Positions 1 through 64,000 are shown, counted from the stretch's first letter. The stretch: 64,000 nucleotides of DNA from Mobula birostris (GCF_030028105.1 NC_092379.1:28513821-28577820), one strand, 5' to 3'. Numbers and translations: made by a program. Notes: generated from the letters alone by a model not told the origin.

Positions 1-869
1 CGCCCTCGTTTTGCTCTGTTATTTATTGTCTTGTTATTGCTTTTCCTGTCTTTCTCTATCAATCATTTTGCTCTTCTACTCCGTCTCCCGAATTTCTCTC
101 TCTCTCTCTCTTCCTCTTCCCTCTCTCTCTCTCTGTCTCCCTCCTTCTCTCTCTCTCCCACTGTGTCACTTTCTCCGGCCTTCAATCTCTGTGTCACTCA
201 TTGTGTTTATTCCACACTCCAGCACAATGCTCCCTTGATAATGCATAAGCAATATCGAAATTCGGTAAGTGGATAGTGACTGGTATTGCTCCCCTGCACA
301 CTGCTTTGAAGTTATTGAGGCCTTTAAAATTACATTGAAGATATTGATATTTTAAAATAATCACAGGATACAGTACGTGGTGACTGAAAAAAATGATGCC
401 GTTGTTAAAGAATGGACAGATAAAAAGGAATAATACAATGATCTGGGTTACTAGGTTCATGTCTGACTCTCTCCAGGCATTCCCAGGTTCATGCCTGGCT
501 CTCTCCAGGCACAAGCAGGCTCATGGGCAACTGTATAAAATAACTGCATCATGGTTCCTCACTACAATAATATTCATCTCTATCTTTTTCTCTGTCTACC
601 TCTTCCGTCTTTGGCACAGATTCCCAGTAGTTGCTCCTCTTTGGATAAGCGTTATTCACGCATTGGTATATAGACCCTTCTGATCCGAATCTCATATTGG
701 GTGTGCCGGGTGTATTGTAACTCTTGTACCCTAGGCCCCGCACACTCTGTTAGCCTCTGCGCAGGGAGGTGGTGTTGTCTGTTGGTCCCTGAGGACGCGA
801 CGTTGTTCAATGTTGAGCAGGGACTGGTGGTTTATGAGATCCCTGAAAACCGAGTACCCATTGCAGGTA

Positions 870-1010
870 GGATTTTTTTTTCCAGATCCATCATCGCTCT
901 GCCTTCAGAAAGGGTGATAATGCAAAGATATACAGCGGAATCCAGCACAAAACCACTGGAAATATTTTAGTGGTACTACTGGCCTTTTGGTGTCCAAACC
1001 ACTGGAAATC
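870..1010 (-). pseudogene. Fossil V segment (family P): FR3 end plus decayed RSS
   Basis: Minus strand reads NISSGFVLDSAVYLCII, then a spacer ending GGATCTGG and an A-run like the RSS at 3995-4033; paralogs near 10.9k, 22.7k, 42.7k. Confidence 0.65.
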
Positions 1011-1108
1011 CAGACCGATTTATTTTGCTTTTTAATATCGTTCTCTTAAGCCAAACACGTAACTTTCGCAACTTTCTGGGTGGTCCACTTCAGGTTTTCT
1101 CCCAAATG

Positions 1109-1122
1109 CCGCCTTCTAGCGG
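1109..1122 (-). promoter_or_regulatory. CTCF-consensus motif 3' of V1
   Basis: Minus CCGCTAGAAGGCGG, 13/14 to CCRSYAGRKGGCRS; E-box-like CTTAAG-n5-CACGTA at 1045-1061. Confidence 0.55.
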
Positions 1123-1141
1123 TGGTTCACTGCATCACACC

Positions 1142-1482
1142 TGGCAACGATGTACTCGGCGGAGTCCGACACTGGAGCTCCAGAGATACTAAAATGGGCC
1201 ACCTTGCTGCCTCTCTTCAAAACAGCGGAAAACCACACTGGAGATCCTGGTATCCACTCCGTCTTTCCGGAGGTATATAACTTCACTATGCATCTTGGAG
1301 CTTCCCCGCGATAAGAAATGTAATAAAAAATGCAACCATGCCATTGTAACCTGAGTTCAGTCTTACAATCTGTCCTTCCTCAACCAATAATTCAGGAGAC
1401 TGCTGGGTCACTGTATCTTTCCCACTCGCTCCTGCAAGAAAAGGACAACCAACATAATCAACAAAGAGCTGAGGGAACACAT
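1142..1482 (-). pseudogene. TCR V pseudogene V1 (A-like); intron mostly deleted, frameshifted, RSS absent
   Basis: ATG at 1482 (MCSLSSLLIML) runs directly into acceptor TTGCAG; exon ASGKDTVTQQSPELLVEEGQIVRLNSGY; shifted frame gives ...HFSISGAPVSDSAEYIVAR; both canonical Cys lost; no heptamer/nonamer after the coding end. Confidence 0.85.
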
Positions 1483-1831
1483 GGTGTCTGACTTCCCACT
1501 GGAACTAAAAACAAATTACTTCTAGAAGGGTCATAACGTTGATCGTTATTGCAGATGAAGATCAGTCCCGCTATATCTTTCAGCTTGTGGATTTACCCTC
1601 TCAATCGGTTTATTGCTGGGAACAATAAATCTGGTTACAAATAGGGACTAGAATTTCTTCATTTCGTCTGTCTGTTGCAACTTGTCTTTATGACCTATTT
1701 TCTCTCAAACCTCAACCTCGCGGTGTCTCACCTAATTTCACCCATTTGAAATCTAATTTACTCCTTCCGAGGCAATCTACCTCTCTACCTCTCTCTACCT
1801 TTTCTTTCCCCCCTCTCTCTCTCTCTATCTT

Positions 1832-1874
<43 letters not shown>

Positions 1875-2613
1875 CACATACAACATCGTTCCCTGTCTCG
1901 CCCGTATTTATTTACCGACTCTCTCTTCAATTACACGTCTCTCACTCTAACTTTACCTTCCTTTACTCTTTGCAAAAGATTTAACTCCCTTTGCTTCTCA
2001 TTCCACTAACCTCCTCATTGCTTTCCTTCCTTTTCTCATTTTCTCTTCTTTGTCGTTCATTCCTTCCAGCTTCTCTTCTTTGTTTTTCTTCTCTCCATCT
2101 CGTTGCTTTCCTTCACCTTCTTTTTAGTTCCCATTTTGTTTCCTCCTATTCCGTCAGTGACGAATTTGCAAGATCTCATCACTCTCCACAGTTTTTCTTT
2201 TTATTTTCTTTCTTTTTAAACCCTTTTATTAATTGTTATTGAAAATGAAGAGCAAGAAAAAAATACATTTAAGTAATCAAGTCAACATATCAATATGTAC
2301 ACCAAGAGTTAAACTTTCAACCAAGTTAAACAATATATCAAGAATATTAAGGAAAAAACAAAATGTTAAAGCTATTTGTTTTTTTTTTGGTAAAAAGAAA
2401 GAAGGAAAAAGAACACCTACTAAAGAAAACAAAAAAAAAAACCTATCCAAAAAAAAAACACATTTGGAGCACAAACCCGGAGCTATACGTCATACCAGCT
2501 TCCAGAAAGGAAAAACATCAAACCAATAACCAAATCCCTCTCTTTTACCCAATTTGCTATTGCTTTCTCTATTTTGCTCTCTCTCCCACACACACACGTG
2601 CACACACACATTC

Positions 2614-2659
<46 letters not shown>

Positions 2660-2799
2660 ACTCTTCCTCTCTATCGGTCGTTAGCTCTGTGCCACATGCA
2701 AGTACACAGTTTGTATAATGATGGTTATACGACGTTGAAATTCGGAAGCAGTTTGTTCACTTGTTTTCCTGTTCTGTAAGGTGTGTGGAGACACTGCAA

Positions 2800-3272
2800 C
2801 GATTTATATCACGTAGAGCAATTGTGGGATATGTGCAGACAACTGAACGTTGGATGCTGATATTTTAGAATGAAGATGATACCTGGAATGATGAAATGGC
2901 CTGCATTTCTCCTCTTGCTAATGATTGTTACGCTGTAAATCATCCTGGTGACTTTGGTTGACTGTTCAGAAATTTGATCGCCATAGTTCACATTTTCAAT
3001 AAACAGAGCAGAAAGCATTCTGACGATAGTCAAGGACAAAGGCGAGAACTTCGTTCTTGTGTGGATCCGTATTTGAAAGGAAACTTGACTCCCTCTCCAC
3101 GAGGCACATTCACGGAAGCTTCATTCGGAGTGCCGTGGCTCTCCGCGGAGCAGATGCTTAAGGAAGTTCGGTGTTTATAAGGCTGAAGATGCTGTCTGTA
3201 AAAATAACCAGATGGATTGAACAGTTCCTATCTGTGTTGAAGAGAGAAGGATAAGCAGTTTTGGGCATATAT
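2800..3272 (-). pseudogene. Highly decayed V fossil (family Q)
   Basis: Broken frames give leader-like ICPKLLILLSST, FR1-like SVNVPRGEGVKFPFKY, TGAC-TATCGTCAG (WYRQ-like) and FR3-like SVTIISKRRNAGHFIIPG. Confidence 0.45.
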
Positions 3273-3994
3273 AATTTTGAGGTGGCTACCGAGTGGACCA
3301 AGCACACTTCTCCTGGAAAACGCAGCCGGGGTATTGAGACTTCGACAGGATTGAGAGACATTACCTTCAGAATTTGGGCTGAATAGAATGGAATCGGAAA
3401 TGGAAAGGTAGGCAACCTGCAACCAGATAGGGGACGGCTATCGGGACGCTGGGGGGATGGGTGTCGAAATCGGTTATCAAGAGGAGATCGGAGTAGGAGT
3501 GGAAAGAAAATAACTCTAAGGGGGTTGGAGCGGCTTGGACAGGAGTGATTTTCCGAGAGGATTTACGTTGATCTGAAAGAGAGTCAGGGAACGGGATTGC
3601 TGGAACATTTGAACATTGAGAAATAAAACTTAATAACGTAGCTTTGCAGGTGTAGTTCCTTCAGTTTGCATTTTGCCTCATTCTGCTGTTGGTGGAAGCC
3701 GGCAAGGTCCGACTCTCCCTTTATATCAAACTGCTACCCTCGTCTGTGCATCTTTTGGTCTTCCTCCCCTTCGAGTTCGAAACTGTAAGGAAATAAAGAA
3801 AAACAATAAACAACGTCTTTTCTGAGCATAGGAGTCGGGTGTTCAATCTTTTGTGCCCTAACGGTGTTATCTTCATAGGGCTCCGTCCTGGGAAGGTGTG
3901 AAGGTGCCTGAGTCTCGTGGCTGGGTCCACGTTGATGTCGAGGTTAGGCTGAGGCCACCCTCTGGTATCAGAGCTCACTGCAGTCAGGATATGA

Positions 3995-4310
3995 TTTTTT
4001 TGCCCAGATCCGCCTTCATCCCCAATCTCTGTGGGCTAATTTGCGCAAAGATGCAGCGCAGAAATCCACACTAGAACTCCAGAGATAGTTTCCAACTGGA
4101 AATCCGATATATTGACAGCTTTGTCTTCAGACCGAGCCACGTCAGCGAGGATGAACATTGTAAATAATTTTCTAAAGTTTCCATGATGTTGACTGTTCTA
4201 CAGATAGGCAAAGGCAGTTCCTGAGTAATTTCAGTGCAGCGACATTCTCTGTCCTTCCTAAATCAATAATTCCTTCCGATCCTTGCTCAACTTATCCGCC
4301 CCATTTGTAC
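3995..4310 (-). pseudogene. V pseudogene exon with 23-RSS; leader lost to a CR1 insertion
   Basis: GTNGADKLSKDRKELLI*EGQRMSLH*NYSGTAFAYL*...ISALHLCAN*; RSS CACAGAG-23-GCAAAAAAA at 3995-4033. Confidence 0.8.
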
Positions 4311-4319
4311 CCCAAAACA

Positions 4320-5790
4320 ACTCAAGGTTTGTGAGGGTCGCCGGATCATTATCGGTTGTGTTCAGAAACTGCAAGGGTTAAGGACCCCTGCTGGAAGCTA
4401 TTAACAAGCCTCCGGACAGTAGCTAGAATGTGGAGTACAGATTACAAAAGGAAATAGAAACGACTTTTCAAAAGGGTAAGGTTATGATAGTCATGGTAGA
4501 TGTCAACATGCAGGTTGATAGGGAAAGTCAGGTCAGATATGCATCTCAAGAGAGTGAGTTTGTTGAATGCCTATGAAACGACATTTTAGAGTAGATTGTC
4601 CATCACCCTACAAGGCGATTAGTTGTGCAGGATTCGGTGTTCTGCAATGAACTGGAGATAATTAGTGACCTTAGGATAAAAGAACAATTTCAAGGCAGCG
4701 ATCCCGATATGAATGAGTTCAACTTGAAATCTGCCAGTAGGAAAGTAAAGTCTGACGAAGCGGTATTTCGGCAAATGGAAAGGTAGTGCAACCGTGGCTG
4801 ACACGGGGAGTCAAAGCTAATATAAAAGCATAAGAGCGGGTATACAACAAAGCAAAAGTTAGTAACAAGTCAGAGGATTAGGATGTTTTCAAAACCCTAA
4901 AGTACAACTGAAAGAATCTTTAGGAGGAAAAAGATGATATATGAGCACAAGATAGCAAACAATAACAAAATGGATGGTAAAAGGTTATTTTCAGGAATGT
5001 AAAAAAATAAAAGTGAGATCAGAGTGCATATAGAGAGCAAGAAAATGGAGCCGAAGAAATAATGCTGGGGGACAAGTTGATGGTAGATGAACGATTTCAG
5101 TATTTCGCATCAGGCTTCACTGTGCAAGACCCGAGCATTGTGTCAGTCTTTGAAGGGTGCAAGGGAAGACATGCGAGTGCAATAGCAGTTATAAGGGCGA
5201 AGGTCCTCAAAACGCTGAAGGACAGAAGGGTACATAAGTCAACGGAACCAGATGAACTATAACCTGGTGGTAGCGGTAGAGATTGCGGAGGCATTAGGAA
5301 TGATGTTTCAAAATCATTGTCAATGATATAGATGATGGATTAGATGGCTGTGTTGCCAAGTTTGGAGATGATACAAAGGTTGATGGAAGGATATGTTGTT
5401 CCTGGAGATAATTAGCAGAATGGGCAAGCGAGTGGCAGACTAAGTACAATGTACCAAAATGCATGCCATGCACATCGGTATAAGAAATAAATGTGCAGAC
5501 TATTTTGTAAGCGGGCAGAAAATGCAAAAATATACGATGCAAAGAGACCTGGAGGATAATAGAGCAGAAGACCCTGACGGTTAACTTGTAGGTAGAGTCG
5601 GTGGTGCGGAAGGCAAATAAAATGTTAGCATTCATTTCCAGATGTCCAGAGTACATGGGCAGAGATATAATGCAAAGGATTTATAAGACACGTCAGGCCT
5701 CACCTTGAGCATTCTGAACAGTTTTGGGTTCCTATTCTAACAATGATGTGCTGGCCTTGAAAAAAGGTTCAGAGGAAATTCACAAGGACG
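4320..5790 (+). mobile_element. CR1-type LINE ORF2 fragments (endonuclease/RT), degenerate
   Basis: Frame-broken remnants of CR1 endonuclease and RT C-terminal sequence (e.g. GCTGTGTTGCCAAGTTTGGAGATGATACAAAG); paralogs 16.5-18.1k and 36.2-37.9k. Confidence 0.8.
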
Positions 5791-5940
5791 ACACCGTCAG
5801 TCCCGCAAGCAAAGCAGCTGTCCAACTAAATGAAAAATGTAGTCAGTAATTTCTCCCCTTCCCCTGGAGGTTTGCCTTCTTAAATCAATCACGTGACAAT
5901 GGTGGCTATGTGTTTGCGTCCCTGCTGTTTTCCGGCAAAG

Positions 5941-5955
5941 GGCTCCCTCTAGCGA
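5941..5955 (-). promoter_or_regulatory. CTCF-consensus motif 3' of A1 RSS
   Basis: Minus TCGCTAGAGGGAGCC, 23 nt beyond the nonamer; CACGTG at 5890-5895. Confidence 0.55.
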
Positions 5956-5978
5956 GCGCTCACTGTATCACGGAGGTC

Positions 5979-6017
5979 GGATTTTGTCTGGAGCCGTCAT
6001 CACCTTGCAACGCTGTG
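5979..6017 (-). other. 23-RSS of A1
   Basis: CACAGCG + 23 nt + ACAAAATCC. Confidence 0.92.
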
Positions 6018-6449
6018 GGTATCATGGCACAAAGATAAACGGCGGAGTCCGTCAAAAGAGCACCAGAGATGTTCAGATGGGCTGCTTCGCTGCCACGCTG
6101 CCAACCAGCGGTAATCCTCTCTGGACATTCAAGATGCCTTTCCATCTTGCCAGTGCTATATACCTTCAGCAAATATCTTGGAGATTCCACGCGATGCTGA
6201 ACATACCACAAAATATTTAGAGGATTGCCAGTGTAATTACAGTTCAGTCTTACACTTTGTGCTTCAGCAATTGTTAATTCAAGAGGCCACTGCGTCACCG
6301 AATCTTTCCCATTTGATCCTGCAATAAAAGGACAGAATGCATGAACAGTTTCGGCTTTCTTCATACATACGGAGCAGATATAGGCAGTTACCGCGAGACT
6401 CACCGGGCAGGATAGTCAATATAATCAGCGGATAACACAGAGAATTCAT
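6018..6449 (-). CDS. TCR alpha/delta-type V segment A1, apparently intact (leader 6404-6449, V exon 6018-6318)
   Basis: MNSLCYPLIILTILPG|SNGKDSVTQWPLELTIAEAQSVRLNCNYTGNPLNILWYVQHRVESPRYLLKVYSTGKMERHLECPERITAGWQRGSEAAHLNISGALLTDSAVYLCAMIP; GTGAG/TTGCAG 85-nt intron; C23, W41, C104 present. Confidence 0.9.
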
Positions 6450-6620
6450 GGTGTCTGGCTTCGAACTCGATCGAAAGACAGCTTACTTTCAATAAGGTAA
6501 TATCTTTGACAGATATTGAAGAGTAAAATCAAATCTGCAGCACATTGCAGCTGGCGTAAATCTGGGGGCGTTGCCCTGCCAATGAATTTATTCGCTGTGA
6601 GGACCCATCTGCGCCGCTCC

Positions 6621-6632
6621 GAGCACCAATCA
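6621..6632. promoter_or_regulatory. CCAAT box upstream of A1
   Basis: GAGCACCAATCA; same motif at 18946, 24167, 27832, 38711, ~160-185 nt from each ATG. Confidence 0.6.
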
Positions 6633-7194
6633 CAGATCGGTTTGTTCAGATTCTTTACATGCTTTTATAAATCCGACGCCCGGAGCTGTAAATAGTGTCG
6701 AGCTAACCACTGTGCCAGAGAGTGTTTATGCTTCACACTCTCTCTCTCTTGCATTCTTCTTCCAGTCGGGCTCCCATCATATTTCTCTCTCCCCACGATG
6801 TTTATCGCTCTACTCTCTGTTCTATCGATCACCATCTCTCGCTCTGTCACTTCTTCATTTCTCTAACGTCTCCCCGAGTTATCCACTTTGTCATTCCATC
6901 ATACCAAACCGCCCACTTTCTCCCCCCATTTTACTCACCATATCAATCGCCCATCGTTTTCCCTGGATAGCACTTCCTCTGCCCACTCGCAAACCGTATT
7001 TCACACTCACACGAATTTATCTTCACATTTCTCCCCTCCGGCAAACGGGCGAAACTCCACTGAGGCAGAGAATAAGAAAAACGTCTTCACTCGGGGGAAC
7101 AGCGAATGTGCTTTGTGTGCTAGTCTCTTGTCTCTCTGCGCTTCAGTCTTCAGGAAAGTTGTTATATCTTGAGTGTTCTGGATGGACGAGAGTT

Positions 7195-7545
7195 GGATGA
7201 AAAAATTGCACATGCTGAAAATCCAACGCAACTCAAAAAACTCTGGAGGAAGTCAGCAGGTTTGGCAAAATTTGGGGAATATGTAAATAGTTGACGTTTC
7301 GGGGCGAGACTTCTCTTCAGGTCTGAGAAGTAAGGAGGGAGATACATAAATTAATATGTGGGGGGGGGCATGAAAGAGGCTGACTGAAAGGCGATAGTTG
7401 AAATCAGGTAGCTGGGAAAAGCCAAGGACTGTAGAAGAAATAAACTGATTATCTTATTAAGGCATGATCTTATTCAATTGCGGAGCAGGTTCGACTGGTC
7501 AAATGGCATAGTCCGAGTCTTATGTCTTATGGTCTTATGTTCTGC
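7195..7545 (+). mobile_element. Diverged interspersed repeat followed by a CR1 3' end
   Basis: GGAGGAAGTCAGCAGG...GACGTTTCGGGGCGAGAC resembles 47925-48055; CR1-like tail GTCTTATGTCTTATGGTCTTATG; paralogs ~19.5-19.9k and 39.3-39.6k. Confidence 0.55.
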
Positions 7546-7849
7546 CCTTTCACGGTCATTAATTTCCTCACATCCTGAGTTACCGAATTTACCCCACTCG
7601 TATATGGAACAAATCTCGAGAGTGTTAGTGGCACCGAATCGTAATGACGAAGTAGAACACGCGCAAACTCATGAAGAAGCAATTATCCAGACAAAGCAGC
7701 CATTTTAATCAGCAAAAAAACACGAGTGTGATACGGTGTCACTGACATTAACAATAGTATTTTATCAAATTAATGGCCAGGTGAAGGTAATTACGTCACG
7801 TCAGGAGCATCAGAGGCTCGGTTGAGACACGTGCCCTTCCTCTCGAACC

Positions 7850-10225
7850 GGATTGGTGTATTGCCTATGATATCCATTCGACTCGACAAGCGTGTTGGGT
7901 CTAGGTTAGCCTCTCTTAGGGCTTAGATGGCTGTTGTGTTCTCTTAATGGCAGATGTTGGATACCTGGGAGATCCAGAGTCTCCCAGGGAGCTAAATCTG
8001 CAAGTAATGCATCTCGCAGAAGCTCCTTGAAGACCATGGTAGGGACATGGAGTGACCAGCTCAATGACCTTAAGCTTGTACGGCAGTGCGAGAAGGTAAT
8101 AGATCGGAGTGATAAGGAAGTAGCCACCACGAAACTGCAGAAGGCAAGTGGCTATTGGACTATCAGGAGAAATGGATATGTGAATAGACAGTTATCACAG
8201 TGAACACTTGTGGTCATTCCTGTCAATAGTAAGAATATTTTTCTGCATAGCAATGTGGGGGATGAACTCCCAGGGGAATGCTAGAGAGTCAGGGCTACTG
8301 CAACGCAGCATAGCTCCGTGCTGCAGATAGGAAAGAGGGTGAAGAAGGGATCGGTAGCGATAGGGGACTCAGCAATCATGGGAACAGAGAGCAGATTCTG
8401 CGGACGTGAGCACAGCAACCTGATGGTATTCTGTCTCCCACATGTCAGTTTTGAATCGCGTCAACGATATTTTAGAGAGAGAGGAGCAGCATCCAGAGTC
8501 ATGGTACACATTGGCACCAATGACACACGAAGGAAAAGCAAAGAGATCCTGAAAAGTGTATTTGCAAAGCAAGGAAGAAGGCACTAGCAAATGCTGACGG
8601 GTACTTGGGACGTGCAGCTACTATTATAGGTCTCAAAGAGCCGAAAGAGCTAAGTCACCCGTACCAGATGAACCGCAACCGCAGGTTCCGAAAGAAGTAG
8701 TGGTAAAGATTATGGCGATGTTATTAATGATCTTTCAAAAGTATTGTACTGTGACATGGTGCCAGTGGAATGCAAAATTGGAAAAGTCGCTCTACTGTTT
8801 AAGAAAAGAAGAAACTAAAGATCTGTTAGTCTGAGCTCAGTGGTTGGGAATATGTTGGATTCAATTGTTAAGGATGAAGTTATGGAGTACTTCGTGACAC
8901 AGGTCCAGATCGGGAAAAATCGGTATGGTTTCCTTCAGGAAAATATTACCTGACGATCATGTTGTAATTATTTCAGGAGACTACACGTAGGTCAGGTAAA
9001 GTGGGTGCAATGCATGTTGTATGTGAGGAGTTTCATAAGGCCTTTGGCGAGGTGACAAGCATGAGGAAGCTTACCAAGTTAAGAGTCATTGGTATTACAG
9101 GAATGTTACCAGTATGGTTAGAGCAGTAGCTGTTTGGCAGCAGGTAGCGATTAGCAGTAAAATAATCACTCTCCGGTTGGCTGCCGGTGACAAGCGGTGC
9201 TCCGCAGGGGTCAGTGCTAGGACCAAGTTGTTTTTTTTTTTTTGATAATGTTGTACAGAAATGATTTAAATGATAGAATCCTTCGCTTTGTTGCCAGGTT
9301 TGCAGATGATACGAAAACTGATGAAGGGTCAGGGTGTATTGATAAAACAAATAATCTGCAGAAGGCCTGAGACAGATGACCAGAATGGAAAAGAGAATGG
9401 TAAATGAAATATAATGTTGGAAAATACATGGTCATGCACGTTGTTGGAAGAAATAATCGTGCTATCTATCTTCTGAACGTGCACAAAACCAAAACTAAGA
9501 CGTGCGAAGATGCAACGGCGCTTGGTAGTCCTTTTGTAGAACACTCTAAAGGTTAATTTGTTCGTTGAGTTGGCGGTGAGGAAGACAAATACAATGTTAG
9601 AACTCAGTTCAGGGGGTGGAGAATACAAGAGTAGGGATGTGATGCTGACGCTTAAAACACTGGTGAGACCCCACTTTGGATATTGTGAACAGTTTTGGGT
9701 TCCTCATCGATGAATACGTCTGCACGCACTGGGGAGAGTTCAGAGGCGGTTCCCAAGGATGAATATATTAATGCTTTTCATACGAGAAAAGTTTCATATT
9801 TATGAGTCTGTGTTCGCTGCAATTTAGAAGGGTGAGCGGGATTTCACTGAATCCTTTCGAATGTTGAAAGGCCTAGACAGAGTAAATGTATAAAGGATCT
9901 TTCATATCGTGGGGTAATTTAGGACAAGAGAGCAAAGCCTCGGGCAAGACGGCGTCAACTTAATACAGAGATAGGGAGAGATTCCATCAGCGCGACTGTG
10001 GTGAATGCGTTGCATGTATTAGCACGGGCAACTGTGGAGGACAGGTGGTTGGGTATACCTAAGGCAGAGCGTGATATGTTTTTGACTGGCCAAGGTATCA
10101 AAGGTTCCAAAGGGAAGGCCGGAAGTGGGGCTGAGGAAGGGTCAATCGATCAGCCATGATATAATAGCGGAGCAGATTCCATGGGCCAAATGGCCTAGTT
10201 CTTCTGCTAATTTTTATGGTCTTAC
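7850..10225 (+). mobile_element. Internally deleted CR1 LINE (ORF1 esterase-like region, ORF2 RT, 3' end)
   Basis: GDSAIMGTESRFCGRE and VMVHIGTNDT (CR1 ORF1 type); RT motifs GAPQGSVLGP and ARFADDTK; paralogs ~20.2-22.0k and ~40.0-42.3k. Confidence 0.85.
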
Positions 10226-10476
10226 GGAATTACACTCTCTTTCAAAATGCGAAAGTTTCAGCGGACTTTCAATTTATCACTCTCGACCCTCTTCCCGTGT
10301 CTTCTTCTTGTTGCATCCGCACCAGAATATGTCTCCTTCCCTTCTTTGTCTGCCTTAACCACTCTTATCACCTGTTTCCTCTCCTTTCTGCCCATTCTCT
10401 GTACCCCGTTCTTTCTGTTTATCTTTTATTTTGTCCACCACTTTTCGTCTCAAACATTCGTTCACTCACTTTCCCT

Positions 10477-10645
10477 NNNNNNNNNNNNNNNNNNNNNNNN
10501 NNNNNNNNNNNNNNNNNNNNNNNNNNNNNNNNNNNNNNNNNNNNNNNNNNNNNNNNNNNNNNNNNNNNNNNNNNNNNNNNNNNNNNNNNNNNNNNNNNNN
10601 NNNNNNNNNNNNNNNNNNNNNNNNNNNNNNNNNNNNNNNNNNNNN
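10477..10645. other. N run, 169 nt
   Basis: Within CT-rich sequence; paralogous N run at 22238-22403. Confidence 0.98.
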
Positions 10646-10899
10646 CTATTTTGCATGGAATCCCTGTGGATGCTCCTGACTGGCAAACATTGTCATCGCA
10701 TAGGTATATTCCTCTTCGTACGAAACTGTTACTAGGTGTTCTGGGTGTATTGTAGCTCGGGTCCCCCTGACTCTTCACCCTCTTGTAGCCTCTGAGCAGG
10801 GAGTTTGTGTGGTCTCAGGACGGGGCGTTGTTCGATGTTGAGCAGAGTGCGGTGAGCCGCGGGCTCCCACCGTTCCATGAGCCCATTGTATACAGGATC

Positions 10900-11040
10900 T
10901 GCTCTGTCCAGATCGGCAATCGCACTGTATTACGTAGGGCTGATCATGCAAGTATACAGAGCGGAACCCGGCACAAAACCACTGGAGATATTTGAATCCA
11001 AGCAGCGGCCATTTCATGTCAAAACATCCTGAAATCTTCA
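10900..11040 (-). pseudogene. Fossil V FR3/RSS remnant (family P)
   Basis: NISSGFVPGSALYTCMIS, then 22 nt and ACAGAGCAG; homologous to 870-1010. Confidence 0.55.
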
Positions 11041-11134
11041 CCGATGTAATTTGCTAGTGAGTTTCGCTCTCAGAAGTCAACCACGTGATTCTTACAAATA
11101 TTTGGGTGCGCCACTTCGACTTTTCTATCACGAC

Positions 11135-11148
11135 CCGCCCTCTAGCGA
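11135..11148 (-). promoter_or_regulatory. Orphan CTCF-consensus motif; V body deleted
   Basis: Minus TCGCTAGAGGGCGG; CACGTG at 11082-11087; homologous to the V1 3' flank. Confidence 0.6.
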
Positions 11149-11748
11149 CGGTTCACTGCATCACACCTCGCACAGACAGTATGTACTTTCAAAATAAATT
11201 CACTTTGAGCAATGACCATTTCTCACAGTCCGCGAATACAACAACAAAAATACAATTTGCATACGCTATCACGCTAAACATCCGCAGAATCTGTCGCATT
11301 ATCTGAATACTTAGTACAAATCATAATTAGCCACTACAACATCCTTAATTTCAGCAGCATGGCACTTGCTGTCTTTGTCAAACTAAAAACAACGAATTTG
11401 CCCACGTTCTGTCTTCCCTTAGTGAACCACTGTCCTATTTAAATACAAACAGTATATCGCAGGTCCACTCCGTCCTTATTACTTTTCTATGCCGAAGCTC
11501 GAACAATGTGACCAAAGACGACGTTATACTACGTTGACAATCGTGATATGCTTTTGCAGCAAAAAGGCGGGTAAATACTCATTGCTGTATCCAGGAAATA
11601 CATTATAAAGATCCAGTTTGGGTTTGCGTTGTAGTCATGAACCGTTCCATTACCTTCGCCGCTTTGTGTTGGTCAATGTAGCGTTCTTATGTAGGGCACC
11701 TGACCACGGCTGATTTCAGGGTGCGCCCTACTTTTTTTCCCGGCAAAA

Positions 11749-11763
11749 GACGTCCTCCAGTGA
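11749..11763 (-). promoter_or_regulatory. CTCF-like motif 3' of B1 RSS
   Basis: Minus TCACTGGAGGACGTC, 24 nt beyond the nonamer; E-box CACCTG at 11697-11702. Confidence 0.45.
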
Positions 11764-11787
11764 GACCTTTTTGCATTATACAGAACC

Positions 11788-11826
11788 AGTTTTTGTCCGG
11801 ACCCGCCGCCTTCAGGCAACAGCGTG
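11788..11826 (-). other. 23-RSS of B1
   Basis: CACGCTG + 23 nt + ACAAAAACT. Confidence 0.88.
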
Positions 11827-12257
11827 ATACTCATTGCACAGAGATAGATGCCAGTGTCCGTCACAAGAGCTTTAACGATATTCAGTTGAGCGGTCTTACT
11901 GCCTTTCTGCAAACTAGCGGTAAATGTCACTGGGGAATCAGGATGCCGCTCTATTCTTCCTGTGCTATACACCTTCAGCAAATACTTTGGAGATCCTGCA
12001 CTATGTTGAATGTACCAAAAGATATCTTCATCAGCAAAAGTGTAATTACAAATCATTGTTATGGTCTGCCCTTCCATAACAGTTACGTCGGGAGGGTTCT
12101 GCGTCACTGCATCTATCCCAGACGATCCTGCAAGAAAGGACGGAATACATTAACATCGTTAGCTTGTATTGAACACCGGAAAATTCGCGAGCCACCTTAG
12201 CAGAGACTCACCAGGCAGCACAGCCAATGAAATCAGTATCGAACAGAGGGAAATCAT
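11827..12257 (-). CDS. TCR alpha/delta-type V segment B1, apparently intact (leader 12212-12257, V exon 11827-12127)
   Basis: MISLCSILISLAVLPG|SSGIDAVTQNPPDVTVMEGQTITMICNYTFADEDIFWYIQHSAGSPKYLLKVYSTGRIERHPDSPVTFTASLQKGSKTAQLNIVKALVTDTGIYLCAMS; canonical splice sites, 84-nt intron. Confidence 0.9.
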
Positions 12258-12659
12258 CGTGTATAATTTGTCTCTGAATCGAACAGCCGATTCCTTTCAG
12301 GACGGAATTCTAACAGATATTGTGGCGTGAGATGATTTCAGCGGTACCTTTCACCTTGTGTAAGATCGGGGGCGATTCCCTGTTTAAAGGATTCGCTGAC
12401 AGAAGGAACCGAGACTTTCTGAGCACCAAACGGAATGTGCTTTGTTTCCATAGCGTCATTCTGCGTATTTATTTGCTCTATCCTGGTACCACTTTCCTCT
12501 TCCTCCTCCCCCCCCCCAGCTCATTCTGTCTCTCTCTCGCCTCTCTCTCTCTGTCTCTCTCTCCCTCTTCTATCTATCTCCTCCCTCTTTTGCATGGAAT
12601 CCCTGTGGATGTTCCTGACTGGCAAACATTTTCCTCGTACAGGTATGTTCCTCTTCATA

Positions 12660-13240
12660 ACACAACACAACAAAGCCGCATTCCCCAGATTAACATAACA
12701 AAGACGCCATTTTAATTAGTCTCCGCAGTAACATAAAAATCGAAACCCCCTTACAGTTAAATCGAGGATCAAAAGTTCGACTTCTGATTTTCTCCCCGCT
12801 AAGACATAATATCACCTGGGAAAACCATTGTATCAAAGTGGGAGCAGAAGCATCTTTCCATTTTAATAAAATAGCCCTTCTTGCCAATAGTGCGACTAAT
12901 GCATTTACGTATTGGTGTGATATAGAAACACCGTGATTATATTGAAGGATTATACCGAACAAAACTGTCAATTTATTAAGTTGTAAATTAATTTTTAAAG
13001 CTTTAGAAATTAAAAAAAATAGTTTTCGAGAACTGTTTGAATGCAGAACACAACAAAAACATATGTGTCAATATAGCTGTCTCAATTTTACATCTACCAC
13101 ACTGACTATTAACATTAGGAAATATTTTAGACAGTCGCTCCTTTGTCCAACAATAACGACGTACAATTTTAAATTGAATTAAAGAGTGACTGGCAAAAAT
13201 CGAAGAAGAGTTAACCAAAATTCGCAACGAATCCTCTGTT
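12660..13240 (-). mobile_element. L1/Tx1-type LINE ORF2 C-terminal fragment
   Basis: IQFKIVRRYCWTKERLSKIFPNVNSQCGRCKIETAILTHMFLLC and LARRAILLKWKDASAPTLIQW match the C-terminal Cys-His region of L1-clade ORF2. Confidence 0.75.
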
Positions 13241-13857
13241 ATCAAGGTCTTGTTAGCTATTTCTTTCGCTTTCTCTTGCTCTTTATTTACACATCCTCCC
13301 TTTCCATTTCTCATGTTCTGTCCATACCCTACATTCAATTTCACTTGCTTGCACTCTCTTTCCGCCCTGCCTCACCTTTCCTCTCTCTCTCATTCAACTG
13401 ATTGCTCACTCGACCACTACACCTTTCACTCATTCACTTCTTCATTGCTCTCTGCACCGCCATCGATCATTTACATTCCCTGAATTTCTATCGCTTTTTT
13501 TCTCTAGGTCTCTCTCTCCCTCATTCATCTCCGCCATTCCCCCTCAATTTCTACCACGTTATCCCCCTTTCTTAAAACCCAATCTAAACATAATGTACAT
13601 TATCCATCTTCCTCTCCTCGGCGGTCAATAAGAAATGATACGCCCCTGAAGACGGAAAGAAATAGGAAAGTCTTTGCTCGGTGGTTGTGAACGGCGGTTG
13701 GTGAAGGTGTTGAATCAATTCTCGCTTTGGCACTGAAGACTTAAGTAGGCCTGTCCAGAGAGGGTATATTTTTGCCAGTGTCCTCTAGATGGGCCTTATT
13801 GAATGTTGCCGGTGAGGCCTAGGGCGTCCCCTAGAGCTAGACGCCAGGGTGTTTTTT

Positions 13858-14303
13858 TTCTTTGGTCCAATCCCGCCGTCACCTTGTAACAGGATGGGCA
13901 GAAAGGCACAAGGATAAATGGTGGAAATTGGCAGAGTCTCGGAAATATTTAAATGATACTGTTGGCCTTTTTTTGTTCATCGAACCCGAAACCCTTAACG
14001 GAACGCCTTCAGACTGAACTGCATTTCCATTCCAGAATAGAATAAACAATATTATCAGAGATTTTCCAGAATTTTATCAGCTTCCGTCTAGCTGCATCTC
14101 AGTGACGTTGTCTCTCATTCATCGACCATTAATTCCCGCCGAACCTGAGTCACCGAGGTTCCCCACTTGTATCTGTTAAACCTGGCAGAGTGGGTCAGCG
14201 GAGCCGAATCGCACTGACCACGTAGGACAAGCGCTAATCGATTAAGTCGGGACACACCAGGGAGAGCAACCGTTAGGATCATCGACCAGCACAGGAGAAA
14301 CAT
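13858..14303 (-). pseudogene. V pseudogene D1 with leader, intron and decayed 23-RSS
   Basis: Leader MFLLCWSMILTVALPG (14258-14303), donor GTGTGT; exon SVTQVRRELMVDE*...SLRCS*...HLNISETLPISTIYPCAF; RSS CATCCTG-23-ACCAAAGAA at 13858-13896. Confidence 0.82.
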
Positions 14304-14919
14304 GTTGTCTGCATTAAATCAATAATAGGATTTTATGAAATTGTTACTCGAGAGAAGGTAATAGATTCAGTTCGGGGGCAGCGGAGACTCAGGTGGCCTA
14401 GAAAGCGTGTCTCTCGCACCTCATTTGTCACTTACTCAAGGTGTAGGATTATGGAACCAATCAGTACAATTATGTGTTCACAGAATCTCTCAGTTTCCCA
14501 CTCATGATCCACATCAACGATCTCCTTCTTGTAGTCTGACTCCTTCCCACACTGGCCCTCCTTGCTTTGTTTCTCTCCCGTAATTAACTTCTCAACTGTT
14601 TGTCACTCTTTTCTCCTATCTCTTTCCCCTTCTCTTTTCCTTTCACATTTTTGTTCTCCCTCTTTTTTACCCAATTTGCCATTGATTTCTCTATTCTGCT
14701 CCCTCTCTCTCACACACACACACTCGTGCACACACACATTCTCTCTCTCTCTCTCTCTCACTCTCTCTCTCACTCTCCCTCTCTATCGGTCGTTAGCTCT
14801 GTGCCACATGCAAGTACACAGTTTGTATAATGATGGTTATACGACGTTGAAATTCTGAAAGAGTTTGTTCACTTGTTTTACTGTTCTGTGAGGTGCCTGG
14901 AGACAATGCAGCGATTTAT

Positions 14920-15425
14920 ATCACGTAGAGCAATTGTGGGATATGTGCAGGCAACTGAACGTTGGATACTGATGTTATAGAATAGAGATGATACCTGGAA
15001 TGATGACATGGCCTGTATTTCTCCTCTTGCTAATGATTGTTACACTTTAAATCATCCCGGTTACATTGGTTGACTGTTCAGAAATTTGACCGCCATAGCT
15101 CACATTCTCAGTAAACAGAGCAGAAAGCATTCTGACGATAGTCAAGGGCAAATGCGAGAATTTCGTTCTTGTGTGGTTCCGTATTTAACAGGAAACTTGA
15201 CTCCCTCTCCACGAGGCACATCACGGAAGTATACGGAAACTTGACTCCCTCTCCACGAGGCACATCACGGAAGCTTTATTCGGAGTGCAGTGGCTCTCCT
15301 CGGAGCAGATGCTTAGGGAGGTTCGGTGTTTATAAGGCTGAAGATGCTGCCTGCCAAAATAACCATATGCATTGAACAGTTCGCATCTGTGTTGCAGAGA
15401 GAAGGATAAGCAGTATTGGACATAT
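14920..15425 (-). pseudogene. V fossil family Q, copy 2
   Basis: Paralog of 2800-3272; has a 44-nt-period tandem duplication at 15191-15273. Confidence 0.45.
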
Positions 15426-16168
15426 ATAATTTTGAGGTGCCTTACCCAGTGGACCAAGGACACTTCTCCTGGCAAAAGCAGCCGGAGTGCTGAGACTTCC
15501 ACAGGATTGAGAGACATTGCCTTTAGAATTTGGGCTGAATAGGATGGAATCAGAATAGGAAAGGTATGCAGCCTGCGACCAGATAGGGGACGGCTAGCGG
15601 GACGCTGGGGGGATGGGTGTCGAAATCGGTTATCAAGTGGAGATCGGAGTAGGAGTGGAAAGAAAATAGCTCGAAGGGGGTTGGAGCTTTTTGGACAGGA
15701 AGGATTTTCTGAGGGGAATTGCGTTGATCAGAAAGAGAGACAGGGAACGGCATTGCCGGAACATTTGAACATTGAGAAATAAAACTTAATAACGTAGTTT
15801 TGCAGGTACGCCATGGGAAAATACAGTGCAGTTCCTTCAGTTTGCATTTTGCCTCGTGCTGCTGTTGGTGGAAGCCGGCAAGGTCCGACTCTCCCTTTAT
15901 ATCAAACCGCTATCCTCGTCTGTGCATCTTTCGGTCTTCCTCCCCTTCGAGTTCGAAACTGTAAGCAAATAAAGAAAAGCAATAAACAACGTCTTTTCTG
16001 AGCATAGGAGTCGGGTGTTCAATCGTTTGTGCCCTAACGGTGTTATCTTCATAGGGCTCTGTCCTGGGAAGGTGTGAAGGTGCCTGGGTCTTGTGGCTGG
16101 GCTCACGTTGATGTGCAGGTTAGGCTGAGATCACCCTCTGGTATCAGAGTTCACTGCAGTCACGATAT

Positions 16169-16484
16169 ATTTTTTGTCCATATCCGCCTTCATCCCCAGT
16201 CTCTGTGGGCTAATTTGTGCATAGCTGCAGCGCAGAAATCCACACAAGAACTCCGGAGATAGTTTCCAACTGGAAATGCGAATACTTGACAGGGTTGTCT
16301 TTAGACCGAGCCATTTATGCGAGGATGAACATTGTAAATGATTTTCTAAAGTTTCCATGATGTTGACTGTTCTACAGGTAGGCAAAGGCAGTTCCTGAGT
16401 AATTTCAGTGCAGCGACATTTTCCGTCCTTCCTAAATCAATAATTCCTTCAGAATCTTGCTCAACTTATAGTCCCCATTCGTAC
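16169..16484 (-). pseudogene. V pseudogene exon with 23-RSS (copy of 3995-4310)
   Basis: Same three stop codons as copy 1; RSS CACAGAG-23-ACAAAAAAT at 16169-16207. Confidence 0.8.
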
Positions 16485-16499
16485 CTCTAAACATCTCAA

Positions 16500-18110
16500 A
16501 GTTTGTGAGGGGGGCTGGATCCTTATGGGTTGTGATCAGAAACTGCAAGTGTTAAGGACCCCTGCTGGAAGCTATAAATAAGCCTCCCGACAGTATCTAG
16601 AATGAGGATTACAGATTACAAAAGGAAATAGAAACGGCATTTTAAAAGAGTAAGGTTATGATAGTCATGGGGGATCTCAACATGCAGGTTGATTGGGAAA
16701 GTCAGGTCGGATATGTATCTCGAGAGTGAGTTTTTTGAATGCCTATGAAGCGACATTTTAGAGTAGATTGTCCATCACCCTACAAGGCGATCAGTTGTAC
16801 AGGATTCGGTGTTGTGCAATGAACGGGAGATAATTAGTGACCTTAGGATAAAAGAACAATTTCAAGGCAGCGATCACGATATGAATGAGTTCAACTTGAA
16901 ATTTGCCAGTTTGACGAAGCGGTATTTCGGCACAGTAAAGGAAATTTCAGTGGTGAGAGAAGAGTTGGTCAACGGTTTCATAGTGGAGGACGTGGATGGG
17001 CAAGCTGCAAAGGAAGTCAACAGAGCAGTAAAGGCGTGAATTTCTGGGGGAAATGAGAAAGGCGGCCGATAGCTGTATCCAAAAATGATGAAGTACGCAA
17101 ATGGAAAGGTAGTGCAACCGTGGCTGACACGGGGAGTCAAAGCTAATATAAAAGCATAAGAGCGGGTATACAAGAAAGCAAAAGTTAGTAACAAGGCAGA
17201 GGATTAGGATGTTTTCAAAACCCTAAAGTACAACTGAAAGAATCATTAGGAGGAAAAAGATGATATCTGAGCACAAGATAGCAAACAATAACAAGATGGA
17301 TGGTAAAAGGTTATTTTCAGGAATGTAAAAATATAAAAGTGAGATCAGAGTGCATATAGAAAGTAAGAAAATAGAGCGGAAGAAATAATGCTGGGGGACA
17401 AGTTGATGGCAGATGAACGATTTCAGTATTTCGCATCAGGCTTCACTGTGCAAGACCCGAGCATTGTGTCAGTCTTTGAAGGGTGCAAAGGAAGACATGC
17501 GAGTGCAATAACAGTTATAAGGGCGAAGGTCCTCAAAACGCTGAAGGACGGAAGGGTACATAACTCAACGGAACCAGATGAACTATAACCTGGTGGTAGC
17601 GGTAGAGATTGCGGAGGGATTAGGAATGATGTTTCAAAATCATTGTCAATGATATAGGTGATGGAATAGATGGCTGTGTTCCCAAGTTTGGAGATGATAC
17701 AAAGATTGATGGAAGGATAAGTCTTTCCTGGAGATGATTAGGAGAATGGGCAAGAGAGTGACAGACTAAGTACAATTTACCAAAATGCATGTCATGCACA
17801 TTGGTATAAGAAATAAATGTGCAGACTATTTTGTAAGCGGGGAGAAAATGCAAAAATATACGATGCAAAGAGACCTGGAGGATAATAGTGCAGAAGACCC
17901 TGACGGTTAACTTGTAGGTAAAGTCGATGTGAGGAAGGCAAATAAAATCTTAGCATTCATTTCTAGATGTCCAGAATACATGGGCAGAGATATAATGCAA
18001 AGGATTTATAAGACACGTCAGGCCTCACCTTGAGCATTCTGAACAGTTTTGGGTTCCTATTCTAACAATGATGTGCTGGCCTTGAAAAGGGTTCAGAGGA
18101 AATTCACAAG
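16500..18110 (+). mobile_element. CR1 ORF2 fragments
   Basis: Paralog of 4320-5790. Confidence 0.8.
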
Positions 18111-18264
18111 GACGACCCAGTCAGTCCCGCAAGCAAAGCAGCGTTCCAAGTAACTGAAAAATGTAGTCAGTAATTTCTCCCCTTCCCCTGGAGGTTTGCC
18201 TTCTTAAGTCAATCACGTGACAGTGGTGGATATGTGTTTGCGCCCCGGCTGTTTTCCGGCAAAG

Positions 18265-18279
18265 GCCTCCCTCTAGCGA
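18265..18279 (-). promoter_or_regulatory. CTCF-consensus motif 3' of A2 RSS
   Basis: Minus TCGCTAGAGGGAGGC, 23 nt beyond the nonamer; CACGTG at 18214-18219. Confidence 0.55.
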
Positions 18280-18302
18280 GTGCTCACTGTATCACGGAGG
18301 TC

Positions 18303-18341
18303 GGATTTTGTCTCTAGCCGTCATCACCTTGCAACACTGTG
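18303..18341 (-). other. 23-RSS of A2
   Basis: Perfect CACAGTG + 23 nt + ACAAAATCC. Confidence 0.93.
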
Positions 18342-18773
18342 GGCAGCATGGCACAAAGATAAACAGCGGAGTCCGACACAAGAGTAGCAGAGATGTTCAA
18401 ATGGGCTGCCTTGCTGCCACGCTGCCAACCAGCGGTAAACCTCTCTGGACATTCAAGATGCCTTTCCATCTTGCTAGTGCTGTGTACCTTCAGCAAGTAT
18501 CTTGGAGATTCCACGCGATGCTGAACGTACCAAAAAATATTCAGAGGATCGCCAGTGTAATTACAGTTCAGTGTTACAATTTGTTCTTCAGCAATCGTTA
18601 ATTCAAGAAGCCACTGCGTCACCGAATCTTTACCATTTGATCCTGCAATAAAAGGACAGAATGCATGATCAGATCGGGATTTCTTCATACATACGGAACA
18701 AATATAGGCGGTTACCGCAGAGACTCACGGGCAGGATAGTCAATATAATCAGCAGATAACACAACGAATCCAT
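18342..18773 (-). pseudogene. V segment A2: open V exon (18342-18642) but 45-nt leader exon, so frameshifted on splicing
   Basis: Leader ends CTG CCC|GTGAG whereas A1 and A3 end CTG/ATG CCC G|GTGAG; V exon SNGKDSVTQWLLELTIAEEQIVTLNCNYT...YLCAML has no stop. Confidence 0.8.
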
Positions 18774-20219
18774 GGTGACTGGCTTCGAACTCGATCGAAA
18801 GACAGCTTACTTTCAATAAATGCATATCTTTGACCGATATTGAAGAGTAAAATCAAATTCTGCAGCACGTTTCACCTGACGTAAATCTGGGGGCGTTGCC
18901 CTGCCAATGGATTGATTCGCTGTGAGCACACATCTGCGCCGGTCCGAGCACCAATCACAGTTCGTTTTGTTCAGGTTCTCTACATGCTTTTATAAATCCG
19001 ACGCCCGGAGCTGTAAGTCGCGTCGAGCTAACCACTGTGCGAGAGAGTGGTTATGCTTCACTCTCTCTCTCTCTCTCTTGCACTCTTCTTCCAGTGAGGC
19101 TTCCATCTTATTTCTCTCTCCCCACGATGTTTATCGCTCTACCCTCTGTTCTGTCGATCACCATCTCTCGCTCTCTCACTTCTTCATTTCTCTTACGTCT
19201 CCCCGAGTTACCACTTTGTCATTCCATCATACCAAACCGCCCACTTTCTCCCCCCATTTTACTCACCATATTAACCGCCCACCGTTTTCGCTGGATATCA
19301 CTTCCTCTGCTCACTCGCAAACCGTATTTCACACTCATACGAATTTATCTTCACATTTCTCCCCTCCGGCAAACGGGCGAAATGCCGCTGAGGCAGATAA
19401 TAAGAAAAAACGTCTTCACTCGGGAGAACGGGGAATGTGATTTGTGTGCTAGTCTCTTGTCTCTCTGCGCTTCAGTGTTTTCTGTCCAGGAAAGTTGTTG
19501 TCGCTTGAGTGTTCTGGATGGACGAGAGTTGGATGAAAACATTGCAGATGCTGAAAATCCAACGCAACTCACAAAACTCTGGAGGAAGTCGGTAGGTTTG
19601 GCAAAATCTGGGGAAAATGTAAATAGTCGACGTTTCGGACCGAGACTCCTCTTCGGGACTGAGAAATAAGGAGGGAGATACATATTAATATGTGGCGGGG
19701 GTCATGAAAGAGGCTGACTGAAAGGCGATAGTTGAAACCAGGTAGCTGGGAAAAGCCAAGGGCTGTAGAAGAAATAAACTGATTATCTTATTAAGGCATG
19801 ATCTTATTCAATTGCGGAGCAGGTTCGATGGGTCAAATGGCATACTCCTAGACTTATGTCTTATGGTCTTATGTTCTGCCATTCCACGGTCAATAATTTC
19901 CTCACGTCCTGAGTTACCGAATTTACCCCACTTGTATCTGTAACAAATCTCGGAGAACGTGAGTGGCGCCGAATCGTAATGACGGATTAGAACACGCGCA
20001 AACTGATGAAGAAGAAATTATCCAGACAGAGCAGCCATTTTAATCAGCAAAAAAACACGAGAGTGATACGGTGTCACTCACATCAACAATAGTATTTTAT
20101 CAAACTGTGATTCAAGTGAAGGTAATTACGTCATGACCGGTGCATCAGATGCTCGGGGGAGACACGTGCCCGTCCTCTCGAACCGGATTGGTATATTGCC
20201 TATGATGTACCTTCGACTC

Positions 20220-22010
20220 GACAGGCGTGTTGGGTCTGGGTCAGCCTTTCCTAGGGCTTCATTTTACCCCTCTGATTTTACATAGAGTAGTAGATGGCTG
20301 TTGTGTTCTCTTCATGTCAGATGTTGGAGACCTGGGAGATCCAAAGTCTCCAGCGAGCTACATCTGCAAGGAAAGCATTTGGCTGAAGCTCCTTAAAGAC
20401 CATGGGAGGGATCTGGCGTGAGCAGCTCAATGAACTTCAGCTTGTACAGCAGTGTGAGAAGGTAATAGATCGGAGTCATAAAGAAGCAGCCACCTCGAAG
20501 CTGCAAGAAGTAAGTGGCTATTGGACTATTAGGAAAATTGGAACTGTGAATAGACAGTTAGCACAGTGCACACCTGTGGTCATTCCTGTCAATAGTAAGA
20601 ATATTTTTCTGCATACCGATGTGGGGGATGAACTCCCAAGGGAATGCTAGAGAGTCAGGGCTACTGCAACGCAGAATAGGTCTGTGCTGCAGATAGGAAA
20701 GAGGGAGCAGAACGGAGCGGTAGCGATAGGGGACTCACCAATCATGGGAACAAAGAGTAGATTCTGCGGACGTGAGCACAGCACCCTGATGGTATTCTGC
20801 CTCCGACATGTTAGTTTCGAATCGCGTCAACGGCATTTTAGAGAGGGAGGAGCAGCATCCAGATGTCATGGTACAGATTGGCACCAATGACACACAAAGG
20901 AAAAACAAAGATATCCTGAAAAGTGCATTTGCAAAGCAAAGAAGAAGGCACTAGCAGATGCTGACGGGTACGTGGGATGTGCAGTTACTGTTATAGGGTT
21001 CAAAGAGCCGAAAGAGCTAAGTCACCCGCACCAGATGAACTGCAACCGCAGGTTCCGAAAGAAGTACTGGTAAAGATTATGGCGATATTATTAATGATCT
21101 TTCAAAATTATTGTACTGTGGCATGGTGCCAGTGGAATGCAAAATTGGAAAAGTCGCTCTACTCTTTAAGAAAAGAAGAAACTAAAGATCTGTTAGCCTG
21201 ATCTCAGTGGTTGGGAATATGATGGATTCAATTGTAAAGGATGAAGTTATGGAGTATTTCGTGACACAGGTCCAGAACGGGAAAAGTCAGTATGGTTTCC
21301 TTCAGGAAAATATTACCTGACGGTCATGTTGCAATTATTTGAGGAGACTACACGTAAGTCAGATAAAGTGGGTGCAATGGATGTTGTATGTGAGGAGTTT
21401 CATAAGGCCTTTGGCGCTTAAAACACTGACGCGTAAAACACTAGTGAAGCCCCACTTTGTGTATTGTGAACAGTTTTGGGTTCCTCATTGAAGAATACGT
21501 CTGCACGCACTGGAGGGAGTTCAGAGGCGGTTCCCAAGGATGATTATATTAATGATTTTCATACGAGAAAAGTTCGAATTTTATGAATCTGTGTTCGCTG
21601 CAATTTAGAAGGATAAGCGGGATTTCACTGAATTCTTTTGAATGTTGAAAGGCCTAGACAGAGTGGATGTGTAAAGGATGTTTCATATCGTGGGGTAATT
21701 TAGGACAAGAGGGCAAAGCCTCAGGCAAGACGGCATCAACTGAATACAGAGATACGGAGAGATTCCATCAGCGCGAGTGTGGTAAATACGTTGCATTTAT
21801 TAGCCCGGGAAACTGTGGAGGACAGGTGGTTGGGTATACTTAAGGCAGAGCGTGAAATGTTTTTGACTGGCCACGGTATCAAAGGTTCCAAAGGGATGGC
21901 CGGGAGTGGGGCTGAGAAAGGATCAATCGATCAGCCATGATTTAAGAGCGGAGCAGATTCGGTGGGTCAAATGCCCCAATTCTTCTGCTAAGTTATATGG
22001 TCATACGGTC
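20220..22010 (+). mobile_element. Internally deleted CR1 LINE
   Basis: Paralog of 7850-10225 with a further internal deletion near 21415. Confidence 0.85.
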
Positions 22011-22237
22011 TTACCCTCTCTTTCAAAATGGGCAAGTTTTAGCGGACTTTCAATTTTTCACTCTCGACCCTCTTCCCGTGTCTTCTTCTTGCTGTATCCG
22101 TACCAGAATATGTCTCCTTCTCTTTATTGTATTCCTTTACCACTCTTATCACCTGTTTCTTCTCCTTTCTGCCCATTCTCTGTATCCCGTTCTTTCCGTT
22201 TATCTTTTATTTTTTCTTCCACTTTTCGTCTCAAACA

Positions 22238-22403
22238 NNNNNNNNNNNNNNNNNNNNNNNNNNNNNNNNNNNNNNNNNNNNNNNNNNNNNNNNNNNNNNN
22301 NNNNNNNNNNNNNNNNNNNNNNNNNNNNNNNNNNNNNNNNNNNNNNNNNNNNNNNNNNNNNNNNNNNNNNNNNNNNNNNNNNNNNNNNNNNNNNNNNNNN
22401 NNN
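22238..22403. other. N run, 166 nt
   Basis: Same position in the unit as 10477-10645. Confidence 0.98.
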
Positions 22404-22659
22404 CATGGATTCCGTCTGGATTCTCCTGACTGGCAAACATTATCCTCGCATAGGTGTATGCCTCCTCGTACGAAACTGTTACTAGGGGTTCTGAGTGTGT
22501 TGTAGCTCGTGTCCTTCTGAGCCTTCACCCTCTTGTAGCCTCTGAGCAGGGAAGTTGTGTGGTCTCAGGACGGGGCGTCGTTCGATGTTGAGCAGAGTGC
22601 GGTGAGCCGCGGGCTCCCACCGTTCCATGCGCCCATTGGACGCAGGATCTGTTCTGTCC

Positions 22660-22800
22660 AGATCGGCAATCGCACTATTATAGGGAGGGCTGATCATGCA
22701 AGTATACAGAGCGGAACCCGGCACAAAACCGCTGGAGATATTTGAATCCAAGTAGCAGCCATTTTATGTCCAAACAACTTGAAATGTTCACCGATATAGT
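22660..22800 (-). pseudogene. Fossil V FR3 remnant (family P)
   Basis: DSNISSGFVPGSALYTCMISP in ORF 22482-22751. Confidence 0.55.
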
Positions 22801-22884
22801 TTGCTAGTGAGTTTCGCTCTCAGAAGTCAACCACGTGATTCTTGCAAATATTTGGGTGCACCACTTCGGCTTTTCTATCACGAC

Positions 22885-22898
22885 CCGCCCTCTACCGG
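22885..22898 (-). promoter_or_regulatory. Orphan CTCF-consensus motif
   Basis: Minus CCGGTAGAGGGCGG, 14/14 to CCRSYAGRKGGCRS. Confidence 0.65.
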
Positions 22899-23532
22899 CG
22901 GTTCACTGCATCACACACCGCAGATACAGTATGTACTTTCAACATAAATTCACTTTGAACAATGACCATTTCTCACAGTCCGCGAATGCAACGACAAAAA
23001 TATAATTTGCATGCTCTATCACGCTAAACATCCGCAGGATCTGTCGCATTATCTGAATATTTAGCATAAATCATAATTAGCCACTGCAACATCCTTAATT
23101 TCAGCAGCATGGCACTTGCTGTCTTTGTCAAACTAAAAACAACGAATTTGTCCACGTTCTGTCTTCCCTTAGTCAACCACTGTCCTATTTAAATACAAAC
23201 AGTATATCGCAGGTCCACTCCGTCCTTATTACTTCTCTATGCCGAAGCTCGAACAATGTGACCAAACAAGACGACATAGTATGTTGCCAATCGTGATATG
23301 CCGTTGCAGCAAAGAAGGTGGGTAAATGCTCATTGCTGTATCCAGGAAATACATTATAAAGATCCAGTTTGGGTTTGCATTGTAGCCATGAACCGTTCCA
23401 TTACCTTCGCCGCCTTGTGTTGGTGATTGCAGCGCTCTTAAGCAGGGCCCGTGACCACGGCTGATTTCAGGGTGCGCCCTACCTTTTTTCCCGGCAAAAG
23501 ACGCCCTCCAGGGCGAGCGTTATACAGAACCG

Positions 23533-23571
23533 GTTTTTTGTCCGGACCAGCCGCCTTCAGGCAACAGCGTG
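23533..23571 (-). other. 23-RSS of B2
   Basis: CACGCTG + 23 nt + ACAAAAAAC. Confidence 0.85.
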
Positions 23572-24003
23572 ATATTCATTCCACAGAGATAGATGCCAGA
23601 GTCCGTCACAAGAGCTTTAACGATATTCAGTTGAGCCGTCTTGCTGTCTTTCTGCAAACTAGCGGTAAATGTCACTGAGCAATGAGGATGCCGTTCTATT
23701 CTTCCTGCGCTATACACCTTCAGCAAATACTTTGGAGATCCTGCACTATGTTGAATGTACCAAAAGATATCTTCACCAGCGTAAGTGTAATTACAAAGCA
23801 CTGTTATGGTCTGCCCTTCCTTAGCCGTTACGTCGGGAGGATCCTGCTACACTGAATGTTCCCCGGACGATCCTGCAAGAAAGGACCGAATACATTCACA
23901 TCGCTAGCTTGTATTGAACACCGGGAAAATTCGCAGCCCACCTTAGCAGAGACTCACCAGGCAGCACAGCCAAGGAAATCAGTAACGAACAGAGGGAAAT
24001 CAT
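23572..24003 (-). pseudogene. V segment B2 with one in-frame stop (leader 23958-24003, exon 23572-23872)
   Basis: GTG TAG CAG at 23847-23849 where B1 has GTG ACG CAG; rest open through ...DSGIYLCGMN. Confidence 0.88.
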
Positions 24004-24304
24004 CGGGTATGCTTTCTCTCTGAATCGAACAGCCGATTTCGTTCAGGACGTAATTATAACAGATATTGTTGCGTGAGTTTGTTTCAGCAGTACCTTTCAC
24101 CGTGTGTAAGATCGGGGGCTTTTCCCTGTTTAAAGGATTCGCTGGCTGAAAGAACCGATACTTTCTGAGCACCAATCAGAGTCTGTTCTATTTCCATAGC
24201 GTCATTCTGCCTATTTCTTTGCTCTATTCCCTGGTACCGCTTTCCTCTCACCGCCCCCCCCCCACCCCGCCCTCTCTCTGTTTCTCTCTCTCTCTGCCCC
24301 CCCT

Positions 24305-24362
<58 letters not shown>

Positions 24363-24629
24363 GTTGATCTCACTGGGAGTGATTACTGTCGATTCAGGGA
24401 TATCGGTACAAAAAGAGAGCTTTATAATGACTGTAACTTCGAAATAGCGACGGCTGTCTCCTCTCTCGTTTTTGAACCAGCCATATCAGTCTCTCATTTA
24501 TTAGTGTGTGAGAGAGAGAATGCCTATGAAACGATGAAATGTTGCAGTAAACAACTAGCTTTTCTTGTACTGTAGACAAATCCCGCTATGTGTATCTGGT
24601 TGCTTCGATGGTGGTGGCTAGTGGAAGTG

Positions 24630-25000
24630 CTGATGCTTTATGCTAGAATAAGTGAGAGAGGTAGAAGCTGTTGAGGTTAATGCTGCTTGCCACAGATTCT
24701 ACAAAGGATGTGGCAGGGGACGTTTAGGTTCTTAGCTTTATTCTGATATTGATGTTTTGTGTTTTTCTTCTGTTTGAAAAATATCTGCGGAGACTATAAA
24801 TATCAGACAGTGTATTGTGTACCTACTCCGATTTTAAAAGGATCCATGGAAACAAGCTGGGTATTCTTTTCGCTGTACCCTGAAACAACTGACAACAACA
24901 AATATGTTATAAACATAAACCAGTTCGATGTAACTGTGAGCATTTGCAAAGTGAAGGAATGTATCAGGTTGTCCATCATCAATTCATATAACATGGGTTG
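24630..25000 (-). pseudogene. Probable very old V fossil (family H)
   Basis: CCTG, then exactly 85 nt, then TTTCAG|GG TAC AGC GAA AAG AAT ACC CAG, matching the V intron length and exon start; paralogs ~47240-47480 and ~52560-52960. Confidence 0.4.
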
Positions 25001-26209
25001 AGAAGGAAACTAGCGATGGTGGTGGACTGCAGAGTGCCTATCATGACCCCCTGGCGATATCTGGTGTCATGTCACCAGGCATTCGGTTCGATTCCGACTT
25101 TCGATGCTGTCAGCCAATACTTACGTCCTCCGTTTCCACGATTCCCGTGTTTTTATGTTTTCCACTGCCCGAAAAATACCCTCTGAGTAGCACGTGCTGG
25201 TGATCGGAGGATCACTGAATGCACATGTTAAGAGGAATTTGCGAAGTTGGACAGATAAATCAGTTGACAATAAGACCATATGATACGGGAACTAAATTAG
25301 GCGATTTTAACTGTCGAGTCAGCTCCGCCATTTCAGATGAGAAGGTGTGGTAATGGAATTATTCGATACACTAACCATATAATTAAAATGAGATTTTCCA
25401 AAAGTCGAAATATACCTTTGGAAACAGATGCTATCAGTTTGCGCTCCTTTGACAGTAACCGGACGTTTTCACTCTTTGTCTCTTCCATCTGTGGGAAAAC
25501 ACAAAGTTCGAAAAGCAAGTTCCCATGAAACAACCATGGACTGTTCCCACTTGCAAGAGTATTGAACTGTAGGATGCAATTGAATATTAATCTTGGTATG
25601 ACCTTGCTCTTTATTTCCTGCCTGCGCTGAATTTTATACGTCATTACACTTTATTTTTGTATCCTTTTTTTTTTACTTTGAACTACCTCGATAAGCTGTG
25701 TAGTGAATTCAGCCGTATAAACAGAATCAATGCAATAATGCGACAATAATTAACACATTCCGTTTGCAGTTTAGATATGTAGCAAAATGCTACACGTGAT
25801 GATAACATCGGATCCGTTAAATCTGATTGGGAAACCAGGTTATACACACAATCACTCTGTCGTGATCCTTTTCCCTCTCTCTTCCGTCTCTCTCTTTTAT
25901 ACTGAAAATGCCTTCAAAATATGAATCTCGGTCACATATATGTACTTTAATCATAAATTTACTTGAAGCATTGAACCTTTTTCTCACAGCTTGGGAATGC
26001 AACGACCAATATAGTATTTGCATTCTCCAACACGCTAAACATCCTCAGGTTCTGCCAAATTATCTAAATACTCAGTATAAATCATAAGTAGCTGCTACAA
26101 CATCCTTAATTTCAGTAGCATGCCACTTGCAATTATTTGTCAATTCGAAAACGACTAATTTTCCCACCCTCTGTTTTCTTCAGTGCGCCATAGTGCCGTT
26201 TAAATATAC

Positions 26210-26865
26210 TAGATTATGAGATTAGATTATGAGAACACTCAGCCCTCTTTTATTGTCATTTAGAAATCCATACATTTAATAAGAAATGATACAATGTTTC
26301 TCCGGAGTGATATCACAGAAAACAGGACAAACCAAAGACTAACACTGCAGAACCACATAATTATAACATATAGTTACAGCAGTGCAAAGCAATACCATAA
26401 TTTGATGAAGAACGAACCATGGGCAGGGTAAAATAGTCTCAAAGGCCCGGAGTCAATAGACTCCCGAGTACCCGACAGTAGGCGGCAACAGAGAGAAACT
26501 CACTGCCATAGACCTCCAGGCACGGTCAATTTTCCGATGCCTTGGAAGCAGCCGACCACAGCCGACACTGCGCCCGTCCATCCGAAAAGGACGGGCATCC
26601 GTCCAGTCACTCCGATACAGCCTCCCAAGTGCCATCCTCCGTCAAGCGTCTTCGACCTAGCCCCGGCCGCTGTAACAAGCAAAGCCGAGGATTCGGGGCT
26701 TTCTGCTCCCGGGATACCGGTTACCACACAGTAGCAGCGGCAGCGAAGCGGGCATTTCAGAAGTTTCTCAGATGTTCCTCCATACTCTCACGTCCGTCTC
26801 CATCAAATCAGAATTGTGCACGGTCCCCTGCTTGACAGATTACAGATATCATTCACTGGAGGGGT
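26210..26865 (-). mobile_element. ~650-bp interspersed retroelement-like repeat with (TAGAT/TTATGAG)-type tail
   Basis: Interrupts the conserved V-flank block (compare 11440-11465); second copy at ~29742-30370. Confidence 0.6.
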
Positions 26866-27155
26866 CCCGGTTCCACTCCGTCCTCATTAATTCACGCTGC
26901 AAATAATTGAACAAAGTGACCAAAGGCAATGTCAGACAAGGCTGTCAATCGTGATATGCCGTTGCTGCAAAAGATGGTGGGTGATTGCACATTCCGGTAT
27001 CCCAGAAAGTCAGAAAGCTCAGTATTGGTCCGCGTTGTAATCAGGAACTGCTCCTTTAGCTTCGGTGCCTTCTGCTGCTGAATGCAGCGCTCTTAAGTAG
27101 GGCACGTGACTATAACTGACTTCTGGGTGCGCCCTCTGCAGATTCCTCGGAAAAA

Positions 27156-27170
27156 GGCGCCCTCCAGTGA
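27156..27170 (-). promoter_or_regulatory. CTCF-consensus motif 3' of B3 RSS
   Basis: Minus TCACTGGAGGGCGCC, 24 nt beyond the nonamer; second match CTGCAGAGGGCGCAC at 27127-27141; CACGTG at 27103-27108. Confidence 0.6.
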
Positions 27171-27194
27171 GAGCTTTTTGCAATATACAGAACC

Positions 27195-27233
27195 AGTTTT
27201 TGCACGGACCCGCCGCTTCCATATAACAATGTG
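27195..27233 (-). other. 23-RSS of B3
   Basis: CACATTG + 23 nt + GCAAAAACT. Confidence 0.85.
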
Positions 27234-27664
27234 ATACTCATTGCACAGAGATACATGGCGGAGTCCGACACAAGAGCTTCACGGATATACAATTGAGACG
27301 TCTTGCTGCTTTTTTGTAAAGTAGCGCTAAACCTCTCTGGGCAATCAGAATGCCGCTGCGTTCTTCCTGTGCTATATAACCTCAGCAAATAATTTAGAGG
27401 TCCTCTACGATGTTGAATGTACCAAAAGATATCTGCAGTAGCGTAGGTATAATTACAGTTCAGTGTTACGTTCTGTCCTTCCTCAGTCGTTACATCGGAA
27501 GGATCCTGTGTCACTGAATATTGCCCACTCGTTCCTGCAAGAAAGGACAGAATACATCACAACGCTGGCGTGTATTGAATGCCGGGCAAATTTGCTAGCC
27601 AGCTTCGCTGAAACTCACCAGGCAGCACAGCCAATGCAATCAGCAATGAACAGAGAGAAATCAT
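27234..27664 (-). CDS. TCR alpha/delta-type V segment B3, apparently intact (leader 27619-27664, V exon 27234-27534)
   Basis: MISLCSLLIALAVLPG|TSGQYSVTQDPSDVTTEEGQNVTLNCNYTYATADIFWYIQHRRGPLNYLLRLYSTGRTQRHSDCPERFSATLQKSSKTSQLYIREALVSDSAMYLCAMS. Confidence 0.9.
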
Positions 27665-27915
27665 GGTGTCTTAATTTCTGGCTGAATCGAACGGTAGATT
27701 CCTTCCAGGGCGTTATTATCACAACAGATATTGTGTTCAATGATAGTTTCAGCGATAACTTTCACCTTGTGTAAAACCGGAGGTGTTTCTCTGGTTAAAA
27801 GATTGGCTGACATAAAGAACCGGGCCTTTCTAAGCACCAATCAGAAGCTGCTTTGTATCCATTCGTCATTCTGCCTGTTTTTCAACTCTTACAATGTCCG
27901 GTGTTCAACCCGCAA

Positions 27916-27958
<43 letters not shown>

Positions 27959-27999
27959 TAATCACAATATATTCACATACCTATCAATGTGTAATCGAA

Positions 28000-28470
28000 C
28001 ATAATTAAGACTTAACACGTGTTCGCTTCTTCAAAATCGTCAATATCCCGATGGAATTAGTTGATTCTTTTATTGCATTTGTTTTATTGGTTAGTTATTT
28101 GACGATATATCCTACAGTAGGCCATAAAGTCAATATGTTTCAATCTTCCAGCATTCCAGCTTATTCAAATGGCAGCAAGAGTTCATCTAAATATTTCCTA
28201 ATCTTTGTTTGCTGCTGGTATGGCAATACCTTATCTCTGCCAATGGACTCCTGACAGCACTTTCTGTGTAGCCACCACTTTCTTCGTAAATAAAAACTCA
28301 CATCTGGCATTTACCTTGTAATTTCTTCTATTCGCCTCAAGATATCATCCTCTCGCATGCGCCATTTCCACCCTTCGGTCAAAGTGCTAGTTGTCCACTT
28401 TATTTATGCCCCTTATCATATCATACACAGTTATTAAATTACCCCTTACCTTCCGTCGTTGCAAAAAGAA
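28000..28470 (-). mobile_element. Old CR1 3' fragment
   Basis: Minus AAGGGGCATAAATAAAGTGGAC...GAAGAAAGTGGTGG matches CR1 ORF2 C-terminus/3' UTR; paralog ~57240-57500. Confidence 0.55.
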
Positions 28471-28479
28471 AGGTCCTTG

Positions 28480-28733
28480 CTCCCAGAAACTGAAAAGTCC
28501 TGTGGAATATAAATGCACTTGCGGATATGCAACTGAATTTCAACATTACGATCCGTTCTCCTTTAATGGTCGATGAAGAGAGACAAATCTGTCCCAGACG
28601 ATTCTGCAAAAGAAGGACAAAGTGACTGAACACTCAATGCCCCCCTTGCACATGCGAGACACCAGCTGACTATTTGTGCAAAGGTAAGCCGGGAAGCATA
28701 ACCCATATTATCTGTAAGGATCTGGAATGACAT
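28480..28733 (-). pseudogene. V fossil G1 (leader, intron, FR1), truncated by CR1
   Basis: Acceptor TTTTGCAG|AA TCG TCT GGG ACA GAT (compare B1 GA TCG TCT GGG ATA GAT); FR1-like TIKGERIVMLKFSC; leader-like SLQIIWVMLPG. Confidence 0.55.
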
Positions 28734-28805
28734 AGAGTCGACTTTCAGGCGAGATCTGAGACAGATTACATTCAAGAAGCTAATATCACAGACTGGCGAA
28801 AATTA

Positions 28806-30784
28806 TGTCAGCTACGCTAGACCCTTCACTTCGTGAGAAACCTCCGTTGTTGCAAGGGGATTTTTAGGGAGCCGACCCAAATGAAAGACACAGACACCGA
28901 AGTACTAGGAACTGAACTAAGATTATCAAGAATGCAAGGGAAGTCGGGAAGCAGGGATTGATCAGAGGGCAATCCAGGAAAGACCAAAGCGTAAGCGGGA
29001 ATAAGCGTAGCTGGACACGGACACAGGCCCTGGACTAGACAAGGACTCAGGACCTGGGATAGCACTTGGACTACGAGCACAGGGTCCGGACGAGGAACTT
29101 GGAACAAGGAGCCTGGACTAGGAACTCGGAACTCCGGAACCAGAGTCTGGACAGGGACTCGGAACCTATGTCTTGACTCGGATCCGGAACCCGGTCCTAG
29201 GCTAGAACTCGGGATTGGGATCTTGGCTAGGATCTTAGCTAGGACTCGGGAAGAGGACTTGGATCGGACTTGAAATTCGACTGGGACTTGCATCGGAATT
29301 GACACTGGACTGGGACTTGGAACACGAGGCCTTAAATTGGACTAGACGGGAATATGAAGCCTTGAGTTGGACTGGACTAGAACACGAATCCTTGACTTGG
29401 ACTGGACTGGAACATGAAGCCTTGACTTGGACTGGACTGTTACACGAAACACAGAGCCGGGAACCCTCCTTGTAAACAAGATGTTGGGCCGGGGCTCATC
29501 TTAGACACGGAACACAGAGCCAGGACCGCTCCTTGAATAAAAGAGATAATGCCGGTACGCTTCTTATACACAGAACACTGAACACGAAGAGACAGATTAC
29601 GACTCAAGGTGGCTGCAAGCAGCTGGCGCTACCTAGCGAAAACGAGGACACGAAGAGGCAAGACCACACAACAATAGACTGATCCTTATATTAACGAGAC
29701 AAGGCTTCAGTCTCACTCCGAACGGTTAACTTGACGGGGATTTAGATTAATTAGATTATGAAGACACGTAGTCCCCTTTTATTGTCAATTAGTAATGCAT
29801 GCATTAAGAAATGACGGATTCTTTCCTCCGGTGTGATATCACAAAAGCACAGGACAAACCAATACTGAAAAAAAACTGACAAAACCGCATAATTATACGT
29901 ATAATTACAACAGTGCAACAATACCATAAATTGATGAAGAAGTCCATGACCACAGTAAATTTCAAAGTTTCTCACATGTCCCACATCTCACGCAGACGGG
30001 AGAAGGAAGAAAAATTCTCCCTGGCATGCCCGACCACAATCCGTCTCTGAGTCATCCCAAAACTTCGAGCTCTGATCAGCTCTCCGACACCTAGCACTGA
30101 GCGCCATCTCTGCCCGAGCGATTCGACCTCCTTCTCGGTCGCCAAAAGCAGACAAGGCCGGGGAATTTGAGGCCTACCCTCCGAAAGATTCCCGACCGCA
30201 CAGTAACGACAGCAGCGGACGAGCGTTCAGAAATTTCTCCAGATGTTCCTTTGTGCTTTCACGTCTGTCTCCATCAAATTAGAAATTGTCCATGGCCCTT
30301 ATTTAACAGATACGACATCATTTTTCACCGGAGAGCTGCGCACGCGCGGTGCGCTGCCATATTCTCCTCCCGCTAAGTCACAGACGCGGTTGCAGACGAG
30401 GTTACAGACGAGGTCACTGATGAGCTTACTGACGAAGGTTGCTGACAATGTTTCAGAGCAGTTTTCAGAGGAGGATACAGACGACGTACAGAAGTGGTAA
30501 CTCACTGGATTCTGAAGGGAACGGTCCATCCACTGCCACTGAACTCCAGAGATATTTATGTTGCCAGCCCGAGATGAGAATCAGGTGCCTCAGTTAAGGC
30601 CCGCGATGGAACAAGAGAAAAACGAAATAACCGGAGTACCAAATCCACGGACCGGGCAGTGAACCGGAATGAGCTCTTCACGGAGTGGACCGTGACATCC
30701 GTAAGTTGCTCTGCTAAATGGGAGCTGAACCGGGGAAGTCAGAACTGAGCCTATTTAGACAGCGATCTGAATGGAACTCCGACA
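28806..30784. mobile_element. Possible LTR-retrotransposon remnant with hexamer-rich interior and nested repeat
   Basis: Starts TGTCA, ends GACA; GGAACT/GGACTT/GGACTG hexamer arrays at ~29020-29440; no matching target-site duplication seen. Confidence 0.4.
29742..30370 (-). mobile_element. Second copy of the ~650-bp repeat
   Basis: Colinear with 26210-26865; minus-strand start GGAGGAGAATATGGCAGCGC. Confidence 0.6.
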
Positions 30785-31196
30785 CTGTCCGCTTCTAAAT
30801 AACTAACTCTAATTCTAATGTATTTGTCGATCTCATACCTCTGTCCTTCGCTACACTTAATATGACACTTCATTTCCAGCAATGGATCGCCTACCTTGGT
30901 CCGTCTTTCATGACTCTCTTAAATGTTCGTCGCCGTGGCACGCTGTGCCTGTCCCTGTAGTCCAATCTAGTCCTGTTAACCACACAATAGTGTTATAGGC
31001 AACAGACACACAATATTGTTATGCACACTGAGATATACCGAAAAATGTCTCGGAAAAATGCAACATTAATATGGGAGAGCTGAATTCAAGAATTGTTCCT
31101 CAATGTTTGGCGCATTTTGCTGCTGAATGCAGCATTTCAAACCGAGCACGTGATCCTTATGCTTTGTGCGTGCGGCTGTTCCAGTCTCCCAGCTAA

Positions 31197-31211
31197 GGCG
31201 CCCTCTAGTGA
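31197..31211 (-). promoter_or_regulatory. CTCF-consensus motif 3' of C1
   Basis: Minus TCACTAGAGGGCGCC, 13/14 to consensus; CACGTG at 31147-31152. Confidence 0.65.
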
Positions 31212-31679
31212 TCACGAGTCCGGACCCACTGTGTCCCTGCAATTCTGTAGGGCGCATTGCACAGTGGTATACGCCAGAGTCTGGAACATGAACTCCAGAT
31301 ATATATAAATGAGCTGAATCTGCCTCTGTGTATATCAGCTGAAAATCTCGCCGAACATTCTGGAGGTTGCTGCAGTGTTCTTGAATAATATACCTTCAGC
31401 ATTTATTTTTCGAGATATTCTGCGATACGGATTGTATCAAAAATATTTGCACTAGTTCTTGTGTAATTGCAGTTTAGTGTTATGAGCTGACATTCGTCAG
31501 CCGTTAATTTGGTAGCATACTGGATCACTGAACCTTTCTCTCTCGTTCCTGTATTAAAGGAGAAAATGCACTAATATCCCGGACTTGCACTGAACTCACT
31601 TGACACTCTCTCGTCATATGTGCAGCGTCCTGCCTGTCAGGATGACGAATGTAATGAATACGAAAGAAAGGGAGCACAT
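31211..31679 (-). pseudogene. V pseudogene C1 (leader 31634-31679, exon ~31250-31548)
   Basis: MCSLSFVFITFVILTG with GC donor; SVIQYATKLTADECQLITLNCNYT; frameshifts at W41 and in FR3; ...DSGVYHCAM; RSS decayed (TACAGAA-23-ACTCGTGAT). Confidence 0.85.
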
Positions 31680-33289
31680 GCTCTGGCTGCAGCCTCGATA
31701 GGACGGCAGATAACGTCCAAGGAATTATCACTATGGCAGATGCTAGGGAGTAAAATCGTATCATAAATAGATTTCACACTGCCCTGCTCAATGATTGGTA
31801 GATAAAACGGAGCCGAGGCTCTATGAGCACGAGAAAGAAAATCCGATTTCGTTGATTTCCGCTCTCTGCCTTTTCCCTCACACTATAAATCTTTCTTACC
31901 ATCTTTCTCTTTTTCCTTCCTCTCTCTCCACTCCCGATCTCTCTCCATCTATCTATTTATCTATCTTACTCTCTTTCTCACTCTCTTGCTCTCTCCCCAC
32001 CTTCTTCTCTCTTTCGCTGTCCTTCCGAACACTAATTTCTATGTATCTATTTCTATTTTGTTCACTAATTTCTATGTATATATTTCTATTTTGTTCGCGC
32101 CATGAATTCATTCTCGCTTCTTTCGTCTCTGCTCTCTCCCTTCTCACACCATGTCACTCCATGCTAACCAGCGTATTACTGATTCATTCACCATGTTATG
32201 ACTTTCTACTGCTGCTGCTTCTATCTTATTAATAGCCTTTTAAGTTATTGATGAAATTCCTTTCAATCTATCAGCATCCCACTAGATATTCCTAGTCAAT
32301 AGCACACCAAATATTTACATCCCTAATATGTTTCTATAAGTGAGCCAATCTCCTATCCATGGCAATAGACTCAATAGGGAATTTATTCTCTGCAGTTGCC
32401 TTCGGTCGCATATCTTAATGACTCCTTTCTCAGAATGTACAAACCCTGTAAGTCCCGTTCACCGTGTACCATGAAGGACATTTTGCGAAGACTTCAAAGT
32501 CCTGACCGTTATTGTAGACAACAAGGGGAAATAGATATTGAGATGTCTCGAAAATCTTTTAACTTCTTATTTTCACCAACAAACTGAACTTAGACCTAGA
32601 CTCATGCGATACTGAGAGCTGCCAGATTAAGACGAACGAAAGATCCTCCTTCGTCTTTGCGTCCAATCTTGATTCGCTGTCTAGTCAGCGCTCTGTACAC
32701 CAGCTGGCGACTGTATTTTCTTGTCGATTATTCCCCTTTAACGGTGCGTGCTGCATGTTAGAAAGATACAATGAAGAGTCCGAAGCAAGACCCTCGGTGT
32801 TGCATCATTGAACCATTTTCGATCATTTCTCAAAGCAATGGTAAACAGCAAAACATCAATTAATGACAGGTTGGGGTGCGGCAAAGAGACAGAGATGATG
32901 CAATAAATACAGTCTTCCCAGCAGGGGCGGCGCTAATGTGGTGCTAACTGGGGCTATAACCCCAAGAGAAATTACAATAGCACCAGCGTAGCACCACCAG
33001 GAAGTTAACTGAAATTTCACATACAAATTGAAGCTTCTTTGCTTTCTGTGTATAGCTTTGAATACAACTTGTTTCTCCAGTTGAGCGAGTGAAACAACAT
33101 CCTCAACTACTATAGCACCCACGCAGCAATAAAGTTATAAACTCTGTCAGATCCACTCTACACATCTGCTTATTCGGTTGTTGTCAATATCTCGCCGTTG
33201 CTGTCCTGAGATCAGTTCAGCTGATCTAACATCACTTAAGGTGGTGATGTCACTCACGGTCACTCACACGAGAAATTGGTAGTACACAT

Positions 33290-35086
33290 CCAGGCGCAGA
33301 CCCATGGTCTCGCGAGACGAACGGATGCCCTCGCACACGCCCACACTCATTGTGCTTTTACAAGTTAACGTGGGCCTAGCAAGTGTATTATTTTGGCGGC
33401 ATGAAGAATAGATAGATTTTTAGTGAGAGAACGAACTCGTCCAGAAGAACCAGTGTTGTCTCAGCCTGAGCTTGTCTTAAGTGACATGCAGAAAGAAGCA
33501 AGTGGGGATGAGGACGACAACAGTTCATCGAAGGAGTGTGAGGGCGAAGTAGAAGAACAAGAAATGGAGCGAGATTCGGAAGAGAACGTGGATGAAGCTG
33601 CTCTTAGTGCTAGCCGGAATACTGTTAGCGATGTTCGCCAGCAGCGTGAGGAAGGACCCCGTCGTCCAGCATTGAAAAGTACCCTCCGCTGCTCGCAACA
33701 GTTTGGCATTCAGCAAAGGAGTTTTATTCGTGGCTGGCTTGACTGACTGGAATATTCGATCACGAAAGATACTATGTTCTGCTTCGCATGCAGGCAATTC
33801 CTGTGTGGAGGACATGGGTTCCATTCTGAATCTACCTTCACTGTCACCGGTTACCACAACTGGCGGAAAGTTACAACAGCTCTCAAAACACACCTTGTAA
33901 GTGCAGCTCAGAAGATTGCTATGGAGGCACGAGCCGAATTCAGATTGAGAAAACAAGACGGTTCAAGTTTGGGAAATATGTTTGACAAAGAACATGCAAA
34001 GATTGTCCAAGAAAAGCGTGGGTATATGAGACCTGTGGTTGAGTCTCTGGCAATGACAGACGGCGAATGACACAGCGGAAATTCTAGCTCTAATGAGAAC
34101 CTACCGCGATGCATTTATAAATTTATGCAAACTAATCTGTATATCACTGACTCTACCGGTGACATCTGTTTCATGCAAATGGAGTTTCTCTTGCCTCACA
34201 CGCCTCAAAAAACTACGTACGGAATAGCAGCGGCGACGTTCGGGATAGCAACTTGGCCCTGTTGGCCAGAAACAGCCGGAGGACCAAAGCACTTGACATC
34301 CAGAAAATTATTGATGCTTTCGCCACCAATCACAACAACAGACGGATTGTGCTTCTCTGAAAACACCAATGGGGAGTGCAGTTGATTTTATTTTCAATTT
34401 GGGCCAAGACTAATGCTGATTATTATTAGTATTTTGTAGTGGATCCCCCATAGTCTTCATGTTTCCTGCAAATTGTAAACTATTACGTTTACTTCTGTTA
34501 AGCCTATTAGTTTTGCTTAGACTTCCAAGCGGTGATTCTGTTCATTTTTGTTTTAAATTCAGTAGCCGAATTAATTGTGATATTGCATGGTCACATTACG
34601 ATTTGTCCAACTCCTGGTAAATCCTTGCATCTGTTGTTTACCTTATTTGACTTTAATAACGGTGTGTCTTTTGGCATTGTCTGCCTATGTAATGAGAATA
34701 GCAGTGGACTTTGTGGGTTAGTGCTGTGTTTTTCAGTTGAAAAGCAAGCATTTGACGTTGATTGCGGGATTGGTGCGTGATTCACGTTGTGCGCTATGGG
34801 TCGGATGCAGTTTTGGTTTGTTTGTTTATGCTCTGTGCAGCCCGGGTTGTCTCCGATGGTGTTCACACTGTCACAGTTCACTTCTATATTATATTTATCA
34901 ATTGCCGTTGCTTGTGAATCAACAGAGGCATTTATAGTAGGCACATAATGCTTGAAGCTGACTTTTGAACGCCATGAGTCTGGCTTTGCGAATACATATT
35001 ACCATAGGATACAGCCCTCAGCACCATCACTGAATAATCCAACCCCTCCGTAGCACCAGCAAAAAAAAAATCTCTGGCGCCACAAC
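33290..35086 (+). mobile_element. Internally deleted hAT transposon, ZMYM1/TTF-zinc-finger type
   Basis: FGIQQRSFIRGWLD*LEYSITKDTMFCFACRQF...GYHNWRKV...KTHLVS (TTF-type finger); C-terminus LDIQKIIDAFATNHNNRRIVLL* at ~34290-34370; ends approximate. Confidence 0.7.
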
Positions 35087-35570
35087 TGCTCCTCACTATC
35101 AGCGAAACAAATGAACTGGTCATTGACTTCAGAAAGGGAGAGGGTGAGCGAACATAACCAATAACTTTTTTCAGGTTCAGCACTTTGGTGCCATGTCCAA
35201 GGAAGCTCAAAAATGCAATCAAGACCTCAGTAGGCAAAATAAAATTCGAATGTCCCCATTGACCCGGACTAATTTTGGATGAACCCTGTAGAAAACATCA
35301 GTTCCAGGTGCATCATGGTTTGAATGGCAAATATTCTGCCAGTGACTGCATGAACTTCGGCCGAGTTATGGACACAACCTAGCACATTACTGATAGAACA
35401 TGAATTCTGCCTGCACCCTTGCTGAATCAGTGAAACACCAGGCCCTTTCAAAATATTACCCATTCTGGACATTCGTTCATTTCTCCCCTCCAATCCGGCA
35501 ACAGATATAGAAGCATCAGAGTCAACCTGTAAAATTCTATTAAAAGATAACTGCATAGTTCCCCTGTAAG
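35087..35570 (+). mobile_element. Rex1/Babar-type LINE 3' fragment
   Basis: LLLTISETNELVIDFRK matches the LNVSKTKELVIDFRK motif; downstream remnant AGATATAGAAGCATCAGA. Confidence 0.65.
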
Positions 35571-36229
35571 AGAAGTTGAACACGTGACCTCACAAGCTAA
35601 ATCAAACGAAGTTCACCATTTCGTCAACTTGCACAACACTTTCTTTGCAGCTGCTTAACCGTATTGCCAATTCTGAGTTGACTCAGGTTGCACACCTTCA
35701 GTGCACAATGCAATGATTTGATGCCTGTAAAGATATGCACGGCAGTATATTCACTGTACATCGGTGGATGTCACTATCTAAGCAAATACTAAACCAGCTG
35801 GTCAGTCGGTGTGAGTACGCAGGTGAGGCAAGAAATTAAGCCGACATTATTTAAAGTATAGAATATAGGGTGAGCGAGTAAACGTGCCGGTAGTCGTGTT
35901 CGGAAGTATGTTTTATTTGTCGCCGTGCTACATGCTGCCCCCCCCCCCCACGATATTTCCAGGAACCCTGTTTCAGTTCGACCACTGAAGCTGTCTGAAG
36001 GTATGTCTTGATGTGACCATTTGCCTCGCTTCTCCGGAACCTGAAAGACCATAGGACCATATGATATAGGAAAAGAAGTACGTCATTCATTTCATCGAGT
36101 CCGCTCTGCCATTCCATCATGGGCTGATCCAATTCATCCAGGCATCGCCATTCCTCAGCCTGCTCTCCACACTTTTTCATGTCCAGGCTAATCAAGAAGC
36201 TATCTATCTCTGCCTTAAACAAACCCGAA

Positions 36230-37910
36230 TTTGTGAGAGGCGCCGGATCCTTATGGGTTGAGTTAAGAAACTGCAAGGGTTAAGGAACCCTGCTGGCAGC
36301 TATATTCAAGCCTCCCGACAGTATGTGGAATGTGGAGCACAGATTACAGGAGGAAATAGAAAAGGGATTTCAAAAGGGTAATGTTGTGATAGTCATGGGG
36401 GATGTCAACATGCAGGCTGATTGGGAAGGTCAGGTTAGATATTGATCTCAAGAGAGTGAGTTTGTTGAATGCCTATGAAACGAAATTTTAGAGCAGATTG
36501 TCCATCACCCTACAAGGCGATCAGTTGTACAGGATTGGATATTGTGCAATAGACTGGAGATAATTAGTGACCTCAGGATAAAAAAACACAATTTAAAGGC
36601 AGTGATCCAAATATGATTGGGTTCAACTTGAAATTTGGCAGTGAGAAAGTAAAGTCTGACGAAGCAGCATTTCAGCACAGTAAAGGAAATTTCAGTGGTA
36701 TAAGATGGGAGTTGCCCAACGAATTCAGAAGGCAGGACTTGAAGAACAGACTGCAAGGGTGGACAACAGACCAGTAAGGGCGTGAATTTCTGGGGAAAAT
36801 GAGAAAGGTGCACGATAGCTGTATCCAAAAATGAGGAGATACGCAAATGGAAAAGTAGTGCAACCGTGGCTGACAAGGGAAGTCAAAGCTATTCTAAAAG
36901 CAAAAGAGCATGTATACAACTAAGCAAAAATTAGTTGCACGACAGAGGATTAGGAAGCATTCAGAATCCTGGAGAAAAACTAAAAGAATGATGAGGAGGT
37001 AAAATATGGTATATGAGCGCAAGCTAACAAACTAAATCAAAGTGAATAAGAAAAGTATTTATCAAGAACGTAAAAAAAAATTAAAGTGAGATGAGAGTGC
37101 ATATGGAAAGAAAGAAAATGTAGACGAAGAAATAATGCTGGGGGACAAGTTGATGGCAGATGGACGATATGAGTATTTTACATCAGGCTTCACTGTGGAA
37201 GACCTGATCAGCGGGTCAGACGTTGAAAGGTGCAAGGGCAGACATCTGAGTGCAATTACAGTTACAAGGGTGAATGCCCTTAAAATACTGAATGACAGAA
37301 GAGTATATAAGTCATCCGAACCAGATGAACTGCACCCTTGCGCCCTGAAAGTGGTAGCGGTAGAGATTTTGGAGGCATTAAGAATGTTTTTTTTTTCAAA
37401 ATTATTGTCAATGATATAGATGATGGACTATATGGCTGTGTTGCCATGTTTGTAGATGACACAATTACTGATGGAAGGATAAGTCGTTCTGAGGAAACAT
37501 GCAGGGTACAGAAGGACAGAAAGATGAGGAGAATTGGCAAGGGAGCGGCAGACGAAGTAAAATGCACCAAAAGGCATGTCATGCACAATGGTGTGGGAAA
37601 TAAATATGCAGACTATTTTGTAAGCGGGCAAAAACTCCAAAAATCTCCGATACAAAGAGACTTGGAGGATCCAAGTGCCGAGCACGCTGACGGTTACCTT
37701 GCAGGTAGAGTCGGCGATGATGAAGAAAAATACAATGTTAGCATTCATTTCAAGATGTCCAGAATAAACGGGCAGAGACGTAATGCAGAGGATTTATAGG
37801 ACACCTGAGGCCCCTCACATTGAGCATTCTGAACAGTTTTACGTTCCTATTCTGACAAAGATGTACTGGCATTGGAAAGGGTTCAGAGGATATTTACATG
37901 GATGACACAG
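36230..37910 (+). mobile_element. CR1 ORF2 fragments; an inverted CR1 3' end lies at ~36045-36225
   Basis: Paralog of 4320-5790. Confidence 0.78.
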
Positions 37911-38053
37911 TCAACCCGCAAGCAAAGCAGCTGTCCAACTAACTGAAAACTGTAGTCAGTAATTTTTCCCCTTTCCCCTGGAGTTTCCCTGCTTAAGCCA
38001 ATCACGTGACAGTGGTGGCTATGTGTTTGCGCCCCGGCTGTTTACCGGCAAAG

Positions 38054-38068
38054 GGCTCCCTCTACCGA
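38054..38068 (-). promoter_or_regulatory. CTCF-consensus motif 3' of A3 RSS
   Basis: Minus TCGGTAGAGGGAGCC, 23 nt beyond the nonamer; CACGTG at 38003-38008. Confidence 0.55.
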
Positions 38069-38091
38069 GCGCTCACTGCATCACGAAGGAC

Positions 38092-38130
38092 GGATTTTGT
38101 CTTGAGCCGTCATCGCCTTGCAACACTGTG
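38092..38130 (-). other. 23-RSS of A3
   Basis: CACAGTG + 23 nt + ACAAAATCC. Confidence 0.93.
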
Positions 38131-38553
38131 GGCATCATGGCACAAAGATAAACGGCGGAGTCCGACACAAGAGCACCAGGAATGTTCAAATGGGCTGCCT
38201 TGCTGTCACGCTGCCAACCAGCGGTAAATCTCGCTGGATTCCGGTCCATCTTCCCAGTGCTATATACCGTCAGCAAATATCTTGGAGATTCCACGCGATG
38301 CTGAACGTACCAAACGATAGAATAAGGATTGCCAGTGTAATTACACTTCAGTGTTACAATTTGTTCTTCCGTAATCGTTAATTCAAGAGGCCATTGCGTC
38401 ACCGAATCTTTCCCATTTGTTCCTGCAATAAAAGGACAGAATGTATGAACAGATCGGGATTTCTTCCACATACGGAACAGATCTAGGCCGTTATCGCGGA
38501 GACTCACCGGGCATCATAGTCAATATAATCAGCAGATAACACAGAGAATTCAT
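38131..38553 (-). CDS. TCR alpha/delta-type V segment A3, apparently intact (leader 38508-38553, V exon 38131-38422)
   Basis: MNSLCYLLIILTMMPG|TNGKDSVTQWPLELTITEEQIVTLKCNYTGNPYSIVWYVQHRVESPRYLLTVYSTGKMDRNPARFTAGWQRDSKAAHLNIPGALVSDSAVYLCAMMP; exon 9 nt shorter than A1/A2. Confidence 0.9.
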
Positions 38554-39979
38554 GGTGTCTGGCTTCAAACTCGATCGAAAGACAGCTTACTTTCAACAAG
38601 TTAATATCTTTGACCGATATTAAGGACTAAACTCAGATCCGCAGCTTATTTCAGCTGGCTTTGCCCTGCCATTGGATTGATTGGCTGTGAGCACCGATCT
38701 GCGCCGGTCTGAGCACCAATCACAGATCGATTTGTTTCAGTTCCTCTCTATGCTTTTAAAGATCCGACGCCTGGAGATGTATATAGTGTCGCGATAACCC
38801 TGTGCAAGAGTCGTTATACTTCACTCGCTCTCTCTTGCATTCTTTTTCCAGTCAGGCTCCCATGCCTATTTCTCTCCCCTCCCCATATTTATCGCTGTAC
38901 TCTTTGTTCTATCGATCACCATCACTCGCTCTCTCACTTCTTCATTTATCTTCCGTATCCCAGAGTTATCCACTTTGTCATTCCATCATACCAAACCGCC
39001 CACTTTCTCCCCCCATTTTACTCGCCATGTCAACTACCCACCGTTTTCCCTGGATATCACTTCCTCTGCCCACTCGCAATCCGCAATTCACACTCAGACG
39101 CATTTACCACCACATTTCTCCCCTCCGGCAAACGGGATAAACGGCACTGAGACAGACAATGAGAAGAAACGTCTTCACTCGGGGGAGCGAGGAATGCGCT
39201 TTGTGTGCTAGTCTCTTGTCTCTCTGCGATTCTGCCTTCTCTCTCCAGGAAAGTTGTCGCTCCTGTCTTGTGGACGGACGAGAGTTGGATGAAAAATTTG
39301 CAGATGCTGAAAATCCAACGCAACTCACAAAACTCTGGAGGAAGTCAGTAGTTTAGGAAAAATCTGGGGAAAATGTAAGTAGTCGACGTTTCGGGCCGAG
39401 ATCCTTCTTCAAGACTGAGAACTAAGCAGGGAGATGTATAAATTTAAATGTGAAGGAACATGAAAGAGGCTGACTAAAAGGCTATAGGTGAAACCAGGTA
39501 GCTGGGAAAAGCCAAGGGCTGTGGAAGAAAGATACTGATTATCTTATTAAGGCATGATCTTATTCAATTGTGGAGCAGGTTACACGGGTCAAATGGCATA
39601 CTCCAAGTCTTATTTCTTATGGTCTTATGTTCTGCCCTTCCACGGTCATTAATTTCCTCACATCCTGAGTTACCAACTTTACCCCACTCGTATCTGTAAC
39701 AAATCTCGGAAAGCGTGAGTGGCGACGAATCTTAATGACGGTGTAGAACACGCGCAAACTGATGAAGAAGAAATTATCCAGGCAGAGCAGCCATTAAAAT
39801 CATCAACAAACACGAGCGTGATACGGTGTCGGCCTTAACATCAACAATAGGATTTTACCAAATTGTGATCCAGGTGAAGGTAATTACGTCACGTCAGGAG
39901 CATCAGAGGCTCGGGGGAGACACGTACCCTTCCTCTCGAACCGGATTAGTATATTGCCTATGATGCACCTTCGACTCGA

Positions 39980-42310
39980 CAGGCATGTTGGTTCCAGGTC
40001 AGCTTCTGTTTAGGCTTCATTTTACCCCTCTTACTTTACATAGTGTAGTAGATGGCTGTTGTGTTTTCCTCATGGCACATGTTGGAGACCTGGGACATAC
40101 AGAGTCTCCCAGGGAACTACATCTGCAAGGAATGCATCTGGAAAAGCTCCTTGAAGACCATGGTACGGATCTGGAGTGACCATCTCAATGACCTTCGGCT
40201 TGTAAGGCAGAAGAAGAAGATAATCGATCGGTGTCATTGGGAAGTAGACACCGCGAAACTGCAGCAGGCAAGTGGCTATTGGACTATCAGGAGAAATGGA
40301 AATGTGAATTGACAGTTAGCACAGCGCACGCCTGTGGTCATTCCTGTCAATAGTAAGAATACTTTTCTGCATACTTATCTTGGGGATGAACTCCCAGGGG
40401 AATGCTAGGGAGACACGGCTAACGCAACGCAGCATAGGTCCGAACTGCAGATGGGAAAGAGGAAGCAGAAGGGAACGGTAGCGATAGGGGACTCAGCAAT
40501 CATGGGAACAGACAGGAGATTCTGTGGACCCGAGCGCAGTACCCTGATAGTATGCTGCCTCCGATATGTTAGTTTCGAATCGCGTCAGCGACATTTTAAA
40601 GAAGGAGGAACAGCATCCAGATGTCATGGTACACATTGGCAACAATCACACATGAAGGAAAAGCAAAGAGATCCTGAAACGGGTATTTGCAAAGCAAGGA
40701 AGAAGGCACGAGCTGATGCTGACGGGTACGAGGGATGTGCAGTTACTATTATAAGGCTCAAAGAGCCGAAAGAGCTAAGTCAACCGCACCGGATGAACTG
40801 CAACCTCGGGTTCTGAAAGAAATAGTGGTAGAGATTATGGCGATATTATTAATGATCTTTCAAAATGATTGGTCTGTAGCATGGTGCCAGAGGAATGTAA
40901 AAATGGAAAAGTCACTCTACTCTTTAAGAAAAGAAGAAATTAAAGTCCTTTTAGCCTGATCTCAGTGGTTGGGAATATGTTAGATTCAATTGTTAAGGCT
41001 GAAATTCCGGTCTATTTGGTGACACGGAACCAGATAGGAGAAAGACAAAATGGTTTCCTTAAGGAAAAGATTGCCTGACCATCATGTTGGAATTATGGGA
41101 GGGGACTACACGTAAGTTAGATAAAGCGGGTGCAATGGATGTTGCATGTAAAGAGTTTAGTAAGGCCTTTGCCAAGGTGCCAAATATGAGGATGTTTACC
41201 AAGTTAAGAACCTATGGTATTACAGGAAGTTTACTGGCATAGTTAGAGCACCAGCTGTTTGGCAAAAGGGAGCGAATAGCACTAAAATAGTCACTCTCCG
41301 GTTGGCTGCCGGTGAGAAGTGGTGCTCCGCAGGGGTCCTTGCTGGGACCAATGGTTCTTATGTTGTACATCAATGATTTAAATGATAGAACTCTTCACCT
41401 TGTTGCAAGGTTTGCAGATGATTCGCAGAGTGATGAAGGGTCAGGGTGTATTAATAAAACAGATAATATGCATAAGGCCTGAGACAAATGACCAGAATGG
41501 GAAACAGAATGTAAATGAAATATAATGTTGGAAGATCCATGGTCATGCACTTTGTTGGAAGAAATAATTGTGCAGACTACTTTCTGAACGTGTACAAAAA
41601 CCAAAACGCAGATGTGCAAAGTTGCAACGCGGCTTGGTAGTCCTTGTGCAGAACACCCTAGAGATTAATTTTCTCCCAGAGTCGGCGGTGAGGAAAACAA
41701 ATACAATGTTAGAACTCATTTCAGGGGATCGAGAATACAAGAGTAGGGATGTGATGCTGACTCTTGAAGGCACTGCTAAGGCCCCACTTTCATTATTGTG
41801 AACAGTTTTGGGCTCCACATCGCAGAAAAAAAATCCGCACGCATGTATGATTCCATGCAATGCAAGTGTTATCATTCGAGGAAAGTTTGATATTTATGAG
41901 TCTGCATCCATTGGCATTCAGAAGGATGAGGGGGATCTCACAGAATGCTTTCGAACATCGAACGTCCTCGACAGAGCAGATGTGGAACGCACGTGGGGGA
42001 GTCCAGGACAAGAGGGCATAGCCTCAGAGAAGACGACGCCACCTTAATACAGAAATGCGGAGAGATTCCATCTGCGAGAGTGTGGTGAATGTGTTGCATT
42101 TATTAGCACGGGCAACTGTGGAGGACAGGTGGTTGGGTATACTTAAGGCAGAGCATGATATGTTTTCAACTGGCCATGGTATTAAAGCCTCCGAAAGGAA
42201 GGCCGGGAGTGGGGCTGAGGAAGGGCCAATCGACACCCACGATTTAATAGCGGAGCAGATACGATGGGCCAAATGCCCTAATTCTTCTGCTATGCTTTAT
42301 GGTCTTGTGG
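39980..42310 (+). mobile_element. Internally deleted CR1 LINE
   Basis: Paralog of 7850-10225. Confidence 0.85.
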
Positions 42311-42699
42311 TGTTACCCTCGCTTTCAAAATTGGCAAGCTTTAGCAGTCCTTCAATTCTTCGCCCTCGACCCTTCTCGCGCGTTCTTCCTCTTGCTGTAT
42401 CCTTACCAGGATATGTCTCCTTTCGCTCTTTGTCTCCCTTAATCACTCTTATCACTCTTCTCCTTATCGACCATTCCCTGAGCCCAGCTCTTTCCGTTTC
42501 GCTTTTTTCCTTCCCGTGACGAAACTGCTACTAGGGGTTGTGGGTGTATTGTAGCTCTTGTCGCCCTGCCCCTTCACCCCCTTGTAGCCTCTGAGAAGGG
42601 AGGTTGTGTAGTTGCATGGCTCCTGAGGACGGGGAGTTGTTCGATGTTGAGCAGGATGCGGTGGGCCGCTGGCTCCCTTCATTCCATTCGCACATTTTA

Positions 42700-42840
42700 C
42701 GTCGGATCTGTTTTGTCCAGATCGGTAATCGCACTGCATTAGGGAGGGCTAATCATGCAAATATACATAGTGGAACCCGGCACAAAACTACTGAAGAGAT
42801 TTGAATCCAAACAGCAGCCATTTCATGTCCAAACAACCGG
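42700..42840 (-). pseudogene. Fossil V FR3 remnant (family P)
   Basis: DSNLFSSFVPGSTMYICMISP, then 22 nt and ACAAAACAG. Confidence 0.55.
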
Positions 42841-42943
42841 AAACCTTCACCGATGTAGTTTGCCACTGACTTTCACTCTCATAAGTCAACCACGTGATTC
42901 TTGCAAATATTTGGGTGCGCCACTTCGACTTTTCTATCACGAC

Positions 42944-42957
42944 CCGCCCTCTAGCGA
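42944..42957 (-). promoter_or_regulatory. Orphan CTCF-consensus motif
   Basis: Minus TCGCTAGAGGGCGG. Confidence 0.6.
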
Positions 42958-43588
42958 CGGTTCACTGTATCACACCTCGCACGTAAAGTATGTACTTTAA
43001 ACATAAATGCACTTTGAAAAAATGATGATTTCTCACAGCCCTGTAATGCAACGACCAAAATACTATATGCATTCTCCATCACGCTAATTATCCGCAGGGT
43101 CTGTCGCATTATCTAAATACTCAGTATAAATCATAAGCTGCCACTGTAACAGTCTTAATTTCAGCAGCATGTCACCTGCTGTTCTTTGTCTAACTAAAAA
43201 CAACGATTTGCCCACGCTGTGTTTTCCCTTAGTGAACTATTGCCCTACCTAAATATATTGCAGTTCCACTCCGTCCTTATTACTTCTCCATGCAGAACCT
43301 CCAACAATGTGACCAAAGAAGACGTCATACTAGGTTGCCATTCGCAATATGCCGTTGCAGCAAAGAGGATGGGTGAATGCACATTGCCGTATCCCGAAAA
43401 TACATTATAAAGATCCAGTCTGGGTGTACGTTGTAGTCATGAACTGTTCCATTACCTTCGGCGCCTTGTGTTCGTGATTGCTGCCATCTTAAGTAGGGCA
43501 CGTCACCACGACTGTTTTCAGTGTGCGCACTCCCAATTTACCGGCAAAAGACGCCGTCCAGTGAGAGCTTTTTACTTTATACAGAACC

Positions 43589-44100
43589 AATTTTTGTTCG
43601 AGACCCGCCGTCTTCATGCAACAAGTAGGACTCATTGCACAGAAATAGATGCTAGAGTCCGACACAAGGGCTTTAACGATATTCAATTGAGCAGACTTGC
43701 TGTCTTTGTATAGGGGTATAATCCAAAGTCCGGGACAAGAATTCGAGAGATACCGAAATGAACTGACTCTGCGTTTGTGCAGAACAGCTGTCAACCTCGC
43801 CGGACATTCTGAGTCCACGCCAGTTTTCCTCATCATAGAGCTTCAGCAGTTTTTAGGAGATTATCCGCGATGTTTGTCTTAGTTCGTGTGTAACTGCATT
43901 TCAGTGCTATCATCTAACTTCCGTCAGCCGATAATTCAGGAGCATCCTGATCACAGAATTGTACTTTCTCGTTCCTGCAATAAAGGACAGAATGGAGTGA
44001 TTTCCCTGACTTGCACTGAACTACGCTCTCGCTGGTCCTGTGTGCAGCGTCTTAGCTGTCAGGATGACGAATAAAACCTATAAGAATCTGAGGGACACAT
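43589..44100 (-). pseudogene. Chimeric V pseudogene: C-type leader and V exon fused to the 3' third of a B-type V
   Basis: C-type ...VHFGISRILVPDFGLYPY joined at GTCTTTGTA (43702-43710) to B-type KDSKSAQLNIVKALVSDSSIYFCAMS; heptamer destroyed, nonamer ACAAAAATT; leader 45 nt with CTAAG donor. Confidence 0.82.
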
Positions 44101-44290
44101 GCTCACTCGCTTACGCTCAGAAGGAACCGCAAATCCCTTACAACAACTTATTAACATGACAGATAATGGAGAGTAAAACATATCAGAGGTAGACTGAATG
44201 GTGCAATGCTCAACGATTGCAAGATAAAACCAGTACATAGGTTATATAAGCATTAATCAGAATCCAGTTACTTTGAAAGCCCCTTTTTTG

Positions 44291-44420
44291 NNNNNNNNNN
44301 NNNNNNNNNNNNNNNNNNNNNNNNNNNNNNNNNNNNNNNNNNNNNNNNNNNNNNNNNNNNNNNNNNNNNNNNNNNNNNNNNNNNNNNNNNNNNNNNNNNN
44401 NNNNNNNNNNNNNNNNNNNN
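44291..44420. other. N run, 130 nt
   Basis: Paralogous N run at 51115-51243. Confidence 0.98.
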
Positions 44421-44870
44421 TCTACCTGCCTCCATCTATCTATTTATCTAACTTTCTCTCTATATCTCATTCTCTCTTTCTCACTCTTTTGTTCTACCCC
44501 TACCGACTTCTCTCTCTCATTCTCACTCCGGACATTGATTTCTATGTTTCTATTTATCTACTCACCCTTGCTTTCTTTGGCATTCTGCCCGTGCTCTATC
44601 CTTTTTCACACCATGTCACTCCATGCCAACCAGCGTATCCGCGACGATTCCAACGAGTCATCCGCAAAGTTAGGACTTTCCGCTGTTGCTCTTTTCTACT
44701 TTATGATTAGCCTTTTAAGTTATTGACGGATTACCTTTCAATTTTTCAGGACCCCATTGGATATTTCTTTGGAATAGCACATTAAATGTTTATTCCCATA
44801 GACGAAATGGGATTATATGGTTAGCGGTCATGGAAGGCACCGATTAGAGCAGACACACATTGCGAACACT

Positions 44871-45225
44871 AAGGTTTGCAGATCCTGTATCGCTGTGGAA
44901 CGTTGAGTGTTGAACTGCGCAAAACTATTCAGCGGAGTACGGCACGATGCCCCCGAACTTATTTGACAGAAACATCTTTCCCCAGAGACCGGAAATATTA
45001 GTGGACTTGTCTTCGCGTAGAACAATACAGTGACACGGTCTGCTCTCCACGGTCATTAAATCCCTCCTTTTTGGGTTCACAAACTCTGCCCCACTCGTCC
45101 CTTTAACAGGCCCCGAATGTAGAGGGGCGACAGAACGCACTGACCCTGCAGGACGCGCTCCGACCGATTAGACGGATTCACCAAGCAGAGTAGCCGATAC
45201 AAAAACGATCCAGGGGTGCATGTAG
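44871..45225 (-). pseudogene. V fossil E1 with internal deletion
   Basis: Donor G|GTGAAT; exon GTSGAEFVNPKRRDLMTVE...GIVPYSAE*FCAVQ; RSS-like CACTCAA-23-GCAAACCTT at 44871-44909. Confidence 0.65.
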
Positions 45226-46439
45226 CGGCAACATCGTACATTGAATAAAGTAACCAGAGAATGATTTGAAGATATTTCTCCAATAAAAAGAGAAGTTATT
45301 CACGTAAGGACAAGCAGAGACTTTCCGGGCAACTCGGCGCTTTCATTTAAAAGTATATGCGGATTTTACTTCTAAATGCAGGGTTGATGCCAGCCACAGG
45401 ACGGTCTGGCGTTAATTGACTCACCTCTCCCTGCACCGCTCCCCACCCCCTTCGTCTCCATCACCGTCTGACTTCCCTCTCTCTCCATCTCTTTGTGTTA
45501 GTCCATCACTTTTGACTCCGCATCTCCAATTATCCGCCGAATCGTCTCCCTCCGTATCTCTCTCACTCACTCTCACTTTCAAGTGGATCTGAAGGAGTTT
45601 ATTTTTGCATTCTTTTAGTGTTTCACTTTGTACTACCTCGATAAGCTGTTTAATTAATGCATCTGTTAAATCGCAGTCAATGCAATCATCCGACAAGAAT
45701 AAAAAACATATCCAGCAAAATGCCCCACGTGGTGATAACATCAGATCCGTTAAATCTGTTTGGGAAACCAGATGATACAAGCTATCACTCTGTTGTGCTC
45801 CCATTCCCTCTCTCCCTCTCTCGCTCTCTTTTCTACTGAAAATGGCTTCAGAATATAAGTATATGGGTAGTATGCGGTCAAGTAATGTACTTTAATCATA
45901 AAGTTATTTTGAACATTGTACCTCTTACGCTATCACGCTAAACATTGGCAGGTTCTGTCGCATTATCTAAATACTCAGTATAAAAACAATGTTGATTTTG
46001 CAACATCCTTAATATCGGTAGCATACCACTTGTAAATCTTTGTCAATCCGAAGACCACTATTTTTCCCACCTGTGTTTTCCTTCTGTCAGCAATTGTCCT
46101 ATTTAAATATATGCCGCTTCCATTCTCATTATTTCTCCGTGCAGACACCAGAACAAAGTGTCCACAGACCATGTCACGCAGTGTTGTGAATCGTGGTATG
46201 CAATTGCAGCAAACGAGGTTGCGTAAAAGAACATTGTAGTACCCCGGAAATGCATTTTAAAGTTCCAGTTTCGTTGCGCATTGCAATCAGGAACTGCTCC
46301 TTTAGATTCGGCGCCTTGTGCTGCTGATTTCGGCGCTCTTGAGTAGGGCACGTGACCATGGCTGATTTCTATGTGCGCTCCTTCCAATTTCCCGGATAAA
46401 GGCGCCCTCCATTGCGAACTTTTTTTGCATTATACGGAA

Positions 46440-46871
46440 CCAGTTTTATACAGATACAGATACATGCCAGTATTCGACACAAGAGCTCAAACCAAATGTA
46501 ATTAAGCCGTCTAGTTGTCCTTCTGCAACTGCGGTAAATCTCACTGGGCAATCCAGATGCCGCTCCATTATTGTTATGCGATATGACTACAGCAAGTAAT
46601 TTGGCGATTCTCCACAATGTTGAATATGCAAAAAGATATTTGCATCAACTTCAGTGGAATTACATTTCAGTGTTATGTTCTGTCCTTTCTCAGCCGTTAT
46701 GTTGGATGATCCCATGTCACTGAGACTTTCCCGCGCTTTCCTGAAATAAAGGACACAGTAAGTAAACATCGCTGTCTTGTATTGACCGCAGGAGAAATTC
46801 GCTGGCCACCTTCGCAGAGACTCACCGGGCGGCACAGCGAATGTAATCCGTAATGAACAGAGGGAAAGCAT
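46440..46871 (-). pseudogene. V pseudogene B5; heptamer and spacer deleted
   Basis: Leader MLSLCSLRITFAVPPG (46826-46871); NITAEKGQNITLKCNSTEVDANIFLHIQH...NYLL*; ends TATCTGTATCTGTATAAAACTGG; CTCF-like GGCGCCCTCCATTGC at 46401-46415. Confidence 0.85.
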
Positions 46872-47924
46872 GGTGTCTAATTACTGTCTGGATCGAACGG
46901 CAAATTCCTTCCAGGACGTAATTATTACTTAACAGGTATTGTGTTGTGAGGTCGTTTTAGTGATAGCTTTCACCTTGTGTCAGACTAGAGGCGTTTTGCT
47001 GCTCTTTGTAGTCGCTGGCATAAAGAACCGAAATCTTTCTGAGCAATAATCAAAATCTGATTTACTTCTATTCATCTTTCTCCTCGTTTGATCGTTCTTT
47101 GAAGACTGCCCGTGAACCCCCCTCCTCTCTCTCTCTCTCTCTCACTCTCTCCCCGCCTCTCTCTCTCTCCCTTCTCTCTTTCTCTCTGTCCTTCTGTTTC
47201 TTTCTATCTCTCCCTTTCTCTCTCTCCCATGCTGCTTTGGGATTTTTTTTTACTGTTTGGAGGATGTCTGTGGAGGGTATGAATTTCGTGATGTATATTG
47301 TGCACATTCTCTGATTTTAAATGGAACCATTGAAGCATGCTGGATAGATCTTTCCTTGTACCCTGGTAGATCAGAAAAAGAAACAAAAATATAATGAACA
47401 TGAACCAGTTTGGGATAAGTGTGAGGGTCTGCAAAGTGAAGGAATATATCAGGCTGCCCTGCAGCTCATAGAATATCGGCTGAGCGGAAAAATAGAGGTG
47501 AAGGAATGCACAATACCCACCTTTCAGTGCGGTGATATCTGGTGTCAGGTCACCAGGGATCCGGTTCGTTTCCGATATTCGATCCGATCAGCAGATACCG
47601 ATGTGCTCATTTCCACGTTTCCCGCATTATTACGTTTTCAACGTCCCGCAAAAGAAGCTCTGGGAAGCATTCCTCCTGTAAGAGGAATTTGCGAAAATTG
47701 GACAGGTAAATCAGTGAACTATTAAAACATAATATATAGGAACATAATTAGACCATTTGTCCGATTGTCTCTGCTCCGCAATTTCAGATCAGACAGTCTG
47801 GTAATGGAATTTTTCGATACAGTAAACGTACCATTAAATTGAGAGTTTCAGAAATTCGAAATATAGCTTTGGAAACAGCTGCAATAAATTTCTGTTCCTT
47901 CGACAGTCACGAGGAAATCTGCAG

Positions 47925-48400
47925 ATACTGGAAAGTCAAGCAACACACGCAAAAAATGTTGGTGAACACAGCAGGCCAGGCAGCATCTATAGGAAGAGGT
48001 ACAGTCGACGTTTCGGTCCGGGACCCTTCGGCAGGACTAACTGAAAGAAGTGATAGCAAGGGATTTGAAATTGGAGGAGCGGGGCGGTGGGGGGTGGGGG
48101 GGAGAGATCCGAAATGATAGGAGAAGACAGGAGGGGAGGAGTGGATCCAAGAGCTGGGAAGTCGATTGGCAAAAGGGATACCAGACTGGAGAAGGGAGAG
48201 AATCATCAGACGGTAAGCCTGGGGAGAGAGTGAGAGGAAGAAAGAGAGTGGAAGAGAATGAGAGAGGGAAGGAAAGAGAGTGAGAGTGAGAGTGAATGAG
48301 AGAGAGAGGGAGAGAGAAAGGGAGATAGGGAGAGAGAAAAAGAGAAAGGGTAATTTGCTCTTCCAACTGGGCGTGAATGGAGCTAATACACTCCCGGCTT
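47925..48400 (+). mobile_element. Interspersed repeat (SINE/Penelope-end-like) with GA-rich tract
   Basis: CAACACACGCAAAAAATGTTGGTGAACACAGCAGGCCAGGCAGCATCTATAGG...GTCGACGTTTCGGTCCGGGACCCTTC; recognised from memory as an elasmobranch repeat, class uncertain. Confidence 0.5.
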
Positions 48401-48489
48401 ATTTATCAGTCACTCACTTTCATTCAGGAGCCTTGCCGTTCGGCGTGGGCGATCATGTGTCTCCATCCATCACGGTCCCTGACCCTCCG

Positions 48490-49460
48490 AATTGTAATTG
48501 TTGCTTGCCCAGTTTCTAACCATGATGTTATTCCACCTATCATTTTCATTCACTGTCTCGCTCTGCTTCTTTTTCCTCCAGTTTTCCAGTTGTAACTAAA
48601 TGTTCTAATGTCTCTCTTCGGATGATGTGTCCGAAGAATTTTGATTGTTGTTTTCTGATTTTTTAAATAATGTACGCTTTCTTTTCGTTCTCTGTACAAC
48701 TTCTTCGTTGGTTATTCTGTCAGTATATGATATGCATATCATTCTTCTGAGGAACTACATCTCTGCTGCATTGATTCTATTTCCCATTGCATTAATGAAG
48801 GCCCATGACTTGAAACTATACATTAATATAGGAAGCATTTAGCAGCTAACAGTTTTAAGGCGGATGTCAATTGCTATTTTCTTGTTCGTTAGGCTGTTTC
48901 TGATTTCTGTAAATGCTGTTCTTGCCATTGCTATTCTTACTTTTATGTCTATTTCGCATTTGCCATCAGATGTTACCCATGATCAAAGGTACCTGAAGTT
49001 GTGAACATGTTTCAGGATTTTATTTCCCAATAGGATCCTACAGTTTGGAATATCAGTTTTATTTGATATTACCATTACTTCAGTTTTATTTTTGTTTGAG
49101 GCTCGTCCAAGTCTTTCACTGTCTGTGTTGAAGTTAGATCATTCACTCTAACTATATTCTGATTGTCAATCTCACTTTGCCCTTTTTCGTTCTACTTTAA
49201 TGAACACTTCATTTCTTGCAATGTATCTCCGTCTTTGTTCCCTATTTTGTTACTGTCCTATATTTCCGTCGCTATGTCACTCAATGGCTCCCAGTCTGCC
49301 TCTCTGTTCCAATTTAACTAAATCATCAATGCAGCTTTAAACTTGTTATGGAAACTTACTTTCATCCAACGCCAGTCCATTCGGTATTAATTTGCAATTC
49401 GTAAAATAAACATCAATTTATCTGAACTTTTAGGACGCTAATGTCAATAGACACCAACTG
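48490..49460 (-). mobile_element. RTE-clade LINE ORF C-terminal fragment
   Basis: NAAEM*FLRRMICISYT and IRKQQSKFFGHIIRRETLEHLVTTGKLE. Confidence 0.75.
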
Positions 49461-49469
49461 CAATTTATC

Positions 49470-50170
49470 TTCATCAGAAGCATTCGAATGCTGTCTAGTT
49501 ATATACAACCTCAGTATCACTCAACTTCACTGTTAATCATAGCACGAGGATTCGAGTACAGGAGCAGGAAGGTACTACTGCAGTCGTACAAGGCATTGGT
49601 GAGACCACACCTGGAGTATTGTATGCAGTTTTTGTCCCCTATTCTGAGAAAAGACATCCTTGCCATAGAAGGAGTACAGAGAAGGTTCACCAGATTGATT
49701 CCTGGGATGGCAGTACTGTCATATGATGAAAGACTGGATCGACTAGTCTTATACTCGTTGGAATTTAGAGATTGAGGGGGGATCTTATTGAAACGTATAA
49801 CATTCTAAAGGGATTGGACAGGCTAGATGCAGGAAGATTGTTCCCGATGTTGGTGAAGTCCAAACCGAGGGGTCACAGTTTGAGAATAAAAGGGAAGCCT
49901 TTTTAGGACCGAGATGAGGAAAAAGTTCTTCACACAGAGAGTGGTGAATCTGTAGAATTCTCTGCCACAGGAAACAGTTGAGGCCAGTTCATTGGCTATA
50001 TTTAAGAGAGAGTTAGATATGGCACTTGTGGCCAAAGGGATCGGGGGTATGGTGAGGAGGCAGGTACAGGGTTCTGAGTTGGACGATCAGCCATGATCAT
50101 ACTGAATGGCGGTGCAGGCTCGAAAGGCGAATGGCCTACTCCTGCACCTATTTTCTATGTTTCTATGTTT
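49470..50170 (+). mobile_element. Young-looking CR1 3' end
   Basis: GFEYRSRKVLLQSYKALVRPHLEYCMQFLSPILRKDILAIEGVQRRFTRLIPGM; tail TTTCTATGTTTCTATGTTT. Confidence 0.92.
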
Positions 50171-50430
50171 ATGTTTAATCCCTCGAGGTAGTGAAAAATG
50201 AAATCAAGCAAAAAAAAAATTACCACAAGATATTCTTAGAGGCAACAGAGCGACATAGACACCACCATATAGTAGAAATTCTTCGGAAAGCCGCCACAGT
50301 ATCCCTAGGCAAATCTAACTTCAAGCGGCGTTCCACAAGTTTGTCACATTTTGTTGCTGAATGCGGCATTTCAAATCGACCGCGTGATTTTCTGCTTTCT
50401 GCGTACAGCTGTTCCAGTTCCCCAGCAAAA

Positions 50431-50445
50431 GGCGCCCTCTAGTAA
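50431..50445 (-). promoter_or_regulatory. CTCF-consensus motif 3' of C3
   Basis: Minus TTACTAGAGGGCGCC. Confidence 0.55.
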
Positions 50446-50457
50446 TTACGCAACGCT

Positions 50458-50921
50458 GGACTTTGTACAGACCCGTTGTTTCCCTACAATACTGAGGGTC
50501 CTTTGTACAGAGGTACTGTATACACCTGAGTCCGGGACAAGAATTCCAGAGATACTTGAATGAGCTGACTCTGCGTCTGTGCATTACAACTGTAAAGCTC
50601 GTCCGACATTCTGAGGCCGCTGCAGTTTTCCTCAGCCATAGAGCTTCAGCAGGTTTTAGGACATTCTCCGCGATGCTCAGTGTATCAGATATTTTTGCTT
50701 TAGCCCATGTGCAACTGCATTTCAGTGTTATTATCTGACTTCCGTCAGCCGATAATTTAGGAGCATGCTGATGACAGATTTGAACTTCCTCGTTCATGCA
50801 ATAAAGGACAGAATGCAGTGACTTCCCTGACTGGCACCGAACTACGCTCTCGCTGGACACGTGTGCAGTATCTTAGCAGTCAGGATGGCGAATGAAAATT
50901 GTAAGAAACTGAGGGACACAT
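50458..50921 (-). pseudogene. V pseudogene C3
   Basis: 45-nt leader, donor CTAAG, acceptor CAT; KLSADGSQIITLKCSCT...YLCTK; RSS CTCAGTA-23-ACAAAGTCC at 50458-50496. Confidence 0.82.
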
Positions 50922-51114
50922 GTTCACTCGCTTCAGCCCCGATAGGATCGCAAATCACTTACACGAATTAACAACATGACAGATAATTGAGAGTAAAACG
51001 TATCAGAAGAAGACTGAAAGGTGCAATGCTCAACGATTGCAAAATAAAACCAGAACAAAGGCTATATGAGAACTCGTCAGAATCCAGTTACGTTGAAACC
51101 CCCATGTTGCTTTT

Positions 51115-51243
51115 NNNNNNNNNNNNNNNNNNNNNNNNNNNNNNNNNNNNNNNNNNNNNNNNNNNNNNNNNNNNNNNNNNNNNNNNNNNNNNNNNNNNNN
51201 NNNNNNNNNNNNNNNNNNNNNNNNNNNNNNNNNNNNNNNNNNN
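51115..51243. other. N run, 129 nt
   Basis: Same position in the block as 44291-44420. Confidence 0.98.
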
Positions 51244-51729
51244 CCCTCTCCCCACTCTACCTCTCTCCATTTATCTTTTTATCTATCGTTCTCTCTTTAT
51301 CTTCGTCTCTCTTTCTCACTCTTTTGCTCTATCCCTACCTACTTCTCTCTCTCGTTCTTACTCCGGATATTGATTTCTATTTTACTGTTTATCTACATGT
51401 TTGAACGTTCTAACAACTCACTCTCGCTTTCTTTGCCATTCTGCCCCTGCTCTATACTTTTTCACACCATGTCACCCCATGCTAGCCAGCGTATCCGCGA
51501 CGATTCCTCCGAGTCATCCGCAAAGTTATGACTTTCCGCTGCTGCTGTTATTTAACTTAATATTAGCCTTTTAAGTTATTGACGGAACACCTTTCAATCT
51601 TCCAGAACCCCGTTGGATAATTCTTGTCAATAGCACATCAAATATCTATTCCCAGGTACGAGCTGGGATTAAATGTTTAACGGACATGGAAGGCTCCGGA
51701 AAGAGCAGGCAAACATTGCGAACACTGAG

Positions 51730-52175
51730 GTGTCCAGATCCTGTATCGCCGTGGAACGTTGGTGCTGAACTGCGCAAAGTTATTCAGTAGATTCCGGCAC
51801 GATTCCCTGGAACTTATTTAAGCGGAACAGCTTTGCCCAGAGACCCGAAATATTACTGGACCGTCTTCGCGTAGAACAATATCTCCTGTCATGAATATTT
51901 TCATCGGTTTTCCAGAATAGTGAACGCACGACAAACAGGTTCTGCCAGATTCCAACTGACTGAAGCTAAGTGACACGGTTTCCCCTTCCACCGTCATTAA
52001 ATCTGTCGTTCTGAGGTTCACAAAATCTGCCTCACTCATCCCTGTATCAAACCCCGAAGGTGTGAGGGGCGCCTGAACGCAGTGACCTTGGAGGGCACGC
52101 TCTAACTGCCTCGCCAGATTCACCAAACAGAGTAGTAACTACAAAGTACATCGCAGCGGGAACATGGTGATTGGA
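51730..52175 (-). pseudogene. V fossil E2
   Basis: GMSEADFVNLRTTDLMTVEGETVSLSFSQ...GIVPESTE*LCAVQ; paralog of E1. Confidence 0.65.
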
Positions 52176-52559
52176 ATAAAATAAACAGAGGAAGATTTGA
52201 AGATGTTACTCCGATAAAACAGAAGTTACTCAAATAAGTACAAGAGACTTTCCGGGAGACTCGGCGCTTTCGTGTCGATGTACATTCGTCTCCCTTCTCT
52301 CTTCCTATGTTCCAATGGGAGAATTTACTGCCGATCACCTGTCGGGGATATTGCAATTAGAAGAATGCTTGACTGTAACATCGATACAGCGACTGCTGTC
52401 TCCTCTCTCGCTTTCGAACAAACCATATCAGACTCTCCCTTATTAGCGTGAGAGAGAGAATGCCTGCGGGACTACGAAATGTTGCAGTAAACAGCTATTT
52501 TTTACTGTACTGCAGGCCAAGCCTCTCCTTGAATCTTTACGGTGACTTCGACGGTGGTT

Positions 52560-52960
52560 GGTGGTGGAAATGCTGATGCATTATATTACAATGAGTGAGT
52601 GAAGTAGAAGCGAGTTAGGTTAATGCTGCCGGCCGCTGATTTTGCGAGAGATGTGGCAGTGGGCGTTCAGCTACTTAGCTTTTTTTTTTTTTTACCGAAG
52701 TTGGTGCTTTGGGTTTTTGTTCTGTATTAAGGATATCTGTGGAGACTATGTATTTCAGGTTATGTATTGTGTCCATTCTCTGATTTTAAACGTGACTGTT
52801 TAAGCATACTGGGCGTTCTTTTCGCAGTACTCTGTTATATCTGACAACAGCAAAATATAAAATAAACTTAAACCAGTTTGGGGTAACTGTAAGCGTCTGC
52901 AAAGTGAAGGGATACATCAGGCTGTCTTTCGTTAGTTCATAAAATATCGGTTGAGCGGGG
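52560..52960 (-). pseudogene. Probable V fossil family H, copy
   Basis: Colinear with 24630-25000. Confidence 0.35.
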
Positions 52961-54308
52961 AGGTGGAGGTAGTTGTGTACTGCAGAGCGCCTATCTTGGC
53001 ACCCTGGCGATATTTGGTGTTATTTCACCATGGATCCGGTTGGATTCCGATAATTTCGATGCTGTCAGCAAATACTTCCGTGCTCAGTTTCCAAATTTTG
53101 CGCGTTACCAAGTATTACACTGCCCGCAGAAGACTTTCTGGGCAGCATGTGCTCGTGATCGGAGGATCACTGTGTGTGCACGTTAAGAGGAATGTGCGAC
53201 ATTTGGGCCCAAAATCAGTTGACCATAAGACCATAAGCAGACGTTGCCTCTCTCTGTCTCTTCAATCGTGAGGTGATTCAAAGTTCTAAAAGAAGCAATA
53301 GATTAATTCGTTTGCAAAAGTATTGAACGGTAGGATGAAATTGAATCCCAATCCCGTCCTGCTCGGTATGACCTTGCTCTTTAATTCCTGCCCGCGCTGC
53401 ATTTTTGTACTGCTGTTACAATATGTTTTTGCATTATTTTATTGTTTATCTTTGCACTACCTCCATCAAGGGTGTATTGAATTCATCTGTAAAAACCGAA
53501 TCAAGGCAATCATGTGACAATAATAAACAAATTCCTATCCAATTTACATATGCAGCGAACTTCACCTGGAGATAAAATTAGATCAGTTAAATCTTGTTGG
53601 GAAACTAGATTATGCAAGCAAGCAACCTGTTGTGATCCCATCCCTCTCTCTCCCTCGCTCTCTTTTACGCTGAAAATGCCTACAAAAATATGAATCTCGG
53701 AGTAGTAGGCGATCACGTATATGTAGTTCAAACATAAATTCACTTTAAGTATTGAACCTCTTTCTCAAAGCAACGACCAAATTAGTATCTGCATTCTCTA
53801 TCACGCCAAGCATCCGCTGGTTGTGTCGCATCATCTAAATTCTCAAAATAATCAATAAGTAGTTTTTCCCAACATCCTGACTTTCATTAACGTGCCACTT
53901 GCAATTCTTCATCAATCGGAAAACCACAAATTTTCTCACCATCTGGTGTCCTTTAGTCAGCCATTGTGCCATTTAATTATCTCCCGGATCCACTCCGTTC
54001 TCACTATTTCTCACTGCAGACACGCAAACAAAGGGCCATAAGACAATGTCAGACAAGGGTCTCAATGGGGATATGCCGTTGCAGCAACAGAGCGTGGGTG
54101 AATGCACATTCCGATATCCCGGAAAGTTGTGTAGTTGCATTTTGGGTCCGCGTTGTAATCAACAACTGTTCGTTTAGATTCGGCGTCTTGTGCTGCTGAT
54201 TACAGCGGTCTTATGTAGGATACGTGACCATGGCTAACGGGTGCGCCCCTTCGAGTTTCGTCGCAAATCGACGGCCTCCAGAGAAAGCTTCTAGCATTAT
54301 ACAGGACC

Positions 54309-56762
54309 AGTTTTTGTTTCGATCCGCCGTCGCTGTACAACTGAGTGGTGCTTATTTCACAGACGTACATGCCAGAGTCCGACACAAAAGCTTCACTGAT
54401 ATTCAATTGAGACGTCTTGCTGGCTTTCTGCAAATTAGCAGTAAACCTCACTGCGCAATCTTGATGCCGCTCCATTCCTCATGTGCTATATAACTATGGC
54501 AGATAATTTGGACGTTTTACGCTATGTTGAATGTACCAAAAGATATTTGCACTAGCGTAAGTGTAATTAAAGTAAGGTGTTATGTTCTGTCCTTCCTCCG
54601 CCATTAATTCGGGAGGATCCTGCGTCACCGAATCTTTTCCGCTCGCTCCTGTAATAAAGCAGTGGTCCCCAACCACAGAGCCGCGAACCAGTACTGGGCC
54701 GCAAAGCATGTGCTACCGGACCGCGGGGAAAATATATGATTTGGCGATATGAAACGATATGATTCAGCTGCACCTTTTCTCATTCCCTGTCACGCCCACT
54801 ATTGAACTTGAACACACGCGAGTTTTTCACTCACGCGAGGATATCAGTTGGCCATTAACCTGCAACTACTCGATGAGTAAAAAAGAAACGTCCCTTGAGA
54901 GTTTCTTTGAAAGAGATGGTAGGAGACATGAAAGGCCCAACGATGACGATAACGCAGAGACAGCTGAGACCGAGACTGCAAAAAAAAACAGAAAGCTTCC
55001 TTCAACAGAAAATGCGACGCGTCGTACATAAAATATGGCTTTATCACGACCAGTCACTCGCACGCTCCAAGCCCCCTGTGTGTGATATGTGGAGACAAGG
55101 TGTCTAATGAGCCAATGAAGCCCTCAAAACTGCTTCGGAACCTTGAGTCCAAGCACAATGCACTTAAATACGTTGAGTTTTTCGAGCGAAAGAAGCGTGA
55201 GCAAGCGGAACACTAGCAAGTGCTGAGAGCCATCTCCTCCACAAATGCTGCTGCTCTGAGTGTGTCGTACTTAGTGGTTAGCCGTATTGCTAAGGCTAAG
55301 AAACCTGTCACTGTTGCTGACGATTTCATTCTACCTGCTGCCAAAGACATGTGCTGTGAACGGTTGGGAGAAGCTACAGCTAACAAGGTGGCACAGGTTT
55401 CTCTTTCAGCTACCATAATTTCAAGCAGAATCGATGACATAGCGGAAGACATCGAAGCACTGCTGTTGGAATGGCTTAACGAGTCTGGTTTCACTTCCCG
55501 ATTCAAAGAGGTTGCTCCTGAATGACAGTCTACACACTGTGTCACACATAAGGAAATGCTGGCTCGCCGAAAAATGACACCTGACCATAACAGCGTATTG
55601 AGTGAGTTGTTGAAGTTATCAATCACATCAAAGCAAAAGACCTGAACTCACGTCTGTTTGAGCAGCTTTGCGAGGAAATGCAATCAGAGCACAAACACCT
55701 TCTCTTACACACTGAAGTCAGGTGGCTATCAAGGGGGAGAGCCCTGGCCAGGGTTGTCGAGGTAAGACGGCAGCTAAAGAAATTTCTTTCGTGAAAAAAA
55801 GTCACCACTGGCAGCACACTTCAGTGACGAGGAGCGGACAGCAAAACTCGCTTATCTGTGTGACATCTTCAACCTGCTCAATGAACTCAATTTGTCACTA
55901 CAGGAGAGAATGACAACTGTCTTCAATTTGGCAGATAAAGTGTTTGCTTTCACAGCCAAACTGCAACTGTGTGGACGGCGAGTGGACAGGGGCATATTTG
56001 ACACGTGTCCAACATTAGCTGGGAATTTGGGAGAGACTGAGGCTCACAACTCGTGCACGAACACCTATCTTCGTTGTTAACAGAATTCGAGCGTTCCTTC
56101 CCACCCGCACATGACTGAAGACGTTCAAAGGAATGGGTCCGTGATCCATTTATGAATGTCCCCGGTGAATCATCTATGTCAGCGCGAGAAGAAGATCAAC
56201 TCTTCGAGCTTGTAAATGAGGATGAGCTGAAAAGAATGTTTGACATAACATCTCTTCCGGCATTCTGGATCAAAGTCAAGGCTGAATACACTGAGATAGC
56301 CACGAAAGCACTGAAAACGTTGCTTCCATTTTTTTTGCAATGAATGCAATGACAACTATTTTGCGGAATAGACTGGACATAAGGAACCCCCTTATTATTG
56401 TCTTATCACTATATTCAAGCAAGGAAAATATGCGTTGTTTGTTTAATATAAGTTCGTTAGATAAATCCTTTTCAAACTAAATTGAGTGTATTAGCCACTG
56501 ATAACTGACTTATAGTTGACTTATCACCTGTATTCCGGTCGTGATTAACACCACCCCCTCCCCACCCCTACACGTCTGCAAGAATATTGTCAATATTAAA
56601 ACGGTCCGCGGTCCAAAATTGGTCGGGGCCCCTGCAGTAAAGGACAGAATATATCAACTTCGCTTGCTTGTATTGAACGCCGGGGAAATTCGTTGGCCTG
56701 CTTCGCAGAGACTCGCCAGGCAGTAAAGCCAATCCAAACAGCAATAAGCAGATGGAAAGCAT
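54309..56762 (-). pseudogene. V pseudogene B6 (exon 54348-54648, leader 56717-56762) with a hAT inside its intron
   Basis: MLSICLLLFGLALLPG with GC donor; ASGKDSVTQDPPELMAEEGQNITPYFNYT (C23 lost), stops TAG and TGA, ...DSGMYVCEIS; RSS CACTCAG-23-ACAAAAACT at 54309-54347. Confidence 0.88.
54660..56634 (+). mobile_element. hAT Charlie/Buster-type DNA transposon, internally deleted (copy 1)
   Basis: Ends CAGTGGTCCCCAACC ... GGTCGGGGCCCCTG; 8-bp TSD TAATAAAG/CAGTAAAG; transposase fragments PLCVICGD, IAKAKKP, THCV, EVRWLSRG, FWIKVKAEY. Confidence 0.92.
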
Positions 56763-56930
56763 GGTGTCTAATTTCTGGCTGAATCGAGCGGCAGTTTCCT
56801 TCCAGGACGTAGTTATCACTTAATGGTTATTGTGGTGTGAGATCGTTTCATCAATACCTTTCACCTACTGTAAGCGCGAGGACGTTTTCCTGGTTAAAGG
56901 ATTGGCCGACACAATGAACCGACCGATTAG

Positions 56931-56980
56931 TATTTGTTTTGTTTCGACCAATCAGTATTTGCTTTGTTTCGACCAATCAG
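56931..56980. repeat. 25-nt tandem duplication of the CCAAT-box segment in the B6 promoter
   Basis: TATTTG(T/C)TTTGTTTCGACCAATCAG twice. Confidence 0.85.
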
Positions 56981-56991
56981 CATTTACGCTC

Positions 56992-57039
<48 letters not shown>

Positions 57040-57499
57040 GCTCTCTCTGTCGTCTCTCTCTCTCTTTCCCAGTATGCTCTACTTCCTCGGTTTCCCAGTT
57101 CTCTGCATGTCTGCATGTTCACTACACATATTTACCAATGTGTAATCCACCACAAGCTTTCCACGTTGTCGCTTTTCAACATCAGCAAGATCTCGCTGGA
57201 AGTAGTTGATGCATTTATTTGTTTGATTTATTAAGCTGGCCCTTAAGACGATATGCTTCAGTCTTCCGGCATTCAGCTAGTTTTTCTATGTCTGCAAGTT
57301 ACTTTTTTCCTTAAGCTGTGTATGCTGTAAGGGAGGCATCTGCTATCCACGTCAATAGACTCCTGACAGCACACTCTGTGTAGCCAACATATTCTTCGTT
57401 GAAAAACTCACATCTGGCATTACCCTTGAAATTTCTTCCAATCGTCTTAAAGTATCGTCCTATTGCGTCCTCTTCGAAGTCTCCAACCTCAGGTACTGG

Positions 57500-57819
57500 A
57501 AACTCGTCTTCCAATTCGGTACACTCACTTACACTGCACTCTTATCTGTAGGCATGGGCCAGCTTCTCCCGGGACCATAATAGCACTAGGCTGGTCAACT
57601 GCCGTCACATCTTCCCTAGCCTGGGCGAAAACGAAACGTTTTCCTGCTGATTGGTCAAACTAGCTACGTCACTGAACTTTGATCCATCGGTTTTTGCAAC
57701 GAAGGACAGAATCATTCAGCGTTCTGGGAGGGTGCTTAATCCGGGAAATGTTGAGGTACTATGAGAAATTCACCAGGCACAATGACTATGATAACCAGAA
57801 ATAGGACCTTGATCAGGAT
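57500..57819 (-). pseudogene. V fossil G2
   Basis: 46-nt leader ILIKVLFLVIIVIVPG (ATG to ATC) at 57774-57819, donor GTGAAT, 80-nt intron, acceptor CAA, then SVT*. Confidence 0.6.
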
Positions 57820-57994
57820 CAGCAGGGTTCCTATAAAATCGTGTTTAATTACCTCCGCCGAACTCTTTCTTACTGGGTTCCTTTATTTATTTTTTTCATT
57901 CGCCGCTCTTCTGTTACTTCCTTTGACTTCCTGTTTCTTTCATACTGCGCCGTCCTCTTTGCCACAGCTTTCGTTATCGCCATGCTATTCCAAT

Positions 57995-58058
<64 letters not shown>

Positions 58059-59571
58059 TTCTTTTGCCCCTCTCAATTTAACTTTTCAGGTTCTTTACGG
58101 TCCTACCTATTTCTTTTTCCATGTACATCACTCGGTTCCTCTACCCCATCAATCCCACATTTTTAGGAGCTAGTCGGTTGCTCAAGTGGAAAAGTGACAT
58201 TCACCATGAGCAGGATAACTACCCTGTGTGAATTACTGATACTAATAAATTTCAATAATTCGTTGCACGTCGTTGCACTGTAGCAGAGAAGGGAATAGAA
58301 TACAGATCTCGATACATGCAATTATGTGGGCATTTCTTTTATGTTATGCACTTCTAATCGGCTGTATTTTGCACAAGCGAGTTTGAGTCCCACAGTGTTG
58401 ACTAAGGTAATTTCAAATAAGATTAGACGGCACTGTGTGATTTTATTAAGACTTCGATGAATGAAAGTTTGAATCAGAAAATCAAACAATTCGTGAAAAG
58501 TGCAAATAACAACGTGTTACTGAAACAATCACTGGATATAACTAGAAATACTCAGCCTGCCTGGAAACGACTTTAGAGATTAAATTTTTAGACATTTCAT
58601 GTGGATTGTGAACTAATTTGGGCAGTGTCACCAATGGGATTGTTTCATGCATAACACAAGATTAAAATGATACTAGTAAAATACTAAGAAGACCGAAACG
58701 GATGTTTTCATTCTGTTATCCTTTCTTCGACAGAAAACTGAACATTACGTCTGTTCTCTTTTCCAGTCGTGCAGGTAAGACATTGTTTACAGGGATAGTT
58801 TCCGCTCTCCGTTCGTCAGAGTAATGGGCTGCAGGATGAGATAGTCTGTAAACCCGCAATGCACTTGTTCTGGCCTTACTCTTAGCTGTCATGCAGTGTT
58901 TTGTTATTGTGGCTTGTTACTTTCTTCTGCGTTTCAAAAGTCTTATACTATCGCATACTATCTCATCACACAGTGCAATGAATTGATCTGTATGATCGGA
59001 ACCAATTCAACATTTCAGAGTGTGTTGGCACATTTCACTATTTTATAAATGCAACTCTAACTTCGATAATTAACAAGACATTGGAAGGACGCCGTTGTCA
59101 TTGACATAACTATTCTGGATACATTAAACAATCTTGTTTTGTCCTATCTTGTCACTCCTATTCCTTCATCACAGATCTACCAGAATTGTATCCTCTGTAT
59201 GTATCATACTATAATACTATAGATCCATAGGTTGTGTAACTTATGTAATTAATCAATAAAATGATAAGTATTTGTGACAACATCTTATCTGTCAGTGGCA
59301 TACCACTTGTTATGCATAGCCAATCCGATTTTTACCCACTCTCTGATTTTCTTTATTGAATCAATGTCAATAGTTTCCACATGAGCATTCGCCTTGATCT
59401 GTAGCATTTGATGTTGCACAGAATTCAATGTTTTCTATTTCCAAGTTCGACGATAACCTCGCTGTTGTTTCCTCAGAATCCCTAAAAATCTGGCAAAAAA
59501 ACAACGTTGAATATAGCTGACAACCGTGATATGGCATCCCATGCAAAAGAGGGTATTTAGATACCGTAGAT

Positions 59572-61606
59572 CGGGATTCCCCAACCTACTTTGCACCGCG
59601 GACCGGTTTACTCTTGACAATATTCTTGTGGACTGGCCGACGAGGGGGTGGGGGGGGGGGCGGGTGACGGTGGGGCTGTTAATCACATCCGGAATATAGG
59701 TGCTAAATCAACTATAAGTCACGTATCAGTGGATAATACACTGAATTCCGTTTATAAAATGGTTTATCTAACTAATTTAATATTAAACGCACAGCGCATA
59801 TTTTCCTCGCATGAAGACAGTGCTAAGTCAATTGTAAGAGGGTTCCTTATGTCTAGTCTGTTCCGCAATTTAGCTTTCATTTCACTGATTGCAGAAAACT
59901 CCGCTTCGCAGAGATATGATGTTGGAAATGGAAGCAACGTTTTCAGTGTTTTCGTGGCTATCTCAGGATGTTCAGCCTTAACTTTAATCCAGAATGCCCG
60001 AAGATATGTTATTTCAAACATACTTTTCAGTCCTTCGTCATTTGCAAGCTCGAGGAGTTGATCTTCTTCACATACTGTCATAGATGAGGCACCGGGGACA
60101 TTCACAAATGGGTCACGGACCCATTCCTTTGCATGTCTTGGGTCATTTGCGGTTAGAAGTAACGCTCAAATTATGTCGACACCGAAGATAGGCCTTCACG
60201 CACCGGCTCTGAGCCTCAGTCACTCCCAAATTCCCAGCTAATGCTGAGAACATGTCAAATATGCTCCTGTCCACTCACCGCCGCACAGTTCCAGTTTGGC
60301 TGTGAAAGCAGACACTTTATCTGCCAAATTGAAGACAGTTGTCATTCTCTCCTGTATTGACAAATTGAATTCATCGAGCAGATTGAAGATGTCACACAGA
60401 TAAGCGAGTTTTGTTGTCAACTCTTTGTCACTGAAGCTTGCTGCCAGTGGTGACTTTTTTTTTCTCGAAAGAAATCTTTGTAGCTGCCCTCTTATATCGA
60501 AAATTCTGGCCAGGGCTCTCTCCCTTGACAGCCACCTGACTTCAGTGTGCAAGAGAAAGCGTTTGTGCTCTGCATCCATTCCCTCGCAAAGCTGCTCAAA
60601 CAGACGTGAGTTCAGGGTTTTTTGCTTTAATATGACCGATAACTTCAACAACGTCACTCAGTACGCTGTTAAGGTCAGGTGACATTTGTCGGCCAGAGAG
60701 CATTTCCCTGTGTGTGACACAGTGTGTAGACTGTCATTCAGGAGCAACCTCTTTGACTCGGGTAGTGAAACCAGACTCATTAAGCCGTTCCAACAGCTGT
60801 GCTTCGAAGTCCTCCGCTATGTCATCGATTCTCCTTGAAACTGTGGTAGCTGAAAGAAAAACCTGTGCCATCTTGTAAGTTACAGCTTCTCCCAACAGTT
60901 CGCGGCAGATGTCTTTGCAGCAGGCAGAATTAATTCCTCACCAACAGTGAAAGGCTTCTTAGCCTTAGCAATACGGCTAGCCACTAAGTACGACGCTCTC
61001 AGAATAGCAGCATTTGTGGAGGTGGTGGCTCCCAGCAGTTGCTTCTGTTCCGCTGCTCTCGTTTCTTCCGCTCAAAAAACTCAACGGCTTTGTCTTTTAG
61101 TGCAGAGTGCATGGACTCAAGTTTCCGAAGCAGTTCTGAGCGCTTCATTGCCTCATTAGAGAGACTGTCTCCACATATCACACACAGAGGGCTTGTGGCG
61201 TGCAGTACCGGTCGAAATAAAGCCATATTTTATGTACGACTCGTCGCATTTTCCGTTGAAGGCTGCGTTCTTTACTTTTTTTTTTTGCAGTCTCGGCCTC
61301 AGTTGTGTCTGCGTTATCATCATCGTTAGGCCTTTTATGTCTCCTTCCATCTCTTCCAAAGAAGCTCTCAAGCGACGTTTGGGTTTTACTTATCGAGTAG
61401 TTGCAGGTTAATGACCAACTGATGTCCTCGCGTTAGTAATGACCTCGCGTGCGTTCAAGTTCAATAGTGTACGTGACAGGGAATGGGGAAAGGCACAGCT
61501 GACTCATATTGTTTCATATCGCCAGATAATATCCTTTACCCGCGGACCGGTAGCACATGCTTTGCGGCCCCGTACCTGTTCGCGGCCCGTTGGTTGGGGA
61601 CCACTG
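59572..61606 (-). mobile_element. hAT Charlie/Buster-type DNA transposon, internally deleted (copy 2)
   Basis: TIR GGTTGGGGACCACTG at the right end; TSD CCGTAGAT/CAGTAGAT; LNSRLFEQLCEGMDAEHKRFLLHTEVRWLSR and LPFPTSYLCEAEFSA. Confidence 0.92.
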
Positions 61607-62089
61607 CAGTAGATATACAAGAAATGCAATGTAATTCTTTCATTTGAGTTGAATGCAAGAATAGTTCTCAAGCTTGACAGGTTTTGCGACCGAGGGACAC
61701 CTCTTTAACTCGACCATGTAACCTTACTAATATCTGTGTCCGCCACTTGCACTTAAATGGCAAAACAGGCCCTCCGCTGACATTTATTGAATTACCCAGA
61801 ACTGTTTTATTTTTGTTTTTGTCAGTACCCGAGGTTTCCCTGCTTTAGCATGGTTCCTCATAACACAGAGGAACATGGTGCACGGCAACAAAGAGCTCCA
61901 AGATATTCTTGGCGTTAACAGTAACCGGACATTATGGAGGGCGCTCGAAATTTTCCAGAAATTATTTTAGAGGTTTCCCGTAATGCTGACTGTACTAAAA
62001 GTAGTTACGCCAGAGTTACTGTTGTGTTCTCTCTTTCTCAAACTTTAATTGAATAGAAACCTACATCACTGTATTTATTTTCACTCAAT

Positions 62090-62508
62090 ACAAGATAAAA
62101 TGTTGGAAGGTCCCTGGCTTGCACTAATCTTACTAGAAATCAGTTTGACGCCACTTTCCGACACTCGCTGGGCAAAACGCCAGTGCAAACTATAACGAAC
62201 AAAGGAGTTGCGCATGGCGTCGTGCTTCTGACTCTGTCGAAAAGCAGTCTAGTTCCAAGTAGCTACTTTTAATTGACAGATATGGAAATCGTTAGTATAA
62301 GTAAACTTCAGTGTTATGGTCAGCTCTTCTTCGAGCGTTAATTCAGGAAGGTCCTGTTTCACTAAATCTTCCCTCTCGCTTCTGCAAGAAAGAACACATG
62401 TATGAGCATCCCTGGTTTGTAATACAACCATGGGGCACTGATTGTCCATCACAGATTCTCACCATGCAGAACAGATAATGTAATTAGTAAGGAACGGAGG
62501 GGACGCAT
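62090..62508 (-). pseudogene. V pseudogene V15 (leader 62463-62508, exon from 62381)
   Basis: MRPLRSLLITLSVLHG|GTGAG; acceptor TTGCAG; 1-nt deletion, then EDLVKQDLPELTLEEELTITLKFTY (C23 lost); 3' part decayed, no convincing RSS. Confidence 0.75.
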
Positions 62509-64000
62509 AGCACAGGTGATAGATCATAAACGAATTTGTAGGGTGAGAATAGATCAGCGACATCGATCTCCGTGGGTAAGACTTGGGGCGTTTTCCTGCT
62601 AAAGTGCTAGATGAAAAAGCGGAATCGGGCTTATTTAGGCAGAAATCGGCATCCGTTTTAGTTCTTTTCCTCGCTATTAATTTTCCATTCGATCAATCAT
62701 CGAAGTCATCAGGGAATCTGATAAATATCGCTGCCCTAGAGTCTCTCTACACCCGACATGCCTACCTTTCCACAAGTGTTTATTTTTGTCGTTGCCTCTC
62801 TACCGATTGTGATCTTCCTCTCATGCTCCCTGCTCCGTTGGAGTCGCCGAAACATTGAGTTATTGAGGCTCCAAGACAAATGAGTGACATGGCCGAGTGT
62901 TCAAGATGGACTAAATTTCCATTGCCTCTACTTGCGGGGGTCCAATCCCACCCTGGTCTATTGAAGTAATTTCTGCTTCTGTTTATCGGTGACTTTTTTT
63001 TTAATGGAAAGATTGCCGTTTAAATCTGAAATGACGCCTAACGGCGACTCCTTTGCTTGCAACTTCGGAAACAGCTCTATTTCCATCTTGAATATCTCTT
63101 TTTTTTCCCCCTTTCAGGGTTCTTTTGAAGAGCCTAAACCGGAGTTACATGCTGACTTCAGTTCTTTGCAGAAATGGGGCTCGCTCCCGGGGTTCCACGA
63201 CTGGTCGTTAATGATATCAAGGATGCGGACTAAGAGATTAGGGGCTCTGGAGACGGGCGGTGCGAAGGTCGGTGTCTCTGCAGAAATCCGGTATGTCCAG
63301 TGCACGGAAGAACGAAAGCAGCGAGCTGGCTGCTGGCTGTGTGCCCCTAGACCCTCTTTATTTGGGCACAGCCCGGAAAATGGACTTTTGCCATCGCAAA
63401 TCGCCGATGTTTGCTATGTCTCCCCTCTGAATGTGAAACCGAGACACCTCTTTCTCCGTTATAAGGGAGAGAGAGACCTGTAGTATGTCGAATATCGGGT
63501 GAGCAAATAGTCTATCGTGTAGTGGAAGTCTGTGTCTCTGCTGATGCTTTGTTGCTCGCTTAAGTGCACGGTGGTGGGTCCGATGCTTTTTTTTTGCTGG
63601 TGGGGGAGTGAGGATTGTTGATTTGCTGCTGTTTACGCGTTGGACGGAGGAACTGGGGCTCGACTTTAGGGTTCTAACATTTAAGTGTCGCTAATTCTTT
63701 GGAGGAACTCCTCTGTTTTTCCCTGGAAGATTGCGAAGAAAATATATTTTAGGATGTATGTGGTGTATATTTCTCTCAAATTAATTGTGCCTTTGAAGCC
63801 TTTGAAATCTAATCAGTGTTGACAAAAAGAGAAATAGGGTCACATGACTTGAAATATTCGGCTAGTCTAAAATGGTCTGAGGGGAGAGGACGTTCAGGCT
63901 TTACATCAGCACGATTTACTGAAAATGTCAAAGGACATCAGCGCAAAAAAAAAATAAATCTCATATATTTTATATTTATCAGGATGGCCATTGCTGATCC

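What the first reader, a model, noticed from the sequence alone, without database searches (positions are those of the whole stretch)
1109..54284. Co-oriented CTCF-consensus motif at a fixed distance 3' of nearly every V RSS
Seen: a CTCF-like 14-15-mer lies beyond the nonamer of almost every V, always in the same orientation: 5941, 18265, 38054 (A, 23 nt away); 11749, 27156, 43550, 54270 (B, 24 nt); 23500, 46401, 31197, 50431, 13823, 3953, 1109 (spacing altered by local indels). Best examples are TCACTAGAGGGCGCC (31197) and TCACTGGAGGGCGCC (27156). It is shared by families whose surrounding flanks have otherwise diverged. Established: CTCF-binding elements just 3' of D-proximal mouse VH RSSs promote V accessibility during cohesin/RAG scanning. 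Inference: this fish TCR V array uses an RSS-coupled CTCF cassette, pointing to an ancient loop-extrusion mode of V choice. I am not aware of it being described here but cannot search the literature.
Basis: partly seen in the sequence, partly recalled or inferred. Interest (0 to 1): 0.85.

Follow-up and report, generated by a model that had tools for sequence, protein, structure and literature searches.

The report
CTCF-like sites behind skate TCR V signals
In this skate-type T-cell-receptor alpha/delta V-gene array, nearly every V segment has a same-direction CTCF-type motif about 24 bases past its recombination signal. This layout is known from mouse antibody heavy-chain V genes. Here it looks limited to skates and their relatives rather than ancient, and CTCF binding is untested.

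Summary
Observation confirmed. The window holds 15 TRAV-like V segments on the minus strand; only 5 have intact reading frames. All 14 listed places carry the 15-mer on the V sense strand, and so does V06. Three V-less relic copies of the same ~110-nt cassette carry it too.

Where the RSS survives, the motif starts 23-25 nt past the nonamer in 9 Vs and 12-26 nt in 4.

Between V families the motif is the best-conserved 15-column block of the V-end-plus-flank alignment: identity 0.68, against a flank mean of 0.34. That is higher than FR3 coding and the RSS.

Motif quality is uneven. Four Vs score about 0. The two best sites sit at pseudogenes.

Other little-skate V families (3 of 3) and one unidentified, probably batoid, contig have strong sites (16.9-18.3) at the same spacing. 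There the flanks are otherwise different.

No such site was found behind about 5 bamboo-shark Vs, 1 shark-like V, 17 bonefish Vs or 12 frog Vs. The "ancient" inference is therefore not supported for TRAV.

CTCF binding is untested. The scan's first readers noted the same layout in other windows of this genome, including TCR-beta arrays.

The parts
1108..1125 (-). CTCF-like motif of V01 cassette (PWM 15.8)
1143..1447 (-). V01, pseudogene (stops and frameshift), RSS missing; V end joins directly to the cassette
3952..3970 (-). motif of V02 cassette (PWM 7.0)
4000..4311 (-). V02, pseudogene
5940..5958 (-). motif of V03 cassette (PWM 10.6), 23 nt past nonamer
5979..6298 (-). V03 (family A), intact V exon plus 23-RSS (CACAGCG-23-ACAAAATCC)
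11133..11151 (-). motif of V-less relic cassette R1 (PWM 10.7), V01-type flank
11748..11766 (-). motif of V04 cassette (PWM -0.9), 24 nt past nonamer
11788..12107 (-). V04 (family B1), intact V exon plus 23-RSS
13822..13840 (-). motif of V05 cassette (PWM 11.2)
13860..14156 (-). V05, decayed pseudogene with defective heptamer (approximate limits)
16160..16485 (-). V06, pseudogene, paralogue of V02 (approximate limits)
18264..18282 (-). motif of V07 cassette (PWM 8.3), 23 nt past nonamer
18303..18622 (-). V07 (family A), intact V exon plus 23-RSS
22883..22901 (-). motif of relic cassette R2 (PWM 14.8)
23499..23517 (-). motif of V08 cassette (PWM -0.7), 18 nt past nonamer
23533..23852 (-). V08 (family B1), pseudogene (stop in FR1) plus 23-RSS
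27155..27173 (-). motif of V09 cassette (PWM 9.1), 24 nt past nonamer
27195..27514 (-). V09 (family B2), intact V exon plus 23-RSS
31196..31214 (-). motif of V10 cassette (PWM 17.4, best in window)
31222..31558 (-). V10 (family C), pseudogene, heptamer defective and nonamer lost
38053..38071 (-). motif of V11 cassette (PWM 9.95), 23 nt past nonamer
38092..38402 (-). V11 (family A), intact V exon plus 23-RSS
42942..42960 (-). motif of relic cassette R3 (PWM 10.7)
43549..43567 (-). motif of V12 cassette (PWM -0.2), 24 nt past nonamer
43575..44036 (-). V12, pseudogene (B1-like 3' part, C-like 5' part; approximate limits)
46400..46418 (-). motif of V13 cassette (PWM 5.0)
46430..46706 (-). V13, pseudogene with truncated 3' end and no heptamer (approximate limits)
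50430..50448 (-). motif of V14 cassette (PWM 7.2)
50460..50860 (-). V14 (family C), pseudogene with defective RSS (approximate limits)
54269..54287 (-). motif of V15 cassette (PWM -0.7), 24 nt past nonamer
54309..54628 (-). V15 (family B2), pseudogene (stops) plus 23-RSS

Best explanation
Each V segment of this skate-type TCR alpha/delta V array carries an RSS-coupled CTCF-binding element (CBE) on its sense strand. The CTCF core starts about 23-25 nt past the nonamer of the 23-RSS. It heads a ~110-nt conserved cassette, which in half the copies also holds a TCACGTG E-box about 45 nt further on.

Inferred mechanism, by analogy with mouse proximal VH CBEs: CTCF bound in this orientation presents its N-terminus toward the J-C side. 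There it stalls cohesin that is extruding V-region chromatin past a J-based recombination centre. The adjacent V RSS is then held at RAG for longer and its use rises. The co-oriented sites, about one per 3 kb, also shape the folding of the array.

Shown here: presence, position, single orientation, excess conservation between families, and recurrence in other skate V families.

Inferred: CTCF occupancy, cohesin stalling, the effect on V choice, and the direction toward J-C (no J or C lies in the window).

On present sampling the layout is a feature of skates or batoids, not a pan-vertebrate TRAV feature.
For: Motif and position:
- 18 copies, all on the V sense strand.
- Minus-strand PWM hits of 8 or more: 24 against 7.0 +/- 2.9 expected, with no excess on the plus strand.

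Selection:
- The motif is the top 15-column block in between-family identity, at 0.68. The flank is 0.34, FR3 0.51 and the RSS 0.32-0.34.
- Family-weighted information content per position correlates with that of the CTCF matrix (r = 0.55, p = 0.015).

Independent copies:
- Little-skate scaffold L001, from other V families with good RSSs, scores 17.4, 16.9 and 17.4 at 21-28 nt past the nonamer (19-mer start; that is 24-31 nt to the 15-mer start).
- L006/L008 scores 18.3 with its 15-mer starting 25 nt past the nonamer, plus a second site of 14.5.
- The L006 core (TCAGCAGATGGCGCC) differs from the window's best (TCACTAGAGGGCGCC) only at degenerate positions of CCASYAGRKGGCRS.
- A cassette HMM matches L001 only marginally (E 0.004-0.5; one copy over the core region alone, two over about 100 nt at ~14 bits), so most of the flank there is not conserved.

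Literature:
- The skate uses the canonical CTCF motif with an orientation bias at TAD boundaries (MA0139.1, threshold 8; PMC10115646).
- Mouse proximal VH genes have CBEs just 3' of the RSS that promote V use (PMC7930373, 10.1101/2020.01.01.891473, PMC5859386).
- CTCF ZF8-11 contact 18 bp on the 5' side of the core (PMC10484683). A 23-25 nt gap would therefore put the protein's edge about 5-7 bp from the nonamer (inference).
Against: - Motif quality is uneven. V04, V08, V12 and V15 score about 0; V02, V06, V13 and V14 score 4.7-7.2. Family A has 3 mismatches to the IUPAC core.
- The skate consensus has T at matrix position 4 and no preference at position 6, both informative positions in mammals.
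- The information-content correlation is equally high at a +3 shift.
- Within families the motif is no better conserved than its flank, 0.85 against about 0.80. In B1 it is 0.82 against 0.84, and in D 0.87 against 0.94. Constraint may be relaxed or absent now in some lineages.
- The best motifs sit at pseudogenes (V10, V01, V05) and V-less relics. The intact V04 has a poor one. This does not fit a simple 'CBE serves its own V' model, and it is unlike mouse, where proximal VH pseudogenes lack CBEs (PMC7930373).
- There are no binding data.
Confidence: 0.55

Rival explanations
1. The cassette is a conserved regulatory module read by other factors. It could be a small promoter or enhancer for germline or antisense transcription, or a barrier element using the class-B E-box TCACGTG (USF/TFE type) and the GCGCAC and CCGGAA-like blocks. 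On this reading the CTCF resemblance of its first block is incidental or secondary.
For: - Several blocks besides the motif are conserved between families: GCGCAC(CC), TCACGTG and CTTAAG.
- TCACGTG occurs 14 times against 5.2 expected. Nine of its 11 distinct sites lie in cassettes, about 45 nt past the motif.
- Many copies are poor CTCF matches.
- The cassette persists at dead Vs and V-less relics.
Against: - Only the CTCF-like block is shared with the L001 and L006 V flanks. The E-box and the other blocks are absent there.
- The motif block is clearly the most conserved of all.
- Its variation across lineages follows the degenerate positions of the CTCF core.
- I know of no other factor with this 12-14-nt specificity. 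That rests on memory; no motif-database comparison could be run.
Confidence: 0.2
2. The motif has no function. It is carried along by tandem duplication and gene conversion of V units from one ancestral flank that happened to contain a CTCF-like word.
For: - All Vs in the window are paralogues whose flanks align for more than 250 nt.
- Within families the motif is no better conserved than the flank.
- It has decayed in B1, V15 and family D.
Against: - Between families it is conserved twice as well as the flank, and better than FR3 coding or the RSS.
- It survives with scores of 16.9-18.3 behind V families that share about 50% or less protein identity and whose flanks are otherwise mostly unalignable.
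- Gene conversion would homogenise whole flanks, not one 15-mer.
Confidence: 0.15
3. The element is tied to RAG biochemistry rather than to loop extrusion. It would be an extended signal-flank element at a fixed distance from the nonamer, acting for example through nucleosome positioning, handling of the RAG/HMGB1 post-cleavage complex, or signal-end processing.
For: - The 23-25 nt spacing from the nonamer is kept across families whose intervening sequence differs.
- A heptamer-like (T/G)RCAGTG block lies between the nonamer and the motif in families A, D and E, in the relics and in L001b.
Against: - Copies keep the motif after the RSS has been lost (V01, V10, R1-R3).
- Spacing varies from 12 to 31 nt in other copies.
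- TRAV RSSs of shark, bonefish and frog work without it.
Confidence: 0.07

Closest known systems
RSS-associated CTCF-binding elements of mouse D-proximal VH segments (7183, Q52 and related families; VH81X-CBE)
   Same: A CBE lies within 100 bp 3' of a V 23-RSS, and all sites share one orientation relative to the V (PMC5859386 Table 2; PMC7930373; 10.1101/2020.01.01.891473 extended-data legend). By analogy the function would be to stall extrusion and raise use of the adjacent V.
   Different: - The locus is TCR alpha/delta-type, not Igh.
- The animal is a skate-type cartilaginous fish.
- The site is part of a ~110-nt composite cassette.
- The strongest motifs sit at pseudogenes and V-less relics, whereas mouse proximal VH pseudogenes lack CBEs (PMC7930373).
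- Many copies are weak matches.
- Binding and function are untested.
CBEs of the mouse Tcra-Tcrd V region
   Same: The locus type is the same. Most mouse sites (129 of 144) also point one way, toward J-C (PMC5859386).
   Different: Mouse sites are mostly upstream of V promoters or intergenic, not behind the RSS (PMC5859386 Table 2). In this window no comparable promoter-side sites were seen apart from weak hits at 4379 and 16553.
PAIR elements of the distal mouse VH region
   Same: A repeated composite element in a V array that combines a CTCF site with other factor sites (PMC7930373).
   Different: PAIRs are intergenic, bind Pax5 and E2A, and drive antisense transcripts. Here the element abuts the RSS, the E-box is of the CACGTG class, and no transcription data exist.
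Chicken beta-globin 5'HS4-type compound insulator (CTCF site plus USF E-box); recalled from memory, not checked here
   Same: A CTCF-like core and a CACGTG-type E-box lie within about 60 nt of each other in 9 of 18 cassettes.
   Different: This is only a resemblance in motif content. The E-box is absent from the L001 and L006 copies, and no barrier or enhancer-blocking data exist.

Membership tests
V-RSS-associated CTCF-binding element (mouse proximal-VH type) | Sequence matches the CTCF core matrix at a usual threshold (MA0139.1, score 8 or more, as used for skate in PMC10115646) | tested here: inconclusive
   Seven of 15 V-linked copies and all 3 relics score 8 or more (17.4, 15.8, 11.2, 10.6, 9.95, 9.1, 8.3; relics 10.7, 14.8, 10.7). 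Four score 4.7-7.2 and four about 0. Outside the window, 4 of 4 skate-type copies score 16.9-18.3.
V-RSS-associated CTCF-binding element (mouse proximal-VH type) | Lies within about 100 bp 3' of the V RSS | tested here: met
   The 15-mer starts 12-26 nt past the nonamer in the 13 Vs that keep one, and 23-25 nt in 9 of them. L001: 24 and 31 nt. L006: 25 nt.
V-RSS-associated CTCF-binding element (mouse proximal-VH type) | All sites in one orientation relative to the V segments | tested here: met
   All 18 copies are on the V sense strand. The excess of PWM hits is on that strand only.
V-RSS-associated CTCF-binding element (mouse proximal-VH type) | Orientation convergent with CBEs on the D/J-C side | not testable with these tools
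   No J, C or recombination-centre sequence lies in the window. By the convergent rule a sense-strand motif points downstream of the V (inference).
V-RSS-associated CTCF-binding element (mouse proximal-VH type) | Occupied by CTCF and cohesin in lymphocyte precursors | not testable with these tools
   Needs ChIP-seq or CUT&RUN in skate thymus.
V-RSS-associated CTCF-binding element (mouse proximal-VH type) | Raises use of the adjacent V during RAG scanning | not testable with these tools
   Needs repertoire data or mutagenesis.
V-RSS-associated CTCF-binding element (mouse proximal-VH type) | Paired with recombining Vs and missing at neighbouring pseudogenes (PMC7930373) | tested here: not met
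   Intact Vs score 10.6, -0.9, 8.3, 9.1 and 9.95. Pseudogenes V10, V01 and V05 score 17.4, 15.8 and 11.2, and V-less relics 10.7-14.8.
PAIR element | Intergenic repeat with CTCF, E2A and Pax5 sites and antisense transcription | tested here: not met
   The element abuts the RSS. The E-box is TCACGTG, not CAGCTG or CACCTG, except for CAGGTG in V04. Pax5 sites and transcription were not assessed.

The most novel reading that the evidence does not exclude
RSS-CBE coupling is a general organising principle of antigen-receptor V arrays in skates and rays, covering TCR alpha/delta here and, by unverified scan notes, TCR beta as well. It forms a dense one-way comb of cohesin brakes, about one per 3 kb, that is kept even where the V has died. 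It would either have arisen independently of the mammalian Igh arrangement (convergence on the same solution) or descend from an ancestral RSS-plus-CBE unit lost from TRAV in sharks, bony fish and tetrapods.
Probability: 0.2. Interest if true: 0.85.

Novelty: new variant of a known kind. Interest (0 to 1): 0.6.

Why it matters
RSS-adjacent CBEs are the best-understood link between loop extrusion and V-gene choice, but they are known mainly from mouse and human Igh. Finding the same arrangement in a TCR alpha/delta array of a cartilaginous fish matters for two reasons. Mammals place these sites at V promoters in that locus. TRAV flanks of a shark, a teleost and a frog lack them. If the skate sites bind CTCF, the coupling is either very old and repeatedly lost, or a solution that evolution found more than once.

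It also gives a natural series of strong, weak and dead motifs next to intact and dead Vs. That series could be used to test how much a CBE contributes to V usage. The little skate already has Hi-C and ATAC resources (PMC10115646), so the question is directly testable.

Tried and rejected
- Word-indexed protein searches with a window V and with the skate protein P0001 found almost nothing. The exhaustive profile search was what gave relatives.
- Contig look-ups failed for horn shark, for two proteins that resemble elephant-shark (chimaera) TRAVs and come from one unidentified assembly, and for one that resembles a horn-shark V. Each failed because the file or the gene range was too large. Chimaeras and other sharks and rays therefore remain untested.
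- The species behind SRR17051962/3 and ERZ27276711 could not be identified.
- I considered that the (T/G)RCAGTG block between nonamer and core is the canonical CTCF upstream motif read by ZF9-11. By my own alignment that motif, as I recall it, spans positions -17 to -9, anchored on the contacts the structure paper reports at -9 to -12 (PMC10484683). The block here lies about 5-6 nt closer to the core, so I rejected it as a standard U motif.
- I considered E2F for GGCGCC followed by T's. The T-run is on the wrong side, so I rejected it (from memory).
- CpG observed/expected of the cassettes (0.86) is not distinct from background (0.76; 95th percentile 1.37). There is no evidence for a CpG-island-like state.
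- Rfam and tRNA scans of the window found nothing, so the cassette is not a known RNA or a tRNA-derived SINE.
- A cassette HMM found no copies away from V flanks, apart from the relics and one decayed V remnant, so it is not a dispersed repeat.
- Jain et al. 2018 (Cell) is not held in the library. Mouse facts are cited from reviews and preprints.

Full report
**What is in the window.**
- The region from 1.1 to 54.7 kb is a tandem array of 15 V segments, all on the minus strand (tblastn).
- They are V-set domains (Pfam PF07686, E 3e-13). A profile of five of them hits TCR alpha chains first in the PDB.
- The closest protein in an exhaustive search of 1.8 billion representatives comes from the little skate, Leucoraja erinacea. 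After it come anuran, lizard, teleost, bamboo-shark and chimaera TRAV-like models.
- The window is therefore a skate-type TRA/TRD V array. Species identity was not proven.
- Only V03, V04, V07, V09 and V11 have open V exons with a plausible 23-RSS. The other ten are pseudogenes.

**The observation.**
- An HMM of the ~110 nt that begin at the motif finds exactly 18 copies in the window: the 15 V flanks and three V-less copies (R1-R3, motifs at 11133, 22883 and 42942). It also finds one weak hit that turned out to be a decayed 16th V remnant at about 61.8 kb.
- R1-R3 are homologous to the 3' flank of V01 for about 440 nt at 69-70% identity. The homology starts about 20 nt before the motif, and no V body lies in front.
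- Where a nonamer survives, the 15-mer starts 23 nt (family A), 24 nt (V04, V09, V12, V15) or 25 nt (V02, V06) after it. In the indel-bearing copies the distance is 12-26 nt.
- The four N runs are at least 386 nt from any cassette. I did not try to fill them.

**Is it more than chance, and more than paralogy?**
It reproduces the known consensus TGGCCACCAGGGGGCGCTA.
- With it the minus strand has 24 hits of 8 or more, against 7.0 +/- 2.9 in 200 dinucleotide shuffles. The plus strand has 5 against 6.2.
- Tool-run shuffles agree. CTRGAGGGNGNC with up to 1 mismatch gives 22 against 4.65. CCASYAGRKGGCRS with up to 2 mismatches gives 15 against 7.5.
- The copies are paralogues, so counts alone prove little. 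I aligned V 3' ends plus 260 nt of flank and scored identity only between families (seven groups, each group pair weighted equally).
- The motif is the single best 15-column window of the whole alignment, at 0.68. The best FR3 window is 0.66, the 3' flank mean 0.34 (sd 0.10), the heptamer 0.34 and the nonamer 0.32.
- Within families the motif is no better kept than the flank: 0.85 against about 0.80. In B1 it is 0.82 against 0.84 and in D 0.87 against 0.94; only family C stands out, at 0.93 against 0.59.
- The extra constraint is therefore a long-term signal. It may be relaxed now in some lineages.

**How CTCF-like is it?**
- PWM scores at the homologous register:

| Copies | PWM score |
|---|---|
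| V10 | 17.4 |
| V01 | 15.8 |
| V05 | 11.2 |
| V03 | 10.6 |
| V11 | 9.95 |
| V09 | 9.1 |
| V07 | 8.3 |
| V14 | 7.2 |
| V02 | 7.0 |
| V13 | 5.0 |
| V06 | 4.7 |
| V04, V08, V12, V15 | about -1 to 0 |
| R1, R2, R3 | 10.7, 14.8, 10.7 |

- The little-skate genome paper used this matrix at threshold 8. It found the usual orientation bias of CTCF motifs at skate TAD boundaries (PMC10115646). So the mammalian matrix is a fair yardstick here.
- Across 11 family-level lineages the skate consensus is C-g-a-T-C-a-C-T-A-G-A-G-G-G-C-G-C-C.
- Its information profile correlates with that of the matrix (r = 0.55, p = 0.015), though a +3 shift does as well.
- It departs from the matrix at positions 4 (T, not C) and 6 (no preference).
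- Family B copies fail mainly through A-to-G at the strongly weighted position 9.

**Related sequences elsewhere.** I fetched DNA around relatives found by the profile search. For each V I located the RSS and scanned 200 nt beyond the nonamer on both strands.

| Source | Vs examined | Result |
|---|---|---|
| Little-skate scaffold L001 (about 53% protein identity or less to the window's Vs) | 3 intact-looking Vs | 17.4, 16.9, 17.4; 19-mer starts 21-28 nt past the nonamer, sense strand |
| Logan contigs L006/L008 (species unknown; V end aligns at 71% to an L001 V) | 1 | 18.3, 15-mer 25 nt past the nonamer, plus a second site of 14.5 |
| Bamboo shark L002/L005 | about 5 | none |
| Shark-like contig L007 | 1 | none |
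| Bonefish L003 | 17 | none |
| Spadefoot toad L004 | 12 | none |

- The L006 core differs from the window's best copy only at degenerate positions of the CTCF consensus.
- The cassette HMM matches L001 only marginally (E 0.004-0.5): one copy over the core region alone, the other two over about 100 nt at ~14 bits. Most of the flank is not conserved there.
- In the last four sources the best score is 4.7. For the sharks nothing appears within 1 kb, apart from weak hits inside V exons.
- The coupling therefore holds across skate-type TRAV families. It was not found in the other vertebrates sampled. The shark sample is small, and chimaera and other rays could not be fetched.

**Comparison with what is known.**
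[quoted passage not shown] - Proximal VH CBEs promote use of the attached V and impede further scanning. Pseudogenes there lack them, and repairing one turned a pseudogene into the most-used VH (PMC7930373, 10.1101/2020.01.01.891473).
- The skate array copies the Igh-proximal layout in a locus where mammals use another layout.
- It differs in keeping its best motifs at dead Vs and V-less relics.
- Structures show CTCF ZF8-11 covering 18 bp on the 5' side of the core (PMC10484683). A 23-25 nt gap would leave only about 5-7 bp between the protein and the nonamer. This is my inference.
- Full-text searches of the held library found no paper on CTCF sites in antigen-receptor loci of cartilaginous fish.

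**Other features of the cassette.**
- Between families in the window, further blocks are conserved: GCGCAC(CC), TCACGTG and CTTAAG.
- TCACGTG occurs 14 times against 5.2 expected. Nine of its 11 distinct sites are in cassettes, about 45 nt past the motif.
- These blocks are missing from L001 and L006, so they are family-specific additions. They keep open a rival reading in which other factors act.

**Verdict.**
- The reading as an RSS-coupled CTCF element is the best available (0.55), but binding is untested and many copies are weak.
- The claim of an ancient origin is not supported for TRAV by the sample I could reach.
- First-reader notes of this scan report the same layout in other windows of this genome: 502 kb before this window, 90 kb and 314 kb after it, and in TCR-beta arrays on other pieces. 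Two follow-up reports cover TCR beta. I did not check those.

Noticed in passing
window 1105-1165 and 11152-11175, 22902-22925, 42961-42985: V01 has no RSS: its V end runs straight into the segment that normally lies between nonamer and motif. The three V-less relic cassettes R1-R3 share V01's flank from almost the same breakpoint (about 20 nt before the motif), at 69-70% identity over about 440 nt. The RSS-less flank was therefore itself duplicated, as part of the B1 unit, about 610 bp behind V04, V08 and V12.
   Followed up: partly
window 61768-61870 (minus strand): Decayed remnant of a 16th V: a YxC-like end, the nonamer ACAAAAACA at 61814-61822, and a degenerate motif CAGCGGAGGGCC (PWM about -1) followed by TTTTGCC.
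   Followed up: partly
window 10477-10645 / 22238-22403 and 44291-44420 / 51115-51243: The four N runs fall at equivalent positions of paralogous units: about 1.1 kb behind V04 and V08, and about 255 nt upstream of the C-like 5' parts of V12 and V14. They lie next to pyrimidine-rich simple sequence. I did not fill them.
   Followed up: partly
window: between nonamer and motif in V01, V02, V03, V06, V07, V11 and R1-R3; also L001:3490-3505: A conserved GTGAT(A/G)CAGTGA(A/G)C block, heptamer-like (ACAGTG), lies 3-17 nt before the core. It resembles the CTCF upstream motif as I recall it (TGCAGTNCC) but sits about 5-6 nt too close to the core. It is absent from family B.
   Followed up: partly
window 5890-5896, 11082-11088, 18214-18220, 22832-22838, 27103-27109, 31147-31153, 38003-38009, 42891-42897, 46349-46355: A TCACGTG (class-B E-box) lies about 45 nt past the motif in 9 of 18 cassettes. 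V04 has CAGGTG at the same place. The factor is unknown.
   Followed up: partly
window 49537-50170; L001 five copies: An interspersed repeat of about 630 bp is shared with the little-skate scaffold at 77-88% identity. The ORF at 49488-49775 and the zf-RVT hit at 13003-13344 suggest retroelement debris between the Vs.
   Followed up: no
L006:747-765 (and L008:754-772): A second, same-strand CTCF-like site (TGACCAGAAGGTGGCCATG, PWM 14.5) starts 28 nt after the start of the first. This makes a tandem pair behind one V.
   Followed up: no
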